The notes beneath the pieces were generated by a model, which was not told the origin of the DNA, made no database searches, and worked only from the letters and a program-made list of their open reading frames with translations. The position numbers were made by a program, and so were the translations under genes. From positions 480,001-544,000 of the forward strand of contig JAXGPA010000001.1 in assembly GCA_040767195.1 (NCBI GenBank): 64,000 bases of DNA. Reading direction: 5' to 3'. This document shows positions 1-64,000 of the stretch, piece after piece. How positions within the stretch are numbered: position 1 is the first letter of the stretch; each line of letters begins with the position of its first letter. This DNA is from Syntrophales bacterium (lineage in GTDB: Bacteria > Desulfobacterota > Syntrophia > Syntrophales > UBA6807).

Positions 1-266
1 ACGAGGATTCCTTCCCGCACGTTGGGGGCGCCGCAGACGATGGGAACGGTCCCGCTCCCCGTGATGACCTCGCAGAGAGAGAGTTTCCCCCCTTGCGGGT
101 GGGGTCTCACGGCACGTATTTTCGCCACGACGACACCGGTAAAACCGGGACTCACCCGGCTGATGGACTCCACTTCCAGCCCCGCCATGGTGAGCCTGTG
201 AGCCAGCATTTCCGGGGTCAGGTCGATGTCGATGTAATCCCTGAGCCAGTTCAGACTAACTTTCAT
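1..266 (-). CDS. pheT: Phenylalanine--tRNA ligase beta subunit, 5' part (runs off the window)
   Basis: Not in the ORF track. Manual translation from ATG at 266 gives MKVSLNWLRDYIDIDLTPEMLAHRLTMAGLEVE...IVCGAPNV, the typical PheT N-terminus; lies downstream of pheS. Confidence 0.97.
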   Translation of the reverse strand, partial: MKVSLNWLRDYIDIDLTPEMLAHRLTMAGLEVESISRVSPGFTGVVVAKIRAVRPHPQGGKLSLCEVITGSGTVPIVCGAPNVREGIL

Positions 267-461
267 GAGCTTATCTTCGGACTTTTTCTGGTGATGTTAA
301 AAACCCGGCGATCCCGTATATAATCGGAAACCGCTCCTTTAACGACGACAGCGCCGAAGACCGCGGCCCCTGGCGCCCGAATCCCGAGGCGGACTCAAAC
401 TTTTGCCTTCCGACGGATCGCGATGAATACGACGCCGCGCAGGGGCTTTTACGGGGAACCG

Positions 462-1478
462 TCAAAACTGCTCGAGAAAACGGGCGTCGTTCTCGAAGAA
501 GAGGCGGATATCGGTAATCCCGTACCGGAGCATGGCGATCCGCTCGACGCCAAGCCCGAAGGCGAATCCCGTGAATGCCTCGGAATCGTAATCCACGGCC
601 CGGAACACCTCCGGGTCCACCATGCCTGAACCGAGTATCTCCAGCCAGCCGCTCTGACCGCACACCCGGCAGCCCTTCCCCGTACACATGACACACTGGA
701 TATCCACTTCGGCACTCGGCTCCGTGAAAGGGAAAAAGCTCGGGCGGAACCGCAGGGTCGTCTCTCTTCCGAAAAGCCGTCGGAGAAAATAGGTCAGCGT
801 CCCTTTGAGGTCGCCGAAGGTGATCCCGCGATCCACCAGGAGCCCTTCCACCTGGTGAAACATGGGGGCATGGGACACATCCAGGTCCGGGCGGTAGACC
901 TTTCCCGGAGAGATGACCCGGACAGGGGGGCGGCGTTTCTCCATGGTCCGGATCTGAACGGGAGAGGTGTGGGTCCGAAGGACGATGTCGTTTTCCACGT
1001 AGAAGGTATCCTGCATGTCCCGGGCGGGATGGTCCTTCGGCATGTTGAGTGCCTCGAAATTGTAGTAGTCCGTTTCCACGTCCGGACCCTCGGCGATGTC
1101 GAAACCGAGGGACAGAAAAATCGCGCAGATCTCTTCCAGGGTCTGCGTGATGGGATGAATCCGGCCGCAGGGAACACCCCGCCCCGGGAGGGTCACATCC
1201 AGCTTTTCCCCCTTCAGGGCCTCCGCCTTGGCTTTTTCCCGGCGGGATTCCAGGAGAGACTCTATCCTCTCTGCCAGTTCCGCCTTGATGGTGTTGGACA
1301 GGCTGCCCAGGGCGGGCCGGTCTTCCGGGGGGACGTCTTTCAGGTTCCGGAGCACCTCCGTGAGGCGTCCTTTCCTGCCCAGGTAAAGGGTCCGAAGGGC
1401 GGCGATCTCTTCCGTCGAGGACGCCGATTCCAAGGCCTCCAGGGCACTTGCCCGCAGCGCTTCGAGCTTGTCCCGCAT
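462..1478 (-). CDS. pheS: Phenylalanine--tRNA ligase alpha subunit
   Basis: Motifs [47 protein letters not shown]. Confidence 0.99.
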
Positions 1479-1491
1479 AGCCCGCCGGCCC

Positions 1492-1839
1492 TTAATGTTT
1501 CACCATGGAAACGATCTCGGAAAAACGCGCCGGTTCGTGCACCGCCAGGTCCGCGAGGATTTTCCGGTCCAGGGTGATGCCGGCCTTTTTGATCCCGTCC
1601 ATGAACCGGCTGTAAGTCATCCCTTCCGCGCGGGTGGCGGCGTTGATCCGGGCGATCCAGAGCTGTCGGAAATTCCGCTTCCGTGTCTTCCTGTCCCGAT
1701 AGGCGTATTTCAGGGCCTTTTCCACCGACTCGGTGGCCAGGGTGTAGATGCGCTTTCTCGCGCCGAAGAAGCCCTTCGCCAGCTTCATGATTTTTCTTCT
1801 TTTCTTCTTCGCGTTGATGCTCCGCTTAACCCTCGGCAT
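1492..1839 (-). CDS. rplT: 50S ribosomal protein L20
   Basis: MPRVKR...[22 protein letters not shown]...[10 protein letters not shown]; operon position. Confidence 0.99.
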
Positions 1840-1915
1840 GATTCAATAACTCCTCGAGATGGTCTCTTTTTTCACACATCCCGGTCCGGCCATGAATAAT
1901 GACGGACCGGTCTGT

Positions 1916-2116
1916 TCAGCGCGCGTACGGAATCAGGAGCTTGATCCCCTTTTCGTCCCTCTTGTTGAGAACCGTGTTCTTCCGCAGCGTCCGTTTTCTC
2001 TTTGTCGTCTTTTTTGTCAGGATGTGGCTGGCATAAGCCCGGCTCCGCTTGACCTTTCCGCGACCGGTCACGCTGAAGCGCTTCGCCGCTCCGCGATGTG
2101 TTTTCAGTTTGGGCAT
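1916..2116 (-). CDS. rpmI: 50S ribosomal protein L35
   Basis: [14 protein letters not shown]...HILTKK; start moved to ATG 2116, which has a GAGGTG Shine-Dalgarno (SD). Confidence 0.98.
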
Positions 2117-2176
2117 GAATTCACCTCGTTCATGTATTGGCATCCCCGCGGGACTTTCCCGGTTCCTGCAGGCTTT

Positions 2177-2689
2177 TCAGACTTTTTTGGGGGCGATCAC
2201 CATGGTCATGTGCCGCCCTTCGAGCTTGGGCTCCTGCTCGACCTGCCCGAGTTCTTCGACCTGCGCCCTGACCTGTTCCATGAGCTTCCGGCCCAGGTCG
2301 GCATAGACGATTTCCCTCCCCCGGAAAAGCATGTTTACTTTCACCTTGTTGTTCTGCTCGAGAAAGCGCCGGACGTGTTTCATCTTCGTTTCAAAGTCGT
2401 GGGATTCCGTTTTGGGCCTGAGACGGATTTCCTTGATCTGGATGATCACCTGGCTCTTTTTCGCGCTGTGAACCTTTTTGCTCTGCTGGTAGCGGTACTT
2501 GCCGTAATCCATGATCCGGCAGACCGGCGGGGTCGAATCGGGGGCCACCTCCACCAGGTCCAGGCTCGCTTTTTCCGCTTCCGACAGGGCCGCTCCCAGG
2601 GAGAGAATTCCGAACTGGGTCCCGTCGGGACCGATCACCCGGACGCTCTGGGCCCTGATCTCATCGTTCACACGATAATCCTTAGCTAT
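2177..2689 (-). CDS. infC: Translation initiation factor IF-3, probable non-canonical ATA start
   Basis: LDLVEVAP..PPVCRIMDYGKY and IKEIRLRPK motifs. In-frame ATA (2687-2689) lies 5 nt after a GGAGGT SD. Confidence 0.96.
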   Translation of the reverse strand: MAKDYRVNDEIRAQSVRVIGPDGTQFGILSLGAALSEAEKASLDLVEVAPDSTPPVCRIMDYGKYRYQQSKKVHSAKKSQVIIQIKEIRLRPKTESHDFETKMKHVRRFLEQNNKVKVNMLFRGREIVYADLGRKLMEQVRAQVEELGQVEQEPKLEGRHMTMVIAPKKV

Positions 2690-2749
2690 GTTCCACCTCC
2701 TTCATGTCGCCGGTCCTGTGCTTTTCCCGGACGGGCGATGTATCGCAAC

Positions 2750-4666
2750 TCACTCGAAGCGGTCTGTCTTTTCCAGAACCAGGCGGATGAAATCGGGAAC
2801 AGCCAGGGCCCCGAGATTCTCGCCGTCCCGCTGGCGGGGGGAAACGGTCCGAGATTCCACCTCCCGGTCCCCGATGACGAGCATGAAGGGCACTTTCTGC
2901 ATCTGTCCCTCCCGGATCTTGTATCCCAGTTTCTCGTTCCTGAAATCGCCTTCCGCCCGGACACCGGCCTCGCGAAGGGACCGGAGGACCTCCTCCCCGT
3001 AGGGGATGTGACGGTCCGTCACGGTCATGACCGTGGCCTGCACCGGGGAAAGCCAGAGCGGGAACGCCCCCCCGTAATGTTCGATGAGCACCCCCATGAA
3101 CCGCTCGATGGCCCCGAGGATGACCCGGTGGAGCATGACGGGACGATGCCTTTCCCCGTCGGCGCCCACATAGGTCAGGTCGAACCGCTCGGGCAGGGTG
3201 AAATCGCACTGGATCGTGGCGCACTGCCACTTGCGCTTCAGGGCGTCCTTCAGTTTGAAGTCGATCTTCGGGCCGTAGAAGGCGCCGTCCCCAGCGTTCA
3301 CCTCGTAGGCCATGCCGCGGTCTTTCAGGGAGTCTTCCAGGGCCGTGGTGGCCATTTCCCAGTCTTCATCGGTTCCGATGGACTTGGCCGGCCGGGTGCT
3401 CAGTTCCACCTCGTACTCGAAGCGGAAGATCCTCATGGCATCGTCGACGAACCCGGTGATGGCCTGGATCTCTGCGTTCAGCTGTTCCGGGGTGCAAAGG
3501 ATGTGGGCGTCGTCCTGGGTGAACTGGCGGGCCCGGAGGAGGCCGTGGAGGACCCCCGTCTTCTCGTGCCGGTGCACCGTGCCCAGCTCGAAATACCGGA
3601 GCGGGAGATCCCGGTAGCTTCGGATCTTGGACTTGTAAATGAGCATGTGGGCGATGCAGTTCATGGGCTTGATCCCGTAGAGCTCCTCGTCCACCTCGGT
3701 GAAGTACATGTTTTCCCGGTAGTGATCGAAGTGGCCCGACCGCTTCCAGAGATCGCCCTTCAGGATCTGGGGCCCCTGGACGATGTCGTATCCCCGCTTC
3801 AGGTGTTCCTTTCTTTCCCAGTCCTCGATAATGGTCCTGAGAAGAGCGCCTTTGGGATGAAAGATGATGAGCCCGGGACCGACTTCGTCGTTCACCTGGA
3901 AAAGGTCCAGTTCCCGCCCCAGGCGCCGGTGGTCCCGTTTCTTCGCCTCCTCGACAGCGGTGAGGTAGTCGTCCAGCTCGGCCTTCGTGGCGAACCCCGT
4001 CCCGTAAATCCGCTGGAGCATGGCGTTCTTCTCATCGCCCCGCCAGTAGGCGCCGGCGACGTTGAGAAGCTTGAAGGCCCTGATCCGCCCGGTGGAGGGG
4101 ATGTGAGGCCCCCGGCACAGGTCGACATAACCGCCCTGCTCGTAGAGGCTCACGGTGTCCACCTCTTCCGGCAGGTCCTCCAGAAGCTCGACCTTGTATA
4201 TTTCACCCCGGTCCCGGAAAAAACGGATCGCCTCGGCCCGGGGCAGTTCCCGCCGCTCGAAGGAATCGTCCCGGGAGACGATCTCCGCCATCCGTTCCTC
4301 GATCCGGGCCAAGTCCTCGGTGGTAAAGGTGTCCTTGAAATCGAAATCGTAGTAAAACCCTTCCTCGATGGAAGGGCCGATGGCCACCTTTACGCCCGGA
4401 AAGAGGTCCTGGACCGCCTGGGCCATGACGTGGGAGATGCTGTGACGGAGGACTTCCAGCCCGTCCCGGGAAGCCGCGGCGACGGGTTCGATTTTCCCGT
4501 CCTCGGTAACGCCGTGACTCATATCCACCAATTTCCCGTTGAACCGGGCTGCCACGGCCTCATCGAGACCTTTTGCCCCCGAGGATTCCAGGATGGTCTT
4601 CACGGAAGCACCGGCGGGGAATTCCGCCCTTTTCCCATCGGGCAACTGGATCTTTACGTTTTTCAT
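2750..4666 (-). CDS. thrS: Threonine--tRNA ligase
   Basis: TGS domain, [41 protein letters not shown]. Confidence 0.99.
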
Positions 4667-4883
4667 TCCTCTGACCCTTTTTTCATGACCATAGAGAACC
4701 CGCTTTCCTCACTTACATTCGTTCCGGTTCGGGGAGGAGCGGAGAAAGAGGGCTTGCAAAGATCGACAGGCAAGCCGCGAACGCCTCTATGGTTTCGGTT
4801 ACTTTTCCTGTGAATTCCAATCCGAATCCATGATTAAAGAAAGGGCATCCTCGAATGATCTCGTGATGCCCCTCATCGATTAA

Positions 4884-4958
4884 TGGTAGGCACGCAGGGA
4901 TTTGAACCCTGGACATCCACCGCGTCAGGATGGCGCTCTCCCCCTGAGCTACGTGCCT
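4884..4958 (-). tRNA. tRNA-Val (GAC)
   Basis: Reverse complement folds as a cloverleaf: acceptor AGGCACG/CGTGCCT, anticodon arm CCATC-CT GAC GC-GGTGG, T-loop TTCAAAT, encoded 3' ACCA. Confidence 0.97.
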
Positions 4959-4986
4959 ACATGGAATCACTTTCAAAAGCAGAGTA

Positions 4987-5015
4987 GAAATATCAGTAAA
5001 TCCTGTTCCTGTCAA
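4987..5015 (-). promoter_or_regulatory. Putative sigma70 promoter for tRNA-Val/thrS operon
   Basis: TTGACA (5010-5015), 17-nt spacer ending TGA, then TATTTC (extended -10-like), just upstream of the tRNA. Confidence 0.5.
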
Positions 5016-5075
5016 GCCTTAATCCTTCACAAATTTCTCTTTTCGACCACGAAAACCGGGCGGGCAGCGGGCCTC

Positions 5076-5612
5076 TCATGGCGGGCTGTACATGCGAAAC
5101 CCCTTCCAGATGTAGGAAAAACCCGAAAGAACGGTAAACAAGGCGGTAAGTCCGAAAAGTCCCTTCATGATCCAGGGGGGCAGGCTTCCGGCGAGGTTTA
5201 TCGCCGTGAGAACGTAAAAGACGGTGAACAGCTGGAGTGCCGTGGTCACTTTGCTCACCGCCACGGGCCGGATCTGGAAGGAAACGGAGAGGAGCGTCAG
5301 GAGCAGAATGCCGAAAAGGATGACCAGGTCCCGGGTAATGACGATAACGGTGAGCCACCCCGGAAGGAAACCCAGGATGGAAAGGGTGATGAAGGAACTG
5401 GCGATGAGGGCCTTGTCCGCCAGGGGATCGAGATAGGCTCCCAGGAGCGTTTTCTGATGCAGGACCCGGGCCAGGAAGCCGTCCAGGCCGTCGGTCACGC
5501 CGGCGAGAACGAACACGGCGAGGGCCATGGGGTAGGCACCGTCCATGAGCAGGATGACAACCAGGGGAACGAGAAGAATCCGGAGGATCGTGAGGAGGTT
5601 GGGGAGGTTCAT
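5076..5612 (-). CDS. CDP-alcohol phosphatidyltransferase (PgsA/cardiolipin synthase-like)
   Basis: MNLPNLLT.LR and D.LDG..AR....T.LGAYLDPLADK signature; hydrophobic. Confidence 0.93.
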   Translation of the reverse strand: MNLPNLLTILRILLVPLVVILLMDGAYPMALAVFVLAGVTDGLDGFLARVLHQKTLLGAYLDPLADKALIASSFITLSILGFLPGWLTVIVITRDLVILFGILLLTLLSVSFQIRPVAVSKVTTALQLFTVFYVLTAINLAGSLPPWIMKGLFGLTALFTVLSGFSYIWKGFRMYSPP

Positions 5613-5618
5613 CGCCGT

Positions 5619-6407
5619 CTACTTGGGCGGTTCCCCGGGTGTTTCTTCGATACGGGCGTCCCTTTCCTTGTTCCAGTCGACCCAGTCGTTCTTGTCTTCC
5701 GCGGTGGTGAACTCCCTCGGTTCCTCGGCGACACCGTCTGCGCCGATCCGGATCTGCTGCATCGATTTGACGATGAACACCCACTCTTCCATGGAAACCT
5801 TTGTGGGGCCGGGAACGGGCTTCGGGCCTGCCACTTTCGTCGGGGGACCGACGGGAGCGAAGGGCGGCGCCACGGGCTGCGGAGGCCTGGACACGGCCAC
5901 GGAACCGTCATAGACCCGGACAAGGGCCGACTGGTCCTCGTAAACATTCATCCGGTAAATGGTCCCGCGGGCACCGGCCACGGCGTTTTCCGAGGCGATC
6001 TCGAAGCCCGACTGGACGCCCAGGGTCCGGCTTACGTTAGCCCAGGTCCTTCCGAGAAGCACGTCGACTTTCACCTCTCTCGTTCCCGCATCCTCGTCGA
6101 CGGCGAGGGCCGCGAGCTTGAGGCGCGTCTTGTCGGCGAAACGGAGAATCGAGCCATCCTTGAGGAGGATTTCCATCCTGGAATCCGGTCCTGTCCTGAT
6201 CTCGCCGCCCGGGCCCACAAGATCGCCCGCGCAAAGAGCCGTCCAGGTTTGCTCCCCGCTTTTCATCGCCTCGGCAGTGCCCTCGAGGAAGGAAACTTTC
6301 GCCTCGTTTCCCCCGATGTCCACCGTTACGGGCCGCTTCGCCAGGCCATCCCCGGCAAAGGCCCACACCACGCAGGCCGCAAGAGCGATCGCGACTCGGG
6401 ATTTCAT
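5619..6407 (-). CDS. Exported FecR-domain protein
   Basis: Signal peptide from ATG 6407 (MKSRVAIALAAC...); IRTGPDSR.EI...DGS.LR and NAVAGARGT.Y FecR-like motifs. Confidence 0.8.
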   Translation of the reverse strand: MKSRVAIALAACVVWAFAGDGLAKRPVTVDIGGNEAKVSFLEGTAEAMKSGEQTWTALCAGDLVGPGGEIRTGPDSRMEILLKDGSILRFADKTRLKLAALAVDEDAGTREVKVDVLLGRTWANVSRTLGVQSGFEIASENAVAGARGTIYRMNVYEDQSALVRVYDGSVAVSRPPQPVAPPFAPVGPPTKVAGPKPVPGPTKVSMEEWVFIVKSMQQIRIGADGVAEEPREFTTAEDKNDWVDWNKERDARIEETPGEPPK

Positions 6408-6426
6408 TTCGGACCCCTTTTTCTCT

Positions 6427-7092
6427 CTATGAACCGAAAGGCCACCATTTTTCGAAAAAACCCTTTTTGGGAACCGCCATGCCGACGGCGTGAGGACCGT
6501 CGGGAAAGCCGGAAAGGGTCTTCGCCACCCCTTCGTGGAGGACCTCATCGGAAGCGATGACCGTCTTCACCTCGAGGCTTTTCTTCGGGAATCCCCAGGT
6601 CCGACGAACGGCCCCGCCTTCGGAACACCACAACGTCTCCCCCGTGGCCGCGCTCCGCAGGGCCAGGGTCATCCGGATTTCCGTGGGGGCGTAAAAAAGG
6701 ATGGACCTGGATTTCCACTCCTCTATGGTCCCGTAAAGAACGGCATCGACGCCGAGCAGCCGGCCCGCCGCTTCGGGGGAGATGGTTCCCCGTTCTCCCG
6801 ATGGGCCGGCCGGGTAGGCCTCTTCAAGTTTCTCGTCCACCAGATCCAGGGGAACCTTGGGATATCCCTTGAAAAACAGTTCCTCGTGCAGGAGTTTCCG
6901 GATATCACCGGCAGCCGTCTCATCCATCCCCGGGGCGGAGAGGGGCATGACGGCGATGAGCCGAACCGCTTTCTCCTCGAAATCGGGGACCTTTGTATAG
7001 GACGCGTCGGAACCGCACCCCCACAGGGCGACCGCCAGGGCGACAGCGGAAAGGAGAAGAAACACGCGGTTCATCATTAGACGGTCCGTCAT
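6427..7092 (-). CDS. Lipoprotein, GNA1162/DUF799-like
   Basis: Lipobox-like LWGC; IAVMP, LLGVDAVLYGTI, TGETLW motifs. Confidence 0.65.
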   Translation of the reverse strand: MTDRLMMNRVFLLLSAVALAVALWGCGSDASYTKVPDFEEKAVRLIAVMPLSAPGMDETAAGDIRKLLHEELFFKGYPKVPLDLVDEKLEEAYPAGPSGERGTISPEAAGRLLGVDAVLYGTIEEWKSRSILFYAPTEIRMTLALRSAATGETLWCSEGGAVRRTWGFPKKSLEVKTVIASDEVLHEGVAKTLSGFPDGPHAVGMAVPKKGFFEKWWPFGS

Positions 7093-8255
7093 TTCACAAG
7101 GCTTGCTTCCAGGCTGTTCTGGCTCACATTGGTGATATCGAGCGAAAAGCCCTCGAATTTGGCCAGCGCCAGCTCATCGGCCAGGGACATGGCGTTCCCT
7201 TCGATCTGGAGGTCCATTTTGGCCGTTCCACCTTCCATCTTCCGAAGGAAGATGTCCTGGACGCCCCGGACTTCCGTCTTCAGGGCGTCTTTCAGCCGGA
7301 TGAAGTCGGCGTAGCTTTTCAATCCTCTGACCGTGAGGGAAACCAGGGTCGTGGAAGCGACTTCGGACTGCCACTTGGCCACGATCTGGGCTTTCAGGTC
7401 TTCCGCCACGTTTCCCGCCGCTTTTTCCAGCGCGTTGGTGCCGCCGGTGATGTCGTCGATGTGGACGGCCGCCCCATGCCCCCCGGCGGAGGCGATGACC
7501 ATGCCCGTGTCCACCCGGACCGCCCGGGCGGTCACGTTGGCCTGGAGGGACTTCATGGCTGTCCCGGCGATATTGCCGGCATACTTGGCAAAGGCTTTCC
7601 CCACGATCACGAGCTCGGCGTCCACCTGCTCTCCCATCCGCACCGCCTCGGCATCACTCAGGTTATCCGACGCCATTTTCAATTTCCCGGCCAGGGGCGT
7701 CCGGTCCACGAAAGTGAACCCGTCCTTCAGGAAACTCGCGTGAATAACGTTTTCACAGACCGAGAGGTCGGTACCCCGCCAGTAATAATAGGGATGGGAC
7801 TGTCCCACGTTCTGCTCGGCCATGAGGACCATGATTCGCGGCATGTTTTTCCGCGCCATGAGCAGGCCCAGGGCCTGCAGGTCGTCCCGTATGTTCCCCA
7901 GGGAAACGGTGGCCCGGATCTTGACACGGTAGAGGTTGTCCCGGACGTCTTCATAGAAGATCGCGTAATTCTGGATGTACCCCTGGGACCGCGAATAGAT
8001 CCTGTCGCTCAGGACCTCATAATTCTGCACCATGGTCTCCGAGGAGATGAACGTGCCCACGGCCTGTTCCACCGCTCTTCTCAGGGCGTCCTTGATGGCG
8101 CTGTCCCTTCCGATGGCCTTGTTGTCGTTGACCACCGCGCCGGCGCCCTCGACGTCTATGGTGGTCACTTTCCCGTCCCCGGCCGCCAGGGCGCCCGCGG
8201 AGAAAAACAGGAGCAGTGCAAGGGCCCATGAAAGCAGGGCTGACCGCCGCCTCAC
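7089..8255 (-). CDS. Exported protein with FlgT-N/LPP20-like N-terminal domain
   Basis: Signal peptide; A..DALRRAVEQAVG.FI.SET.V.NY....D.I...S.GYI pattern. Confidence 0.65.
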   Translation of the reverse strand: MRRRSALLSWALALLLFFSAGALAAGDGKVTTIDVEGAGAVVNDNKAIGRDSAIKDALRRAVEQAVGTFISSETMVQNYEVLSDRIYSRSQGYIQNYAIFYEDVRDNLYRVKIRATVSLGNIRDDLQALGLLMARKNMPRIMVLMAEQNVGQSHPYYYWRGTDLSVCENVIHASFLKDGFTFVDRTPLAGKLKMASDNLSDAEAVRMGEQVDAELVIVGKAFAKYAGNIAGTAMKSLQANVTARAVRVDTGMVIASAGGHGAAVHIDDITGGTNALEKAAGNVAEDLKAQIVAKWQSEVASTTLVSLTVRGLKSYADFIRLKDALKTEVRGVQDIFLRKMEGGTAKMDLQIEGNAMSLADELALAKFEGFSLDITNVSQNSLEASLVK

Positions 8256-8283
8256 GATGAACCTCCTTCTCCGGGATAAAGCG

Positions 8284-8496
8284 CTACTCCCGGTTTTCTT
8301 TCAGTTTTTCGATCTCTTCCCGGACGACTCTCTCCGCGACGGCAGGGAAAAGCTCCCGGGCGACCCGTTCCACCGTCGCCGTCAGATGCTCCACCATGCC
8401 CCGGGGAAGAAAAGCCATGTCTTCCGGAACCCCCTCTTCGACAACGTCGGTCAGATCGAAGACGGGTTCTCCCGATCCCGGCAGATTATCCTCCAT
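8284..8496 (-). CDS. Small acidic hypothetical protein (PopZ/RomR C-terminal-like helix)
   Basis: 70 aa with GAGGG SD-like upstream; VFDLTDVVEE and ERVARELFPAVAERVVREEIEKLK segments. Confidence 0.6.
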   Translation of the reverse strand: MEDNLPGSGEPVFDLTDVVEEGVPEDMAFLPRGMVEHLTATVERVARELFPAVAERVVREEIEKLKENRE

Positions 8497-8573
8497 TTTC
8501 CGCTTTTCCCTCGTGGATTTTTATAATTAACGGCTTAGAACTACCATACCTCCCGGGGGAGTTCAAGAACCAA

Positions 8574-8695
8574 AAAAGGGGACAGATTTATTTTTCAGTC
8601 TCTCTCCGACCCAAAAAGTAAAAGGGGACGGTTTTAAATCCGTCCCCTTTTTTTAACGTAACGGGAGGGGTTCAGATATAAATCCGCCCCTCTTT
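8574..8695. repeat. REP-like palindrome cluster (GGGGACRGATTTA...TAAATCYGTCCCC family)
   Basis: Single arm AAAAGGGGACAGATTTATTTT, full hairpin AAAGGGGACGGTTTTAAATCCGTCCCCTTTT, and a degenerate third copy; may also terminate atpB transcription. Confidence 0.8.
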
Positions 8696-8702
8696 TATTT
8701 CA

Positions 8703-9356
8703 TTAATGGGCCTCCTGCATGGCCAGGGAAATGTAGATCATGGAAAGCATCATGAACACCAGCGTTTGAATGATGGACGTAAAGATCATGAGAATCACCA
8801 CGGGCAGGGGCATGAGAAAGGGCACGAGCATGAGGACGATGGCCAGGACCAGGTCCTCTCCGCGGATGTTTCCGAAGAGCCGGACGGAGAGAGAAAGGGG
8901 CCGTGCCAGGTGGCTCACGATTTCAATGGGAAGCATGATGGGCGTCATCCACCAGACCGGTCCGAGAAACTGTTTCACGTACTTGAACCCGTGCACCCAG
9001 ACCCCCACGATGTGGGTCAGGACAAAAACGAGGAGGGCCATGGAAACGGTGGTGTTCAGGTTGGCCGTCGGTGACTCGAAGCCCGGGAAAACCCCGAGGA
9101 GGTTGGACACGAGAATGAAGAGGCCGAGCGTGAAAATGAGCGGGAAAAACTTTTTCCCCTCTGGTCCCATGGCGTCTTCCACCAACCCGCGGAGGCTGTC
9201 GACAATCACTTCGAAAACGTTCTGAAGCCTGCCGGGGTAGATATCGAGCTTCCGGGTTACCAGGAAGGAGAGGATGAAAAGCAGGGCCATGACGAACCAC
9301 GTATAGGTGACGTGGGGGGGGAAATACGGGTTATCGAGAAATAACAGGGGATGCAT
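8703..9356 (-). CDS. atpB: F0F1 ATP synthase subunit a
   Basis: [21 protein letters not shown] (essential Arg), [13 protein letters not shown]. Confidence 0.97.
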
Positions 9357-9786
9357 TTTTATCCTTTAACCTCCTTAACGGGTTTATGTAATGTGCCGTC
9401 ACAACCGTCATGAAAACGCTGACGATGACCACGGAAAGCCCCGCGACGAGCCCCAGGACGTTTGCCGGCGTTTTTGTGATCACGAGGAAGAGGACCCCGG
9501 CGGTCAGGACCAGGCGGAGATAGTGTCTCACCAGCATGAAGGCCCGCGGTTTTCCCGGCCCGTTCCCGCCGACTCGCCGGCTTACGAGGATTCCGAGGTC
9601 CCGGGACAGGAATAGAAAGTTGACGATCCCGATAAGCCCGCCGAGAAAAAAGCCAAGGGCGACCGCCGAGGAAAACAGCATATACCCTGTCCCCGTTCCC
9701 GTGGCCAGAAGAGCCCAGCACACCCACTCAATCTTTTTCGGCAGGGGTGTCCCGGTTTCCTCCGCTTTCTTCTCCATGATCTTCAT
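9331..9786 (-). CDS. atpI: ATP synthase protein I
   Basis: Four hydrophobic segments, LGG.I..VNF..L and GL..GLSVV motifs, immediately upstream of atpB. Confidence 0.8.
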
Positions 9787-10006
9787 CTTTCGGAAAGTAT
9801 TTCTTCACGAAGTGAAAAACATTCCTCAGACCCGCGGCGACTCCGATGAAAAAGAACAGGGCGGCAAAAATGTTTTTCGTTCCGAGCTGCCTGTCTATGA
9901 ACACGCCGATGAGAAGGCTCCCGAAAAGGGCAATGGCCATGCCGACGCCGAGGCTGCTGGCATAAGCCAATGTGAAGAACCATCTTCTCTTCTGCTTCCT
10001 GTCCAT
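9728..10006 (-). CDS. atpZ: AtpZ/AtpI-family (ATPase gene 1) membrane protein
   Basis: ASSLG..MA...GS..IG..IDR.LGT....F...G..AG.RN; start uncertain (10006 or 10021). Confidence 0.8.
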   Translation of the reverse strand: MDRKQKRRWFFTLAYASSLGVGMAIALFGSLLIGVFIDRQLGTKNIFAALFFFIGVAAGLRNVFHFVKKYFPKDEDHGEESGGNRDTPAEKD

Positions 10007-10092
10007 GGACGATGCCGTCATTAACACAAAGGGAGGGGGGATGTCAATTACTAAAAAAAGAGACCATGAAACCACCGTTTAAAAAAGACAGC

Positions 10093-10164
10093 AAAAGGGG
10101 ACGGATTTATTTTTTATTCTGTGAAAAAAATAAATCCGTCCCCTTTTTTGTCTGTCCCCTTTTT
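10093..10164. repeat. REP/REPIN-like inverted repeat of the same family as 8574-8695
   Basis: AAAAGGGGACGGATTTATTTTTT...AAAAAAATAAATCCGTCCCCTTTT plus an extra TCTGTCCCCTTTT arm. Confidence 0.85.
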
Positions 10165-10167
10165 CTT

Positions 10168-12021
10168 TTACTTGATGGGGCGGTATTCCGGCAGGGTGTC
10201 CATGAGGGCCCTGCGGATCCCGTCTCCGTCATAGGTCGCTGCGGCTTCGAGAAGCTTCTCCACGCGGACCTGCAGAGCCGCCCACTCCCACGTTCCCCCC
10301 TTCAGGACGAGAATCTTCCCGTGCTCCGTCGGGACGATCCCCTCCCCGTCGGTGATGAGCTCCTCGTGGATCTTCTCGCCCGGCCGAAGGCCGATGAAAC
10401 GGATGGGAATATCCCGGTCCGGCTCCATGCCGCTCAAGCGAATCAGGTCTTTCGCCATGTCCACGATCCGGACGGGCCGTCCCATGTCAAGAATGAAGAT
10501 TTCCCCCCCGTTTCCCATGGCGGCGGCCTGGAGAATGAGCTGGGCCGCCTCGGGGATGGTCATGAAATACCGGGTCATCTCGGGGTGGGTGACGGTAACG
10601 GGAAGGCGCCGGGCGATCTGTTCCTGAAACAGGGGGACGACGGACCCGGAGCTCCCCAGGACATTCCCGAACCGGACGGCGAGAAACCGCGTCCCGCCCC
10701 GGCCGTTCATGGACTCGACGAGAAGCTCGGCGACCCTTTTCGTGGCCCCCATGACGCTGGTGGGCCGGACGGCCTTGTCCGTGGACACCAGGACGAACCG
10801 TTCCACCCTCTCCTGAAGGGCCAGTTCCATGACGTTCCGACTGCCCAGGACATTGTTGAAGACCGCCTCCCACGGCTGGAGCTCCTGCATGGGCACATGC
10901 TTGTAGGCGGCGGCATGAAAGACCACCTGGGGCCGGAACAGGCGGAAGACCCGCTCAAGGGCCGGGCGGTTCCGGACATCCACGAGCTCGCTTCTCAGAT
11001 CCAGACCCGGGTTTTTCTGCCGGATTTCCGATTCGATGCGGAATAGATGATATTCGCTGAATTCGACGAGGGCCAGGGATTCGGGATCGAAGCGCCCGAT
11101 CTGCCGGACCAGTTCGCTTCCGATGGAGCCGCCGGCGCCGGTGACGAGAATGCGCTTTCCCTTGAGGCACGCTTCGATGGACGCCCGGTCGAGGTGGACC
11201 TCCTCCCGCCCGAGAAGATCCGCCAGGGTAACGTCCCGAACGGCCTGGACGGACACGCGCCCATCGATGAGCTCCCCCAGTCCGGGCATGGTCCGGTAAC
11301 GCCGGCCCGTTCTTTCGCAGGCGTCCACGATCCGCCGCATGGACTCACCGTCGGCGGACGGAATGGCGATGAGAATCTCGTCGAACAGAACAGGCACCCT
11401 GTCGATATCCGACACGGCGCCGAGAACGGGAACACCGTGGATGGATCTTCCCCGCTTCGCCGGGTCATCATCGAGAAAGCCCACGGGGTGAAGGCGAAGC
11501 TGGCGGTTGTCCGAAATCTCACGGAGGACCTTTTCCCCGGCATTCCCGGCGCCGATGATGAGAAGACTTTTGAAAGCCTGCCCATGGACTCCCCGCCAGT
11601 TCCAGAGGGCCCTCAGGCTGCCGGTGAACAAAAGGCGGCTCAGGACCCGGACTCCGGCGACAAGAAGAAAGGTGAGGACATAGTCTATGATATAGACGGA
11701 CCGTGAAAATCCCTGGAAGTGAAATGTGAAAAGAAGTACCAGGACAACGGCCACGGAAGCGGCCGTCACGGCCTTGAGGACGTTGGCCAGATCGACGAGG
11801 CTCGTGTAGCGCCACATGCCCCGGTAAAGATGGAAAAGGAAAAAAAAGGCCATCTTGACGGGCACCACCCAGGGCAGGGTTTTCCCGATATTGGCCCACT
11901 CAAGGGGCGGGAGGTCCCCCTCGAACCGGAGGGCATAGGCGAGGAGGTAGGCCGCCGTCACCAGGAGAAGGTCCGCCAGGGGAGCAAGGAAGGGCCGAAG
12001 TTTCAAGTGAAACCTGTCCAT
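10168..12021 (-). CDS. Membrane-bound UDP-GlcNAc 4,6-dehydratase (PglF/CapD/WbpM family)
   Basis: N-terminal TM segments, TGAGGSIGSEL, HAAAYKHVP, STDKAV.PTSVMGATKR, VRFGNVLGSSGSV. Confidence 0.95.
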   Translation of the reverse strand: MDRFHLKLRPFLAPLADLLLVTAAYLLAYALRFEGDLPPLEWANIGKTLPWVVPVKMAFFFLFHLYRGMWRYTSLVDLANVLKAVTAASVAVVLVLLFTFHFQGFSRSVYIIDYVLTFLLVAGVRVLSRLLFTGSLRALWNWRGVHGQAFKSLLIIGAGNAGEKVLREISDNRQLRLHPVGFLDDDPAKRGRSIHGVPVLGAVSDIDRVPVLFDEILIAIPSADGESMRRIVDACERTGRRYRTMPGLGELIDGRVSVQAVRDVTLADLLGREEVHLDRASIEACLKGKRILVTGAGGSIGSELVRQIGRFDPESLALVEFSEYHLFRIESEIRQKNPGLDLRSELVDVRNRPALERVFRLFRPQVVFHAAAYKHVPMQELQPWEAVFNNVLGSRNVMELALQERVERFVLVSTDKAVRPTSVMGATKRVAELLVESMNGRGGTRFLAVRFGNVLGSSGSVVPLFQEQIARRLPVTVTHPEMTRYFMTIPEAAQLILQAAAMGNGGEIFILDMGRPVRIVDMAKDLIRLSGMEPDRDIPIRFIGLRPGEKIHEELITDGEGIVPTEHGKILVLKGGTWEWAALQVRVEKLLEAAATYDGDGIRRALMDTLPEYRPIK

Positions 12022-12025
12022 GATT

Positions 12026-12637
12026 CTACGGAGTCCTCAGGGGCAGCCGGGGGACCAGGGTCATCAGGATGACCCGGATGTCCCGGGACAGGGTCGCTTT
12101 TTTGCCGTATTCCAGGTTCAGCCTTATTTTTTCCGGAACGAGGACCCGGACATAGTACTCCTCGGGGTCCCCGGCACGGGCCAGGCATTCCGATTCGTCG
12201 CGGTACCGGATGGACGCGGGGTCGGTGATCCCCGGCATCAGGTCCAGGACCCTTCGCTCTTCGGGAGAGTACCGGGCGACGTAACGGGCCACCTCCGGCC
12301 GGGGCCCGACGAGGCTCATGGTCCCTTCAAGGACGTTGAAGAGCTGGGGCAGTTCGTCGACCTTCCACCCCCGGAGCCGTTTCCCCAGGGCGGTAATCCG
12401 CCCGTCCCCGCCCACGGTGAGAAGGGCGCCCCGCTTCTCCGCGCCGGGGACCATGGTCCGGAACTTCCACATGCGAAAAGGCTTTCCGCCCCGGCCGACC
12501 CGCGCCTGCCTGAAAAAAACGGGGCTGCCGTCGCAGACCCGGATACACAGGGCCACGGCGCACAGGAGGGGGCTGAGAAGGACCACGCCCAGGAAGGACG
12601 CCGCGAGATCGAAGGGCCTTTTCATGGCTCCGGTCAC
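12026..12637 (-). CDS. Monotopic phosphoglycosyl transferase (PglC/Bac_transf family)
   Basis: KR.FDL, FFRQ.RVG, KFRTM, DELPQL.NVL.G.MSLVGPRPE, PGITD. Confidence 0.95.
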   Translation of the reverse strand: MTGAMKRPFDLAASFLGVVLLSPLLCAVALCIRVCDGSPVFFRQARVGRGGKPFRMWKFRTMVPGAEKRGALLTVGGDGRITALGKRLRGWKVDELPQLFNVLEGTMSLVGPRPEVARYVARYSPEERRVLDLMPGITDPASIRYRDESECLARAGDPEEYYVRVLVPEKIRLNLEYGKKATLSRDIRVILMTLVPRLPLRTP

Positions 12638-13797
12638 CGCCGGTATCGCCGGATCACGTCACGGACGGCCTCGACGACATCCCCGGCGTCCCCGTCGGTC
12701 ATCCGAAGGTTGAGAGGCAGGCTCACCATGCGTTCGAAGTTCTTCCAGGCCACGGGGAAGTCTTCCTTCCCGTAACGGTATTTCTCCCGGTAGTAGGGAT
12801 GAACGTGAAGGGGGATGAAATGGACGGACGTCCCGATGTTCAGGGCCTTCAGTTCCTCGATGAACCGGTCCCGGTGGATCGTCAGGGCTTCCGGAACGAG
12901 CCGGAGCACATAGAGATACCAGGCATGGTCCACATTCTCTCTTTCCACGGGAATCTCCAGCGCTTCCTCATCCCGGAAAGCCTCCCGGTAGAGGGCGACG
13001 ATCTCCCGCCGCCGCTTCTGGTAGGATTCGAGCTTCGCCAGCTGATGCAGCCCCAGGCTCGCCTGGATGTCCGTCATGTTGTACTTGAACCCGGGCAGGA
13101 CGACCTCGTAAAACCACCCCCCCGCCTGGTCGTACCGCTTCCAGGCGTCCCGGCTCATGCCGTGGAGGCTGACGACCCGGGCCTTCTCCAGGAACCCGGG
13201 ATCTCCCGTGAGCATCCCCCCCTCGCCGGTTGTGAGGTTTTTGGTGGCGTAAAAACTGAAGGAGGCGGGGTTGTCACCGGATCCCACGACGCGTCCCCGG
13301 TATCTGGCCGGCAGGGCGTGGGCGGCGTCCTCGACAACGAGAAGGCCGCGGGACCCCGCCAGATCGAGAATGGCGTCCATGTCCGCGGGGTGGCCGGCGA
13401 AATGAACGGGCATGACGGCTTTCGTCTTTTCCGAAAGGGCCGCCTCGACACGGGTTGGATCAATGTTCAGCGTGTCAGGCTCCACGTCGACGAGAACGGG
13501 CCGCGCCCCGGTCTGTTCAATGACGTTCGCCGTGGCGGCGAAGGTCAGGGTGGTGGTGATCACCTCGTCCCCCGGCCCGACGCCCGCCGTGACGAGGGCC
13601 GTGTGGAGTCCGGCGGTGCACGAGTTCAGGGCCAGGGCCCCGGGAGCGTGAACGAACCGGGCGAAATCCTCTTCGAACTTCCTCGTCTTGGGTCCCGTGG
13701 TGATCCAGTCCGACCGAAGGGTGTCGACGACTTCCCGGATCTCATCTTCCCCGATCAGGGGGGGTGAGAAGGGGAGGAACTCTTTCCGCATTTCCAT
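12634..13797 (-). CDS. DegT/DnrJ/EryC1/StrS PLP-dependent sugar aminotransferase
   Basis: NSCTAGLH, VEDAAHA, SFYATKNLTTGEGGM, GFKYNMTDIQA. Confidence 0.96.
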   Translation of the reverse strand: MEMRKEFLPFSPPLIGEDEIREVVDTLRSDWITTGPKTRKFEEDFARFVHAPGALALNSCTAGLHTALVTAGVGPGDEVITTTLTFAATANVIEQTGARPVLVDVEPDTLNIDPTRVEAALSEKTKAVMPVHFAGHPADMDAILDLAGSRGLLVVEDAAHALPARYRGRVVGSGDNPASFSFYATKNLTTGEGGMLTGDPGFLEKARVVSLHGMSRDAWKRYDQAGGWFYEVVLPGFKYNMTDIQASLGLHQLAKLESYQKRRREIVALYREAFRDEEALEIPVERENVDHAWYLYVLRLVPEALTIHRDRFIEELKALNIGTSVHFIPLHVHPYYREKYRYGKEDFPVAWKNFERMVSLPLNLRMTDGDAGDVVEAVRDVIRRYRR

Positions 13798-13888
13798 TCT
13801 CCCTCAAAAATTGCTACATGATACAGAAAAAAAGCGTTCAGGGAAACAAAATCTCCGAACACGGCAACTCATCGAAAACGCCGGCCGC

Positions 13889-15214
13889 TCAAGAACCTTG
13901 ACGTTCCCTTGAAAAATCGGCCTGCACGGTGCGTTTCCCGGCAGCGGCCCGTCCGGCGTCTCCCGCTCCGGGTAAACTCCCCGCTTTGTTCTCGAGGACC
14001 CGAAGAAACCTTTCCGCTAACACCCCGTAATCGTGACGGGCCGTCACGTATCGCCGGCCTTTTTCCCCCATCTTTTCCCGCGCCGCGGGAGACAGGGCGG
14101 CCAGGGCCTTCAAGGAACCGGCAAGGGCAGGGGCGTCGCCCGGCGCGACCGTCAGTCCGCAGCCGCTCTCCCCGACCGGGTCGTTGCCCGCCTCGATGGC
14201 CGAAAGGACAGGCTTACCCGCCATCATGTAGTCCATGAGCTTGTTCGGGCTTATCCCGAACCGGAAAAGGGGCTCCGGCCGCAGGCCGATGTACAGGAGA
14301 TCCATACGGGACAAGAGGTCGGGAACGGCCTTCCGGGGCACCGTCGGAAGGAAAACGACCCGTTCAAGCCCGATTGAGCGGGCCCTTTGGCGAAGAGCCT
14401 CCTTTTCAGGTCCCTGTCCGGCGAGAACGAACCAGAAGGGTCCCCTTTTCAGGATCTCCGCCGCCTCAAGCAGCGTGTTCAGATTGTTGGCCAGCCCATG
14501 GGCCCCGGCGTAGCCGACGATGAGCCCCTTTTGCCGCCGCAATTCCGAAAAAACCGTTTCGTGCGTCTCCGGTATCTTCACGGAATGGTTCCGCCACTCC
14601 TCTAGATCGACCCCATTGGGAATGTAAACGAACTTATCCCGGGCCATGCCGTGGCGCTCCATGTGGGCCCGGGCTTCGGGGAGCATGGACACGACCCGGT
14701 CCGCCGCCCGGTAGGCGAAATCCTCCGCCCCCTGCATGACCAGGATAAAGGGGTGCCGGGGAGACATTCCCCCCAGTTCCACGGGAGAGAGGGGCCACAG
14801 GTCATGGACCTCGAAAACGAGCCTGGCCCCTGCCCTGCGGGCCATGAGCCAGGCCGGGAAGATGTCCAGGGGATAGGTGGAAGAGGCGATGACCACGTCG
14901 GGACGGACCAGCCTCAAAATTTTTCCGTGATGGAAAAAAAGACGAAAAATGAAGGCCCCCATGTTCCGGACCCGGCGCATGTCGTTTCCACCGTAACGGG
15001 GCGTGGAAAGCCACAGGTAACGGATCCCGTCCACCCACGATTCTTTCCCGGCTGATGGGACCTTGGGGTTTTTCGTCCTCACATGGGAAAAGGAGGCCGC
15101 CGCTATGGTCACCTCATGGCCCCGGCGGACCCACTCCCGGGCGAGGTAATAAGGCCGGAACTCCATTCCGAGATCGGGGGATCCCGCGTAGTGATTGATG
15201 AGCAGGACGTTCAT
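13889..15214 (-). CDS. Glycosyltransferase family 4 (WbuB-like)
   Basis: INHYAGSP..GMEFRPYY, FEVHDLWP, YAGAHG.AN, GISPNKLMDYM. Confidence 0.93.
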   Translation of the reverse strand: MNVLLINHYAGSPDLGMEFRPYYLAREWVRRGHEVTIAAASFSHVRTKNPKVPSAGKESWVDGIRYLWLSTPRYGGNDMRRVRNMGAFIFRLFFHHGKILRLVRPDVVIASSTYPLDIFPAWLMARRAGARLVFEVHDLWPLSPVELGGMSPRHPFILVMQGAEDFAYRAADRVVSMLPEARAHMERHGMARDKFVYIPNGVDLEEWRNHSVKIPETHETVFSELRRQKGLIVGYAGAHGLANNLNTLLEAAEILKRGPFWFVLAGQGPEKEALRQRARSIGLERVVFLPTVPRKAVPDLLSRMDLLYIGLRPEPLFRFGISPNKLMDYMMAGKPVLSAIEAGNDPVGESGCGLTVAPGDAPALAGSLKALAALSPAAREKMGEKGRRYVTARHDYGVLAERFLRVLENKAGSLPGAGDAGRAAAGKRTVQADFSRERQGS

Positions 15215-15946
15215 GCCTCACCCTCCCGGGAAAGACCGGCAAGATCGAAGAGCCGGGGGATGAAGATGGACCGCATCCGCTCGGGAAAGAGGGCCCTTTC
15301 GGCTGTGATCCGCCGGTTCCTCTCCGCCACGGCCGCCCAGTTCCTTTCCATGTCCCCGATCTCGGAGAGGGAAAGGCCGTCATGACAGAGCAAGCCTTTT
15401 TCGCCGTGTTTCACCCTCTCCCGATTGGCGGGGAGGTTGGAGACGATGGGAATGCATCCGTGAACCACGGCGAAATCGGGAACGTCCCCACGGACGCAGC
15501 TGTGAGCCGAAACCACGCACCCTTTCCCGATACGGGTTCCCGGCATGATAACGGAAAAGGGCCCGACGTAAGTGCAGGGGCCGATGGAAACCTCGCCTTC
15601 CCCGTATTCCCCAAGATCCTTCTCACCGACGTAGGCCCGGCCGTGGAGCCGGATCGCCCGGTGGCTCGAATGAGTCAGGATGCTCACAATACCCTGACCT
15701 GGAAGCCTTCCCCGATGGTCACTTTCCGGAACGTGTCGATGAAATTGAAAGGGCCGATGTAAACGTGGTCCTCCACCATGAAGTTTCTCCCGTCCCCGAT
15801 GTGGGCGGCACTGCTCACACGGGTGTGATGAAAAAAGGCTCCGTCGAAACGGCGGCAGCATAGTGCATGACCGGTTTCAGGGAAAGCCTTTTCAGCTCCT
15901 TTTTCAGCTGCCGGAACCAAATCCGGGCCCTCTCGCTCACGGTCAT
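15211..15946 (-). pseudogene. Frameshifted hexapeptide acyltransferase fused by deletion to a glycosyltransferase C-terminal fragment
   Basis: Three frames join as MTVSERAR...(15946) / RRFDG..HHTRVS..VYIGPFNFID..IGEG / ILTHSSH..IGPCTYVGP..IMPGTRIGKG; then abrupt switch near 15460 to GT4-like IPIVSNLPANRE.VKHGE.GL. Confidence 0.75.
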
Positions 15947-16022
15947 AGGAGCCTTCTGCCTGATTTGCCGCAGCCCATCCCGGCCTCCTTTTTCAGGACC
16001 CGAACCGGTCTTTCCAAACCCT

Positions 16023-17306
16023 TCACGACGCCCCGTTCCCGACCCCCTGGTCGGGCGGAAGAATCCTTACGACCCACAGGATCATCCCGACGAGAAAGAC
16101 GACCTGGGTTGCGGAAAGAAGAAAAAGACTCCATGTCACGTCTCCCGTCCAGATTCCGCCGGCGGCGACCGCCCCGAGGACGAGGGCTATCCCCGTCACG
16201 TTCAGGCCAAGCAGTTCCTTCTGCCGGTTGACAAGGAGGGGCACCTGGGACAGGGGGGCGAAGGCGAACCGGAGCATCATCCAGGGGGCGAGGATCCGGG
16301 CGTATTCCCCGGCCACCCGCCAGGGGCTTCCGAGAACGAAGGCGAACAGTTCCGGACCCCAGAGGAGAATGATGAGAAAAATAGGGGACGCCACCGCGAG
16401 CGCCCCCAGAAGGACCCGGACGGTGAGCTCCTTCAGGTTTTCATCTCGTGCCATCATTTCCGCCGCTTTCTGGTAGAAGACATGGGACAGGGCGCTCCCG
16501 ATGAAAGACAAGGGAACCGCGAGAATCCGAAATGTCCGGGAGTAAACCCCCAGGGACGCCTCGTCGAAATAATAGGCGATGAGGAAGCTGATCCCACTGT
16601 ACTGGGCCGTGTCGGTGAGAATGAACCACGTGTTCAGCTGGGGGAATTCGCGGTAGGACCGGGCGGCGGCCGTCATGTCCCGCCAGCTGGCTGGGAGAGA
16701 AGGTCCTTTCTTCCGGAAAAAACCAAAAAAAGCCAGGTGGGCCGCTGAAAGGGCCTGGCCCGCCACCTGGGCCAGGACGAGCCCCGACGCCCCCAGGCCC
16801 CCATATCCGGCGGCAACGCCGAGGCCGGCGTTGGACAGGCTCTGGGTCACCCGGGAGCCGGAGATCTGCAAGAAATCTTTTCTCCGAACTATCCAGTAGT
16901 GCAGGCTCTGGTAAATGCCGTAGAAAAAAACCACGACGGGCACGAGATAAAGATAGGGTGAAAGCCCGGGGCTCCCGAAAAGGCGGCAGATCGGCCCGTT
17001 GAATCCCGTCATGAGAAAGAGCGAAACGACCGAAACGAAGAGCGTGACCGTGACGGCCACCCAGAAGACCGGGGCGGCCTCCCTCTCCCCGGCGGGGATC
17101 ATGACGGCCATCTCGTAGCGCCCCGTCGCGACAACGGCAAAAAGGGTGCTGATGGAAATGAAGAGAGCCAGGATCCCGAACTCCTCCGGCCGGTACAGGC
17201 GGGTCAGGAAGGGCTCTGCCGCCAGGGGAATGACCTGGGCGACGGCATTCCCCGTAACCAGGGCCATGACGTTTCGGACAAAATCGGAGGAAAGAAGCTT
17301 TATCAC
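16023..17306 (-). CDS. wzx: Wzx-type oligosaccharide flippase
   Basis: About 12 TM; F.RNV..L.TG..AQ...P.LTRLY.PEEFG, RYE.A..IP, LG..W..AGEY. Confidence 0.9.
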   Translation of the reverse strand: MIKLLSSDFVRNVMALVTGNAVAQVIPLAAEPFLTRLYRPEEFGILALFISISTLFAVVATGRYEMAVMIPAGEREAAPVFWVAVTVTLFVSVVSLFLMTGFNGPICRLFGSPGLSPYLYLVPVVVFFYGIYQSLHYWIVRRKDFLQISGSRVTQSLSNAGLGVAAGYGGLGASGLVLAQVAGQALSAAHLAFFGFFRKKGPSLPASWRDMTAAARSYREFPQLNTWFILTDTAQYSGISFLIAYYFDEASLGVYSRTFRILAVPLSFIGSALSHVFYQKAAEMMARDENLKELTVRVLLGALAVASPIFLIILLWGPELFAFVLGSPWRVAGEYARILAPWMMLRFAFAPLSQVPLLVNRQKELLGLNVTGIALVLGAVAAGGIWTGDVTWSLFLLSATQVVFLVGMILWVVRILPPDQGVGNGAS

Positions 17307-17453
17307 ACAAACCGTCTCGACGATCGGTCGGGGCGCGGGCCCCGTGTCTGTAAAAATTCCACCTGGCCGTGCCGGCCCGGGTCCATTTCCAAACCGGGAA
17401 GGGCAGGCCTTTGCTGTGTCGTTTCATCGTGACCGGGCAGAGGCGAGGGTCCG

Positions 17454-19052
17454 TCACGAACCGGCTTTCTCCAAGCCCCCGGATGCCTTCCTGTAATCGA
17501 GACCGCACCCGGGGCAGCAAAGCCGGTCGTCCAGGGTCGTCCCGCAATCACAGACCCACCCCTTCAGCCTCGCCGGGTTTCCCGTGACGAGGCCATGGTC
17601 GGGAACGTTTCCGGTCACCACCGCCCCGGCGCCGACCAGGGCATACCGTCCGATGGTCACCCCGCAGACGATGGTGGCGTTCGCCCCAATGGTCGCCCCC
17701 TTTTTCACCACCGTCGCTCTCAGTTCATCCATTTTCCGGATCTCCGCCCGGGGGTTGAAGACGTTCGTGAAAACCATGGACGGGCCGCAGAAAACCCCGT
17801 CCTCCAGGGTCACCCCCTTGTAGACGCTCACGTTGTTCTGGATCCGGCACCGCGACCCGATGGTCACGTCGGGGCCGATGACCACGTTCTGACCGATATT
17901 GCAGCCCTCCCCGACGCGGGACCCGGGAAGAACATGGGAAAAATGCCACACCCGGGTCCCCTCTCCGATGAAGGCCCCTTTCTCGACAATCGCCGTGGGG
18001 TGGACGAAAGCCTTCACCGGCCGCTCTTCTTTTTGCCCGGGAGAGTCCGCTGCCCCCTTCCCGGCGAAGGGGACTTCCCGCCCCCCCTCGTCGAGGGACT
18101 GCTGGGATGCATTCAGGATCTGCAGAACCTTGAGCCCTTCCCGGCCGTCGGTCACCGGGGGTTCGCCCGTTTTGACGCTCCTGAGAAACTGAAGGCACTC
18201 GAGCTTCAAGGGTTCCGCCTCGTCGAGGGGGATGCGCTCCGCCTCCGCTTTCGAGGCCACGGGGACCTGGTTCCGCCACCGGATCTCGTGGGGATAGAGC
18301 ACCAGCTTGTCCGTCCAGGGCTGCGTGTCGTCGAAAACAGCCATCTTCCGGTCCCCCACGACGACGAGCTTCTGCTCCTTGAAAGGGTGGAGCCAGGAAA
18401 CGAAGATGTGGGCCCGAAGCCCCGAGGGAAAATGAAGGTGGGTCATGGTCACGTCGGCGATCTTCTGGTGGAGGTAATTCCCCCCGGTGGCGGAAACGCT
18501 TTCCGCCTCCTCTCCGGCCAGTCCGAGAATCATGGAGATGTCATGGGGGGCGAAAGACCACAGGGCGTTCTCCTCCCGCCGGATCTTCCCCAGGTTGAGC
18601 CGGTTCGAATAGATGTAATTCACCCGTCCCAACTCGCCGGCTTTCACGAGTTCTTTCAGACGGATGAAAGCGGGGTGATACTGAAGAAGGTGCCCCACCA
18701 TGAGGATCCGGCGGCCCGACGCCGCCAGGTCGATGAGTTCCAGGGCTTCCTCCTCACGGAGGACCAGGGGTTTTTCCACGAAGGCGTGTTTCCCCGCCAG
18801 CAAGACCTCGCGGACCACCGTGTAATGCGTTTCCGCCGGCGTCGCCACAACGGCGGCGGAAATGTCTTCTCGGGAAAGGACGTCGCTCACCGCCAGGACC
18901 CCCTTGACGCCGGGAAAAGCCGCTTCCACCTCCGCCAGGACGGCCTCATTCTTGTCGCAGACGAGGCGAAGGGCGCCCAGTTCATGAAAATTCCGGACCA
19001 GGTTCCGTCCCCAGTATCCCGCTCCGATGACGGCGATACCTGATGTTGTCAT
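17454..19052 (-). CDS. Fused Gfo/Idh/MocA dehydrogenase and hexapeptide N-acetyltransferase (WbpB/WlbA + WbpD/WlbB-like)
   Basis: GAGYWG.NL.RN, VEKP, SFAPHD in the N-domain; [41 protein letters not shown] in the C-domain. Confidence 0.92.
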
Positions 19053-19146
19053 GGCAAGATCCTTTCACGTCATATCGGGAAAGATGAGACCCTGAAGAAC
19101 CGGTCGACCGTCTCAAGGGTTTCCCCTTGAAACGCCCCCAGGCTCA

Positions 19147-20154
19147 TCAATCTCCAAAAGGCTGAACCGCCGGGTTTTCCGCCGCTCTTCTCCTGATATG
19201 CGAACCGAAGAAAACGAAAGCGGTGAAAAACAACAGGAGCAGCAAAGTCACTGAAAAAAACCCATAAGGCTTCACGAGAAAAAGAAGGCTCCCGAGAATG
19301 ATCTGGACCATCCCGTAAAGAATGGAGATTTTCCAGTGGGCAACGCCTCTCTCGTTGGCCAGTACCTGGTACAGGTGCCGGCGGTGAGCCAGGAGGAGAT
19401 TTTCTCCCCGTCTCCACCGGATGAACAGGGTCGTCAGCACGTCAGCGTAAATGAGGCCGGCGCATCCGGACAGGACGGCGAAATCGAGGGGGCTCCCGGA
19501 CAGGATGATGACGAGCCCACCGTAGAGAAAACCGATAAGGATGCTGCCCACGTCCCCCATGAAGACCTTGGCCCGGGGAAAATTGAGGGGAAGGAATCCC
19601 AGGCACGCCGCCGCCAGGCAGAGGGCGAGCCGGAAATACAGGAGGTCGCCTCCTTCCGTATACACGAACAAGGCTGCGAATCCGAAAGAAACGGCACTGG
19701 ATAGGGCGAGCATCCCGTCGATACCGTCCATGAAATTGAAAAAATTGGCCGTGCCGACGATGTAAACGGAGGCGAAAAGGACGAAAGGAATGAGCAGCTC
19801 GGATCCAGCAGCCGGTCCCGCCAGGGGGAAGAAGGATAGAACAAAAACGGCCACGACGGCGAACTGGATGGCCAGGCGGAAGAGAGGGGAAAGCTTGAAC
19901 CAGTCGCCGTAAAGGCTGACGAGGGACAGGATGGCGGCGGGAAACCAGAGCCCGGGAGGAACCCGGAGATAGAGGGCGGCGAAAAGAAAGGCGGCCAGAA
20001 TACCCACACCGCCACCCGTGGGCATGGGGTCCCGGTGGGAACTTCTCTCCCCGGGCATGTCGATCAACCGTCCATTCCGGGCGAACTTCATGACGAGGAG
20101 GCCGCCGAGGGCGCTCAGGGTAATGCTGAGAAGATAAAGGGCCATGTCCGTCAT
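19147..20154 (-). CDS. Polytopic phosphoglycosyl transferase (WecA/WbpL, MraY-like)
   Basis: P..RSSH..P.PTGGG, N.FNFMDGIDG, FMGDVGS, AHRRHLYQ. Confidence 0.93.
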   Translation of the reverse strand: MTDMALYLLSITLSALGGLLVMKFARNGRLIDMPGERSSHRDPMPTGGGVGILAAFLFAALYLRVPPGLWFPAAILSLVSLYGDWFKLSPLFRLAIQFAVVAVFVLSFFPLAGPAAGSELLIPFVLFASVYIVGTANFFNFMDGIDGMLALSSAVSFGFAALFVYTEGGDLLYFRLALCLAAACLGFLPLNFPRAKVFMGDVGSILIGFLYGGLVIILSGSPLDFAVLSGCAGLIYADVLTTLFIRWRRGENLLLAHRRHLYQVLANERGVAHWKISILYGMVQIILGSLLFLVKPYGFFSVTLLLLLFFTAFVFFGSHIRRRAAENPAVQPFGD

Positions 20155-21107
20155 GATGGAAGAAGTACCGTTTCCAGGCTGTGGGCGGGCCGGAAACCCC
20201 TATCGAGGAGCTTATCCGGAGAATAGGTCATGTCCTGGAAGATTTTCCCCCCCTGGGACCTGAGTGAGAAAAGGGGCCCCGCGGGAACCCGGCGGAAAGC
20301 CCGGTCCAGCAGTTGCAGAAAGCCTGACGGCACCGCAATCCCGGGAAGGGGGGCGAACAGACCCGATTTCCGGAAAACTCCCGTCATTTCGTTGAACGTG
20401 TAAGGCCGCCCGTCACAAAGATTGTAGACCTGAAATCCCTCGAAACGATCCCGGTTCCGGAGTATGAATTTTACCGCCCCGGAAACGTTCTGACGAGCGA
20501 GGGCGGACATCTTCTGTTCGCCCGACCCGTAACGGACATAGGCGATCCGGCCGGGAACCATGATCCTTCTTTCGAGATTCCGCGTCCAGTCCCGGTCGTA
20601 ACAGGGGGCGAGACGAAGGATGAGGGCTTTTCGAAGAAGGTCCCGGTCGTAAAGATCCCGAAGGCATTTTTCGCCATACCGTTTGCTCTTTCCGTTAATC
20701 CCCGACGGCCGGCACGGATCTTCTTCGACGATGGGCCCCCGTTTACCTCCCATCCCGTAAACGGAAACGGAAGAAAGGAAAATGAAAAAAACCCCGGGGT
20801 TGACACGGGCGGAAAGGGCGCCGAGCCTCTCCGACACGAGACCGTTCATCTCCATGCAGCGCCTGTCGTTTTTTCGAAGCCATCTCCCCGTTTTCAGGCC
20901 GGCTCCGTGAATCACCACGTCCGGCCTGATCTTTTCAAGCATGTTCGTCATTGCAAAAGGATCGCGAAGATCCACCCGCATCCAGGGGATGTTCAAAGCT
21001 GGTGGAACGTGGGCATGATAGGTCCCCGTCACGTCGTGACGGGAAGAAAGATCTCTGCAGAGGGCGCTTCCGATGAACCCGCTGCCGCCGGTAACCAGGA
21101 TTCTCAT
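20151..21107 (-). CDS. NAD-dependent epimerase/dehydratase
   Basis: TGGSGFIG, LSSVSVYG; catalytic YxxxK appears degenerate (NGKSK). Confidence 0.85.
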   Translation of the reverse strand: MRILVTGGSGFIGSALCRDLSSRHDVTGTYHAHVPPALNIPWMRVDLRDPFAMTNMLEKIRPDVVIHGAGLKTGRWLRKNDRRCMEMNGLVSERLGALSARVNPGVFFIFLSSVSVYGMGGKRGPIVEEDPCRPSGINGKSKRYGEKCLRDLYDRDLLRKALILRLAPCYDRDWTRNLERRIMVPGRIAYVRYGSGEQKMSALARQNVSGAVKFILRNRDRFEGFQVYNLCDGRPYTFNEMTGVFRKSGLFAPLPGIAVPSGFLQLLDRAFRRVPAGPLFSLRSQGGKIFQDMTYSPDKLLDRGFRPAHSLETVLLPS

Positions 21108-22099
21108 CGTTTTACCGGATTCAATTTTCTGCGTCTTATCATGTGGTAGAGGGAAACAACACCCAGACGGGCGGCGAGGATGGGAAGAATGACAGGCCCC
21201 AGAATGAATTTGGGGATCTTCGCGTTCTTCGCCACGAGCCGCCAGCAGCTCTTGTGGAACTCATAAATGGAGGGGAAAAGGCGTTTCTCGCTGCTCCCGC
21301 CGACGTGGTGGATTACCGACACCAGGGGAAAATAAACAACTTTCCATCCTGCCTGCCACATTCTCCCGCAAAGGTCGACATCCTCCCAATACATGAAGAA
21401 ACGCTCATCAAGGAAACCCACCTCATCGAGGACCTCTTTCCTTACCACCATGCACGCTCCGGAAACCCAGTCCACCGGCATGGGGGTTTTCCCATCGCAA
21501 CGGTCATGGATCATGTTTTTCCGGGAAACGGGGTTGTTGGGAAACCAACGGGTCAGAAAGGAATTCCGGCCGAAAAGGGCCGTCAGGGGCGTCGGAAAGG
21601 TACGGGCGGAACCCTGGATCGTCCCGTCGGGATTCATGATCCTTGGGCCGAGAATGCCCACCTCTCGATGTTCCCTCATGTAGGCCTGAATGCCGTCGAA
21701 AAAATTCGGCCGGAGGACCGTGTCGGGATTCAGCAGGACGACGAGGGGAGACCGGCATTTCGAGAGAAGGGCATTGACGGATCTCGAATACCCTTCATTG
21801 CGCGGCGCCCGTTCCATTTCGATCCCGGGATACTGACAGGTGACTCTCTCCGTACCGTCCCGTGACGCGTTGTCCCGGACGTAAACGTGAAGGGGAATAC
21901 CGTTTGGGGCCTCGTGGATCGACTTGAGACATTTCAGAAGATAGTCCGTGCTGTTGAAGTTGACGATCACCACGTCGATGGGAGAATTGTCATGGATCTC
22001 TCTTCCATCTTCGCAAATCATGCGGAATCTTACCCCCCGTTTCAAAACCGCCGGCCCGTTCAAAAGGCGGCGATCCTCGTCGCCCCGCGGGATCGACAA
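21104..22099 (-). CDS. Glycosyltransferase family 2 (rhamnosyltransferase-like; true start probably 22021)
   Basis: VIVNFN, DNAS.D, LLNPD, DWVSGAC, DERFFMYWEDVDLC. Confidence 0.93.
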   Translation of the reverse strand: MSIPRGDEDRRLLNGPAVLKRGVRFRMICEDGREIHDNSPIDVVIVNFNSTDYLLKCLKSIHEAPNGIPLHVYVRDNASRDGTERVTCQYPGIEMERAPRNEGYSRSVNALLSKCRSPLVVLLNPDTVLRPNFFDGIQAYMREHREVGILGPRIMNPDGTIQGSARTFPTPLTALFGRNSFLTRWFPNNPVSRKNMIHDRCDGKTPMPVDWVSGACMVVRKEVLDEVGFLDERFFMYWEDVDLCGRMWQAGWKVVYFPLVSVIHHVGGSSEKRLFPSIYEFHKSCWRLVAKNAKIPKFILGPVILPILAARLGVVSLYHMIRRRKLNPVKR

Positions 22100-23088
22100 A
22101 GCCTTCTAACGGATTCTTCCCTGAAGAGTCCCCAGATCTGCCGATTCGTGAGAATCCTTTTTTTCTGAATCTGCTTCCTTTTATTCAGCATTTTCGGAAA
22201 GCCCCGCAGAGCATCGAATTTCGCCCTGAGGAAGGTGAGGCCTCTCCCCCGAAGCGTAAAAAAAAGCAGGGAACCTATACCATAGAACAGGTGCAGATGG
22301 ATAGTCCGAAAAATGAGCGCTGCCGGCATGTTTTTCAGGTACACCCATTCGAGGTTCCTGTGGCCGTAATAAACGGATACCGGCGAATCCCGAACAATGG
22401 ATGCGCTGGTCCCGTGGAAAACGACGGCATCGGGAACATAAATGCAGCCATAGCCCCGAAGCTGGGCCCGGAAACTCAGGTCGACATCCTCATGAAGGAT
22501 AAAGAAATCGTTATCGAAAAGCCCGATGTTTTCCAGCATGGCCGACCGGTAGAGAGCGGCACCGGCGCAGGCGCCGAAAACCCATTCCTCCTCGCCGAAG
22601 CGCCCGGCATCCTCACCCCGGCCCCTCAGCCAGCCGTTCCCGGCTGTCGTATAGCCGTCGCCGGCCCGGTCGATGACCGTCGGCCGGTCCCGGAAGAGCA
22701 TCTTGGAGGCGGCGAAGCCGGCCCGGGGATGTCTTTCCAGAGCTCTTAGCAGGTTTTTCAGCCACGACGGGTGGGGAATGGCATCGTTGTTCAGCAGGGC
22801 CACATATTCCGTTCCAACCCGCTCCAGGGCCCTGTTGTTTCCTTCGGCAAATCCGAGATTCCGCCTGAACGGCAAGATCTCGACTTCCGGAAACGCCTGC
22901 TCGACGAATTCCACGGAACCGTCCTCGGAGCCGTTGTCCACGAGGAGAATCCGGACGCCGGGAACATCCTGGCGCCGAAGAGCGCCGAGACAGTCTCCCA
23001 GGAAACGTTTCCCGTTCCAGTTCACGACAATGACGGTGATGAGAAAGTCTCCATTGTCCGGTATGACGGCGCTTCCCTTCCGATTCAC
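22060..23088 (-). CDS. Glycosyltransferase family 2
   Basis: VVNWNG, VDNGSEDGS, NLGFAEGNN, LLNND, EDVDLSFRA. Confidence 0.93.
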   Translation of the reverse strand: MNRKGSAVIPDNGDFLITVIVVNWNGKRFLGDCLGALRRQDVPGVRILLVDNGSEDGSVEFVEQAFPEVEILPFRRNLGFAEGNNRALERVGTEYVALLNNDAIPHPSWLKNLLRALERHPRAGFAASKMLFRDRPTVIDRAGDGYTTAGNGWLRGRGEDAGRFGEEEWVFGACAGAALYRSAMLENIGLFDNDFFILHEDVDLSFRAQLRGYGCIYVPDAVVFHGTSASIVRDSPVSVYYGHRNLEWVYLKNMPAALIFRTIHLHLFYGIGSLLFFTLRGRGLTFLRAKFDALRGFPKMLNKRKQIQKKRILTNRQIWGLFREESVRRLCRSRGATRIAAF

Positions 23089-23321
23089 GGCAATCGTCCC
23101 CTGTTTTCAGGGAAAATAATGGATAGCATACCAAAAACGATTCGTTTTCGAAACGGTTTACATCGAAAAACGGAAAAACCTGCCCGGAGAGATGTAAGAG
23201 GAATATCAAAACCGGTCTTCGGTTCTGCCCTGCCGATGAAATGTCCCGACGGCTCAACAGGACCGAAGGGGAGCAGGATCTTCCGAAAACCCCGCTCCCC
23301 CTTTCCCATGTTATCTGTCCA

Positions 23322-25460
23322 TCACAGGCCGGGCAACGCGTCCAGCATGGATCCGTCTCTCGAGGCGTTCAGCTGGAAAGCGGCGACCGTCCCCGTGGAA
23401 GAAATCACCAGGTAAGTCGCCTCGGAAACAGAATTCCCGAAGAACTCCGACGGCTTGATGATGATTTTCCCTCTGGCCTCGAGACCGGTTGACTTCACCG
23501 CCACTTTCCCGCCTTCGTCGTTGAAGAGTTCCACGGTGAGCGTGGCCGCTTCGCCGTCGATGTTGACGACCCCGATCCCCGTTGCCCCGTCTTTTTCCAT
23601 TTTCGGCAGGATGGCCGTCAGCCCGTCGATGTTGAGGGTCTCGTGACAGGCCGCCAGGTTCACCCGGCGGAAGAAAGTCAGGCCTGTCACGGGAACGGGG
23701 GACGTGACTTCGAACCACCCGGCTTTTTCCGGAAGGGTGAAGGCCCCCGGGTACCGGAGGTTTATGGAGCTTTCCCCTTCGATGGACAAAACACTTTCCT
23801 CAAGGGGCTCTCCCCCGTCGCCGTAAGGCTTGATCGTGATGTCGCAAGACTCCCCGGATGTGTTGAAAACAACGCAATCCGTTTCCCAGCCGTTTTCACC
23901 CGCCACATGCACATTGTACAGGGCAAAGCCCCCGTCGTCCTTGAGCGGGATTCCTCCCAGCTGCCGCCCCCGGGCAAACAGGGCGACCCCTATGACGCCG
24001 TCGCCGTTTTCGATGACCGCCGACGAGAGGGACGGCCGGGGCCGCCCGTCGAAGAGCTCCCTGATGGAGAAGGCCCGCTGGTGAAGGGATTCGAGGATCA
24101 GGCTCTTTTTCGTCCCATCGTTGAACGCCATGGTGATGACCCGGCGTTCCCGGGACGTGTTCAGCAGGGCGAGCCCCGTCGCCGCCTGTTCGTTCGATTC
24201 GACATGGGGAAGGAAAAGGGGGCCCTGGTTGATGTCGCTGTTCCTGAAGGCCGGAGAAGCCGCCCGGCAGACACCTTCAAGAAACCACTTGGCATATCCC
24301 GCCACGGTCTCCGACGGGCTCGTAAAAACCGCGTAACGGACCTGGCCGGCGCTCTCGAACCCCGAACCGGGATCCCCGGCAAGGACTTCGAACCGTCCCC
24401 TGGGAGGGAGATCAACCGCTATTTCGGACACATATTCTCCGTCGTCCCGGTAACCGATGAGGACACCCTCCAGGGGGTCTTCGGCGCTTGTGTTGATGAT
24501 GGCTATTTCCGTCTCCCACCGCCCGTCGCTGACCACATAGGGGAAGTGAACGAGCTGGATGTCCTCGCAGGCCTCGATGTCCGACGCCCAGGCGACCATC
24601 CCGCCCTGCATGACATACACGAGAGGATAGCCCATGGAATCGAGAAAGCGGCCCGCCCGGTCAGCCCGGACACCGGATCGGCAGATGAGGAGGACCGGTC
24701 TGTTTTTCTGCAATTCCCCATATCTCAGCTGGAAGACCCCGGAATTCCAGGGATAATTCACGGAACCCGGAATGTGTCCTGAACAGTACTCGCTTGCTTC
24801 CCGGACGTCGACGGCCTGAACGTTTCCCGACGTCTGCATCATGACCTGGGCTTCTTCCGGCGTTATGGTGGAATGAACCAGAGGAAGGAAGTTCGCCTGC
24901 ACATTTTTTCTCGAATCGACGACAAGATCCGACGGGTTGGCGCTTCCATCCAGATCACCGGACCACTGGTCGAACCGGTATCCAGTCGCGGGAACGGCTT
25001 CGACCCGGGCCGTCGCGGGGGACGGAAAGGAAATCGTCCCGGGATAGGCGCTGATGAGGCTGCCGTTGACCTTCACCTGCCCTCCCCCGGACGGATTCAC
25101 GGAAACGGTCAGTTCCAGGATGGGGGCAAAAACGGCCGTGACGGTTTTCTGGCAGTTCACGTACAGGATGGCCGGATTGGCGCTGCCCGTCAGGTCGCCG
25201 GCCCAATGGTCGAAACGATATCCCGCACCGGGAACGGCCTGAATCTGAACGTTCCGGCCAGAGGAAAAACTGACATAGTAGGGAAAGGAAGAGACGGAAG
25301 CCCCGTCAATCCTCACGGTTCCACTGTTTTCGGGGCTGACATACACGGTCAGGCCAAGGCTGCTTCAGGCCCCTTCCGCCACCCCGGCGGCCGTTAAAGA
25401 GTAAACGAAAATCCATGCCACAAGAATTGACATGAGAACAAGAGCTCTTTTTCCTTTCAT
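23322..25460 (-). CDS. Exported putative selenoprotein (U32): signal peptide, 2 divergent InlB-B-like repeats, rhodanese domain, four-repeat surface module
   Basis: ATG 25460 gives MKGKRALVLMSILVAWIFVYSLTAAGVAEGA-TGA(25365-25367)-SSLGLTVYVSP, in frame with the 674-aa ORF. GYRFDHW.GDL repeats; DVRE..EY..GHIPG and ICRSGVRA rhodanese motifs. Confidence 0.8.
25334..25355 (-). promoter_or_regulatory. Candidate SECIS hairpin after TGA 25365-25367
   Basis: GG-C-CUGAC[CGUGUAU]GUCAG-CC at +10 to +31 from the UGA, with loop GU at +19/+20. Confidence 0.6.
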
Positions 25461-25507
25461 AAAGACACGTTCCCTTTCAGATCGAGATTTCTGCGTTTTC
25501 TTAAATT

Positions 25508-25921
25508 TTATGGATGGTCATCCATGACCATGAGATCCTCGAGGGTTGTCTCCCGAAGGATCTCATCCGTTGTTTTCTGGATTTTCATCCACAGCGTCCT
25601 GGTTTTGCAAGAACCGGACCGGGAGCACCGGTCCCCATTCCCGACACAGTCCGCAACAACCGTGGATCCTTCCATCACCCGAAGGACGTCCATGATCCGG
25701 ATGTCCCGGGGACGCCTGGCCAACTCGAACCCGCCCCGGGACCCCCGGACGCTCCGGACGAAACCCGCCGCTTTCAGCCTGTTGAAGAGTTGTACCAGGT
25801 AGAGGCCCGAGATCTCCTGCCTTTCTGAAATATCCCGAACGACAACGGGACCCGTTCCGGACCGGAGAGCCAGGTCCAGCAGGGCCCGGACGGCGTATCG
25901 ACCCTTCGTCGAGAGATTCAA
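25508..25921 (-). CDS. Rrf2-family transcriptional regulator (IscR-like, three Cys)
   Basis: STKGRYAVRALLDLA, VRSVRGSRGGFELA, C-x6-C-x5-C cluster ligands; TTG start. Confidence 0.92.
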   Translation of the reverse strand: MNLSTKGRYAVRALLDLALRSGTGPVVVRDISERQEISGLYLVQLFNRLKAAGFVRSVRGSRGGFELARRPRDIRIMDVLRVMEGSTVVADCVGNGDRCSRSGSCKTRTLWMKIQKTTDEILRETTLEDLMVMDDHP

Positions 25922-26168
25922 GACAACACCCCCTTTCCTGATATATGACTATCATGATAAGGTTTGTCTTCATTAACCCAACCGGAATCCTCTGTCAAGG
26001 AAAACGCCGACGCACCCGGTCCGTCCGTCTTTCCCGCCTTCCCCGGAAAACGGAAAAAATCATTGTCATATTTCTTTGGATTGAGTAAGAAGAGACATCT
26101 GCCGGCTGTCCCGGGAAAGCGGCTATTCTCCGGCTCTTCGCGAATTCGCCGAGGAAGGCGTTAAGAAG

Positions 26169-26816
26169 GTGCACCAGAGTTCTCTCGACAACATGCGTTC
26201 CTTCAGGGACCGGTACCTGGAGCCCCTGAGAGAGAAGCCCCTGACGATTCTCGACGTGGGAAGCATGGACATCAACGGCTCCTATCGGGACTTGTTTGAC
26301 AGCCCTCCCTGGCATTACCGGGGTGCCGACATGGCGGAGGGGAAAAACGTGGACCTTGTGCTGAGGGATCCCCATGCCTGGAAAGAGATCCCCTCCCGGT
26401 CCCTGGACGTGGTGATTTCCGGCCAGGCCCTCGAACACATGGCCTTTTTCTGGATCGTCATTCTGGAAGTCGAGCGGATTCTGAGGCCCGGAGGATTCTT
26501 CTGCCTCATCGCCCCGTCGGGCGGACCGGCCCATCGCTATCCCGTCGACTGCTGGCGGTTTCTTCCCGATGGATTTTCAGCCCTTGCCGCCTACGCAGAC
26601 CTGGAGATCCTCGATGCCTACGCCACGTCGGACCGGTTCCCACCATACGGGGACTCGAGCCGGGCATGGAACGACACCGTCGTTATCGGGAAAAAGCGGC
26701 AGTATTCCCGGCTTCGCAGGTGGAAAAAGGCGACCCTCAGGACCCTTCTACACCGCCTGCTTATCCTCCAGGTGGCGAACAGGGAAAAAAAGAAAACGGC
26801 ACCCGGTGAGATCTGA
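26169..26816 (+). CDS. Class I SAM-dependent methyltransferase
   Basis: ILDVGSMDINGSY, DVVISGQALEH, LRPGG, HRYPVDCWRF. Confidence 0.88.
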   Translation: MHQSSLDNMRSFRDRYLEPLREKPLTILDVGSMDINGSYRDLFDSPPWHYRGADMAEGKNVDLVLRDPHAWKEIPSRSLDVVISGQALEHMAFFWIVILEVERILRPGGFFCLIAPSGGPAHRYPVDCWRFLPDGFSALAAYADLEILDAYATSDRFPPYGDSSRAWNDTVVIGKKRQYSRLRRWKKATLRTLLHRLLILQVANREKKKTAPGEI

Positions 26817-26818
26817 CC

Positions 26819-29800
26819 ATGCATGACTTCTGGGACGTCATCATCAAACCCATTTTCGACCTTCTCCATCCCGCCGTCGTCGTTGAAATCGGCAGCGGGC
26901 AGGGAAAGAACACGGAAAATCTCATTCAATACGCTGCAAGGCACGACGGGGTTGTTCACGCCGTCGATCCCTGTCCCGATTTCCCCGCCGATGAATGGGA
27001 ATCCCTTCACGAAAACCACTTCGTGTTCCATCGAAGCCTGAGCCTGAGCGCCCTGGAAAAAATCCCGCCGATGGACGTCGTTCTCATCGACGGGGACCAC
27101 AACTGGTACACGGTCATCAACGAACTTCGGCTGATCGACAAGATCAGTCTCTCGCCGGGACGGGAGTTTCCCGTCGTCTTTCTCCACGACATCGGGTGGC
27201 CTTACGGGCGGAGAGACCTCTATTACAATCCCGAGAACATACCGGAACTGTTCAGAAAACCCTACCAGAAAAAAGGGCTGAAGCCGGGAGAATCGGACCT
27301 CCTCGACGAGGGCGGGCTGAATGCCCACCTGTTCAACGCCCTTTACGAAAACAGCCTGCAGAACGGCGTCCTGACCGCCGTCGAGGACTTCCTCAAGGAA
27401 ACGGCCCGGGACCTCTCGTTCTTTTCCCTGGCCGGCTTTCACGGACTGGGCATTCTCGTCCCGAAGGAACGGCTGAACCGGGAAGAGCGGCTCGGGGAAT
27501 CCATTTCCCGGCTCACCTCTTCGGAAGAGATGAGAAAATATATCGAACACCTGGAGCATGAGCGCATCCTTTCCGAAATCGGCCGGAGCGAGACGAAGCA
27601 GAGGCTCGAAACGGCGTCGGGCCGCCTGGAAGAGGAAAAAAAGAAAGCGGCTGGGCTGAGAAAAGACCTGAACGACCAGCGCATCGATCATGAAAGACAA
27701 ATCCGGGACATCCGCCAGGAACACAAGGAGGCCATGAGGGACATGGCCCGGGCCATGGAAAAGGAGAAGCAGGAACACGAGGCCTTCCGAAAGGCCCGGC
27801 TCCGGGAACTGAACAAGGTTCTCTCGGAAAGAGATCTCCTGATCCGGTGGCTCGACCAGGCGTCCTCGGGATACGACGCCCTGCTTACATCGCGGAGGTG
27901 GAAAATGGGCAACCGGATCGGGGAATTTCTCAGAAAGGCAGCTTTCCGTCCCCCCGTTCCCCTCGTGTCGGATCGGATCAGCCGTATCTTCGGCGATTTT
28001 CGCAAGTGGGAACAGAAAGGGTTCACCAAAATAACCGATGAGAGCCTAAAAAAAAAACAGATCGCCCGGTCCCTTTTTCTGAATGACGGGGCTTCCCGAA
28101 ACCCGGAAGGCCGATCGGCCGCCGATTTCTACGGGGAGACCCTCTTTCCCGTCACGGCACGGCGACGGTCCGAAAACGTATCCGAAATCCTCTCCTTTCT
28201 GCGGTCGCCGTCGATCACGGTGATCGTCCCTGTTTTCAACGCTCCCCGTGACACGGCAAAATGCCTTGACGCGCTTCTGCGGTACACGTCCCTCCCCTGC
28301 GAAATTCTCGTCATCGACGACGGCAGCACCGATCCCGAAACGATCGACGTGATCGGCCGCGCGGGCCGTCATCCCTTCGTCCGCGTCATCCGGAACGACC
28401 GCAACCGGGGATTTGTCGAAACGCTGAACCGCGGTCTCGAGGAATCGACGGGCGATGTGGTCTGCCTGAACAGCGACACGGCGGTGACGCCCCGCTGGCT
28501 GCAGAAACTGGTCCTCGCCGCATATTCCGATCCCCGGGTCGCGACGGTCACCCCTTTCTCCAACGCCGCCGGCGCCTTTTCCGTGCCGGAAATCGGCGTA
28601 AACAGGGAGATCGATCCCCCTTTCACCCTGACGGGGATGTCCCGCATGGTCGAAAGGCTTTCCGCGAACGATTACCCGAAGGTCCCCACGGGAAACGGGT
28701 TCTGCCTCTATATCAAGCGGTCCGCCATCGGGGACGTGGGCCTTTTCGACAGCGTCCGCTTCGGCAGGGGATACGGGGAAGAAAACGATTTCTCCATGCG
28801 GGCCCTGAAGAAAGGCTGGACCCACGTTCTCGACGACGCCTCCTTCGTCTATCACCGCCGGGGGGCCTCTTTCTCGGAGGAAAAGGAGGTCCTGGCCGAA
28901 AAAAACAGGAAAGTCCTGGACGAACTTCACCCGGAATACACGTCCCTGGTCCGGACGTTCGTCGCCTCACCGGAAATCGCCGAAATCCGGAGCCGCATCC
29001 GGCGGGGCGGCTTCCAGGAAGGCAAGATGGACTTCGATTCCCTCCGTATTCTCTTCGTTCTGCAGGAAGGCATGGGGGGAACGCCGGCGACGAACGAAGA
29101 CCTTCTCCGGTGCCTGGGACATCGTCACGAATGCTTTGTTCTCACGTCCGACTCCAGGCGTCTGAAACTGACATACCACCGGAACGGACGGAACACGGAA
29201 CTGTGGTCCCACACCCTCAAGTCCCGGTGGTCGGCCAAATCCTTCCATGTCCGGGAACTGGAAGAGTTCTATTTCACGATCCTGACCCTGTTGAAGATCG
29301 AGGTCGTCCACGTCCGCCATCTCTTCAAGCACAGTTTCGACATCGTCAGCCTCTGCCGGCTTCTCGGACTGCCCGTGGTCCTTTCCTTCCACGATTACTA
29401 CCTGGTGTGCCCGAGCATCCACCTCCTCGACGAAAGAAACCACTGCTGCCACGGAGACTGTTCCGAAACAGCCGGCCCGTGCCGGATACCGACGCCTCTC
29501 CTGGACGACATTTCCGACCTTCGGGGATTTCTCCCGTCCTGGCGCGACGAGGTCCGGAAACTCTTCGACGGCTGCCGGGCCTTCGTCACCACGTCTCCTT
29601 TCGCCAGATCCATCTATGTGAAGAATTTTCCCGAGCTCGAGGAAAGAGATTTCCGCGTCATCGAACACGGAAGGGATTTCGCCGACAGGAAAGACAGGGC
29701 CCCCGGTCCTGCCGCGGGCGGGCCCATGAAGCTCCTCATTCCCGGGAATCTGGACCGGCACAAGGGATCCGATTTCATCAGGAAGCTCCATGAAACGGAC

Positions 29801-31333
29801 AGGGACGGCGTCATCGAATTTCACTTCATGGGACGGATACCGCCGGAACTGGCCGCCTTCGGGACCAATCACGGCGTCTACGAACGGGAGGATTTCATAC
29901 GGAAAGTCACGGAAATCGATCCCCATTTCATCGGGATTTTTTCCATATCGCCGGAAACGTACTGTCATACCCTTACGGAGGCGTGGGCCAGCGGCGTTCC
30001 CGTCCTGTCTTCCGACACGGGCACCGTCGCCGAGCGCATCGGTCAGCACGGCGGCGGCTGGCTTCTGGATCTCGGGGACGTTCCGGCCTGCTACGAGAAA
30101 ATATGCCACATCTTCCGGGACCGGGAGGCTTACGGAAGCATCCGGGAAGAAACGGGGAAAATTCCCATCAAGACGGTGGCGGACATGGCGACGGAATACG
30201 AGGAGACGTATTACCGTGTCCTTCACGGCGGGAAAGACCTGTCGAAACCCTACCGGAGCCTGGCCCTTCTGACGCCCCGGGGGACTTTCGGGTTTCCCGG
30301 GTCCTCCTATGTCCGCACCCTCCTGCCCCTGCAGCATCCCGTGTTCCGGGAAGCGTTCTTCACCTACGTGGTCAACCCCGATCAGCTGAAAGAGAAGCGG
30401 CTGGCGGAGATGGCGGCGGAAAAACGGATCGACTGTTTCGTCATCCAGAGAAACGCCGTGACGGCCGAAGAGTTCGCCTACCTGGCCACCCTGTCGGAAA
30501 AGGAGAAAATCCCCATTGTTTTCGAGATCGACGACAACATCCTGGACATGGATCCCTCCCACCCCGAACACGGTCACTACGGTCCCCAGAAGGAACTCCT
30601 CACCGCCCTGTGCCGCAGGGCCCATCACGTCACGGTAAGCACGGAGGCCCTGAAAGACGCTCTCGGGCCATACAACAACAGCATCTCGGTAATCCGAAAC
30701 GCCCTCGAAGAAAAGCTGTGGTTCAGCCCCCGGACGGTCCTGCCGAAACCGGGAGGGGAGAAAACCCTCACCATCGGTTACATGGGCTCGGTGACCCATG
30801 ATGCGGACCTGGAAATCCTCAGGACGGTTATCCCCCGGGTCCAGAAGGTCCTGAGGGAGCAAAAGGGGATCCATGCGGAATTCCAGATCGTGGGGGGCAT
30901 GCGGGACGGTCTTTTGAGAAGCCGCTGGTACACGAGGATCCCCGTGCCAAGCGGTTGCGAGAGTTACCCCCTCTTCGTGGACTGGCTGCGAAAGCAGGGC
31001 CCCTGGGACATTGCCGTCGCGCCCCTGGCCGACACGGAAATCAACCGGGGAAAAAGCGAACTCAAGTATCTCGAATACGCCGCCCTGGGGTCTCCGGGGG
31101 TTTACAGTCCCGTCGGAGGATACGCCGATACGGTCCGGCACGGGGTTACGGGGCTTCTGGCAACGGGAAACGACGAAGAGGCCTGGGTCCGGTGTCTTCT
31201 CGAACTGGCCCTCGATGCCTCCCTCCGGGAGAAATTACGGGCTGCCGCCCGGGAGGACGTGATCCGTCGATACCTTCTGAAAGACCGGGTCGCCGAGTGG
31301 CGGGATTTTTTTCACAGGGTCCTCGGTCACTGA
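26819..31333 (+). CDS. Multidomain glycan synthase/terminator: methyltransferase, coiled coil, GT2, two GT-B domains
   Basis: VVEIGS and IDGDHNW..V..EL (Methyltransf_24-like); E/K/R-rich heptads; VIDDGS..NSDT..GYGEEND (GT2); HDYY..CP and ETYCHTLTEAW (GT4); EIDD..KSELKYLEY. Confidence 0.9.
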   Translation: MHDFWDVIIKPIFDLLHPAVVVEIGSGQGKNTENLIQYAARHDGVVHAVDPCPDFPADEWESLHENHFVFHRSLSLSALEKIPPMDVVLIDGDHNWYTVINELRLIDKISLSPGREFPVVFLHDIGWPYGRRDLYYNPENIPELFRKPYQKKGLKPGESDLLDEGGLNAHLFNALYENSLQNGVLTAVEDFLKETARDLSFFSLAGFHGLGILVPKERLNREERLGESISRLTSSEEMRKYIEHLEHERILSEIGRSETKQRLETASGRLEEEKKKAAGLRKDLNDQRIDHERQIRDIRQEHKEAMRDMARAMEKEKQEHEAFRKARLRELNKVLSERDLLIRWLDQASSGYDALLTSRRWKMGNRIGEFLRKAAFRPPVPLVSDRISRIFGDFRKWEQKGFTKITDESLKKKQIARSLFLNDGASRNPEGRSAADFYGETLFPVTARRRSENVSEILSFLRSPSITVIVPVFNAPRDTAKCLDALLRYTSLPCEILVIDDGSTDPETIDVIGRAGRHPFVRVIRNDRNRGFVETLNRGLEESTGDVVCLNSDTAVTPRWLQKLVLAAYSDPRVATVTPFSNAAGAFSVPEIGVNREIDPPFTLTGMSRMVERLSANDYPKVPTGNGFCLYIKRSAIGDVGLFDSVRFGRGYGEENDFSMRALKKGWTHVLDDASFVYHRRGASFSEEKEVLAEKNRKVLDELHPEYTSLVRTFVASPEIAEIRSRIRRGGFQEGKMDFDSLRILFVLQEGMGGTPATNEDLLRCLGHRHECFVLTSDSRRLKLTYHRNGRNTELWSHTLKSRWSAKSFHVRELEEFYFTILTLLKIEVVHVRHLFKHSFDIVSLCRLLGLPVVLSFHDYYLVCPSIHLLDERNHCCHGDCSETAGPCRIPTPLLDDISDLRGFLPSWRDEVRKLFDGCRAFVTTSPFARSIYVKNFPELEERDFRVIEHGRDFADRKDRAPGPAAGGPMKLLIPGNLDRHKGSDFIRKLHETDRDGVIEFHFMGRIPPELAAFGTNHGVYEREDFIRKVTEIDPHFIGIFSISPETYCHTLTEAWASGVPVLSSDTGTVAERIGQHGGGWLLDLGDVPACYEKICHIFRDREAYGSIREETGKIPIKTVADMATEYEETYYRVLHGGKDLSKPYRSLALLTPRGTFGFPGSSYVRTLLPLQHPVFREAFFTYVVNPDQLKEKRLAEMAAEKRIDCFVIQRNAVTAEEFAYLATLSEKEKIPIVFEIDDNILDMDPSHPEHGHYGPQKELLTALCRRAHHVTVSTEALKDALGPYNNSISVIRNALEEKLWFSPRTVLPKPGGEKTLTIGYMGSVTHDADLEILRTVIPRVQKVLREQKGIHAEFQIVGGMRDGLLRSRWYTRIPVPSGCESYPLFVDWLRKQGPWDIAVAPLADTEINRGKSELKYLEYAALGSPGVYSPVGGYADTVRHGVTGLLATGNDEEAWVRCLLELALDASLREKLRAAAREDVIRRYLLKDRVAEWRDFFHRVLGH

Positions 31334-33339
31334 ACCCCAAGAAAGCGGGCCAGGATCCGCCGGAATTCCTCCGCCCGGTGGGCATACGTGTGAGCCGCCA
31401 CGATTCTCTCCCGGGCCTCCCGCCCCATGGCCGACCTTTTTTCCCCGTCGTGAAGAAGATCGAGAAGTTTTCTCCTGAAATCGGATCCGTCCCGATAGGT
31501 CGTTACGCCCCCCCCGAACAGCTCCTCGAGGCCGGGCGTTTCATTTGAAAGAACGCACGCGCCGCAGGCCATGGCTTCGAAGATGCGGCTGTTGAGACAG
31601 CCCCAGGGCCGGCACATGGGCGTGCAGTCCTCCAGGACGACCCTGGAGGAATTGTATATCTTCGGAATTTCGGAGTGATCCGCCACCCCCCGGTGGTATT
31701 TCCGCAGCCACAGGGAGGGAAGATCCAGCCGGCCGTAAAAGCGAAAATCCGTTCCCGGGGGCACGGCGAGAACCCGGCAGAAGTCCCTGTCCCCGTCGAA
31801 CACGTTCCCCACGAAGGACAGGTCGGAAAGGTATTGGGGATCCGGCGGTCCGGGGTGAAAAAGATCCGTGTCGGCGGCGAGCGGGAGCACGCCCCCCCGT
31901 TTTCCGGGGTCGATACCGGTCATGACGCGATCCAGCGCTTTTTCCGATGTGGCCAGCACCAGGTCGTAGTCGCGAAACCAGGGCCGGCTCCGCCATTCCT
32001 CCACGTATCCCCTGATCCAGGCGATCCGGATCAGGTTTGGCAGACGGGCCACCCGGTCCAGGTCGAAGTCATGGCGGAAAACGAGAAGGACGTCCACGAG
32101 GGAAGAAATCGAATCCCAGTGAGAGATGGGCCTCTCGGGGAAAAAAACGACACGGTACCCGAACCGGGACAGCGCCTTTCCCATGGCCGAGGCGACAAAA
32201 TAATCCCCGTAGAGGCTCCGGGGGTGATTTTCCGTGACCGCCATGGCGATGGTAAGGGGACGGGCCGACCAGAAGGGGGGCCGGCCTTCCACCTTCTCCC
32301 GCCACATGTCCCGGCCGATGGGGGAAACCCATTTCGGGGGAACGGCCGGCGCGAGAGGGTCGCCGGCAGCGGCGTCCTTTTCTTCGCCTGGCCTGAAAAG
32401 GACCACGCTGGCCGGGCAGACCTGGATGCCCCGACCTCTTTCCCGGCAGGCCATGGCGAGATCCAGCCAGTCGTCGGGGGGAAAGGTCCCGCCGGACCGG
32501 AGTGCCTCCTCCAGGATACCGGCGTTCCAGCAGGAACAGAGCGGCGAAAATGCCGGGATGGGAGCAGGCCCGTCTCCCCGGTGCAGGGGATCGGCGCAGG
32601 GCACCCGGGGCTCCATTTCGATGCGACCGGGCCCGCCCCGGAAAACGAGGCCGTCGGAGGCCACAAACAGGCGATCCCCTCCTCCCTCGTCCTCTCCGCC
32701 CGTTTTTTCGACCCTTAGAATTCTCGGCACCGCCGCCGCCGTTTCGGGACTTTTCTCCAGGAGGGTGACAAGGGCGGAAAGCCAGCCCGGCTGAACGCGG
32801 ACCCGCTCATCGAGGAAAACGGCATAGGTAAAGGGTCTTTCCCGTTTTGTGAAAAAGTCGGCGGGCCGGGCGGCGGTTTCCCCCTTGTCGATGAGGGTCG
32901 CCTGCGGAACTCCCGAGAGACGGCAGACCGTCTCCAGGGAGGCCTTCAGGCGGGGCGGGCAGAGGATGGCGATTTCCCAGTCGCCGTAAAAGGTGTTGGC
33001 CCTCAGGTTCAGGAGGAAGTCCTCGACCCCTCCACTCACGCTTTCCAGGGACACCCAGATCCGGACCTTTCCCGGCGGCTCCTTTCCGGCGTCCGGAATA
33101 TCCGTCCCGAGAAGCGGCAGGATCTCCATCCCCCGACCCCCCCTCGAAGGAACGGCGTCCCGAACCCGCCCGCGGCGACAGGGGACCTTCCCCCCCAGAT
33201 CCCGCCACGTCCTCTTCACGGCGATGGTCCGGGGGCTCTCGAGAAGCCTTTTCCGGAACCGGGCGAGGAAGGGCAGTTTCAGTAAACGCCTCGACCGTGC
33301 CTTTATGGCCAGAAACCCCTGACGGACAGAACGGTTCAT
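31327..33339 (-). CDS. Glycosyltransferase: degenerate GT2-like N-domain plus CgeB/Glyco_trans_1_2 C-domain
   Basis: YGDYF.A, SFVGN, NSRIFEAMACGAC.LS, HTY.HRA. Confidence 0.82.
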   Translation of the reverse strand: MNRSVRQGFLAIKARSRRLLKLPFLARFRKRLLESPRTIAVKRTWRDLGGKVPCRRGRVRDAVPSRGGRGMEILPLLGTDIPDAGKEPPGKVRIWVSLESVSGGVEDFLLNLRANTFYGDWEIAILCPPRLKASLETVCRLSGVPQATLIDKGETAARPADFFTKRERPFTYAVFLDERVRVQPGWLSALVTLLEKSPETAAAVPRILRVEKTGGEDEGGGDRLFVASDGLVFRGGPGRIEMEPRVPCADPLHRGDGPAPIPAFSPLCSCWNAGILEEALRSGGTFPPDDWLDLAMACRERGRGIQVCPASVVLFRPGEEKDAAAGDPLAPAVPPKWVSPIGRDMWREKVEGRPPFWSARPLTIAMAVTENHPRSLYGDYFVASAMGKALSRFGYRVVFFPERPISHWDSISSLVDVLLVFRHDFDLDRVARLPNLIRIAWIRGYVEEWRSRPWFRDYDLVLATSEKALDRVMTGIDPGKRGGVLPLAADTDLFHPGPPDPQYLSDLSFVGNVFDGDRDFCRVLAVPPGTDFRFYGRLDLPSLWLRKYHRGVADHSEIPKIYNSSRVVLEDCTPMCRPWGCLNSRIFEAMACGACVLSNETPGLEELFGGGVTTYRDGSDFRRKLLDLLHDGEKRSAMGREARERIVAAHTYAHRAEEFRRILARFLGVQ

Positions 33340-33346
33340 GATTTCC

Positions 33347-34513
33347 CTACCCGGGCTGTCGAAACGGTCGGGTCCTCCGGGACTTCTCCTCGAGGAGGCC
33401 CCGGATCACCTGGTGGATCACCTCCGCCCGGGTATCGAAGCCATGATCCCGTCTGATCATCTCCTTCAGCCTGGCGCCGGCGGATTTCCTTTTCGCCTCG
33501 TCGGAAAGAAGGGTCCGAACGAGGTCTCCCAGCTCGTCCGGCGTCCGGTAGGTGAGAACGGCGTCCCCGAAGAGGCGGGGGATGTCGGCCACGAAATCGG
33601 AAACGATGCAGGCCCCGCAGGCACCGGCGTCAAAGATCCTGTTGGAGATGAACCCGTTTTCCTTCATGGAAGGCCAGTGATCGTTGAGAAGGATCTTACA
33701 GGCGCTGTAATGATGACGCAAGACCTGATTTTCGATGAAGGGGCCCTTGATGTGTTTACCCGGAACAAGGGGTTCCCACATGAGGCCGTACAGGCTCAGG
33801 GGAACGCCGGCGGCGAGGGCGTCCCGAACGGCGGGCCGGAACTGCTTCCTCGAATTCCCCACGAAGAGAATCTCGTCGCCGGCGACTCCCGGCGCCTTTT
33901 CCTCGTAAAAAAGCTCCGGATCGGTGCCTTGAAGAAGGGGGGTCACCGGCACCGGCAGTCTTTTTTCCAGATCCCTGCCGTAACTGAGGGACGCGACGAA
34001 GACGTGATCGTAGAGACCGTATTCATCGAGGGGAACGTGGTCGGGATGGCTGATGTTCCACAGGAGGTTGACCTGGTCCGGGCGGGGGGCGTATCGGCTG
34101 AGCCCCCGAAGAACGATGACGACCTCATCCCGGAAGCCTTTTCTCCTGTGCCAGTCCGGCAGAAGGTCAATCCGGACGGCGTATCCCCGCCTTTCGAGAT
34201 ATTTCTTGAGGGCGCAGGCGAAATGATAATCCCCCCAGAACGGCGCTTCCCTTTTCCGGGGGACGGCGGCCTTGATGGACACCCGGACCGGGGTTTCCGG
34301 AAAGGCTCGCCTCTCCGTGAGGATTGAATCGTCCCGAATCCGTTCTTCCGCCACGTTTTTCTCTCCCGATTTTTTTCCGGGACGCCGTTCAGCAAGAAAG
34401 GATTTCAACCACCGGGGAAGCACCTTTTTCACGTTTTCCAGGGTCGCAAAATCAAGAATAAAAGGTTCAAAAAGACGATCGGGCGGCCTTCCGGGATTTT
34501 CATCCCCGACCAC
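33347..34513 (-). CDS. CgeB/Glyco_trans_1_2-family glycosyltransferase (start uncertain)
   Basis: WGDYHFA..L, WNISHPD, FVGNSR, LNDHW..M...GFISNRIFDA.ACGA. Confidence 0.88.
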   Translation of the reverse strand: MVGDENPGRPPDRLFEPFILDFATLENVKKVLPRWLKSFLAERRPGKKSGEKNVAEERIRDDSILTERRAFPETPVRVSIKAAVPRKREAPFWGDYHFACALKKYLERRGYAVRIDLLPDWHRRKGFRDEVVIVLRGLSRYAPRPDQVNLLWNISHPDHVPLDEYGLYDHVFVASLSYGRDLEKRLPVPVTPLLQGTDPELFYEEKAPGVAGDEILFVGNSRKQFRPAVRDALAAGVPLSLYGLMWEPLVPGKHIKGPFIENQVLRHHYSACKILLNDHWPSMKENGFISNRIFDAGACGACIVSDFVADIPRLFGDAVLTYRTPDELGDLVRTLLSDEAKRKSAGARLKEMIRRDHGFDTRAEVIHQVIRGLLEEKSRRTRPFRQPG

Positions 34514-34569
34514 CCGATCCGTTTTTCAAAAACGACGCCTGATCTCTTTGTTATCGGCAGTGATTTCTG

Positions 34570-37281
34570 TTAGAAATCCCACGCCTCATCGAATGGGTGT
34601 TTTTTAATAGGCAACGTCGTTGAGGCCTTACCGGAAGCACCCGTCCCGTCGACCACCTCGAGGGTGATGACATGCTCGCCCTCGGAAAGCTGTTCCGCCG
34701 TCACCTCCATGCCCTGGCCGAGGGGACCGTCCAGGCTGGAAGACCAGGAGAAAACAGCCGTATCGCCGACGGGGACACCCTCCTCGTCATAAGCGGACCC
34801 GGTGAACGTGAGCGTCGGGTACTTGGTGTAGTAAACAAAGCTTCCGTCGCTGTCCTCTTGCGGCGACTTATTGACGGAAATCCGGACAACCAGTTCCCGG
34901 GCCGGCTTATCGACCCCCAGGGCGTTCAGGCTGTCCAGGAGGGCGCCGTAGGCGTTTACCTGGAGGGCGATGACGGCTTCGCTGGACGCATAGCGGATGT
35001 AATTCGCCGAAGAGACATCCGTTCCGAAGTAGTCATCGTTGACAAAGGCCACCTCCTTCGCGCCGGGCGCCAGGGTCAGTCCCTTCACGGCCACCTCGAG
35101 GCCGTCGTTGCTGTAAAGGGTCAGGGTGATCTCCGCCGGGATCTCCTGTGCGTTGAGAATGGAAATACCCGTCACGGCCGTATCGTTCAGAAGCGGCAGA
35201 ATGCCCGATTTCCCCTCGAGACGGAGGGACCGGGACCCGGAAAGAAGGGTGGCGCCGGTATTGGCAAAAAGCTCGAGGCCGTCGGCCAGTTCCTGATCGG
35301 AAACCACGGCGAGCCAGGACACGCCGGAGGAGAATCCCAACGCGCCGGGATAGGTCGTGTATTTCGAGCGGGCCTCCACGGAAACCTCCTCGGCCCCCAG
35401 GAACAGACCGGCATCGTCATAGGCCGTGATGGTCACCTGGGCGGCATTTTCCGACGGATTGACGAGGACCATCGCCGTCCGCCAGGTTCCATTTTCCACC
35501 ACCTGGGGGAAGATCTGTTCCGCGCCGGTGCGGCCCGAAATCAGGTAGGCCTCCATGGTGTGGGTGTTCATGATCTTCGCCATGGCGACCACGCCGCCCC
35601 GGGAGGGGCTCTCGTCCTTGACGATGAGATAGGACGCCCCGGAAACGGCGCCTTCGGGAAAAATCGTCCCCACGTCGACAAAGGCCTGCTGACCCGGTCC
35701 CAGGAAAAGGGGCCGGGATTCCTCGACCATCCCGTCGGCCAGGACGAGCCGAAGCGTTTTTTCCTCCCCCGTCGTGTTCACGAGGTCGACTTCCGTCGAC
35801 CACATGCTGTTGGAAGCGACCTGGCAGGCATACAGGTCGCCCTGTTCGGCCAGGGCACCGCTTCCCACCGCCGGCACCATGGCGCTGTACTTTTCGAAAG
35901 CGAAGAACCGGTTGCAGCCGACGACGGAATCACCGGAGGCGCGGAAAAGGGCGAACCCCTTTCCTTTCAGGCCGGCGTACTTGGGCTGTATCCCGTCGAT
36001 GATGAACACCTTCCTCTGAAGGGGATAGATGGTCAGTTCTTTTGGCTCGGCAGCCGCCGAGCCGTCCTGGTTGTAGACCTCGAAGGTGCCCCTCAGGGTT
36101 GTAACGCGGCTTGCGTTCACCAGGAAGATCTCGGTGCGCCACCCCTGTTCGGCGGTGACATAGGGGAAATAGAGGACATGGGGCCCGTTGACCGGTTTGG
36201 GGTCCTCCCCGGGATCCACCGGACCGGGCGGCGTCGGGGATGTTTCTGTCTGAACCGTGAACGCCATCTTGCTGACAGGCCCCGAACCCGACGAATTTGT
36301 CGGCTGAATCGACCACTCGTATGTCCCGTCGGCCAGGGCGTCGGGGATCCGGTAAGCGCACTGCCCGTCAGCGGTCACCTCATCGGCCCGGAGGGTCCCG
36401 CTGAAAGCGACGGAGGAATTTCCGCTTACGGCGAGCCGGTAGGCGGTGGCGCTTTTTTCCTCGGTCCATTTGAAAAGGGGCCTGTCATCGGAGGTCGTTC
36501 CGGAGGGCGAAATGAGCGTGACGGCCTTGGGCGGCCCTCCGACGGGAAGGCTGTGGGTCGTGAATGTGACATAGAAATTTTCGTAGAATCCCTCCTGATC
36601 GAATCCCGGATAGACGATCCCGATTCTTCCGGTCTCGTTCTCGAGGCCGGCTACGGTGTTGCCCTTGCCGCGGGAGTAGACCTTGATATAATTGAACTGG
36701 ATGTCGTTGGAGCCCTCATGAAGGACCATCTGGAATGTGACGTTGTAATCGTCTCCAAGCCCGGTAGACGAATCGAAACGAACATTTTTGAACTGAACGA
36801 TGAACTGTCTTTTTCCTGAAACCACCCGGGTTTCGTAGTACACCCTGTGCTTGTCCCCTCACGTGCCGCACGCGAACAGGTCATCCCAGAAGCCGGCGAT
36901 GACGCTGTTGATCGCATCCAACCGGTCGGGAAGACCGTTTCCCTGGTACGTCTGGCCATTGATGACGGCACCGGGATCGAAGGACAGGAGTCCGTTTGTG
37001 GCCACACTTACAGAACTGTAATACTGACCGTAAAAGTTGAAACGAAAACCAATGGGAATGTCGGGAACAACGATGTCTCCCGAAGTTCCTATCTGCACCG
37101 GTATTCCAGTCGACGTCCGCTCGATGTCCGTCCAGGAAAAAGCCGGAGCTCCTTCTTCGTGACTGTCGTAATACCGGTACCCGTAACTGTCAGGTCCCCC
37201 CGTCAGCGCCCAGGACAGAGCCGGCACGGACAGGAAGAGAACGAAAGAGAAGGCCAGGAATTTCATGACGGTTCTCTTCAT
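34570..37281 (-). CDS. Exported putative CxxU selenoprotein (903 aa, U141): nidogen-like N-domain, Ig/FN3-like domain, four-repeat surface module, PKD-like tail
   Basis: ORFs 36859..37281 and 34570..36843 share a frame and are joined by FWDDLFACGT-TGA-GDKHRVYYET. AGGAGG SD and signal peptide occur only on the upstream part; the domain continues across the TGA. Confidence 0.85.
36823..36849 (-). promoter_or_regulatory. Candidate SECIS hairpin after TGA 36859-36861
   Basis: CAC-A-GGGU[GUACUACGAA]ACCC-GG-GUG at +10 to +36, loop starting GU at +18/+19; less canonical than the other two. Confidence 0.5.
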
Positions 37282-37474
37282 TTTCTATGGGTCCTCCTTT
37301 TTTTTGAAATCCCCATGAAGATGTCACGGGTTTATTACCATGAGGCGGCCTTTTTAACAACCGGTTTTCGTCTCTTTTCGAAGAGAAGGCAACCGCAACT
37401 GACGTCAGATCGTGCAAGTAACATACCATGCCGCGGAACTTAAGGCGCACCCGGGCTAAAAATTCTTTATGCCA

Positions 37475-39337
37475 CTATTTTGGATCGGACCGCCCCTTTG
37501 CCGATTCCAGGGGAAAACCGGTCAATTTTTCCTCTTCACCGCTTCTTTTGAACCGTTCCCCCGCCGTCAAAAGATACAGCCCCCGGTCCGGCCCGTTGAT
37601 CCGGCAGACCCATTCGGTCACCCGGCCCTCCCTGACAGCCTCGTCCACATCTTCCTTGATGCCGCCGGGGATCCCGTCCCGGGGAATTTCCCTTTCCTTT
37701 TTCCTGAAAAGGAGCATGGCCGCCGTGGCCTCCCACTCTTCGGGCCAGACGACGGCCCTTTGCCGGTAGACGTGCTCCAGGGCATACCGGGCCTGGAAGC
37801 CGGGGGAGCGGATGATCTTCGGGATGAGCGTTTCCGGGACGGCATAGTGGGGCGTTTCATTGTAGTAGAGAATGAGGAAGTCGATATCCCTTTTTTTCAT
37901 GTACGCCAGGTCGAATCCCCCGCCATGAGTGACCTCGTTGTCCATGAGGCCCCGGATATCGACGACGGTCCGTTTCTCCAGATAATAGGGGACCTGGCCG
38001 CACTGGACCGTGGCGACGACGGCCCCGCCGGGAAGCCGGCGGTTCAGGGCCCGCCCCACCACGCCCATGGGGTGAATGTCCAGGTTTTCGTCGGTCAGCC
38101 AGTCCGCCGCCTTTTCCCGGAAATCCGAGGGGTCCTTCAGGTAATGGAGAAGGTTCGTGACCATGAGGGACCGGGTCGGTGTCTCGGGCTTGAAAAAGGG
38201 CGTCACCGGGGAGCGCGCCAGGGCGAGCTGGGCCAGGACGACGGCACCAAGAAGGACGGCGGCCAGGGGGGCGGCGGCCTTCGGGGAAAGGAATTTCTTT
38301 GTCAGGTCGGCCACGGAGAGGAAGCCGGTGCCGACCAGGAGAAAGAAGAGAGGGATGACGGGAATGATGAAGCGGTAAAAATAGACCCTGAAGTCGCCGC
38401 CCACGAAGACCACGAAGGACAGGTACGCCGCCGTGAAGAAAAGAAGGAGCCCGCTTTCCCGGCACCGCTTCGGGTCGGCGAGAGCGGCCAGGACGAAGGG
38501 AACGAGCCACAGGGCTTGGATATCCCGGAAGTAGGATATGACATAGTCGAACCCTCTCAGGACGGCCTTTTCCGAAAACGGGGCCACCTTGACATAATAG
38601 GGGTTCGGCAGGGGATATCCGTAGTACAGGAACTGGGTCACCGTGTACAGGCCGAAGGGGACGGCGAAAAGGACGACGGCCGCCGCCGCCCGCCTGAGAA
38701 TGGCCGTCTCCCTGCTCTTGAGAAAGAGGACGAGGTCGATGACGAGGGAGGCGAGGAGAAAAACCGGCCCCTCGGGCCGGGTGACGGCGCACAGAAAGAA
38801 GAAAATCGCGTAGGCCGGGAAGGCCCGGTTCTCCTCCAGGGTCCGGATGTAGGAAAGGACTCCGGCAAGGGCCAGGAGGGTGAAGAGGAGTGTTTCCATC
38901 CCGTTCTGGGCGGCCAGGACGAAGTGGGCGCTCGTGGCCAGAAGAAGGGGCGCCGCCAGGGACAGCCCCCCCCATGACCGGTTTCTCTCCAGAAGCCACG
39001 ACCAGGAGATCCACAGGACGGCCAGCGCGGAGACGACGCCCAGGTATCGGGACCAGGAGACAACGGAACCGCCGAGACAGGAAACGGCGGCCAGGATGAC
39101 CGTCCAGAGAAAATTGGAGTAGCCCCACACCGGTTCACCGGGGTTGAAGACGAGACCCTGGCCGGCGGCCAGGTTTTCCGCATAGCGGAAGGAGATGAAA
39201 GCGTCCTCCAGGACGGCGAAAAACACCGAAACGGCCAGGACAAGGAAAATCGACGCGGGAACCAGGTACAGGAGAAACTTGAAAAAGAACGGGTATTTTT
39301 TCCTGTTCACGGGAATCGTCTCACCAAGGGGGTCCAT
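37475..39337 (-). CDS. Multi-pass GT-C-like membrane glycosyltransferase (AftB-like family)
   Basis: [48 protein letters not shown]. Confidence 0.78.
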
Positions 39338-40618
39338 TCACGGGCCGCCTTTCTTCTGCACGTCGATGGCGATGGGAAGATGAACCTTGCAGTTCACCGT
39401 TCGCCGGCTGGCCGGGGGAAGCACCTCGAAGACGCAGGCGTGGTCCCACCAGTCGAGAAAGGCGGGCTGGTCGGGATCGTGGCCGACGGCCGCCGTCACG
39501 CTGTAGTTCCCCTTCAGGAGAGGAAGCCGGAGACGGAAGGTCACCAGGAGCTCTTCCCCCTGCCGGAGAGACGGCAGACTCCGGCCCTCCACCGCCGTGT
39601 TCGTTCCCAGAAGGTCGTTGCCGAACCGGTCCCGGATGATGAAGCCGACGACGGCGGGGCTGCAGTCCACCCGGGCCAGGATACGCACCCCCACGGACAC
39701 GGGCTGATCGAATTCGACAACCTCGAGGACGCCGCCCCCGTCGTCCCGGAGGCGAACCTCCTCGATTCTCGCCTCTCCCGTCCCGATCCGTTTTTCCTTC
39801 CCCCGGACCGCCGCCTTGGTTTCCCCGGCTTCTTTTTTCATCACGGGGGGTTTTTTCGGCGCCTCCTTTTTCTCCTGCTCCCGATGGGCGATGAGCCCGT
39901 GATAGTAGTTCGCCACGTCCTCGGCCTTGCCCTGGAGAACCAGCCTTCCCCTGTCCAGGAACAGGGCTTCCTGGCACAGGCTCTTCACGGCGCCGATGCT
40001 GTGGCTGACAAAGAGGAGGGAGACCTCGCGCTTCTGGAGGGACCGGATCCGGTGGATGCATTTGTGCTGGAAGGCGATGTCCCCCACGGCCAGGGCCTCG
40101 TCGATGACGAGGATGTCCGGTTCCATGTGGATGGTGCAGGCGAAGGCGAGCCGGGCGTACATGCCGCTGGAATAGAGCTTGACGGGCCGGTCGAAGAAAT
40201 CGCCGATGTCGGCGAAGGCTTCGACCTCTTCCATTTTTTCCCGGGTTTCCCTTACGGAAAACCCCATGAGACCGCCGTAGAGCATCACGTTTTCCCGGCC
40301 CGTGAACTCCCTGTTGAACCCCGTGCCCAGCTCGAGGATGGAGGCGACGCGGCCCGCGGTTTTCACCGATCCCGACGTGGGCGCCAGGTAGCCGCAGATC
40401 ATCTTGAGAAGGGTGCTCTTGCCGCTTCCGTTGAAACCCATGATCCCCAGGGTGACGCCTTTCCGAAGCCGGAAGGAAACGTTCCGGAGGGCCCAGAAAT
40501 CCTTGTGAAAGCTCTTTCCGGAAAAGGAAAGGGCCTCCCTGATCCTGTCGTTGGGAGAGGCGTAGATCTTGAACTTCTTCGACAGGTTTTCGCAGATGAC
40601 GGAATATTCTGGTTCCAT
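39338..40618 (-). CDS. wzt: Polysaccharide ABC exporter ATPase with C-terminal carbohydrate-binding (Wzt_C) domain
   Basis: FWALRNVSF, GFNGSGKST, YSSGM.ARL, DEALAVGD, VSH; C-terminal extension after RIGTGEA. Confidence 0.95.
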   Translation of the reverse strand: MEPEYSVICENLSKKFKIYASPNDRIREALSFSGKSFHKDFWALRNVSFRLRKGVTLGIMGFNGSGKSTLLKMICGYLAPTSGSVKTAGRVASILELGTGFNREFTGRENVMLYGGLMGFSVRETREKMEEVEAFADIGDFFDRPVKLYSSGMYARLAFACTIHMEPDILVIDEALAVGDIAFQHKCIHRIRSLQKREVSLLFVSHSIGAVKSLCQEALFLDRGRLVLQGKAEDVANYYHGLIAHREQEKKEAPKKPPVMKKEAGETKAAVRGKEKRIGTGEARIEEVRLRDDGGGVLEVVEFDQPVSVGVRILARVDCSPAVVGFIIRDRFGNDLLGTNTAVEGRSLPSLRQGEELLVTFRLRLPLLKGNYSVTAAVGHDPDQPAFLDWWDHACVFEVLPPASRRTVNCKVHLPIAIDVQKKGGP

Positions 40619-40637
40619 TAAATCCTTCACTGGGCGA

Positions 40638-41459
40638 TCACAGGTATTCGGCAAAGTGGCCCTTGAGCCGTCGGAAAATCCAGCCGCCGATGAACAGGGC
40701 TGTCAGGGCGAAGAACAGGTAATAGAGAAAATCCACGGGAAGGATGCCCTCGTTCGTCAGGAGGGCCCTGCGGTACCCCTCGGTGATGAAGATGAAGGGA
40801 TTCAGCCTGAGAAGGTATTGATAGGATTCTGGAATGATGGAAGCGGGATAGATGATGGGGCACAGGTAAAACCACAGCTGAAGGACGAGGTTCACCACCT
40901 GTCCCACGTCCCGGATGAACACGTTGACGGAGCTGATGATCCAGCTGAGACCCAGGGCCAGGGAACTGAGGCACAGGAGATAAAAAGGTAGGGTGATGAC
41001 GGCCCAGCCGAGGGACGGCTGAAAGACCAGGAGCAGGGCGACCAGGACCCCGAGCCCGACGAGGTGGTTCGTCAGGGCGGCGCCGATGATGACGACGGGA
41101 AGAAGTTCCGACGGAAAAGGCGTTTTCGTGATGAGGTTCTTGTATTTCTCGATGATTCCCACGGAGCTTCTCAGGATCTCCATGAAGGTGAGCCACGGCA
41201 GGAGGGCGCAGAAAAGCCACAGGGCAAAAGGCGTCTCCCCGATCGTCCGCCCGAAAACGAGCGAAAAAACGAGGCTGTATATGGCCACAAGAAGGAGCGG
41301 ATTCAGGATGGACCACAGGATCCCCCCCACGGAACCCACGTAGCGGGCCTTGAAATCCCGCTGAACCATCATCCAGATCACCTGGTGATGCTTCGCCGCC
41401 CGGGAGAGAAACTTCCTGAAGGACGCCACCAATCCCAGCATGCCTTTAAATCCTTTCAC
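40638..41459 (-). CDS. wzm: Polysaccharide ABC exporter permease
   Basis: RDFKARY.GS..G.LW..LNPL, RD..Q, PIIYP, LNP; adjacent to wzt. Confidence 0.95.
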   Translation of the reverse strand: MKGFKGMLGLVASFRKFLSRAAKHHQVIWMMVQRDFKARYVGSVGGILWSILNPLLLVAIYSLVFSLVFGRTIGETPFALWLFCALLPWLTFMEILRSSVGIIEKYKNLITKTPFPSELLPVVIIGAALTNHLVGLGVLVALLLVFQPSLGWAVITLPFYLLCLSSLALGLSWIISSVNVFIRDVGQVVNLVLQLWFYLCPIIYPASIIPESYQYLLRLNPFIFITEGYRRALLTNEGILPVDFLYYLFFALTALFIGGWIFRRLKGHFAEYL

Positions 41460-41506
41460 CCGCGTCTTGAGGCCTTGTCTCTATTTGCCGACGGCGGCCG
41501 GGATAG

Positions 41507-42547
41507 TCAAGAGGAAAATCCCCTTCCGCCATGAAGCCACCCTTTGTTTTCCAGCACGGTCACGAGCCCCCCGGTGAACCGGCGGGCGTCCCGGAAATCC
41601 AGGTGGGAACCCTCGGGGCATTCGTAGGCGTTCAGGAGGGGTTCATCCATGAAATGGATGGTGTCCGCCCCCGTCAGGGCGGCGATGCGGTCCCAGTAAA
41701 CATTCCGGGGATAGAAGGTCTCGTCGATCGTCCAGTGTTCGCCGCTCGTGGGAAGGCGCAGGAAAATGACCCGGCCTCCCCGAAGGACGATTTTCCGCAC
41801 CCAGGGGGCCGTTTCCGCCGCGTCTCTCTCCCAGGCCGACGGCGGCGGCGGCGGATTCTCGGCGTAAATTTCCCGAATCCGCCCGGTCCGGTAATTCCGG
41901 AGCCTGGGGAGGTTGAGCCGCATGTAATCGGCCTCCCGGGACCGGTCCCGGAAAGTGAGGAGATACCGGTGATCGGGCAGTTTTCCCAGGACATCCAGGT
42001 TGTTGATCAGCCGGCGGATGTGGAGATAGGGATCGACGACGACGAACCGCTCCTGTACGGCCGTCTTGATCTTCCGGTTGATCCGGTTGTTCAGGGTGGA
42101 ACGCCTGTGAAAATAATCGACGAACTCCTGCTGGTCGTTCCAGTACTTCTTTTCGAAGCCCATGGCGGTGATGGCGCACAGGACGACGCCCCGGAACCGG
42201 TCGTCGTCGGCGAGGTCCCGGAGCACCGCCAGGGGGTGGCGGCCGTCAACGGCGAGCTGGATGACCTCGTAATCGGGAAGACGGTCTTTCAGGACCTTCA
42301 GGGAAACCCCGAGCTGAACCCGCGAGGCCCCGAGAATGACGAGTTTTTCCCGGCCCGGGGCGTCGACCCGGAGACGGTGGCAGGACCACAGCTCGGGATC
42401 GTCGGTCACCGAGGGGACATGGCGGTCCAGGCGCCAGAGGATCTCCATGCCCCCGAGGAGGAAGACCCCGAGAAGGAGACCCGCCAGGAGGGATCTCATA
42501 AAAAAGGCGCCCGGCGCCCGGTCAGAACTGGAAATAGATGAACGCAC
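41507..42547 (-). CDS. SGNH/DltD-AlgJ-like periplasmic O-acylation partner
   Basis: N-terminal TM, ILGASR and C.EGSHL catalytic-type motifs; GTG start overlaps the end of the MBOAT gene. Confidence 0.72.
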   Translation of the reverse strand: MRSSISSSDRAPGAFFMRSLLAGLLLGVFLLGGMEILWRLDRHVPSVTDDPELWSCHRLRVDAPGREKLVILGASRVQLGVSLKVLKDRLPDYEVIQLAVDGRHPLAVLRDLADDDRFRGVVLCAITAMGFEKKYWNDQQEFVDYFHRRSTLNNRINRKIKTAVQERFVVVDPYLHIRRLINNLDVLGKLPDHRYLLTFRDRSREADYMRLNLPRLRNYRTGRIREIYAENPPPPPSAWERDAAETAPWVRKIVLRGGRVIFLRLPTSGEHWTIDETFYPRNVYWDRIAALTGADTIHFMDEPLLNAYECPEGSHLDFRDARRFTGGLVTVLENKGWLHGGRGFSS

Positions 42548-43949
42548 GGTCTTCTCCCGAAAGGACGGCAATGCCGACGATCATGCCGGCGATGAGCAGG
42601 GACCGGAGCCACCCGGGCGTTTTTTCGGCCACCACCCGGAGGGACCGGTCCCGCAGGAACCAGTGGGCGGCCAGGAGCAGCGCCATGACCGTCCCCGTGA
42701 TCAAGAGATCGGCAAAGGGAAGAAAAATCGTCTTTTCCCCGCCACCGGGCAGGCCCGCCAGGGAACCCATGAGCATGAAGGCCTGATCGAAGGTCCGGCT
42801 TCGGAAAAAGACGAAGACGAAGCACCACAGGGCAAAGGTGAAGAGGGCGGCGGACAGGGTCACGGGCAGCCCGGTCTTCCAGGCCAGGGGCCGGGTCACC
42901 CTTTTCAGCACCCGCTCAACCACGATGAGAAGTCCGTGAATGCCCCCCCAGACGACGTAGGTCCAGGCGGCGCCGTGCCAGAGACCCCCGATGAGCATGG
43001 TCACGACGGTGTTGAACTGGGTCCGGGCCCACCCTTTCCGGCTTCCTCCCAGGGGGAAATAGACGTAATCCCGAAGCCACGATGAAAAGGAAATGTGCCA
43101 GCGCCTCCAGAAATCGGTGAAACCGGCGGCGGCATAGGGACAGTTGAAATTCTCCATGATGGCGAAACCGAAACACCGGGCAAGACCGAGGGCGCACAGG
43201 GAATAGCCCGCGAAATCGCAGTAGATCTGGCCCGAAAACGCGGCGCACCCGAACCAGGCGGAAAGGAAACCGGGAACGCCCTTTCCGTCGTAGACCGCCT
43301 CCGCCACGGGGGCCAGAAGCCCGTCGGCCAGGGCGATCTTCAGGAAAAGGCCGAGAAGCAGAAGGGAAAGCCCCCAGGCCACCTCATCCCTGGGGACGTC
43401 CGGCGGCCTTTCGCACTGGGGAAGGAAATCCCCCGCCCGGACGATGGGGCCCGCCACCAGCTGGGGGAAAAAGGACACGTAGAGGGCGTAATCGAGAAAG
43501 GAATGCCAGGGCTTCATCTTCCCCCTGTAAATGTCGATGGTGTAGGAAAGGGTCTGAAAGGTGTAAAAGGAAATCCCCACGGGGAGGATCACGTCCACCG
43601 GGGACGGGCTGAACTGAACGTTAAGGAATGACAGAAGCTGATTCAGGTTGTCGATGAGAAAACCGGCGTATTTGAAATAGCCGAGGAGTCCGAGGTTGAC
43701 GGCGAGGCTCGCCGCGAGAAACCCTCGCTTCTTCCCCGGCCGCCGGGCCGACGCGATGCGCCGGGCCAGGAACCAGTCGGCGACGGTGGAAATGGCCAGA
43801 AGGAGGACGAAGGGCGGGTTCCAGGCGGCATAGAAGAAATAACTCGCCCCGAGAAGCCAGACCTTCCTGGCGCGCCAGGGAAGGGGGAGCCGATAAACGA
43901 GGAAGACGACGACGAAAAAAAGAATGAAGGTGAAGGAGTTGAAGAGCAT
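42522..43949 (-). CDS. MBOAT O-acyltransferase (AlgI/DltB family)
   Basis: MLFNS, LPVGISFYTFQ, FPQLVAGPI, DFWRRWHIS, GLWHGA.W, C-terminal FIYFQF. Confidence 0.96.
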   Translation of the reverse strand: MLFNSFTFILFFVVVFLVYRLPLPWRARKVWLLGASYFFYAAWNPPFVLLLAISTVADWFLARRIASARRPGKKRGFLAASLAVNLGLLGYFKYAGFLIDNLNQLLSFLNVQFSPSPVDVILPVGISFYTFQTLSYTIDIYRGKMKPWHSFLDYALYVSFFPQLVAGPIVRAGDFLPQCERPPDVPRDEVAWGLSLLLLGLFLKIALADGLLAPVAEAVYDGKGVPGFLSAWFGCAAFSGQIYCDFAGYSLCALGLARCFGFAIMENFNCPYAAAGFTDFWRRWHISFSSWLRDYVYFPLGGSRKGWARTQFNTVVTMLIGGLWHGAAWTYVVWGGIHGLLIVVERVLKRVTRPLAWKTGLPVTLSAALFTFALWCFVFVFFRSRTFDQAFMLMGSLAGLPGGGEKTIFLPFADLLITGTVMALLLAAHWFLRDRSLRVVAEKTPGWLRSLLIAGMIVGIAVLSGEDRAFIYFQF

Positions 43950-44076
43950 GGGCGAGCGTCAGACTTCCGTCACGCCCGGCGGCGCGACATGAAACGGCCC
44001 CGGAGAGGCTTCCTGAATCCCTCTCCGGGGCCCGACATGTCACGACCCGGGCTTGGTCACAAAACCTCCGCGATGA

Positions 44077-44493
44077 TCAGGCGCCGGGGAGTTTCAGGGT
44101 GGGGGTGAGATCGACGCGCCAGGCGCCCTTCTCCCATACCCACGTGTCCTTCGCTGTCAGGTCGAAGACGAACGCCTTTACCCCGACCCTGTATTTTACG
44201 GCCACCTCCGCCTTGTCTTCCTTATCGAGAAGGGTCACTTTCTCGATCTCGAAATGTTCGATGTTCAGGTTCGCCGACTTGACGAATCTCACCCGGGACA
44301 CTTGTCTCTTGAATTCCTCTGTGGCCAGATCGTAAGCAGCCCCCCATTCACCGTTCATTTTGGCCGTCCAGAACGCCGTCACGTTCTTCATGAGATTCGC
44401 CTCCGTCTTGCCGTAACCCAAAAGGCCGGCACAGGAGACCAACAGAAGAAGGCCAACGGCGCAGCACAAAACCTTTACCGCTCCATTCATCAT
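44077..44493 (-). CDS. Hypothetical lipoprotein
   Basis: Lipobox LVSC; NTF2-like W.A....W..AY and W..E.G.W pattern; overlaps the stop of the upstream gene. Confidence 0.7.
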   Translation of the reverse strand: MMNGAVKVLCCAVGLLLLVSCAGLLGYGKTEANLMKNVTAFWTAKMNGEWGAAYDLATEEFKRQVSRVRFVKSANLNIEHFEIEKVTLLDKEDKAEVAVKYRVGVKAFVFDLTAKDTWVWEKGAWRVDLTPTLKLPGA

Positions 44494-45647
44494 TTCGTTT
44501 CCCCTTGATCTTTCTGCAGCATGAGCTCCCTGTGCTTTTCCGAGAGTTCTTTCCAGAGTTTCTTCGCCTCCTCGAACATTCGTTTATCCACGTCCGCGTC
44601 CCTTGTTTTCATTTCTTCGGTGAGCTTCTTGTAAATGTCGTCCGGCGCGGACCCGATCATCCCGGCGATCCGCGGATCGCCCGGCACGGACCGGTCCAGG
44701 GAAACGATCCCGTTCTCCCCCGGGACTAATTTCCCCGTCTCTCCCCGTATGAGGGTGGCATAGCCGAGGTCCTTTCCCATGTAGTTGGCCCGGTAAACGG
44801 GAACGCCGGACGGGGCGTCACCGGGAGCCCCCGCTTCTGCTCCACCACCGGAACCGCCGCAGTCGCCCGTTTTTTCCTCGAAGGCCGCTGATCCGCCCCC
44901 TTCCGAAAACGGGGAGGCGTCGTTTCCGCAGTAGATGACGAGATCCAACCCCTTCAGTCCGTCCACGACTTCAAGGGTTTCCTTCCTGCCGCAGCTCGAA
45001 AGGAGAACGACCCCGTCCGCTTTTTTCCGCACTTCCGGGATGAGGCTTTCGAGAACGCTCCGGGGGGATGAGACTTGAAAGTTTTTCCCCTCTTCTCCCG
45101 TCAAGGCGGCGATGTTCTCCTGAAGCCTGGGAGGCAGGACACCGATGAAGGCGATCCGGGACTTTCCGGCCTCCACGACGGTGTAAGGCACCCAGAAGGG
45201 ATTCAAAGCGCCGCTATATTCAAGATTCGCCGCCAGGAAGGGAAAAGACGCCTTTTCTCTCACATGATTAAGAAAATCAATGCCATGGGAGAATTCGTTT
45301 TCGCCCAGATTGAGCGCCCTCACGTTCATCGCCCCCAGGGTGGTGACGCCCAGTTCCGCAAGGACCTGAAGTTCCTTAAAAGAATATCGGCTCACGGGAA
45401 AGAGGTTCCCCGCGTCCACCAGGATGACGGGACCCTGTTTTTTTTCCAGTTCATCGATAACCCACTGTGTTCGGGCCAGACCGCCCGAATTATTTCCCCC
45501 TCACCCTCGGACAGGCGTCAGCCGCCCGAGGAGGTCTCCCGTGTAGACAACGGTGACCCTCGTTTCCTCTTCGGCTGAAAAAACAACGGCGGGAAACAAG
45601 GCAATCGCGCACAGAACGAGGGCGCAGGCCCACATCTTTCTCATCAT
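44490..45647 (-). CDS. UshA-like (5'-nucleotidase N-domain) exported putative selenoprotein, 385 aa, U49
   Basis: ORFs 45501..45710 and 44490..45419 are in frame: signal peptide-VVYTGDLLGRLTPVRG-TGA-GGNNSGGLAR...LVDAGN...LGENEF...PFLAAN; GGAGG SD before ATG 45647. Confidence 0.9.
45470..45489 (-). promoter_or_regulatory. SECIS hairpin after TGA 45501-45503
   Basis: Perfect 7-bp stem UUCGGGC[GGUCUG]GCCCGAA; GGUCUG at +19 to +24, the same offset as in the E. coli fdhF SECIS. Confidence 0.8.
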
Positions 45648-45716
45648 ATGGCTCCTCCATATACGTTTTTCCAGGGGGGTCTTTACGAACCGCCCGAAAT
45701 GCAATTCCATAACCGA

Positions 45717-48176
45717 TTATTCGGTGAGACCGTCGCCCATGAGGCGCGTTCCGTCCCCCGTGGCGATGAGGTAAAGGCCGCACAGGGGCGTGTCTCCCGA
45801 CGAGATCCTGACATAACGGGCCTCCCCGGCCAGGGCCGCTCCGAAAAGATTTTTCAGGGTTCCGGCGATGCGCTCCCGGGGATTCAGCCGGCCCGTCCAC
45901 GCGCCCAGGGGGGCGCCCCCGGCGTCGTGAAGGGTCATGGTCACGTCCGTTGCGCCGTCGGAGGGATTCAGGACGGCCACCCCCGTTCCCCAGGGACCCA
46001 GGCTCGCCACGTGGGGCAGGTGAAGGACAGGCCCCGTCGCGGGCGCCCGAAGGGGAACCCCCGCCAGCTGGCCTCCCGTATTCGTACTGAAGAGAACGCA
46101 CCCCGTCAGCGGCTCGCCTTCCCGGGAGGTCACTTCCAGGGAGGCGATCTCACCGGGTAAGACGCCGGGAAAGATATCCGGAACGTCCCGGACGAGATTC
46201 TGGCCCGGCTTCAGGAGGCAGCCCGCCTCGCCGAGGAGCCAGCCGTCGGCCCGGTAAGCCCGGAAGACCGCCCGGGTGTCCCCGGCGCCGCTGTTCATGA
46301 CGAGGAGTTTTGTCCGCCAGTAAGCGTTGCAAGCCACCTGGGGGGCAAAAAGACGGGTCCCCGCCCCCTCCCGTCCCAGGGGGACGAGGGCCGTGTCGCC
46401 CGTCGATGACGACTCGTATGAGAGCTTCATGTATCCCAAAAGGGACGGCCGGCCGCTCGTCGTCGCGGCGGTCATGGTGTTCCCTCGAACGGGAGAATTG
46501 GGAAGGACCCAGAGATCTTTCGTATTCGATTCAAGTTTCTGACCCGGCCCGAGGGTGACCGTGTCGGTCCGCAGCGGATGGCCCTCGGAATCGAAGGACC
46601 GCCGTTCCACCTCCTCCGTCTCGTCGCCCGTGTTGATGAGCCCGTAAAAGGTTTTCCACCCGCCCGATCTCGCTGAATAGGGAAAGGAGACCTGTTCGAC
46701 CGCCCCGGTTTGGGAAAGGAGATTGGCGCCGTAGAGAACGCTTTTCCCCTCCGATAAGGCGTTCAGTCCTCTCAGGGTCTCGTCGCTGTCCACCCGGACA
46801 TACCCGCCTCTCGTTGAACCGAGTCCGAAATCGGCCAGAGTCCCCCTGACCTGGGAATCGAGGCCGTTGAACTCGTGAGCCTCTTCAATCCGCCCGGCCG
46901 GATCGATGGTGGCCAGGATGACCCGGCCCAGGGACCCGTCGGGATTGAGAACGGCCATCCCGTTCCCCAGGCTTCCGCCGGGGTCGTCCGGAAAATAGGC
47001 CGTGTTTCCCAGGCGCACGCTGAGGTAGAGATCGTAGACCGGTTCGTAGTAGGTCGTGTCGGAATAATAATCGGGCCTGACGGGAAGAACCTCGAAATAG
47101 TAGTGACCGGCTGCGTACGCCGTCAGCTCCAGGACGTCCTGATGAAGCAGCGTTCCGAGACGCTGCCGGTCGGGATCGGGACCGTAGACCTGGACGATAA
47201 CCTGCCCTTCCCTGGGGGGCGTGCCCTCACCGTTCACCCGTTCCGCCGTGATCCGGTCCCCCGGACCGAGAAATACCTTGAAAAAGTCGGCATTGCAGGA
47301 CATGAGCCTCAGGTGGCCTCCCGGGACGGCCGCGGCCGTCTCGAAGGTGTCGTTCTCCTCGTAGCGGTCATCGTAGGTGTAAACGATGTCCCGGACCCGC
47401 GCGTAGTCGATGCCGGGGTTGAGGCAGTCCCGGACGGGATCGTAGGATGAAACCCCGGCGCTTCCCCTTTCCCAGCCGCTTCCGGTGATCCGGCTTCCCT
47501 CGAGGGTGAAGTAATAATAAAACGTTTTCGCCGCTATTTTCGATCCCACGTAGTCCGGGGAGACTTCGTCGGAAACATAGTAGACTTTCGTCGTGTAATG
47601 CCGGGTGCCGCCCTCTTCCGTGTAACCGGTCTCGTACTTGTAGACGGGGTAATTCCAGACCTCATCGTCGGTGCCGAGATCCATGATGAAGGGGAGACCC
47701 CGCTCTCTGATGTATTCCTCCAGAATGGCATGGAATTCTTCCGGTGTTTCCGTTCGCAGGCGGATGCTTTTCGTGTAGGCGTTGTCGTTCGCCACGGTGA
47801 GAAGGGCCTTCTTGTCGCCCACGTAAAAAATCGTTTCCCCGTAAAATCCGCCGTTTACCGGTTCTTCCTCGAGGATGGCCGCCGCCGCCCAGCAATAGCA
47901 CATTCCCTCCCAGTACTTGGCGAAAGGATTCCGGTAATACCTCATCCCGTAAGCCGTCGCTTCTCCCCCGTACGTTCCGGAGGTGACGAAATCATATTTC
48001 TCCAGCGGCGACGGATGGCCCCGGTAGGCAGCTCCCGTGACAAGCCCCCCCTGCCTGAAAGGCCACCAGTACCCGGACCAGGGCACGTAATCGGCCTCGT
48101 ACGTGTCCGCCGCGGCGGACAGGGGAAAGGCAAGAAGAAGGGCCAGAAGGACCGCCGCGATCGATTTCCCGCTCAT
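45717..48176 (-). CDS. Exported protein: transglutaminase-elicitor-like N-domain, PPC-like domain, four-repeat surface module
   Basis: Signal peptide from ATG 48176; PWSGYWWP, SPLEKYD, WEGMCYCWAAAA, VWNYPV motifs; DDRYEENDT. Confidence 0.7.
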   Translation of the reverse strand: MSGKSIAAVLLALLLAFPLSAAADTYEADYVPWSGYWWPFRQGGLVTGAAYRGHPSPLEKYDFVTSGTYGGEATAYGMRYYRNPFAKYWEGMCYCWAAAAILEEEPVNGGFYGETIFYVGDKKALLTVANDNAYTKSIRLRTETPEEFHAILEEYIRERGLPFIMDLGTDDEVWNYPVYKYETGYTEEGGTRHYTTKVYYVSDEVSPDYVGSKIAAKTFYYYFTLEGSRITGSGWERGSAGVSSYDPVRDCLNPGIDYARVRDIVYTYDDRYEENDTFETAAAVPGGHLRLMSCNADFFKVFLGPGDRITAERVNGEGTPPREGQVIVQVYGPDPDRQRLGTLLHQDVLELTAYAAGHYYFEVLPVRPDYYSDTTYYEPVYDLYLSVRLGNTAYFPDDPGGSLGNGMAVLNPDGSLGRVILATIDPAGRIEEAHEFNGLDSQVRGTLADFGLGSTRGGYVRVDSDETLRGLNALSEGKSVLYGANLLSQTGAVEQVSFPYSARSGGWKTFYGLINTGDETEEVERRSFDSEGHPLRTDTVTLGPGQKLESNTKDLWVLPNSPVRGNTMTAATTSGRPSLLGYMKLSYESSSTGDTALVPLGREGAGTRLFAPQVACNAYWRTKLLVMNSGAGDTRAVFRAYRADGWLLGEAGCLLKPGQNLVRDVPDIFPGVLPGEIASLEVTSREGEPLTGCVLFSTNTGGQLAGVPLRAPATGPVLHLPHVASLGPWGTGVAVLNPSDGATDVTMTLHDAGGAPLGAWTGRLNPRERIAGTLKNLFGAALAGEARYVRISSGDTPLCGLYLIATGDGTRLMGDGLTE

Positions 48177-48880
48177 TCCGTCACCATCCCGTATTCCATG
48201 TCGGCGTTTCTCCCGAAAAGACAAAAGGGCCGCCCCTCTTCCCAGTACTGGGTGAAGATCTCCCGGCCGCCCTCGCCGGTGACCCGGATTTCGATGAGCT
48301 TACGGTCCCGGAGTAACGGCGGAACCCCGTCGGGGTTCGTCACTTCCCGGACTTCCTGGGCCAGGAGGACTTCCCGGTAGAGCCCGCCGCCCGCGGCAAT
48401 CTCCCGCCGGTACGTCCGTACCGAGGGCACCTGGGCGGGAAAGGCGGGGAAATCGAAGGGGACGAGGGATTTTTCGGCGACAGCGGGCGTCCCATCGGGG
48501 TATTCCAGGGTGAAGGTCACCGCCTTTCCCCGCCGGCTCTGGGTGAGGTCGGCCCGGACCAGGGACCGGGAACCGCTGAATTCCAGGCGGGCCGCCTGGT
48601 CCAGGCGCCCGCCGGCGTCCCGCACCTCCACCGCCGTGCCGCCCGGCACGGCGGCTTCCCGTGACGGGAGGGGGAGGAAACGCCAGGTAACCGGTTCGGA
48701 CCATTTCTCCCGATCCAGGGCCGAGCGGTAGACGGCCCGTACGAGCCAGGCCTGTCCCTCGCCGGGAATCACGGGCTGAAAGACCGCATCCGCCGCGGCC
48801 AGGAGTCCCGGCGCGAGGGCCAGGATCACCGCCAGCCCGGCGGCTGTCGCTTTTCTCTTGAATGACGCAAACCGTCCCAC
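48173..48880 (-). CDS. Exported hypothetical protein
   Basis: Signal-peptide-like N-terminus; ATGA overlap with the next gene indicates coupling. Confidence 0.65.
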   Translation of the reverse strand: MGRFASFKRKATAAGLAVILALAPGLLAAADAVFQPVIPGEGQAWLVRAVYRSALDREKWSEPVTWRFLPLPSREAAVPGGTAVEVRDAGGRLDQAARLEFSGSRSLVRADLTQSRRGKAVTFTLEYPDGTPAVAEKSLVPFDFPAFPAQVPSVRTYRREIAAGGGLYREVLLAQEVREVTNPDGVPPLLRDRKLIEIRVTGEGGREIFTQYWEEGRPFCLFGRNADMEYGMVTE

Positions 48881-48899
48881 CTTCCAAGTCCTCCCGCTT

Positions 48900-48931
48900 A
48901 AAAAATTTGGGCGGGATTTCTCCCGCCCAAA
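48900..48931 (-). terminator. Rho-independent terminator
   Basis: TTTGGGCGGGA-GAAA-TCCCGCCCAAA hairpin followed by a T-run on the minus strand, about 35 nt after stop 48966. Confidence 0.88.
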
Positions 48932-48965
48932 TGGTGATGCATTTTCAATACCAGGCTGCTTGTTC

Positions 48966-50306
48966 TTAGAAGCCCGCGTTCATCAACGGAGACAGCATGT
49001 CGTAGAGCCAGGACTTCATGGCCCACTCGACGGCATAGCCGCAGGGCCGCGCCATGGTGCTTCCACCGAAACCGCCCAGGAGCACGAACTCATAGCCGTC
49101 GGCCGGGAAGTTGGTCTCGATTTTCATCATCATGGGACCGGATGCGAGGCTCCCCATGCCCAGAGCGTCGAAGGTGTCTTCGTCCAGAACCCACGTCACG
49201 ATGGACTTGTCGAAGTCGGTGAGCTTCTTGGAGAGGGTGTTACCGTACTGATCGGTGAACGTCACCGTCACTTCCATGTCGGCAATGGAAACGCCGCCCA
49301 GGTTCGTCAGGGCGATTCCCGTAGCCCAGTTGTCGTCCTTCCCGATGACATAGGGGAAGTAGATGCAGCCGCCCATGAGCGTGTCGTCGCAGCACATGAT
49401 GCCGATTTCGATTTCGCACGCACACACGTCATCACAGGTGGGGCAAACGCCGCCCTTGCCGGTGACGAGTTCCGCGAGGACCTTCACGGTCTGCCCGGGA
49501 ACGATTTCCGACTTGACATACCACATGGCCGGCACGTTGAAGAGCCAGTAGTTGGTGCCTTACATTATTCCTTGGCATCGGCTGATCACGTAGCCGTTGT
49601 CCGTAGCCGTGCAGATCCGTGGCCGTGCAGATCTGCTTGACTCTCGCCGCCTCGGTGGTCGTGGGTTCGCAGACATCCTTGAGGTCCTGAACTCCCCTTT
49701 CGTGAGCAGCTTGTCGCAGGTGACGGCGGATCCCGTGGAACCGGGGGTCGTGAGATAGAGAAGAAGATCGCCACAGTTGAAGTACTGGGGGTTCTTCATG
49801 TAACGGGGATACTCATCGGAGCAGGCCAGTTTCAGATCGGTGAAGGTCTTCACGAAGATCTCGTCGCCCATGAAATACACGCCGTTCCCCTGGGTGATGG
49901 TGAACCGGAAGCCGACCGTGTTGCCATCCTCGAGAAAATCTTCAGGATCTTCGCACTCGCAGACGTCGAAAATCAGGCGGCAGTTCCGTCCAAGGATGCC
50001 GGACATCGCTGATCCATCACCGTTTGTTTTATAATGCGAGGGAAGATCGATACCCAGTTTCGAGAGATCGGCGTTGCCCAGGCAGGCCCAGCCCACCAGG
50101 TCGTGCTCATTCGGATATTCACCGATCATATCCCAGTCGAAATAGGTGCAGCACGGGTCCCCCTGTCCGAGGGTTATGCCGCAGTTGATGTTCCAGAGGG
50201 GACACTTGCAGTTCAAGCAAGCAGCCGACTCATCCGCCGCGGCCGCCGTCATGGCGAAGCCCATGACGAGCGCCATAGCCATCAGAGTAATCAATACTTT
50301 TTTCAT
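48966..50306 (-). pseudogene. Cysteine-rich putative major surface (S-layer-like) protein; frame broken at about 49560-49700 (possibly an assembly error)
   Basis: Signal peptide MKKVLITLMAMALVMGFAMTAAAA; many Cys pairs; C-part in another frame ends with CIYFPYV....WATGIALTN. Own promoter, GGAGG SD and terminator. Confidence 0.7.
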
Positions 50307-50431
50307 TATCTCCTCCATAGAAATTTTTCTGTCTTAAACGTACCCATCTACTTTTTTACAAAGCCTTTTTTCCCTGTCTCACACCCCTCCTTTCTTTTTT
50401 TCTTTCCTTGTCCAGCCCTTACTTTCAGGAA

Positions 50432-50461
50432 AATATAATCGAAAGACTTTCCCGTTGTCAA
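50432..50461 (-). promoter_or_regulatory. Near-consensus sigma70 promoter of the putative surface-layer gene
   Basis: TTGACA (50456-50461), 18 nt, TATATT (50432-50437), then a purine-rich leader of about 120 nt. Confidence 0.65.
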
Positions 50462-50482
50462 GGGCTTTTCTCGCTCTCATGC

Positions 50483-51937
50483 TCAAAACCCTTCATCTTC
50501 CGCCGTCAGGGGGAAAAAAAGGATCCTGTTTTGCGTCTTCACATCGAAACATCGAAAATGTATCTCGCCGCTCACGTCCACCGTCACCGAGTAGATCCCC
50601 GGGCCGGCCTCGCAGCTGAAGCCGCCGGCCGAATCCGTTTTCAGCGGGACTTTCGTTCCATCCTGCCCCTGGACGGTCACGGCCACGCCTTCCAGGCCCT
50701 CTCCCCAGCCGTACAGGCCGTCCCCGTCGGCGTCGTGAAAAACCAGGCCGGTAATGTGCGTGCGGCGGCTGTCGGGGATAGGGATCCCGTAATCGGCCAC
50801 GGCCATGGTGACGTCTCCCCGGCATAAATCATAGGCGCTGTCGTCGGTCCCGAAATATCCCGAAAGGATTCCGAAGCCGGCGTGCCGGGTCCTTTCGTTC
50901 ATCATGTCAAGGCGCTCCTTCTGATCCAGGCGCTCCATGTCGCGGAAAAACCACGCCCGGAAAAAGCGCTGCAGCAGTTCCCCTTCGGGGATCGCCGGTT
51001 CCTCCCGGTACCACCGCCCCAGGGTCTCCCGGACGGCCGCCACGGGATATCCTTCCCCGGCCGCCCGGTCTTCCGGGTAAAGGCCGTCCGGTGTCACCGA
51101 GCCGAAATAGATCCGGTCGAACATGTCCCGAACATGTCCCTGGGCGGACCTGACAAGCCGCCCGTCCAGGGTCAGCGGCGGCAGGCCGTACCGAAGGAAA
51201 TACTCCCGGTCCGGATAGGCCCTGAAAAGGCTTTCCCCGCTCTTTCCCAGCCGTTCCGCCATGGCCAGGGGCTGTGCCCGGGCCTGGTTGATCCGGTAAA
51301 GCAGTTCCAGGTACGCCCGGCTCGGGCCGGAACCAAAGGTGCAGGTGGCCACGTACACGTTGGAGGACAGACCGTCCATGACGAGGATCCCGCCGTCAAA
51401 GGCAAGACCGATATCGTCGAAATCGGGAGAGAGAACGTATCGTTCCGCCGTCCTTCCCGGGTCGAACTCATCCCGGACGATTTTCTCGAAAAGGATTGTC
51501 ACGGCCTGGCCCGGATCCATGTAATTGGAAAAACTGACGAGACCCACCGTCTCGCCGATCCGGAACGCCAGGTACCCCGCCGTCTCGGCCCGCTCCGCCG
51601 GGGAGACGCCCCCCTCGCCACCGGGAGCGTAAACATCGTCTACGAGCATGTTCCCGTTCCCCGCCCGGGCCGCCTCATCGAGCCGGCCTTCTCTCACAAG
51701 GGGGCCGAAACCCGCCTCGAACAGGGTCTCCAGGCCGGGATCTTCCCGGAAGAGGGGCTCGAGATCGATGCCGAGGCGCGCCGCGGCAGCCCGGGGGTTC
51801 TCCCGGACCTCGTTGATCCTTTCCAGGAGCCACTGCTCTTCAAAGGAGAACTCCCCGTCGGCGGCGGCGGCACAGATGGGGAAAAGCATCACCCCCGCGA
51901 GAAGGACAAGGCTGAGACGCAGGACTTTTTTCTTCAT
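50483..51937 (-). CDS. Exported protein with two CAP/SCP domains and an SdrD-B/carboxypeptidase-regulatory-like C-domain
   Basis: Signal peptide; two INxxRxxP...L..AA/SA...M...P.ERA...GY units; ITGLVFHDADGDGLY..GEGL.GV.V. Confidence 0.82.
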   Translation of the reverse strand: MKKKVLRLSLVLLAGVMLFPICAAAADGEFSFEEQWLLERINEVRENPRAAAARLGIDLEPLFREDPGLETLFEAGFGPLVREGRLDEAARAGNGNMLVDDVYAPGGEGGVSPAERAETAGYLAFRIGETVGLVSFSNYMDPGQAVTILFEKIVRDEFDPGRTAERYVLSPDFDDIGLAFDGGILVMDGLSSNVYVATCTFGSGPSRAYLELLYRINQARAQPLAMAERLGKSGESLFRAYPDREYFLRYGLPPLTLDGRLVRSAQGHVRDMFDRIYFGSVTPDGLYPEDRAAGEGYPVAAVRETLGRWYREEPAIPEGELLQRFFRAWFFRDMERLDQKERLDMMNERTRHAGFGILSGYFGTDDSAYDLCRGDVTMAVADYGIPIPDSRRTHITGLVFHDADGDGLYGWGEGLEGVAVTVQGQDGTKVPLKTDSAGGFSCEAGPGIYSVTVDVSGEIHFRCFDVKTQNRILFFPLTAEDEGF

Positions 51938-52049
51938 GGATTGTTACAATGCACAAGAAATGCCAGGCACGGGCCTGCCGAAACCACGGGAAAAAAGCCC
52001 TTTCGGAAAGACCTTCTTCGGGACACTGGTCAAAAGTGATCTTCTCTGG

Positions 52050-54521
52050 CTATTTCGAGCCAGTCTCATGGGTGCTTTCTCCGGTGCCGGCGGCTTTCTG
52101 CCTTTTTTCCAGGTCTTCGAGAAGGCCCTTGAAGTCCGCCCGGTCCCGGAGACCGGCCAGGTCGCCGTCATTTGCAAGAAACGCCCCGTTTCGGAAACCT
52201 CTTTCAACGGCTTTTTTCAGGGCCGTCACGGCGTCTTCGTTCCTGCCCTGGGCCGCCCGAACCCGGGCGATCTGGTAAAAAGCCGTCACTTCGACACGGG
52301 AATCCCCCGTCATGGCCTCCCTGAAGGCCGTCACGGCTTCCTCGTATTCTCTTTGCCGGGCCAGGGCCGCGCCCAGGCTCATCCGGGCCTGCGCGTCATC
52401 GGGACGAATGCGGAGCGCCTCCCGGTAGGCCTTTTCCGCCTCCCCGGCCCTTCCCTGGATCATGCGCAGGTCGCCCAGGCGGCTCAAAGCATTCGGCGAG
52501 GGCGGATCCAGGCGGGCCGCCGCTTCCAGGTGATCCGCCGCCTCGTCGAGCCTTCCCATCCCCGCCAGGGTGACGCCGAGCCTTTCACGGGCCTGCTGGT
52601 AGAAGGGATCGAGGCGGACCGCTTCCCTGAGGCTGGCGATGGCGTCCTCCTGCCGCCCCAGGGCACCAAGAACCAGAGCCAGGTTGTAGCGGATCTGGGG
52701 GCTTCGGGGGTCCGCCACGGCGGCCCGGCTGTAGAATTTCAAAGCCTCCGCGGTGTCTCCCTTCCTGTAGAAGAGGTTCCCGAAACGGGCCAGCATCTCC
52801 CCGTCAACGCCGGTTTTCTCTTCCAGGAGTTTCTCATAAATGGCCCGGGCTTCCTCCACCCTGCCCAGCCTGGAATAGGCGCCGGCCAGGTTGATCAGGG
52901 CGTCGGGATAAGAGGGATGAAGGTCGAGGCTCTTGCGGAAAAGGGCTATCGATTCCTCCGCCTGGCCCGCCTTGAGCTTTTCCAGGCCGAGGTTGTTGTA
53001 GGCCCGTATGTTCCAGGGCGACTTGGACAGGACATCGCTCCAGAGAGTCGTCTCGTTCAGCCAGACACGGTTCCTGAGATGGGCCGCCGTCCCGTAGGAC
53101 ACGATGAGGGCGACAGCCACCGCCACGGCCAGGACGGACTGCCTTGAAAAGAGCCGGAAAAGCAGGTCCGCCAGGAAGAGGGCGAAGCCGAAGAGGGGCA
53201 GGTAGAGCCGGTGCTCGAAGAGGGCGTCCCGGATGGGAATGAGGCTCGATTCCACGGAAAGGGTGACGAAAAACCACAGGACGGCGAAGGCAAAAACGGG
53301 CCAGCGCCGGTTCTTCCAGACAGCCAGGGAAAGGAGGCCGACCAGGAAAAGAAAAGCCCAGGGCGTGACGCCCGTGAAAAAACCCTGGACGAAGGGCATC
53401 ATGTAATCGGCGTTCTGGTGGACGGGCAGGACGAAGAGCCTCAGATAGATGACAAGCACATTGAACTGGGTGAAGAGGTAGGTGGAACGGCTCACCAGCG
53501 TCGTTTCCCGGGTCAGCCCGTACGCGTCCTCCAGGAGATTCCCCCGGCCGGCGAGGAGATCCCCGAGACCGAAGACGAGAAGGCCTGAGACGATAAAAAA
53601 GAGCGCCGTTCCCCCGATCCAGGGAAGTTTTCGCTTCCAGTCGGCGGCGGAACCGCGGAAGCAGAAAAACTCCGCCAGGAGGAGGGCAAGGGGAAGGCTC
53701 ACGGCGTTCTGCTTGGAAAGGACAGCCAGAAGGCCGGAGAAAACGGCGAGGACGAAAAAGACGGCGGCCCTGGGATATGAAATCTCGGTCGCAACAGAGG
53801 CATGGGCCGGGAGGGCGGGAGCCGGGGAAACGTGCTCCGGCGTTTTCCTTTTTCTCTTTTTTCCGTCTTTCCCTTTTTCGGGGCTCTTCGCCGCGGTCCC
53901 GCCGTCTTCACCGGCGGGCACGATGCCGCTGTCCCGCCTCCCGAGGACGGCCATGCGGCCCCTCAGGTAGAACAGGACGGCAGCCATGTAAAAAAGGGCT
54001 GCCATGGACGCGTAGCGCTGGACCGTGTAGGTGACCGCCTGGGTCTGGACGGGGTGGACGACGAAAAGGAGCGCCGCGAAGAGGGAGCAGGCGGAAAGCC
54101 AAAGCGGGGGAAGCCCCCCTTCCCGGCCGTTTCCCTGGAAGATGTTCCACAGGAGGGTCCGGGCGAGAAAATAAACGACGAAACCGTTCAGGATATGGAG
54201 GAGGACATTCACCAGGTGATAGCCGAAGACATTCGTCTGCCCCGCCCAAAAATTGAGGGCGAAGGTGAAGTCGACGACACCTCTCGGCCTGAAAAGATTC
54301 TTTCCTTCGAGAAGACCGGTGAGATCCCGGATGGATCTGTTCTCCTCGATCAACTTGATGCCGTCGAAGACGAACTCGTTTCCGTAGATGTTTCCGTAGA
54401 CGATGAAAGCGGCGAGGGCGATGACGAAAAGATGAAACGCCCCGTGGTAAAAAATCCGCTCCCGCGGTTCCGGGCTCCCTTTTTTCAAAGTTTTCATTTC
54501 AGCCATTGGCCATATTCTCAC
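52050..54521 (-). CDS. TMTC-like membrane protein (GT-C-like TM region plus TPR repeats)
   Basis: FVFD, GYHLVNVLLH, HPVQTQAVTY..QR, EHRLYLP, RN.VW....LW.D, followed by several TPRs. Confidence 0.85.
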   Translation of the reverse strand: MRIWPMAEMKTLKKGSPEPRERIFYHGAFHLFVIALAAFIVYGNIYGNEFVFDGIKLIEENRSIRDLTGLLEGKNLFRPRGVVDFTFALNFWAGQTNVFGYHLVNVLLHILNGFVVYFLARTLLWNIFQGNGREGGLPPLWLSACSLFAALLFVVHPVQTQAVTYTVQRYASMAALFYMAAVLFYLRGRMAVLGRRDSGIVPAGEDGGTAAKSPEKGKDGKKRKRKTPEHVSPAPALPAHASVATEISYPRAAVFFVLAVFSGLLAVLSKQNAVSLPLALLLAEFFCFRGSAADWKRKLPWIGGTALFFIVSGLLVFGLGDLLAGRGNLLEDAYGLTRETTLVSRSTYLFTQFNVLVIYLRLFVLPVHQNADYMMPFVQGFFTGVTPWAFLFLVGLLSLAVWKNRRWPVFAFAVLWFFVTLSVESSLIPIRDALFEHRLYLPLFGFALFLADLLFRLFSRQSVLAVAVAVALIVSYGTAAHLRNRVWLNETTLWSDVLSKSPWNIRAYNNLGLEKLKAGQAEESIALFRKSLDLHPSYPDALINLAGAYSRLGRVEEARAIYEKLLEEKTGVDGEMLARFGNLFYRKGDTAEALKFYSRAAVADPRSPQIRYNLALVLGALGRQEDAIASLREAVRLDPFYQQARERLGVTLAGMGRLDEAADHLEAAARLDPPSPNALSRLGDLRMIQGRAGEAEKAYREALRIRPDDAQARMSLGAALARQREYEEAVTAFREAMTGDSRVEVTAFYQIARVRAAQGRNEDAVTALKKAVERGFRNGAFLANDGDLAGLRDRADFKGLLEDLEKRQKAAGTGESTHETGSK

Positions 54522-54687
54522 ATTCGAATGGCGCGGGCGTCAGCCTGAAACGGTGTCCGGCCTGGCCCGTCCTTCATTCCTATCGATTCTCTTTACCCCA
54601 TAAAAAAAGGGTTTCATACCCCGCTTCGCGCTCCCGCGCTGCTGCGCCAGGCGCCAGGGCCTCCCGGCTTCATCCCGAACCCTTCCA

Positions 54688-55554
54688 TCATAAATAAATG
54701 AAGAAAACGAAGGCGAGGATCCACCCCAGGACGGCGCCCTGGATCATGGGATCCCGAAGCAGGATGGCCGTCGGGGAACCGGAATCGTTCTTCACGAAGG
54801 TGAGCTGAAGATACCGCAGAAGCCCCATGAGGACGAAGACCGTGGTGAGATACAGGCGCTCCGTATGGAACTTGGCCATGATCTCGGGAGACAGGGTGTA
54901 CATGGTGTAGGCCACGATGATGACCGCCGCCATGACCACCATGGACGACTGGACGAAAAAGACGTTGTATCCGCCCAGGGACCGCCGGGGCCGGGCGTTG
55001 CCGTTCTCGAGGATGAGAAGATCGTCCCTTCTCTTGGCCAGGGCGAGAAAGAGGGCCAGGAAGAAGGTCATGATGACGATCCAGGGATAGATGGTCACAT
55101 CGGTCACGGCCCCTCCCACAAAAACACGCAGGACGAAGCCCAGGGCGATGATGAAGATGTCGATGATGGCCACCTGCTTCCACTTCAGGGTGTAGCCGGC
55201 ATTGATGAGGACATAGACGAGGGTCAGGAAAAAAGCCTCCCGGCCCAGGAAGGATACGATGACGAACCCGCCCAGGAAAAGGGCGGTCATGACGGCCCGG
55301 GCCGGGGGACCGGCGATCCGGCCCGCCGCCAGGGGCCGGTCCTTCTTTCGGGGATGGTGGCGGTCTTCCTCGAGATCGTGAAGGTCATTGAAAATATAGA
55401 CGGCGCTCGCCGCCATGGAGAAAGCAACGAAGGCCAGGCCCGCCCGGGCGAGAAGCTCCACCCGCATGATTTCATGGGCGAAGAAAAGGGGGAGGAAGAT
55501 GAAGAGATTCTTGATGTACTGGTGTACCCGAAGAAGATTGATCCAGTCTTTCAT
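54688..55554 (-). CDS. UbiA-family polyprenyl-phosphate phosphoribosyltransferase (DPPR synthase-like)
   Basis: LRVHQYIKNL.IF.P, Y.FND..D...DR.HP.K..RPLAAG, GFVLRV, KRR, LLRY..L, SGSPT. Confidence 0.88.
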   Translation of the reverse strand: MKDWINLLRVHQYIKNLFIFLPLFFAHEIMRVELLARAGLAFVAFSMAASAVYIFNDLHDLEEDRHHPRKKDRPLAAGRIAGPPARAVMTALFLGGFVIVSFLGREAFFLTLVYVLINAGYTLKWKQVAIIDIFIIALGFVLRVFVGGAVTDVTIYPWIVIMTFFLALFLALAKRRDDLLILENGNARPRRSLGGYNVFFVQSSMVVMAAVIIVAYTMYTLSPEIMAKFHTERLYLTTVFVLMGLLRYLQLTFVKNDSGSPTAILLRDPMIQGAVLGWILAFVFFIYL

Positions 55555-55575
55555 GGGATGGAAACGCAAGGACCC

Positions 55576-56634
55576 TCAAAAGAGATATTTGACCAGGGAA
55601 AAGATCCCCTGCCGCCAGGGAACCCGGTGGGAAACACCGGACTGATTCCGGATTTTTTCCCGGTTTTCCACGTACCAGCGGTAATTCCTCACCAGGGCCC
55701 GGCGGTTCGAATACCGGGGGGCGAATCCCAGGCGCTCCTTCGCCTTTTCGATGGATACGAAGGAATCCCGGGAGGCCGTCTCGTAGATCCACGGATAGAG
55801 GGGCGACAGGCGAAGGCGTTCCAGGATCCTGAGGGCCGCGATGACGGGCCCCGCGGGAAGGGGAACGACACGCTTCCCGAACCCCGCCGCATCGAGAACG
55901 GCCTGGTAGTCCTCCCGCATCGTGGCGAATTCGGCGGCCCCGATGTTGAAGGTGTCGTCGACGACCCGCCGGTCCCCGGTGAGGCATTTTTCCACGGCGT
56001 CGCAGAGATCCTCCACGTCGAGAAGCTGGTACCGGTTCTTTCCGCTTCCGATCATGGGGAACCCCCGGCCCTCGGAGGCCCACTCGAAGAGGAGGGCGAA
56101 AACCCCCAGTCTTTCCGGCCCCACGAAGGACTTGGGCCGCAGGACGGGAACGCACAGGCCCTTTGCCCGGTATTCCCCGCAGCGTTCTTCCGCCAGGATC
56201 TTCGCCTTTCCGTAGGGTCCCACGCCGACGAGGGGATCCGCCTCGAAAAGGGGGTGGTGATGGGGGATCCCGTAAACGGCCGTCGACGAGACGTGAACGA
56301 ACCGCTCGACGCCGCCTGCCAGGGACGCTTCCAGGAGGTTTTCCGTTCCCGTCACGTCCGTCGAATAAATGTCCTTTTCGCTGTAAAGGGGAAGGGCCGC
56401 CGCGCCGTGGACGACCTGGTCCATTCCTTTCACGGTCTCCCCGACGAGGGCCCGGTCCCGGATATCGCCCCGGATGAACCGGACCCGGTCTTTCACGTCG
56501 GAATAATCGAAGTCCGCCGTATCGAGAACGTGGATGTCGTACCCCTTCTTCCGGAGAAGGAAACGGACCAGGTTGATGCCGAGGAACCCAGACCCCCCGG
56601 TGATGAGGATCTTTTTCGTCACGCCGCCGTCCAC
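55576..56634 (-). CDS. NAD-dependent epimerase/dehydratase (3-beta-HSD-like extended SDR)
   Basis: [20 protein letters not shown]. Confidence 0.9.
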
Positions 56635-56711
56635 CCTTCAGGCCGGTTCAGAACCGCCGCCCCGCTGACCCTCCCGGCGGAGGCGACGCCCGGTGACGGA
56701 CAGAACCCCGT

Positions 56712-58949
56712 TCACGGGACCTCGGGGATGTCATAATCGATGATCGTTTCCGCCTCCCCGTTCAGATCGAGTTTCACCACGCCGATGCCCTCGCCGAGCC
56801 AGTAGTAGAGAGGCGGCAACGCATAGGTATCGCTACCCACATAAGATATAAAAAAGGAGTTTTTAGACTTAATCTTGATGTCTTGGGAAATCCGGATGAC
56901 GTTCCGGTAAAGGGAATCCCGGCTCGTCACATCCTCGATACCGACGATGGTGGTCTTGATCTCGATGCTGAGCGGTATATCCATACTAAAAATACCGCTA
57001 GATACTCTTATTGTGGCCGTCGTCGTGTCCTCGTAGACCTGGCCGACCTGGATGTTCTTGGGTATATAAAGGAGCGGCGCATCGAAAAGGACGTCGCCGA
57101 TCGGCAGCGGCTGGCCACCATTTTCCCTTAAGACGTAGTACATGCCGTGAAACTTGATCCCGTCGGCATCGCTCGTGAAATACTGCTTCGTTCCCGTGTC
57201 GTACTGGTAAACCAGGGTGGTGGCCTCCGAAACCGGTTTCGTCCCGCTAATGTCCGTCCGGGTTTCTTCACCCGACTCCTTTTCGTAGGTCCACCAGCTT
57301 CCCAGCACGAGGGGAAAGTAGTCCGACGCCACGTAGGCGGAGGGGTCGACGGACACGGCGGCGGTGGCGCTTATCTCGCCAATTTCGGCGGTCACGGTGG
57401 CCGCGCCGACTTCCTTGCCCTTCACGAGGCCGGCCTGGCAGATCGAATTCTCCACCGAGGCGGTCCCGCTGTTCGACGAGGTCCAGGCCACCTGGTCCGT
57501 GATCTCCCGGCACGTCCCGTCGGAATACCAGCCAAAGGCGCCCAGGCTGGCGGTCTCATGGATTTTCAAGGCCAGGACGTCGGGCATGATTTCAATGGAC
57601 GTGAGCACGGCCGGGGCCGGGGCCGGGTTCAGGCTTCTGATCGAGTCCAGGGTCTGACCGTTGGTGGAGGCGTTCATCTGGAAGGCCACCACCTTGTCTT
57701 CCGACGCATAGGCCAGGTAGGTGGCCCCTTCAGGCTTTGTGCTGAAAAGATAGTTCATGGAAGCCAGCGGCTCGCCCACCGGAAAAACGAAGGCCACCCA
57801 TTTCTGCCGGGGCCCGAGATTAATAACGGTGCTGTCGATCACGTCTCCCCCGTCGTCACAGGCATCAACGTTGACGGATGTACTTTCGGCATTGTCGTTC
57901 ACAAAAACGACGCCGGTCGCCGCGGAACCCGTTTCGATCTTCGGCAGGATTCCCGTCGTGGCCCCTTCCCGGGGCCCCATGTATCCGGCCAGCTGCCTGC
58001 TGTGGGCGAAAAGCTCAAACCCCGAGAGGGGCCTGGTCGCCGTGATTTTGGCCCAGCCGTCGGTGATGCCCAGTGGCAGCGTGCTCGCCAGGCGACTGAT
58101 CCGTTCGCCCCCTTTCAGGAGAAGATCGACAGGGGGCCGGGCCGTTCCGCCCGTCGTAAAAGGGGAAACGGTGATCGTGCTGTCCTGGTAGCTGGTGTTG
58201 TAGGCCACGATCCCCGTGTTCCACCCTCCGGTCATGACGAGATGGGGGTAATAGACCTGAAGGGCCACCTGGTCGTCCAGGGGAATGCCGTCGAGGACCC
58301 GGCCGTTGGAAAAGAGGATGAGTCCGACGATGCCTTCGGCCCCCCGGATTTTGGCCGCGCTGATCCTGGGCTGGGGGGTATCGTCGAAAAGCGCTCTCAT
58401 GAAGAAAACCTCGTGGCGCCCGGCCGCCACGGATTTCGTCTTCGTGATGCCCGTATCGAACTCGAAGCACATGTCGATGGCGGCGTCCGTCGTGTTGACG
58501 ACGCTCACGCCCGTGGCCCAGGTGTCCGTTGAGGCGATGTGGGGAATGAAGATTTCCCCCCGGGCCGGCGATTGACTGGCCGGGATGGCGACGCTGTATT
58601 TCAGGGGATCCTGAAATTTCAGGTACCCCACGGCGTTATCAGAAGTGGTGGAAAAAACGAGGTAGCCGATCGTTTTCCCACCGGCATAATCCCGGACAAG
58701 GTCGGCGCCCCAGAAAACCCGCTTTCCCCGGGGCGGCAGGGTCACGTCGATCTGGTCGATGAGAGCGCCGCTGTCCTCGTGGAGATCCAGGGTTCCCGAG
58801 ACGGAATCGCTGTCGCTTCCGTTGATCAGGCCGATTTCCGTTTCCCAGTAAGCGTTACTGGCAAAGTGGGGATAATAGAGATCCCCGTGGGCCGGCGACA
58901 GGGCCGTGAGTATAAGAGCCAGGGCGGCGAAAGCGATTTTCTTTTTCAT
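56712..58949 (-). CDS. Exported protein: N-terminal four-repeat surface module, Big_2 Ig-like domain, C-terminal beta-rich domain
   Basis: Signal peptide; four P-x-W-x-T-x-N repeats; YSDGT..EIT..V.WTSSN (Big_2); YFPL..G..WTY...W...GIGVVK. Confidence 0.8.
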   Translation of the reverse strand: MKKKIAFAALALILTALSPAHGDLYYPHFASNAYWETEIGLINGSDSDSVSGTLDLHEDSGALIDQIDVTLPPRGKRVFWGADLVRDYAGGKTIGYLVFSTTSDNAVGYLKFQDPLKYSVAIPASQSPARGEIFIPHIASTDTWATGVSVVNTTDAAIDMCFEFDTGITKTKSVAAGRHEVFFMRALFDDTPQPRISAAKIRGAEGIVGLILFSNGRVLDGIPLDDQVALQVYYPHLVMTGGWNTGIVAYNTSYQDSTITVSPFTTGGTARPPVDLLLKGGERISRLASTLPLGITDGWAKITATRPLSGFELFAHSRQLAGYMGPREGATTGILPKIETGSAATGVVFVNDNAESTSVNVDACDDGGDVIDSTVINLGPRQKWVAFVFPVGEPLASMNYLFSTKPEGATYLAYASEDKVVAFQMNASTNGQTLDSIRSLNPAPAPAVLTSIEIMPDVLALKIHETASLGAFGWYSDGTCREITDQVAWTSSNSGTASVENSICQAGLVKGKEVGAATVTAEIGEISATAAVSVDPSAYVASDYFPLVLGSWWTYEKESGEETRTDISGTKPVSEATTLVYQYDTGTKQYFTSDADGIKFHGMYYVLRENGGQPLPIGDVLFDAPLLYIPKNIQVGQVYEDTTTATIRVSSGIFSMDIPLSIEIKTTIVGIEDVTSRDSLYRNVIRISQDIKIKSKNSFFISYVGSDTYALPPLYYWLGEGIGVVKLDLNGEAETIIDYDIPEVP

Positions 58950-59048
58950 TCCGTCGGATTTCTCCTTAGATCGTTATTTTTCAGTAAAAGAAATTTAATT
59001 TGCAAGATCCGGACCGCTCCGAAAAAAGCCCCGCCATCACGGGCCCGG

Positions 59049-60737
59049 TCATTTCAGGAGCGTGGAAAGAAAGCAGGTGCTGCCTCCCGAATCACCGGTG
59101 CTTTCGGTGACCTGGTAAACGTCAAAGCCGTAGAAGGGATTGGCCGACCCCGCCATGAGGCCCCCCTCGGTGGCCTTCAGGGTCCTGATCCCGTAATTGA
59201 AGCGATCGTCGAACCCGTCCCGGGTCACCGGCGAGAAATTCACGCCGTCTTCGGACACGAAAAGATCCGCCCCCGGCGGGTTGTCCTTGTTTTCTTCCAG
59301 GATGAAGGCGATGTCGTCCTTGAATTCCTCCAGGAAGCCCTCATCCACGCCGGGAAGCATGGCCTGGATGAGGGGAACGAGGAACTCGAAAAAGACGCCG
59401 ATGTCGAAGGTGCTGCAGTAGAGCTTGCCCTTGTACTCTTCCATCCACCACACGTAGAAGTTGAGGGAATAGTTCCTTCCCCTGTCCGTAACCTTTTCCG
59501 GGTCGAAGAAACCGGCGGCGTAATTGCCGAGACGCCCGTCGAAGAGGGAATTCTTCCCGGGATCGCCGATGATCATTTCCCACTGGTCATCCTTGTCGAA
59601 CCGGTAGATTTCCGCCCTGGGATCGGAGAAACGATTCAGGAGAATGTCCGGCCGGCGGTCGGCGAGGTGATAGGGCAGGCCGAAAAGGGTGCCCACATAG
59701 ACGTACTCGCCGAAACGGAAGAGGCCGGCGATCTCGTTCATGGAGTTCCCCGCCCCATTGGACATGGTTTTTTCCCATTTCCAGTTGGCCGCCACCAGGG
59801 GGTCCCCCTGGGGTTTCCCCTTGAACACCCAGAACCCGCCTTCGGTGTCCCGTGTGTTCAGGTAGTATGTCGTGGTGTACAGGTACCCGTTGAACGGAAG
59901 AAACTGCCAGTTGAGGATGGGTTCGGTCCTGTCCGCGTCCTGTCCCTCATCCTTGTCGGGCAGGCCCAGGGCCGTGAAGATGCCCCGGTCCGCTATTTTT
60001 TTCCATACCTCCGGACGGGGAGCGAGGCCGGCCCCCTGGGATTCCGGGCGATCCGTGATCCAGATATCTCCGTTCATCATCCCCACGACAAGGTGTCCGT
60101 CGTGGACGTCCAGGGAACGGATGGAGTTTTCCTGATCCGACGACACGCTCCGGAACACGACAACGGGCTCGTCCTCGGCGGGGTTGAAATCGTCGGAGAA
60201 GCGGAGCACCTCCACGGGGAGAGAGGGGATGAAACCGGTGGTCGCCACGTAGAGGGCCGTTTTCCCGCCGGCGTCCGTGTAAGTTTTCATCACCCGGTAC
60301 CCCAGGTGGCGGGGCATGCCGACGGCGGTCTCAACGGGTGAGGTGTACACGAGTTCCCAGGGTTTCGAACCGTCGGTGCGGTAACGGAAAATCCGGGCCC
60401 GGATATCCGTGGGGGGCACGATGTTTCCCTTGAAGAGCGTCACGATCTGTTCATCCGTGAAGCCGGCCTCGTACAGGACGAGATAGGCCAGGGCCCGGTT
60501 GGATCCCACGTAGAGGTATTCTCCGCCTCCCCCGGAAGGATCCCGGATGGTCTCCATGCACCAGGCGTAAGAATTCTGTCGGTCCCCCGAAAGGCCGTCG
60601 TCCCCGATTCCCCCGGTCCCGACCTGGCGCAACCCGAGATCGGCCTGGGCCCCGCCGATCACAATGAATAGAAATGAGAGGCAAATCAACGCCCCTACCA
60701 TCTTTTTCCCGGAAGAAACCTTTTTCATCGATACCAT
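59049..60737 (-). CDS. Exported beta-propeller-like protein with C-terminal CFI-box-like sorting tail
   Basis: Signal peptide; NSYAWCM, N.YVW.M, GFDDRFNYGIR repeats; ends DSGGSTCFLSTLLK. Confidence 0.68.
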   Translation of the reverse strand: MVSMKKVSSGKKMVGALICLSFLFIVIGGAQADLGLRQVGTGGIGDDGLSGDRQNSYAWCMETIRDPSGGGGEYLYVGSNRALAYLVLYEAGFTDEQIVTLFKGNIVPPTDIRARIFRYRTDGSKPWELVYTSPVETAVGMPRHLGYRVMKTYTDAGGKTALYVATTGFIPSLPVEVLRFSDDFNPAEDEPVVVFRSVSSDQENSIRSLDVHDGHLVVGMMNGDIWITDRPESQGAGLAPRPEVWKKIADRGIFTALGLPDKDEGQDADRTEPILNWQFLPFNGYLYTTTYYLNTRDTEGGFWVFKGKPQGDPLVAANWKWEKTMSNGAGNSMNEIAGLFRFGEYVYVGTLFGLPYHLADRRPDILLNRFSDPRAEIYRFDKDDQWEMIIGDPGKNSLFDGRLGNYAAGFFDPEKVTDRGRNYSLNFYVWWMEEYKGKLYCSTFDIGVFFEFLVPLIQAMLPGVDEGFLEEFKDDIAFILEENKDNPPGADLFVSEDGVNFSPVTRDGFDDRFNYGIRTLKATEGGLMAGSANPFYGFDVYQVTESTGDSGGSTCFLSTLLK

Positions 60738-60848
60738 TCTCCTTCCTTTATTTTCGCCTCCCCCGGCCGTTTCTTCCCCCGTATTGCCTTTTACCATAAT
60801 ATAACGGACAGGAACAGGAACCAAAGAGACCCCTTACCTTCTCCGCTG

Positions 60849-62047
60849 TCATTCAAAGGCCCGCCTTTCTTTTCCCGATTTTTCTTCCAGGGCACCATGG
60901 AGAAAGCCCCGGAATCGATCGACATGACGGTCCCAGCTGAATCCTTCCACCGATTTTCTCGCATTTCGTCTTATAAAATCATACCCACGGGAATCGGAAA
61001 GAAGGCGGTCTATCGCTTCACTTAAAGAGGGCGCCGTCATCCTGTCCAGCAGAACCCCGTTGAACCCGCTGCGGACTGTCTCCCGGACGCCGCCGGAATT
61101 CGAGGCAATCACGGGGGTTCCGCAGGCGAGGGCTTCCACGGGAACCATGCCGAAAGGCTCATTTTTCGTAGTAAATATCAATACTCTCGCTCCGGAGTAA
61201 AGGGACGGCAACTTTTCATGGGCGACCCCTCCCGTGAGAATCACCCGGTCACCGAGACCCATCCGGTCAACGAACAGCCGGAGTGCCTCCTTCTCTTCCC
61301 CTTCCCCCCCGATGAGAAGCCTGTAATTTCGATTCTTCAACCGCGAAAAAGCTTCAATGGCTACCGGGACGTTTTTGAAGCGGGTGAGACGGCTTATCAT
61401 GAACAGGTAATCCGATTTCTCACCGGTCGGTGAGAAATAATCCAGGTCCACGCCGGGATGAATGTACCCTCTCGGCTCGATCCCGTAAGTTTTCCGGAAC
61501 CGGTCCATGGTGAATCGGGAATTGCAGAGGGCGCAGTCAACGTTCCGCCTCACAAGACGGCGGTCGATGGCCTTCAGAAGGGGCGTCAGGATCCTGGCCC
61601 CGGTCCGCAGAAGGATATCATCGATGGCATTCTGCCACTCGGGAGAATGGATAAAGGCGCTCGGCTCGTGGCAATACCACAGGCAGAAGGTGTTTCTCCG
61701 GCGCCGCCTGTACAAAAGGCCCACCAGTTCGCCGGCAGGACGGAGGGCAGGAGAACATCGGGTTTCAGGCGATCCAGAATCCCGTTTATCTTCCGTTGCA
61801 GGACGGGCCAGGAAAGCCAGAAAAGACGCTCGTTGGACAGGTATCCCCCTGTTTCCACGAAGGCGATCCCGGGAAATTTTCTCCTGTACTCCCCGGACAC
61901 CCGGATGCACAGCACGGTGACGCGATAACGGTCCGGGGGCAAGCGGCGGGCCACCTCCAGAACGACATTCCCGGCACCGCCCGGCAATGTGAAATGAGGG
62001 TGAAGGAAAACGAGATGAATGGGCTCCATCGAATTCCGGTGGGTCAC
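60849..62047 (-). pseudogene. Glycosyltransferase family 4 split by a 1-nt frameshift near 61714-61717
   Basis: N-part FLHPHFTLPGGAG...PANWWAF and C-part LYRR...WYCHEP...EPFGMVPVEALACG join if the T4 run is T5. Confidence 0.8.
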
Positions 62048-62068
62048 CGCTTCCGTTCCTCCAGGGAA

Positions 62069-63193
62069 CTACTGGAAAAAAGAGACATGCCTGACCAGGT
62101 CCTGGGGCCTGAAACGGCAGATGATTTCCAGGCTTTTTTCTTTCATTGCCTCCAATTCGGCGTCAGAGCGCAACACGACCCGGAGGGCTTCCGTCAGAGC
62201 CTCCTGGTTCCCACCCTCGAAAACGACCCCGTTGCCCGAGATCAGGTCCCTCGAACATCCGCATCGATCGGACACCACGACAGCGCAACGGCAGGCCATG
62301 GCCTCGTTCACCACGAGCCCCCAGGGCTCTTCAATCGACGGAAGAACAAGGATGTCGGCCATGGCATACAATGCCGGTATTTCATTCACGGCCCGGTGAC
62401 CGAGAAAATGAACATCCGGCAAGCCGCCGGCCAGACGCTGCAGTTTTGCCATCTCAGGTCCGTACCCCACCACGACGAGGTGAAGATCCCTCCGTTCCTT
62501 TCTCAGGGTCTTATAAGCCTCGATGAGGCGATCGATGTGCTTGATGGAAACCAGTCTTCCGGAAAACATCAGGACTTTCGAATCGTGACGGATGCCCCGT
62601 CTGGTTTTTTCATCCTGGGTCCGATCCTTGCTTAGACAACCCTCTTTCATGAAATGATCCACATCCACCGTGTTATAAAAAGGATCGATCCTCTTTTTCG
62701 CCCCCAGGTGTTTCAGGTAGTCCGCAGCCGCCGTCCCGCCACTGATGAATCCGTCGAACTGCCGTATCAGGGTCTTCACGTAAGGTTTGAAGAACAGGCG
62801 TGGGAGACTTTTTTCATGAACGGTGCTGTCCGAATACAGGATGATTTCCTTCCGGTTCAGCTTGCAGTATGAAAGAGCGACAAGAGTCGCCGGGCTGTCC
62901 CAACCGGATATGATCACCCGGTCGGGACGGCATTTCACCAGCTCAAAATAGATGTTATAATTAACATTAAGTGTGTAGGCCTGATTCACCCGGAGTGGGA
63001 TGCCGATGTTCTTCAGAAAAAGTGCATGATACGAGTCGGGATTTACCTTCTCGTTCCACTTTCGGTAGGAACTTCCCGGATTCTGGTAAAAGACATGGAG
63101 ATCCCAGTTTCCGCATTCCTCCGCGATCGCCTTGAAACGTGCATGGTTGTATGGTGTCCAGAGGACCTGAATGAAGAGTAATTTCTTTCTCAT
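62069..63193 (-). CDS. Glycosyltransferase family 4
   Basis: TPY, ISGW, FSGRL..K, LPS.EEPWGLVVNEAMAC. Confidence 0.93.
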   Translation of the reverse strand: MRKKLLFIQVLWTPYNHARFKAIAEECGNWDLHVFYQNPGSSYRKWNEKVNPDSYHALFLKNIGIPLRVNQAYTLNVNYNIYFELVKCRPDRVIISGWDSPATLVALSYCKLNRKEIILYSDSTVHEKSLPRLFFKPYVKTLIRQFDGFISGGTAAADYLKHLGAKKRIDPFYNTVDVDHFMKEGCLSKDRTQDEKTRRGIRHDSKVLMFSGRLVSIKHIDRLIEAYKTLRKERRDLHLVVVGYGPEMAKLQRLAGGLPDVHFLGHRAVNEIPALYAMADILVLPSIEEPWGLVVNEAMACRCAVVVSDRCGCSRDLISGNGVVFEGGNQEALTEALRVVLRSDAELEAMKEKSLEIICRFRPQDLVRHVSFFQ

Positions 63194-63482
63194 GAATCCA
63201 GGATCCTTTCAGATGGAAATATGACCGCCGTCTTATCCATCGGTCCCATTATCCTCAGAGTCGTCGGATAACTAAAAGGAGCTGAACCTGAAATTTGAAC
63301 TGGGAGAGGCAATCTGATGCCGAAAGGGACACTGCTGAGAAAAAAGCGGAAGATTCTTGACATTCCCAGTCGTCATTGATCACGTTTCTCATGAAGTTTC
63401 GGCCGGTCTGATTCGGTACAGACTGAATGGTTTAGCCATACCCACCTTCTAAAATGAGAGAATGATGGCGGAAACAAACATG

Positions 63483-64000
63483 TCAGGAAAGAAAAGAGTA
63501 GATGGCGTTCAATGTCAGGACATGCATGAAATGGCGATAGATGTAAATTTCTTCCCCCGGCCTTGCGTGTTTTTTAGCAATCCCGTAAGCCTCCAGGGCC
63601 GCTTTTCGATAGTTATTCTTCGATTTTGAGGTCCTGTGCCACCGGAATCTCGCGAGATAGCGGTCTATGTACAGGGGCGGATAACGGCAGGCAAGACGAA
63701 GCCAATAGTCGTAATCCATGGCATAATCATATGCCAGATTCAGGAACCCCGTCTCTTCGAAGGCTTTTTTCGAGATAAAGACGGCCGGCTGGGGTATGAA
63801 ATCCTTGGTCAGGAGTTTCCCATGGGAATAGCGCCTGCTCTCAAAATTCTTATAACGGGTGATGAATTTCCTTATTTCCCGGCCCTCATCATCGATATTC
63901 CAGCAGTTCCCGAAGCACCACTTGAATTGATTTGTTTTGTAAGCCTCGGCCACCGTCGCAAGGGCCCCCTCCTCGTACAGGTCATCCGAGTTGAGCCAGC
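63483..64000 (-). CDS. Glycosyltransferase family 2, 3' part (start beyond the window)
   Basis: Frame open to the window edge: WLNSDDLY...IPQPAVF...YAMDYDYWLR. Confidence 0.9.
   Translation of the reverse strand, partial: WLNSDDLYEEGALATVAEAYKTNQFKWCFGNCWNIDDEGREIRKFITRYKNFESRRYSHGKLLTKDFIPQPAVFISKKAFEETGFLNLAYDYAMDYDYWLRLACRYPPLYIDRYLARFRWHRTSKSKNNYRKAALEAYGIAKKHARPGEEIYIYRHFMHVLTLNAIYSFLS

Follow-up and report, generated by a model that had tools for sequence, protein, structure and literature searches.

A Desulfobacterota locus that may encode a disulfide-rich protein coat with a display tag and selenoprotein partners

We analyzed a window of 64,000 nucleotides (the whole stretch of DNA under study) from a Syntrophales bacterium and propose, with somewhat more confidence than doubt, that a locus within it encodes a disulfide-rich, S-layer-like protein coat secreted by the type II pathway together with a display tag, with the selenoproteins A and B as tagged passengers and a third selenoprotein, C, as a redox factor. 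A broader proposition, that this is a display system of Desulfobacterota in which a single-chain ASRAH tetrad takes the place of a four-fold node in a disulfide-rich S-layer, a UshA-fold selenoprotein is the redox factor dedicated to coat assembly and two new selenoprotein families, one of them with Sec heading the mature chain, are displayed outside the cell, is tentative, and we would sooner doubt than assert it.

Gene content and the conserved core

The features of the locus, all on the minus strand (−), are as follows.

23322..25460 (−): gene A; signal peptide, Sec32, two InlB B-repeats, rhodanese domain, ASRAH tetrad
25330..25367 (−): UGA of A (TGA at 25367-25365, codon 32) and a hairpin kept in the family, its loop CGUGUAU starting at +18
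25508..25921 (−): three-Cys Rrf2 regulator; adjoins A in this genome, no conservation among relatives
34570..37281 (−): gene B; signal peptide, Sec141 (CGTU) inside a nidogen-like domain, an Ig domain, and an ASRAH tetrad
36818..36861 (−): UGA of B (TGA at 36861-36859, codon 141) and a 6-bp hairpin with covariation, its loop starting at +31
37475..43949 (−): membrane glycosyltransferase-like gene, Wzt, Wzm, protein of unknown function, MBOAT acyltransferase
44077..44493 (−): small lipoprotein gene; immediately 3′ of C wherever both are seen
44490..45647 (−): gene C; UshA-like selenoprotein variant (RGUGG) with degenerate metal ligands and no heme domain
45470..45503 (−): UGA of C (TGA at 45503-45501, codon 49) and a hairpin with its loop starting at +19, which passes the bSECIS model
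45717..48176 (−): gene T; GP42/transglutaminase-elicitor-like Cys enzyme with ASRAH repeats
48173..48880 (−): exported protein of unknown function, found in some loci; CT021/DUF3108-like as a lead only
48905..48932 (−): intrinsic terminator of S, 12-bp
48966..50306 (−): gene S; Cys-rich putative coat protein with Ig-like N-domain and one C-terminal ASRAH domain
50432..50461 (−): sigma-70-type promoter of S, TTGACA-18-TATATT (11/12)
50483..51937 (−): secreted CAP-domain protein, fixed neighbor upstream of S
52050..54521 (−): membrane protein ending in TPR repeats, which from its architecture we take to be a TMTC-like protein O-glycosyltransferase
56712..58949 (−): gene I; signal peptide, ASRAH tetrad, and Big_2 domain; contains no Sec

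The conserved core is composed of the CAP protein, S, T, selenoprotein C, and the lipoprotein, and it adjoins glycan-export genes. Among 28 loci that contain T, S is adjacent in 22 and C in 19, which bears out the neighborhood conservation that the first-pass annotation had put forward for checking; in G001, a genome of the same genus, S, T, and the lipoprotein are kept and C is absent at that place. The Rrf2 regulator, which that annotation had counted as part of the system and whose gene lies upstream of A with a gap of 47 bp, has no match in 199 loci, and we exclude it as a member. A type II secretion cluster with a sigma-54 regulator lies 5–22 kb outside the window, and GspD and GspE, likewise outside the window, score above cut-off. 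An atlas search with the exported protein encoded upstream of T gave a score of 0.92 with 149 shared features, a lead only.

Putative coat protein S and the ASRAH module

Members of the S family have a median of 18 Cys, and 12 positions are more than 80% conserved. In this assembly, frameshifts and a TAA interrupt the gene around 49560-49700, a region that varies between strains. As the first reading of the sequence had it, S has its own promoter and terminator, and its C-terminal domain matches one repeat of the module described below (hhalign 96.5%, E 9.6e-10). This C-terminal domain is also where 3 of 80 members match PF19526 (Slr4), at 18–19 bits and thus below the gathering cut-off of 25; an atlas search with S gave 0.83 (DUF5719 25%, Slr4 12%), again a lead only. 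Contig depth cannot rank genes, and we therefore do not use as evidence the observation that S carries the highest word depth of the RNA-run contigs (410-922 vs 1-221 elsewhere). Absences of S carry little weight because a single-protein search recovered it in 2 of 401 genomes of the phylum and the S profile overlooked the copy in G466.

A module of about 415 aa is common to A, B, and I (blastp E 5e-59 to 8e-32) and consists of four repeats in each, as claimed for these proteins from the sequence alone. The same claim holds for T in part: three repeats score here and the first is degenerate, four score in 10 of 20–21 T proteins, and in others the spacing fits the repeat that does not score. 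We therefore rule out that T's three repeats are completed to a tetramer by one S subunit. The four repeats are ASRAH domains (TM1070/ASRT fold) arranged as a tetrad, and the C-domain of S is their homolog. The module aligns with TM1070 (1nc7) at Z 14.2 (rmsd 2.1, 101 aligned; next unrelated row 6.0), and the S C-domain does so at Z 12.0 (rmsd 2.9, 105 aligned; next unrelated row 7.4); a Foldseek search with the whole module returned only weak Ig matches (TM <0.2). The motif of the superfamily, a Trp on strand 1 and an Asn ending strand 2, is described in the part of PMC2739507 available to us, and the corresponding residues W14/N22, W123/N131, W222/N230, and N330 are invariant or near-invariant in the module. 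The same part describes secreted forms as dyads or tetrads and the stand-alone form as a tetramer, and it names intracellular solo forms, Chloroflexi amidase tetrads, and actinobacterial lipoproteins; a single ASRAH domain on a Cys-rich major protein accompanied by many tagged passengers, the arrangement of the Desulfobacterota locus, is absent from it. Four S C-domains modeled as a homotetramer score 0.89 (best control 0.01; pLDDT at least 85), at least 93% of contacts agree between runs, and among the reference cases 20 of 30 solved pairs and 1 of 23 single chains come up to the score mark applied; given that the model resembles the solved TM1070 tetramer, it may reproduce that structure rather than be an independent prediction.

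Based on these observations, we hypothesize that S would leave the cell by type II secretion and form a disulfide-rich, S-layer-like coat in which subunits may join in fours via the ASRAH domain. The built-in tetrad of a passenger would mimic a four-S node, docking the passenger either within the coat or onto the same glycan at the surface, and T, a tagged papain-fold Cys enzyme, may cross-link or trim the coat. The tetrad would thus serve a Gram-negative coat as an anchoring tag, in the manner of CWB2 or SLH repeats. An alternative that we consider unlikely, yet the best placed of those weighed here, is that ASRAH tetrads are sugar-binding units tying S and the passengers to a Wzm/Wzt polysaccharide without insertion into a lattice, comparable to CWB2 repeats binding PSII. 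Sugar binding at the dimer interface of dyads and tetrads is proposed in the part of PMC2739507 available to us, as a suggestion not shown for secreted forms. Consistent with this alternative, glycosyltransferase and Wzm/Wzt genes surround the locus, and module genes occur in five genomes (G057, G127, G156, G190, G201) from which neither S nor T was recovered, a finding that also counts against the coat reading; however, it overlaps with the coat explanation, the docking partner being the sole difference.

Two known systems come close to the coat reading. In the Slr4 and Aeromonas VapA loci, the S-layer gene is likewise linked to type II secretion genes, and the lattice built by Slr4 is of the p4 type (PMC7821379, PMC10765051, both in part). 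S differs in being Cys-rich and in matching Slr4 below cut-off, and no tag family, transglutaminase, or selenoprotein is mentioned in the accessible parts of those papers. The slp locus of Clostridioides difficile is a functional model for the proposed coat, bringing together a coat gene and proteins that share a tandem anchor (SlpA, CWB2 repeats), a tagged Cys enzyme (Cwp84), secretion genes, and polysaccharide (PSII) genes (PMC4973711); the locus described here shows no homology to it and differs in its Gram-negative host, type II secretion in place of SecA2, four repeats, and selenoproteins.

Selenoprotein C, enzyme T, and coat disulfides

C scores 119.2 bits against NF041198 (cut-off 275) and 28 against NF049981 (cut-off 140). 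It has in common with these UshA-like families (CxU and CxxU, respectively) the fold, a Sec loop before GGLAR, and the hairpin type; its motif is PVRGUGG, with RGU and no proximal Cys, and the CxU of NF041198 is not matched. Relatives in G466, G301, and G359 have a C-terminal multiheme domain that C lacks. Only the N-domain aligns, and its metal-site motifs are changed (NDVH to GDLL, DAGD to DAGN, GNHE to GENE) at positions that we take to be those of the 5′-nucleotidase dimetal ligands. Judged by its sequence, C appears to lack both the dimetal ligands and the C-terminal substrate domain of an active 5′-nucleotidase. The lost metal site and the multiheme domain of its relatives suggest instead that C, with its lipoprotein partner, may be a Sec-dependent thiol-exchange factor acting on the many Cys of S or on the active Cys of T. 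This would give UshA-like selenoproteins, which the 2026 catalogue holds as predicted families only, a first testable role.

T matches Pfam GP42 (PF16683) above cut-off, and the catalytic Cys, aligned with the mutated site of 3TW5, is present in 28/28 T proteins. The GP42 transglutaminase motif is CH (PMC10318531), whereas only 6 of 28 T proteins show this dipeptide (CY here), and T differs further in its fused ASRAH repeats.

The first-pass annotation had read the locus as a surface toolkit that builds, shuffles, or protects coat disulfides; in its full form, A, B, C, T, and the rhodanese domain would act together under Rrf2 control. The conserved Cys of S, the proximity of C to T, and two loci (L201, L204) in which an A-type gene lies immediately 5′ of a CxxU UshA-like gene speak for this reading. 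However, A and B are patchy, optional passengers in non-redox folds, without thioredoxin-type architecture; selenoproteins make up 13 of 156 module genes; module proteins that lack Sec can have the rhodanese domain as well; and only C is fixed in the core. Taken whole we judge this reading improbable; a disulfide-related role appears plausible mainly for C. Still more doubtful is the idea that S is a pilin-like fiber subunit polymerized by T, with tagged proteins at the tip or along the sides, rather than part of a two-dimensional coat. The N-domain of S is similar to shaft pilins of Gram-positive bacteria (8wb8, Z 7.4, rmsd 3.3, 129 aligned), and T has a Cys acyl-transfer fold and is encoded beside S; but a Z below 8 may reflect a common Ig arrangement alone, and a four-fold C-terminal node suits a square lattice better.

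In-frame UGA codons and their hairpins

The three minus-strand signal-peptide genes A, B, and C each contain one internal in-frame TGA, and these TGAs very probably encode selenocysteine, as was first suggested from the sequence alone. Read through, A would be about 710 aa long, B 903 aa, and C 385 aa. The codon is conserved in place in 8 distinct genes for A, with no InlB-first module gene lacking it; in 7 for B (the top 6 of 11 matches and the G359 gene); and in 19 for C (18/18 aligned and the G359 gene). At least one read contig crosses the TGA of B with zero differences among the rows listed. As to exchange of Sec for Cys, another check proposed at the outset, the Sec of C aligns with a Cys of CD73; for B such exchange is nearly absent (one case in L160, 0/33 distant domains elsewhere), and none was seen among A homologs.

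The A and B families each keep their own downstream hairpin. That of A accompanies 8/8 Sec-linked LTVxV motifs and 0/8 other LTVxV motifs, and that of B has compensatory changes on both sides in 3 of 6 pairs. A loop G at about +18 to +20, the position given in the first-pass annotation, is found in A and C (+19) and does not hold for B, whose family-conserved loop is at +31. In our version of the bSECIS model, C passes and the A and B of the window do not; a hairpin alone is weak evidence because 31 of 120 sampled ordinary TGA stops also pass.

Of the expected machinery, selA and selB are present above cut-off in the host assembly (G000), and selC and selD were not found in it; this assembly also lacks any tRNA-Ser or tRNA-Asn. 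Both missing genes are present in G001, and because their neighborhoods there have no clear orthologs in G000, the absence is more likely a matter of missing DNA than of lineage loss. That the three TGAs are true stops or nonsense changes is very improbable: the missing selC and selD and the bSECIS failures of A and B would fit it, but the codon recurs at one position in different families and orders, the parts beyond it have no signal peptides, the hairpin covaries, selC is present in 5/5 relatives checked, and G000 contains further TGA-interrupted enzymes.

Neither A nor B is among the 119 entries of the 2026 catalogue, and our literature search turned up no description of these families and none of selenoproteins linked to an S-layer; A and B look like selenoprotein families not yet catalogued. 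Sec32 of A sits right behind the predicted signal-peptide cleavage site. In both proteins Sec would most likely be bonded as a selenylsulfide to a Cys within its own domain or be an exposed selenolate. These candidate families would place Sec in adhesin-type folds, a setting in which it more probably serves structural or surface chemistry than redox catalysis of the classical kind. The hosts are anaerobes, often in syntrophic contact.

A single-protein scan of genome contigs with the A N-terminus returned only generic InlB repeats, and a de novo hexamer-score search for TGA read-through genes was too noisy, spotting only a few known-type motifs. Gene callers truncate all three genes, as had been claimed (P0006, P0049, and P0127 begin just past the TGA), and such truncation conceals A-, B-, and C-type genes in databases. 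The SAO system (10.1101/2022.07.06.499078) similarly groups several exported selenoproteins hidden by truncation in one neighborhood; it differs in its ABC transport, organometallic chemistry, and CU/CC motifs, and has no coat or tag.

Three genes with an internal TGA

The minus strand of the window contains three genes that each encode an N-terminal signal peptide and include one internal TGA (written U):

23322..25460, minus strand: gene A, AEGA-U-SSLGLTVYVSP, followed by a pair of InlB B-repeats and by a rhodanese domain
34570..37281, minus strand: gene B, WDDLFACGT-U-GDKHRVYYET, within a domain whose homologues carry PF06119, which we take to be nidogen-like
44490..45647, minus strand: gene C, TPVRG-U-GGNNSGGLAR

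C scores 119 bits against the UshA-like selenoprotein model, under its 275-bit cut-off. In NCBIfam, A has rhodanese-type matches only, and no family match was found for B, T (a GP42/transglutaminase-elicitor-like Cys enzyme), S (a Cys-rich putative coat protein), or I. A, B, I, and T share a module, about 415 residues long in A, B, and I. Within the order, 8 of 151 genomes have it; within the phylum, 18 of 401 do, and it was also found at 77 metagenome loci. The 156 distinct ORFs with the module divide into 107 that encode a signal peptide of their own, 17 truncated at the 5′ end, 19 left unclassified, and 13 (eight type A and five type B) whose signal peptide lies upstream of an in-frame TGA; none of the 156 is an InlB-first or nidogen-first gene without a TGA. 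The type A TGA always directly follows the predicted cleavage site. For B, the best 6 of 11 matches in 301 genomes of the class each have one TGA, in the same column throughout (three of these six were already in the query alignment), and the five weaker matches have none; relative G359 has a seventh TGA-bearing gene, and the module was not seen for two copies of B in G611. For C, the TGA is in place in all 18 aligned genes from 16 genomes and in one more gene in G359. The alignment of homologues that the first-pass annotation proposed as a check is favorable in that TGA is kept in place in all three families, but Cys homologues are rare: none of 33 domains has Cys at the Sec position, with a single case in locus L160. 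This scarcity counts against the Sec reading. The TGA feature is real, and we have high confidence that the TGAs of A, B, and C encode Sec. The InlB-first A and nidogen-first B genes are probably two new selenoprotein families; the 119 families in Table 1 of PMC13188914 include two UshA-like families, five rhodanese forms whose Sec lies within the rhodanese motif, and none with InlB repeats or a nidogen-like domain. Rhodanese proteins of a known type, with TGA at the active-site position, adjoin a sulfide:quinone reductase-like gene in L028 and L041.

Selenocysteine machinery and hairpins

The Sec machinery sought in the genome is present in part, with selA and selB above cut-off; selC and selD were not found in the assembly, for which ARAGORN reports 39 tRNAs and none for Ser or Asn. 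Given this absence and a size of 2.39 Mb compared with 3.3 Mb in the same-genus G001, DNA is missing from the assembly, which is rated 98.8% complete although it lacks all tRNA-Ser, tRNA-Asn, selC, and selD. Of 31 genomes searched for selD, 24 (G001 among them) score above cut-off, and selC is found in all five module-bearing relatives. Other TGA-bearing motifs in the host assembly presumably belong to two formate dehydrogenases, a peroxiredoxin, an AhpC-like protein, and YeeE.

Hairpins were examined with our own version of the SECIS model in PMC13188914, a filter that C passes and the window's A and B fail. Because the filter also accepts 31 from a sample of 120 ordinary TGA stops, single folds prove little, and evidence at the family level is stronger. 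The A hairpin sequence is found at all eight Sec-linked LTVxV motifs, several of which are close kin, and at none of eight other LTVxV motifs (L237 did not match the motif). In six related B sequences, with the structure picked by eye, pairing is kept in 88.9% of cells, with both-side changes in three of six pairs, exceeding all slid controls. The hairpin kept in the B family has its loop at +31, rather than at +18.

The ASRAH module and the core locus

The module is modelled as four domains (pLDDT 92) that match TM1070 (Z 14.2) and ASRT (Z 11.3), the next match scoring 6.0. According to the available text of PMC2739507, the ASRAH superfamily is defined by these two proteins; its members occur as dyads or tetrads when secreted, and the solo member forms a tetramer. 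The model of an intact S orthologue (G001; pLDDT 89) shows an Ig-like N-domain weakly resembling pilins (Z 7.4) and, at the C-terminus, an ASRAH domain (Z 12.0) that is homologous to a single repeat of the module. Modelled together, four copies of this C-domain score 0.89, with the best control at 0.01. Among reference cases, 20 of 30 solved pairs and 1 of 23 single chains attain the mark for this score; the four-copy model may owe its result to its resemblance to the TM1070 tetramer, whose structure is solved. The S family comprises 317 clusters at 50% identity with a median of 18 Cys, a named homologue points to Thermodesulfobacteriota, and in 3 of 80 members the C-domain matches Slr4 at a score below threshold. 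In the host assembly S is disrupted near 49560–49700, where other runs contain indels and numerous loose ends; this favors chimeric assembly of a strain-variable region over a pseudogene. The surrounding 49555–49840 is a hypervariable stretch of S, in which indels between strains and loose ends are frequent and a short imperfect duplication lies at about 49600–49640.

The system is conserved, as the proposed comparison of neighborhoods in relatives confirmed: the core locus (a secreted CAP-domain protein, S, T, C, and a lipoprotein) recurs, with T adjoined by S in 22 and by C in 19 of 28 T loci from 25 genomes, the missing cases being mostly at contig ends. C is absent from that place in G001, and none lies within 20 kb in G489; C and its lipoprotein remain beside T even where inverted. 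T occurs in 12 of 301 genomes of the class; among further genomes, 13 of 19 that bear the module have T, versus 0 of 6 that lack it, a partly circular comparison as T itself carries the module. Recurring neighbors of T loci are the CAP protein, TPR membrane proteins, and Wzm/Wzt. The Rrf2 regulator initially counted as a member drops out, with no match in 199 loci. In G644, the S-T-C cassette is present in three separate copies (L256, L257, L258). On the same strand, 5–22 kb past the window (contig positions 548695–565660, 548.7–565.7 kb; L318, L316), lie a TonB-dependent receptor, a sigma-54 two-component pair, and a T2SS cluster of the host assembly; the receptor and regulator are directly upstream of the CAP gene in G647, G598, and G143.

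Predicted roles and related systems

Function we infer, and we lean slightly toward a model in which S would form a disulfide-rich coat secreted by the T2SS, the ASRAH tetrad would act as a docking tag, T would cross-link or trim, C would be a redox factor, and A and B would be optional passengers. The catalytic Cys of T is kept in all 28 proteins and the GP42 His, as placed by the available text of PMC10318531, in only six, so acyl transfer is a likely, unproven activity. C has lost most metal ligands; its PCGU forms have a multihaem tail that CxxU forms lack. A later-loop Cys is present in all six complete order-level C forms without a proximal Cys (the window's own, G146, G081, two in G644, and G611); the G500 form has none. 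This Cys distribution suggests a Sec–Cys redox pair, making C the best candidate for a coat-assembly redox factor. All A-type genes examined have a Cys in the same domain as Sec (UxC, UxxC, or near the last strand), a topology that fits an internal selenylsulfide; B genes differ in their partner Cys or lack one. One A-type gene with UxxC (L125:5875–7473, G001) has just two ASRAH repeats, and L201 and L204 each have a CxxU UshA-like selenoprotein gene directly after an A-type one.

The combination is unreported in our literature search, whose coverage was thin in subscription journals and did not extend to supplements. As far as the available texts describe them, the Clostridioides difficile slp locus (PMC4973711) works alike in layout, and Slr4 and VapA (PMC10765051, PMC7821379) have T2SS linkage in common with the window locus, although it is a member of none of these families; the available text on the SAO system (10.1101/2022.07.06.499078) offers a precedent for clustered exported selenoproteins.

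Two further genes of the window are of note. A secreted 591-aa protein (59049–60824) ends in a Gly-rich stretch and CFLSTLLK; it has no Pfam or NCBIfam match and was found only in the near-identical loci L165 and L166. On the opposite strand (26819–31333, plus), a 1504-aa methyltransferase-GT2-GT4 fusion probably serves the Wzm/Wzt pathway as a glycan terminator.

Follow-up and report, generated by a model that had tools for sequence, protein, structure and literature searches.

The window, a stretch of 64,000 nucleotides of Syntrophales DNA, carries on its minus strand a gene whose reading frame is crossed by a TGA codon near its beginning. An ATG at 25460, preceded by a purine-rich stretch that its sequence context marks as a likely ribosome-binding site (25471-25477), opens 31 codons that end VAEGA and have the make-up of a signal peptide (25368-25460), with a basic n-region, a hydrophobic h-region and a polar c-region ending A-E-G-A. 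The next codon is TGA (25367-25365), after which 680 sense codons follow in frame up to a true TGA stop (23322-23324) at the conserved C-terminus of the family described below. Read through, the gene would encode an exported selenoprotein of 712 residues with selenocysteine (Sec, U) at position 32. A hairpin resembling a bacterial SECIS element, with the core CTGAC-CGTGTAT-GTCAG, spans +10 to +31 from the TGA (25334-25355). The called ORF of 674 aa starts downstream of the TGA, at a GTG (25346-25344) that falls within the loop of this hairpin, and among the 15 members listed of the 30 in the protein's database cluster none exceeds 674 aa. A scan of the locus for promoters found none.

Beyond the TGA lie two divergent InlB B-repeats (Flg_new_2, Pfam PF18998; the two stretches score 69.1 bits against a gathering threshold of 23.6), the first at 25122-25355 and the second at 24888-25109. 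The first carries a lone cysteine, Cys103 (25152-25154), in YVNCQK; the second reads VVDSRK and has neither a cysteine nor a hairpin. A rhodanese domain follows (PF00581; 24582-24863), whose active-site Cys260 (24681-24683) is kept in CRSGVR, and the protein ends in an all-beta region of about 410 residues (23325-24560), DUF5719-like and made of three modules similar in sequence. An earlier note on this DNA had described the leader, the TGA, the in-frame ORF and the hairpin, as well as the cysteine that repeat 1 has and repeat 2 lacks and the retention of the rhodanese cysteine; re-reading the letters and the translation confirmed all of this.

Repeat 1 is all-beta (AlphaFold2 pLDDT 95) and weakly resembles CnaB-type pilin/adhesin domains (best Z 7.1, rmsd 2.5, 77 residues), some of its fold matches bearing the titles of cross-linked adhesins. 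No sequence match to the repeat was found among solved structures, and Foldseek returned nothing at E up to 0.001. The last tail module has the fold of the ASRAH superfamily: it superposes on 1nc7 (TM1070) with Z 12.9 and rmsd 2.1 (99 aligned; residues 312-412 of the region) and on 2ii7 (ASRT) with Z 10.9 and rmsd 2.7 (94 aligned), and it is the only module that gave a Z above 8. The TM1070/ASRT fold occurs in secreted proteins and has been proposed to bind glycans (PMC2739507, available part).

The TGA cannot be put down to faulty assembly, because the contigs of all four public runs that span the codon, one from the possible source study and three from other studies, show the same letters at 25365-25367. 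Within the hairpin these contigs differ at a single place, among the variable loop positions; the stem shows no difference. In RNA runs the stretch occurs as contigs only (possible source study).

On our reading of the translations, genes between 17454 and 43958 are glycosyltransferase-like, ABC-exporter-like and MBOAT-like, and the gene appears to sit in a surface-polysaccharide cluster. The C-terminal region of about 410 residues is common to three other genes of the window. A gene at 34570-37281 (minus strand) has a signal peptide, the same C-terminal domain and a TGA at 36859-36861, codon 141, in C-G-T-U, while its N-terminal domain gave no Pfam or NCBIfam match. In its homologs (L039, at 1729; L062/L063; L082/L188; L183) the TGA persists together with a 6-bp hairpin, which shows 3 two-sided changes in 5 sequences and is not formed in the window's predicted fold; the gene is probably a second unlisted selenoprotein. 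A UshA-like (seleno)protein gene of a known kind lies at 44490-45644 (minus strand), with a signal peptide, a TGA at 45501-45503 in V-R-G-U and a 7-bp hairpin; its best match is NF041198, at 119 bits against a cut-off of 275. Two further minus-strand genes (45717-48299 and 56712-58973) encode exported proteins with the shared C-terminal-type domain, a transglutaminase-elicitor-like region and Big_2, with no in-frame TGA seen, and 49560-50333 (minus strand) encodes a Cys-rich exported protein with no NCBIfam match.

The order signal peptide, TGA, InlB-type repeat recurs in 35 distinct genes, from which near or exact duplicates (L084, L105, L237, L238) were excluded; the median repeat identity is 40%, with 16 clusters at 60% identity, both computed on 27 of the 35. 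Protein similarity brought in 27 members and a TGA-plus-hairpin pattern the other eight. The site column holds TGA in the 35 genes and TAA or TAG in none, the eight pattern-found members being unable to test the TGA or the hairpin, both of which the pattern requires; ten TGA examples are the minimum given in the available part of the Haft preprint. Members are kin, so that family counts overstate independence.

The DNA pattern searches returned 28 loci: the eight new members, three already known (the window gene, L237 and L238) and 17 chance matches, out of frame or in short frames, that were set aside. Patterns for the C-terminal domain fetched 78 and 74 loci, giving 181 reading frames, among which every InlB-type repeat in first-domain position is preceded by a signal peptide and a TGA. 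A profile search of 400 genomes of the phylum found one member, already known, the remaining matches being internal repeats, and a homology search of representatives was dominated by multi-repeat proteins. Distant database homologs are all called from the same register, leaderless. Record titles of the family loci include Syntrophales-type and Desulfosudaceae genomes, among others.

What follows the signal-U-repeat module varies: the shared domain of about 410 residues, other repeats, choice-of-anchor U, CFI-box-like ends or, in four members, almost no tail. Two of these four (L235, L243) consist of signal, U-repeat and short tail only. The other two (L253, L254) end directly after the first repeat (82 codons) and may be minimal proteins or decayed copies of the L249 type. 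A genome holds up to five copies of the module. Two genomes (G689, G714; L269-L280) have six paralogs each: TGA stands at the site in five, and the sixth, with Cys, lies directly downstream of one of these. In the two Cys copies, L273 and L274, the U column reads TGT and similarity runs through the site; both are one residue shorter after it, and they are probably a single lineage. A genome search turned them up, and no full-length ortholog with Cys emerged from the protein searches. The earlier note had proposed that a residue other than Cys at this site in homologs would speak against its reading. Both sense-codon relatives with DNA in hand do have Cys, while one database protein, P0215, known from its protein record on a 984-base contig, has Trp there and keeps the partner Cys. 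At the 12 places among its relatives TGA is found 10 times and Cys twice, and a gene call made under a TGA=Trp code is a plausible origin of the Trp.

The hairpin is as widely distributed as the TGA. In the window it has a 7-nt loop (CGUGUAU), a stem of 5-7 bp and a spacing of 17, with -7.8 kcal/mol over 45 nt. It fits the bacterial SECIS model (loop of 3-9 nt, stem of 4-16 bp, G at loop position 1-2, spacing of 16-37 nt, MFE of -7.5 or below; PMC13188914, available part), its MFE being borderline against the -7.5 limit, and it resembles the hairpins of the four TGA-bearing formate dehydrogenase genes of the same assembly. Stability was rejected as evidence, since the window copy folds no better than shuffled sequences (z = +0.73 and +0.64); the weight of the hairpin comes from its conservation across the family. 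The core TGAC-CGTGNNN-GTCA is present in 35/35 members (in the eight pattern-found ones by construction), with the loop starting 17-23 nt past the TGA, and loop position and loop G agree with the published model. The full 5-bp stem is formed in 17 of 17 post-TGA repeats versus one of four internal repeats, where 5.6% would be expected under uniform codon choice. Five cells of the stem show two-sided changes, a value reached in none of 500 shuffles (20 members, with counts inflated by kinship), and in L249, L253 and L254 a stem pair is flipped while both encoded amino acids change. The Cys paralogs provide a natural control: nothing of the core is left in L274, and L273 has lost part of it, retaining a weaker stem in a shifted position. 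Taken as a whole, the sequence comparisons strongly support a role of the family hairpin as a SECIS directing Sec insertion, and it is very probable that these genes form a real and apparently unlisted selenoprotein family whose codon is read as Sec. Of 70,288 TGAs in six frames, a genome-wide scan for such hairpins retained 22, most of them by chance; the window gene and the UshA-like gene were among them, and the second TGA family and the formate dehydrogenase genes were missed.

Export of the protein is strongly supported by its predicted leader, and the leaders of the family look like substrates of type I signal peptidase. In 18 of the 24 members scored, the residues ahead of U conform to small-x-small, and a polar stretch of 7-18 residues separates the hydrophobic core from U. 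Type I cleavage would probably leave U at +1 to +4, the family pattern pointing to +1 or +2; in the window, cleavage at A-E-G/A-U would place it at +2. The proposal of the earlier note that Sec would be the first residue of the mature protein, or close to it, is supported.

Its second proposal, a Se-S partnership between U32 and the YVNC cysteine, is upheld by covariation. A first-repeat Cys is present in 34 of the 35 members, compared with any Cys in 193 of 1672 internal repeats; at the YVNC column itself the figures are 15/24 TGA-first repeats and 6/1672 internal repeats. The Cys of the 35 members is at the YVNC column in 19, around positions 32-36 in nine, in an insertion after the conserved Trp in three, adjoining U in two (UC in L242, UxC in L240) and elsewhere in one (L138, at the opposite pole); the repeat of L116 has none. 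The Cys paralog L274 has CxC, and both Cys paralogs have lost the distal Cys. Contact inference from 1,309 repeats groups columns 33-39, 57-59 and 71-74, with V10, G16, Y50 and F80 at the other end. Residues 1-4 are too gapped for this approach (gap fraction 0.7-1.0), and it is from the contact grouping together with a predicted strand at 5-11 that we infer a location of the N-terminus at the Cys pole of the first repeat, where the other partner sites also lie. Selection for one Cys near the N-terminus is strongly supported by these alignments, and pairing of Sec with the first-repeat Cys appears likely.

These elements can be assembled into the following scheme. SelB would read the hairpin and Sec be inserted at UGA 32, a step with strong sequence support; signal peptidase I would then strip the leader, leaving Sec at the new N-terminus or a few residues from it; and Sec would form a selenenylsulfide with Cys103, which is presumed to share its end of the first repeat, as the covariation suggests. 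The signal-U-repeat unit would be a portable module attached to varied surface-anchoring tails, here an ASRAH-like tail whose fold suggests that it anchors the protein on surface glycan, the rhodanese being an optional passenger. Display on the cell surface through the C-terminal region would follow from the modelled fold. At the outer tip, the reversible Se/S centre might exchange with extracellular thiols or polysulfide, or bind a soft metal. Selenolates reduce more strongly than thiolates (PMC7346207, available part). Surface proteins tipped with a redox- or metal-reactive Se/S centre are the reading that we favour on the sequence data, with a probability of roughly 0.6.

The bond between Sec and Cys103 could instead serve as a structural clamp, a self-forming and reduction-resistant staple that shields the N-terminus in anoxic, sulfidic habitats. 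This would suit the single Cys that a repeat usually has, placed at one pole, the likeness of the domain to CnaB-type pilin domains, with cross-linked adhesins among the matched titles, and selenolate redox potentials shifted by about -246 mV from those of thiolates (PMC7346207, available part). The fold does not need such a bond, however, as the rarity of Cys at that column in ordinary repeats shows; the UC and UxC members would be unable to staple the domain, and the Cys paralogs discarded their distal Cys instead of retaining a disulfide. We regard the clamp as rather unlikely and prefer the reactive tip because ordinary repeats lack the bond, the partner may adjoin U and minimal members exist.

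A free N-terminal aminoselenol, displayed on the pilin-like domain, might also act as a covalent hook, forming Se-S bonds to thiols of surface proteins or of partner cells, or capturing thioesters. We think this distinctly unlikely; if it were true, the proteins would take part in cell-surface stitching or in attachment to a syntrophic partner, and selenium would be used for adhesion and not for catalysis.

An improbable alternative concerns the codon itself, which could be a true stop, with a leader peptide and reinitiation at the GTG, an old nonsense mutation, a Trp codon or a site of SECIS-dependent Cys insertion. A GTG does stand 7-9 codons past the TGA in all 24 members scored. It belongs, however, to the invariant loop, and in the window no purine-rich ribosome-binding site was found in the sequence upstream of GTG 25346, so that the cytoplasmic start which the earlier note had set against its own reading was not borne out. 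A dead gene would not retain TGA, hairpin and long frame over 16 clusters. The Trp of P0215 favours another residue, but the only tRNA-Trp found in the assembly reads TGG. In this genome TGA closes long open frames more often than any other stop, and it terminates 45 of the 119 tail-family genes; such normal use as a stop counts against the Sec reading, and it also weighs against the codon having another sense. The selC* tRNAs are known to act at UGA. Cys-inserting selC* tRNAs are named in PMC5389517, in the available part of which UGA recoding is not addressed.

The selenocysteine machinery belongs to the same question. The assembly that contains the window has selA and selB above cut-off and the four formate dehydrogenase genes with TGA, but profile and tRNA searches of it found neither selD nor tRNA-Sec; for the latter, ARAGORN at a low threshold gave noise only and pattern scans gave nothing. 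A congener has both, and the genes that flank selD and selC in the congener are likewise missing from the window's assembly. Among them are housekeeping genes whose sequences we read as uvrA, mfd, alaS and dnaX. Contig C1 of the assembly stops just short of a syntenic tRNA-like match and, although the assembly is rated 98.8% complete, searches of it found no tRNA-Ser, tRNA-Asn or tmRNA, and it lacks several housekeeping genes. A considerable portion of the genome is probably unassembled and, because the flanking genes and any tRNA-Ser are absent too, the lack of selD and tRNA-Sec is probably an assembly gap. Among 15 other carrier genomes, not counting two that carry only the second TGA family, selB was found in all 15 and tRNA-Sec in 13. 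Since the Sec trait is common in these relatives (tRNA-Sec in 10 of 13 regardless), this co-occurrence is consistent with Sec and discriminates little. On C1 (720241-720279, outside the window), 39 bases in an AT-rich stretch match the 3' end of the congener's tRNA-Sec at about 90% identity; this piece is possibly an integration-site remnant of a selC-targeting element.

That the N-terminal Sec passes sulfur or selenium to or from rhodanese Cys260, as the earlier note had suggested, seems highly improbable as the purpose of the module. The rhodanese keeps its Cys, four database proteins truncated at about the same register also appear to join repeat and rhodanese (P0100 and P0149 as whole proteins, P0161 and P0187 over the matched range; protein records only), and an Rrf2 gene (PF02082; 25508-25921, minus strand), possibly a regulator, is directly upstream. 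Only three of the 35 members have a rhodanese, however (the window gene, L038 and L039), while five genes that combine rhodanese and tail are led by a signal peptide of their own and lack the TGA module, and it is for these reasons that a relay cannot be the general purpose; in the window protein, two repeats would moreover stand between the sites. Apart from the window, the Rrf2 gene is directly upstream in L038, L039 (4253-4645) and L234 (854-1282), at 3 of 32 loci, mostly with short flanks; in L039 it lies between both kinds of TGA gene.

The seleno-lipoprotein also raised in the earlier note, in which Lgt would lipidate Sec and signal peptidase II cut before it, has very little chance of being right: 11 ordinary lipoproteins do have Cys a few residues ahead of the same repeat, but 0 to 6 residues separate it from their h-region, as against 7-18 here; no lipobox stands directly behind the h-region, the strict pattern fitting 0/24 sites and a looser PROSITE-like rule 3/24, with the window gene failing both; small-x-small prevails ahead of U; and lipidation of the Se would leave it unable to pair with the Cys that covaries with it.

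No paper on this family was found in literature searches, BSepDB and subscription journals lying outside their scope, and no NCBIfam model scores above cut-off for the window protein. None of the 119 families in Table 1 of PMC13188914 (2026) is described as an InlB/Flg_new_2 repeat protein, and the word InlB is absent from the available text of that article, of PMC13326102, PMC12013277 and PMC13745706 and of the Haft preprint. Two features may have kept the family hidden: with Cys homologs rare (2 versus 35) and Sec behind a signal peptide, pipelines that rely on Cys homologs can overlook it, a limitation acknowledged in the available part of PMC12013277, and databases carry these proteins as truncated and leaderless. 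A domain of about 80 residues would offer a testable unit for the extracellular role of selenium in anaerobes.

Several known systems resemble parts of this protein. The rhodanese-like selenoproteins of forms 1-5 (PF00581 UxxS/UxxG, NF041203, NF045694 TsoB) likewise combine a rhodanese domain with Sec; the window active site, in contrast, keeps Cys, with Sec 228 residues upstream in another domain, and the protein scores 17 of 115 bits with NF041203 and 21 of 805 with NF045694. In a relative, L016 (G032:C7:260626-260949), which gave a rhodanese-like match and is crossed by one in-frame TGA, is probably such a known selenoprotein. SaoB, SaoX and SaoC (bioRxiv 10.1101/2022.07.06.499078, available part) are also Sec proteins with signal peptides, whose clustered Cys/Sec have been proposed to bind metal; they differ in being ABC substrate-binding or CC-COOH proteins with an internal or C-terminal Sec, and the window protein has no NCBIfam match to them. 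Secreted ASRAH proteins (the TM1070/ASRT superfamily; DUF5719) share the C-terminal fold, the predicted glycan binding and the secretion, but the available part of PMC2739507 describes dyads and tetrads in actinobacteria and chloroflexi, whereas here three sequence-similar modules occur in Desulfobacterota-type genomes. In InlB-repeat lipoproteins, too, a chalcogen residue stands a few positions before the repeat; here the leader is type I-like without a lipobox and the partner Cys is present. The comparison with CnaB-type pilin/adhesin domains is one of fold only, and a weak one (Z up to 7.1). With the bacterial selenoproteins that depend on SelB and SECIS, as listed in the available part of PMC13188914, the family shares the in-frame UGA, a consensus-fitting hairpin directly downstream, Sec machinery in carrier genomes and the existence of Cys homologs, which are rare here. 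It differs in that Sec would be about the first mature residue of an exported surface protein, on a repeat that is not an enzyme, while the bacterial selenoproteins on record are mostly enzymes or redox proteins of the thioredoxin-like type.

Follow-up and report, generated by a model that had tools for sequence, protein, structure and literature searches.

A probable selenocysteine in the nidogen-like head of a predicted surface protein from a Syntrophales bacterium

Results

A 903-residue predicted surface protein carries one in-frame TGA

Within the window (the whole 64,000-nucleotide stretch of DNA that was analyzed), a minus-strand gene encodes a predicted surface protein with a single in-frame TGA at codon 141, which is very probably a real selenocysteine (Sec) codon; the protein would then belong to a new selenoprotein family. 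The first-pass annotation had proposed a selenoprotein with a nidogen-like, non-thioredoxin domain and possibly a new family, and this proposal was strengthened by a conserved TGA, a cysteine homologue, and a covarying hairpin, as well as by SelA in the TGA-holding genomes tested, by homologues whose matches to Pfam NIDO ranged from weak to significant, and by the absence of a match in the selenoprotein catalogue or NCBIfam. The features of the locus, all on the minus strand, are as follows.

37282..37446 (-), 5' leader with GGAGG 11 nt upstream of the ATG; RNA contigs reach as far as 37389 and 37446
34570..37281 (-), complete gene of 903 codons and a stop codon, with one in-frame TGA, by translation
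37207..37281 (-), predicted signal peptide MKRTVMKFLAFSFVLFLSVPALSWA, read from the translation, with cleavage presumed after residue 25
36547..37203 (-), NIDO-like all-β head, residues 27-245; AlphaFold pLDDT 90.2; PF06119 (Pfam NIDO) is matched in homologues
36868..36870 (-), Cys138, the C of CxxU, by translation; lineage-specific
36859..36861 (-), predicted Sec codon TGA 141, by translation; same-loop TGA in eight other distinct homologues
36818..36834 (-), predicted SECIS hairpin GAAACC-CGGGU-GGUUUC, 24 nt past the TGA, codons E150-S155
36250..36498 (-), bacterial Ig-like domain Big_13, residues 262-344, Pfam E 1.1e-07
34882..36180 (-), four tandem β-sandwich repeats forming a DUF5719-like module, residues about 368-800
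34573..34848 (-), C-terminal β-rich tail, residues about 812-903, with no family match in Pfam

Translation of 37281..34570 placed both flanks of the TGA in one frame, as had been claimed at first pass, with the single internal TGA as codon 141 (36861..36859, minus strand). The context is FWDDLFACGT-U-GDKHRVYYET, with IAGFWDDLFACGT directly 5' of the U codon, and the genome search returned a 904-codon open frame with one TGA at this gene. Under table 11 the frame was split into a 140-aa ORF (36859..37281) and a 757-aa ORF starting at GTG 36843, and the public gene calls file the gene as two proteins, P0070 (140 aa) and P0002 (755 aa). The downstream ORF begins with VYYETRVV and has no hydrophobic leader; since only an AGG directly abutting GTG 36843 is available, it also lacks a spaced Shine-Dalgarno sequence. 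Both absences had been noted in the first-pass annotation and hold on inspection. A promoter and terminator scan at the gene ends on the minus strand gave nothing usable.

The TGA was unchanged across contigs from two metatranscriptome runs of one study, and a DNA run extends beyond the ends of these RNA contigs. Two metagenome contigs (L094/L095), 98% identical to the window gene, retain the TGA, and four sequencing runs showed no variant at 36859..36861. With the codon kept in two independent contigs and four runs, sequencing error was ruled out. Global reassignment of TGA was rejected because TGA is a normal stop in this genome, ending 1518 of 2330 frames of at least 300 codons.

It is highly improbable that the TGA is a true stop in a split or decaying gene, leaving a 140-residue secreted fragment and a 757-codon frame that is untranslated or separately started. 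The two table-11 ORFs, their separate public records, and the absence of tRNA-Sec and SelD from the assembly would fit such a gene, but termination at this codon would halve one compact β-sandwich domain, and the second ORF has neither Shine-Dalgarno sequence nor leader, while one RNA contig covers both parts. It would also mean that lineages 41-45% identical or less have kept the TGA in place and in frame, along with a covarying hairpin. With the TGA very likely decoded as Sec, a single 903-residue protein would replace the two table-11 ORFs.

The TGA is conserved in homologues and replaced by cysteine in one lineage

Nine distinct TGA forms were found, including the window form, and each frame had exactly one TGA, located in the same loop. 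The forms were those of the window (with L094/L095), L013=L015=L097=L098, L099, L100, L182, L183, L184, L185, and L197; they came from seven genomes (2 of 61 and 6 of 401, G000 being in both sets) and from metagenome contigs. The other TGA homologues were 41-45% identical or less to the window protein, and their TGA fell five residues past FWDxL, compared with six in the window protein. Homologues aligned across the TGA, where the head-domain model is also continuous, and the predicted proteins P0071-P0073, judged from the protein records alone, end exactly at the TGA column.

The nearest TGA-free relative, L096/P0005, has Cys at the site (NPSF-C-GTVHYET, +5 after LWDDL) and represents the only Cys-bearing lineage found within the clade. 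In a quick tree, from which 95 of 170 TGA-free and Cys-free rows were excluded and in which the branch uniting the clade was not strongly supported, the Cys form grouped with all 10 U rows (SH-aLRT 88). Across the wider domain, the loop of most homologues contains Gly, Ser, or residues of that kind, an uncommon pattern for a catalytic Sec/Cys site. The alternation of TGA and Cys codons that the first-pass annotation had looked for in homologues was thus seen, in nine TGA forms and in L096/P0005. The same annotation had named as counter-evidence close homologues that lack the upstream Cys and carry a non-Cys sense codon: the first part was observed, but the site held TGA or Cys and no other sense codon. 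Nor were the two halves, another case named there, ever met as separate genes in the loci seen.

A covarying hairpin follows the TGA

A conserved hairpin of up to 8 bp with a G[U/G]G loop was located 17-24 nt downstream of the TGA. In the window its stem is 6 bp long with three A-U pairs, its loop is 5 nt (CGGGU), and the loop spacing is 30 nt; in relatives the loop is GUG or GGG, the stem has up to 8 bp, and the spacing is 25 nt. In the hairpin alignment, 90.3% of cells were paired and both sides had changed in five of the eight pairs. Covariation was 0.333 vs 0.146 in shuffles, with none of 500 shuffles reaching 0.333, and slid registers gave 0.135 or less. Several of the compensatory changes alter amino acids (ETRGVS, ATRGVA, ALRGSA). 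The eight distinct TGA-type hairpins formed six to eight of the eight pairs; of the 177 distinct sequences of TGA-free homologues, only 8 formed at least six.

The published bSECIS model describes a 3-9 nt apical loop, a 4-16 bp stem, and a position 16-37 nt after the UGA (PMC13188914), with G in the first two loop positions (PMC13188914, Fig. 2 legend) and a free energy of -7.5 kcal/mol or lower (PMC13188914). The loop, stem, and spacing of the family hairpin fall within this model. The window hairpin alone reached -6.3 kcal/mol, and the region with the hairpin enforced -8.2, while relatives ranged from -7.2 to -13.2; the window hairpin is the weakest of the family, and RNAfold favours a different fold.

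A hairpin starting at +10 had been reported at first pass. It does exist (centroid -8.4 kcal/mol) but is not the conserved element, and it was set aside as a SECIS candidate: it has a 10-nt loop, its stretch is variable in the alignment, and the 75-nt stretch tested folds no better than shuffles (z = 1.40). The conserved downstream hairpin expected in homologues was instead found, with covariation, at 36818..36834.

Sec machinery in the genome and its relatives

SelA and SelB are present in this genome, together with two full-length FdhA genes that each contain one TGA. Neither tRNA-Sec nor SelD was found in this 98.8%-complete assembly, whose 39 tRNAs include none for Ser or Asn and so are clearly not a full set; both were present in five of five relatives, the same genus included. 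SelA was detected in all five other TGA-holding genomes tested, SelB having been tested in this genome only, and SelD and tRNA-Sec in all three TGA-holding genomes examined (G057, G402, and G147).

A stable hairpin 3' of a stop codon can promote readthrough, and the downstream hairpin could in principle stimulate selenium-free decoding of the TGA by a standard tRNA (Trp, Cys, or Gly). We consider this extremely improbable, given that SelA accompanies the TGA in five of five holders tested and SelD and tRNA-Sec in three of three, that the sense-codon homologue has Cys, the usual replacement of Sec, and that hairpin loop and spacing match the SelB-type model.

Architecture of the protein and the fold of the head

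The mature protein is predicted to be exported, with the head carried on an Ig-like spacer and a module of four β-sandwiches; the leaders of homologues resemble the predicted signal peptide of the window protein. The repeats of the DUF5719-like module begin at residues 370, 483, 589, and 693. This stalk matched only generic tandem Ig/macroglobulin-domain arrays (TM about 0.13) and was therefore not used to assign a function. Three further proteins encoded in the gene's glycosylation locus contain the module as well.

Sec141 lies in a loop (residues 137-145) between strands of the confident AlphaFold head model, shortly after FWDDL, the most conserved motif of the family. The window protein had no match to Pfam NIDO PF06119 at E <= 0.1. 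Scores against this family (gathering score 25 bits) were 27.2 bits for L103, 19 for L097, and 18 for L099, and many relatives of the head carry a precomputed PF06119 annotation. By this transitive homology we classify the head as distantly NIDO-like, not as a scored member of PF06119. A Foldseek search of the head against the PDB found no solved relative (best E 0.14), and a wide VIA-align search returned generic supersandwich-like matches only (best Z 5.1). Pfam and NCBIfam scans of the window protein detected no thioredoxin family, and the head model is all-β.

The partner cysteine is lineage-specific

The first-pass annotation had put its emphasis on CxxU as a redox motif. For the family this emphasis failed: the Cys near Sec is confined to single lineages, and in most Sec forms there is none close by. 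C-G-T-U was found in the window protein and its 98%-identical contigs L094/L095, and L097 has U-T-C (UxC). In L099, L100, L182, L184, L185, and L197, Cys is missing beside Sec and from the entire NIDO-like domain. A Cys two residues from Sec was absent from these six, from L183, and from P0071, a fragment 57% identical that has Ser at the position of Cys138.

An intramolecular selenenyl-sulfide pair of Cys138 and Sec141, acting on a NIDO-like scaffold in the manner of the CxxC/CxxU centres of thiol-disulfide oxidoreductases, appears quite unlikely. The C-G-T-U and U-T-C arrangements speak for it, and CxxU/UxxC is the commonest Sec motif of the selenoprotein catalogue (PMC13188914 Table 1); against it, the partner is not conserved, as six Sec forms without Cys in the head and the Ser of P0071 attest, and the all-β head fold is not thioredoxin-like.

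Nine positions were specific to the Sec clade (Y37, G114, E150, R152, V154, N197, G205, Y224, and V238), and three of these are accounted for by the hairpin. Sec is the sole loop residue conserved across the Sec clade, so a single exposed selenol(ate) may be the functional group. A lone selenolate without a conserved redox partner could also serve as a soft-metal ligand (Cu, Zn, Ni, Co, or similar), making the head a metal-binding or scavenging surface module. In L100 the Sec head is followed by repeats of Cu-binding_MopE, which Pfam names a putative metal-binding motif (E 7.3e-14), and similar Cys-rich DGDGY...C repeats occur in L182, L183, L185, and L197. A ligand role is nevertheless unlikely: none of the positions specific to the Sec clade is a conserved His, Cys, or Asp, and the window protein has no MopE repeat.

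Matches to known selenoprotein families

NCBIfam release 20 gave zero families for the window protein, L097, L099, and L100. The only Pfam matches of the window protein were Big_13 and DUF5719, neither of which is listed in PMC13188914 Table 1. As judged by model match, the family appears to lie outside the 119 families of that 2026 selenoprotein catalogue (PMC13188914). Four deep-Sep supplementary files contained none of five short family motifs and no NIDO or surface terms. Among the leading titles and abstracts of a literature search, no NIDO-type protein was described with Sec; the leading matches included nothing on bacterial NIDO function, and the search returned nothing joining selenoprotein and Syntrophales.

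Discussion

We envisage that the mRNA hairpin at 36818-36834 would recruit SelB with Sec-tRNA(Sec), leading to insertion of Sec141. The signal peptide would then presumably be removed, and the mature protein would display its NIDO-like head on the Ig-like spacer and DUF5719-like module at the cell surface. For the chemistry of the lone Sec141 selenol(ate) we offer a tentative proposal, with somewhat less than an even chance of being right, in which it acts as a capture site: it may be nucleophilic or redox-active, linking to a thiol or to sulfane sulfur through a Se-S bond, or alternatively might bind a soft metal. Cys138 would serve as a nearby resolving partner, and only in the window lineage.

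Almost every bacterial selenoprotein known so far is a redox enzyme of the cytoplasm or periplasm, built on a thioredoxin-like fold or a metal centre. Here, Sec would sit in a loop of an extracellular binding-type β-sandwich without a fixed partner Cys. The selenoproteome catalogue would gain a family, and in the NIDO fold, which is poorly understood, a reactive residue would mark a probable functional site. As public gene calls file the gene as two ORFs, a systematic annotation error would be corrected as well. The hosts are organisms central to anaerobic digestion. Together with the neighbouring rhodanese, which has a predicted Sec and the same type of stalk module, the idea that syntrophic anaerobes carry out selenium chemistry at their surface would become directly testable.

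More speculatively, and less likely than not, strictly anaerobic Desulfobacterota may possess a surface selenoproteome in which lone-Sec heads (NIDO-like, rhodanese) on a shared stalk, encoded in glycan loci, perform extracellular selenium chemistry. If so, this chemistry could be of a kind that thiols are unable to sustain at very low redox potential, such as the capture of sulfane sulfur or soft metals; alternatively, Se-S or Se-Se cross-links might hold the surface layer together.

Comparison with known systems

The gene resembles SelB/SECIS genes of the fdhF/FdhA type in its in-frame UGA followed by a stem-loop inside the coding region, in a small apical loop that starts with G then U/G and lies 25-30 nt past the UGA, and in having a Cys homologue and holders that encode SelA. 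It differs from them in that Sec is new in this protein family, Cys is known from a single lineage, and the window hairpin has -6.3 kcal/mol against the model's threshold of -7.5.

NIDO PF06119 occurs in nidogen, MUC4, and tectorin, and bacterial copies sit on C25, S8, and M36 peptidases and on T9SS proteins. Distant sequence relatives of the window head carry PF06119 and have in common with it the PIGFxFxFYG, SNG, and FWDDL motifs and the extracellular setting; the window protein itself falls below the Pfam threshold.

The catalogue includes predicted extracytoplasmic selenoproteins that are not thioredoxins, namely a DUF1573 domain protein (PF07610, UGC) and the FCYXU type of TonB-dependent receptor (NF049945, CxxU) (PMC13188914 Table 1). 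As in both types, Sec is placed in an exported β-rich protein known from sequence only, and the window protein shares CxxU with the receptor type. The window family differs from both in being NIDO-like and in having Sec itself as the only conserved residue of the Sec motif.

A parallel in the same locus is the neighbouring exported InlB-repeat/rhodanese protein with a predicted Sec (window 23322-25460), which is encoded on the same strand and also contains one in-frame TGA. It carries the same DUF5719-like module (27% identity, E 7e-35), whereas its head combines a rhodanese with InlB B-repeats.

Conservation of the in-frame TGA

On the minus strand, the frame 37281..34570 translates to 903 residues with a single internal TGA at codon 141 (window positions 36861..36859), in the context IAGFWDDLFACGT-U-GDKHRVYYET. 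Translation table 11 splits this frame into a 140-aa ORF and a 757-aa ORF. The N-terminus, MKRTVMKFLAFSFVLFLSVPALSWA, appears signal-peptide-like by eye, and inspection of the second ORF found no leader and no spaced Shine-Dalgarno, confirming the single frame with an internal TGA described in the first-pass annotation. TGA is an ordinary stop in this genome, closing 1518 of the 2330 frames of at least 300 codons. It was kept at this site in two metagenome contigs (L094 and L095, 98% identical) and was invariant in contigs from four sequencing runs, in which other sites varied. Runs X4 and X7, like L094/L095, show a strain polymorphism at window position 36875 (plus-strand A>T, giving F136Y), five codons ahead of the TGA.

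At least half of the gene's sampled words occurred in 17 sequencing runs. In two metatranscriptome runs from a single anaerobic-digester study, contigs covered 34140/34295 to 37389/37446, bridged the TGA (records 16 and 24), and left 37484-38000 uncovered; a DNA run from that study continues there. This pattern fits a transcript whose start lies 110-165 nt ahead of the ATG and that runs through both ORFs, the contigs being silent on strand and expression level.

Relatives of the NIDO-like head domain were present in 3 of 61 related genomes, the closest of this set (G057, with the identical locus L015) being 45% identical and holding exactly one TGA. Scanning metagenomes yielded L097/L098 (which encode the G057 protein), L099, and L100, with one TGA apiece. 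Within a phylum sample of 401 genomes, the domain was detected in 29 (E ≤ 1e-10) and its TGA form in six, including the window's genome (G000); the other five (G402, G326, G147, G379, and G269) all belong to another family of the phylum. Altogether, nine distinct TGA-form sequences were obtained, placing the TGA 5 residues past the FWDxL-type motif in eight and 6 past it in the window. The loops preceding the predicted Sec were DPSG-U, KAGT-U, DTYS-U (twice), NGVA-U, SGVA-U, NGSA-U, DTFD-U, and FACGT-U (window). Three predicted proteins, P0071 (57% identity), P0072, and P0073, terminate exactly at the Sec column, as known from protein ends, not stop codons. The closest TGA-free relative (L096, the P0005 type, 44% identical) reads NPSF-C-GTVHYET, with Cys at +5. 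The alignment at the FWDDL loop that had been proposed as a check thus returned a TGA in nine sequences and a Cys in the nearest TGA-free relative.

From the 192 distinct rows, 97 (every U and C row and 75 of the 170 others) went into a quick maximum-likelihood tree, in which the 10 U rows grouped with L096 (SH-aLRT 88, not starred), L096 being nested inside this group. This topology is compatible with, and not proof of, a single Sec origin and one Sec/Cys exchange. Because the loop Cys is absent from most homologues beyond the clade (e.g., FWDDLNPGVSGTVYYQT), Sec is a gain specific to the clade and not a substitute for an ancient catalytic Cys.

A covarying hairpin downstream of the TGA

A hairpin can form in all nine TGA sequences, 17-18 nt past the UGA (24 nt in the window), over the codons (Y)E-T-R-G-V-S.

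Hairpins of the window gene and four relatives (stem-loop-stem)
L097: GAGACCC-GUG-GGGUCUC
L100: UGAAACCC-GUG-GGGUUUCA
L184: UGCGACCC-GUG-GGGUCGCA
L197: UGCACUCC-GUG-GGAGUGCA
Window: GAAACC-CGGGU-GGUUUC

In the nine-sequence alignment, 90.3% of cells were paired, and both-side changes occurred at five of the eight pairs. The covariation score was 0.333 compared to 0.146 for shuffled alignments (0 of 500 shuffles reached 0.333), and slid registers gave at most 0.135. The hairpin peptides differ among relatives (ETRGVS, ATRGVA, and ALRGSA), showing that some compensatory changes are protein-altering; therefore, the constraint runs from the RNA to the protein, not the other way. The clade-specific conserved residues include E150, R152, and V154, which correspond to hairpin codons. 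Eight distinct TGA-type hairpin sequences had 6-8 of the 8 pairs, compared with only 8 of 177 distinct TGA-free homologue sequences reaching 6 in the same register; the Cys form L096 had 4 of 8, counted by eye on the sequence.

The window hairpin is the weakest of the family (-6.3 kcal/mol, versus -7.2 to -13.2 in relatives), and RNAfold on the window region favours a hairpin at +10, the one originally proposed. That candidate was rejected as a conserved SECIS: it has a 10-nt loop, and its stretch is variable in the alignment. The expectation of a downstream hairpin was retained, with the covarying structure located 24 nt downstream.

Selenocysteine machinery

The window's genome encodes SelA and SelB, along with several TGA-containing FdhA-type genes, two full-length FdhA genes having one TGA each. 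tRNA-Sec and SelD were not found in its 13 contigs; both were present in all five relatives examined, the same genus included. Since only 39 tRNAs were recovered, none for Ser or Asn, the assembly misses part of the genome despite 98.8% marker completeness. All five other TGA-holding genomes that were tested have SelA.

Protein architecture and gene neighbourhood

The head (residues 27-245) gave a confident all-beta model (pLDDT 90.2, 99-row alignment), with Sec141 placed in a loop (137-145) between two strands; structure searches returned no convincing solved-structure match. Pfam NIDO was below significance for the window protein, reached 27.2 bits in the relative L103 (cut-off 25), and was precomputed for many relatives, which are secreted peptidases of the C25, S8, and M36 types, T9SS proteins, and the like. 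The earlier label "nidogen-like" is therefore correct as distant homology. A Big_13 Ig-like domain follows the head and precedes a module of about 420 residues comprising four beta-sandwiches (pLDDT 92.2). This DUF5719-like module has 1114 relatives (E ≤ 0.001). Across 48 aligned members its heads vary (fn3, rhodanese, InlB B-repeats, LRR, MopE-like, FGE-sulfatase, GDSL lipase, and plastocyanin-like domains), and it seems to serve as a shared stalk or docking unit. All four copies in the genome lie inside the window.

Stalk-module copies
23325-24557, minus: InlB-repeat/rhodanese protein, also with an in-frame TGA
34882-36216, minus: predicted Sec protein with the NIDO-like head
45864-46391 (partial), minus: TGase_elicitor-like protein
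57627-58883, minus: Big_2 protein

The distant Sec forms L182, L183, and L185 (from G402, G326, and G379) are two-headed, with a Sec NIDO-like domain, MopE-like Cys-rich repeats, a second NIDO-like domain whose loop lacks Sec and Cys (LWLGGQSAADASALVNVIYETLG), and the stalk.

The window gene is surrounded by glycosyltransferases, a GT-C-like membrane protein, and a Wzm/Wzt exporter.

Neighbouring genes and glycosyltransferase sets
37475-39337, minus: 620-aa membrane protein directly upstream of the Sec gene, with weak GT-C-type matches
39338-40654: Wzt, after the membrane protein
40638-41459: Wzm-like permease, after the membrane protein
Similar glycosyltransferase sets: L211 1097-9538; L212 3757-13775; window 26819-34513

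The membrane protein matched Glyco_transf_22 (E 2.8e-4) and an arabinofuranosyltransferase (E 2.6e-4) and may glycosylate exported substrates. In three genomes of one genus in the distant family (L211-L213), the Sec gene follows a large GT2/GT4 enzyme, WbsX, an epimerase, GT2, and GT4. A giant GT2+GT4 fusion and further glycosyltransferases flank the gene in both the window's genome and the distant family, with WbsX and the epimerase in the distant genomes only; G057 and G269 have different neighbours. About 8 kb from the Sec gene, an 835-aa protein (45717-48224, minus) contains a Transglutaminase-elicitor-like stretch (E 5.2e-12), and a similar 841-aa protein (L215:9080-11605, minus; E 4e-11) lies near the Sec gene of G269, which hints at surface protein cross-linking.

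Possible role of Sec and relation to known selenoproteins

Direct observation covers the conserved TGA, its Cys counterpart, the covarying hairpin, part of the Sec machinery, RNA contigs that cross the site, and the order of domains; insertion of Sec, export, display at the surface, and the role of the selenol are inferred from these. The product would carry Sec on an exported, surface-displayed head. The CxxU redox centre suggested in the first-pass annotation did not hold: the partner Cys lies at -3 in the window (Cys138) and at +2 in L097, is missing in L099, L100, L182, L184, L185, and L197, and is replaced by Ser at the Cys138 position in P0071. As the partner is not conserved, a CxxU dithiol-like centre is excluded as the family's mechanism. 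A lone exposed selenolate might provide a site of nucleophilic or redox capture, a reading we put forward tentatively; metal binding by Sec, the main alternative, seems rather improbable.

The proposal of a new family stood. No NIDO-like or comparable surface protein appears among the 119 families in Table 1 of the 2026 review PMC13188914, NCBIfam release 20 gave no match for the window protein or three Sec homologues, the family is absent from the deep-Sep list of new families and the supplements examined, and literature searches returned nothing relevant among the papers listed. Against the consensus bSECIS model, as given in PMC13188914, the family's G[U/G]G loop, stem length, and 25-30 nt spacing all fit. 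Recoding follows the known mechanism; what is new is the family, its fold context, and its location.
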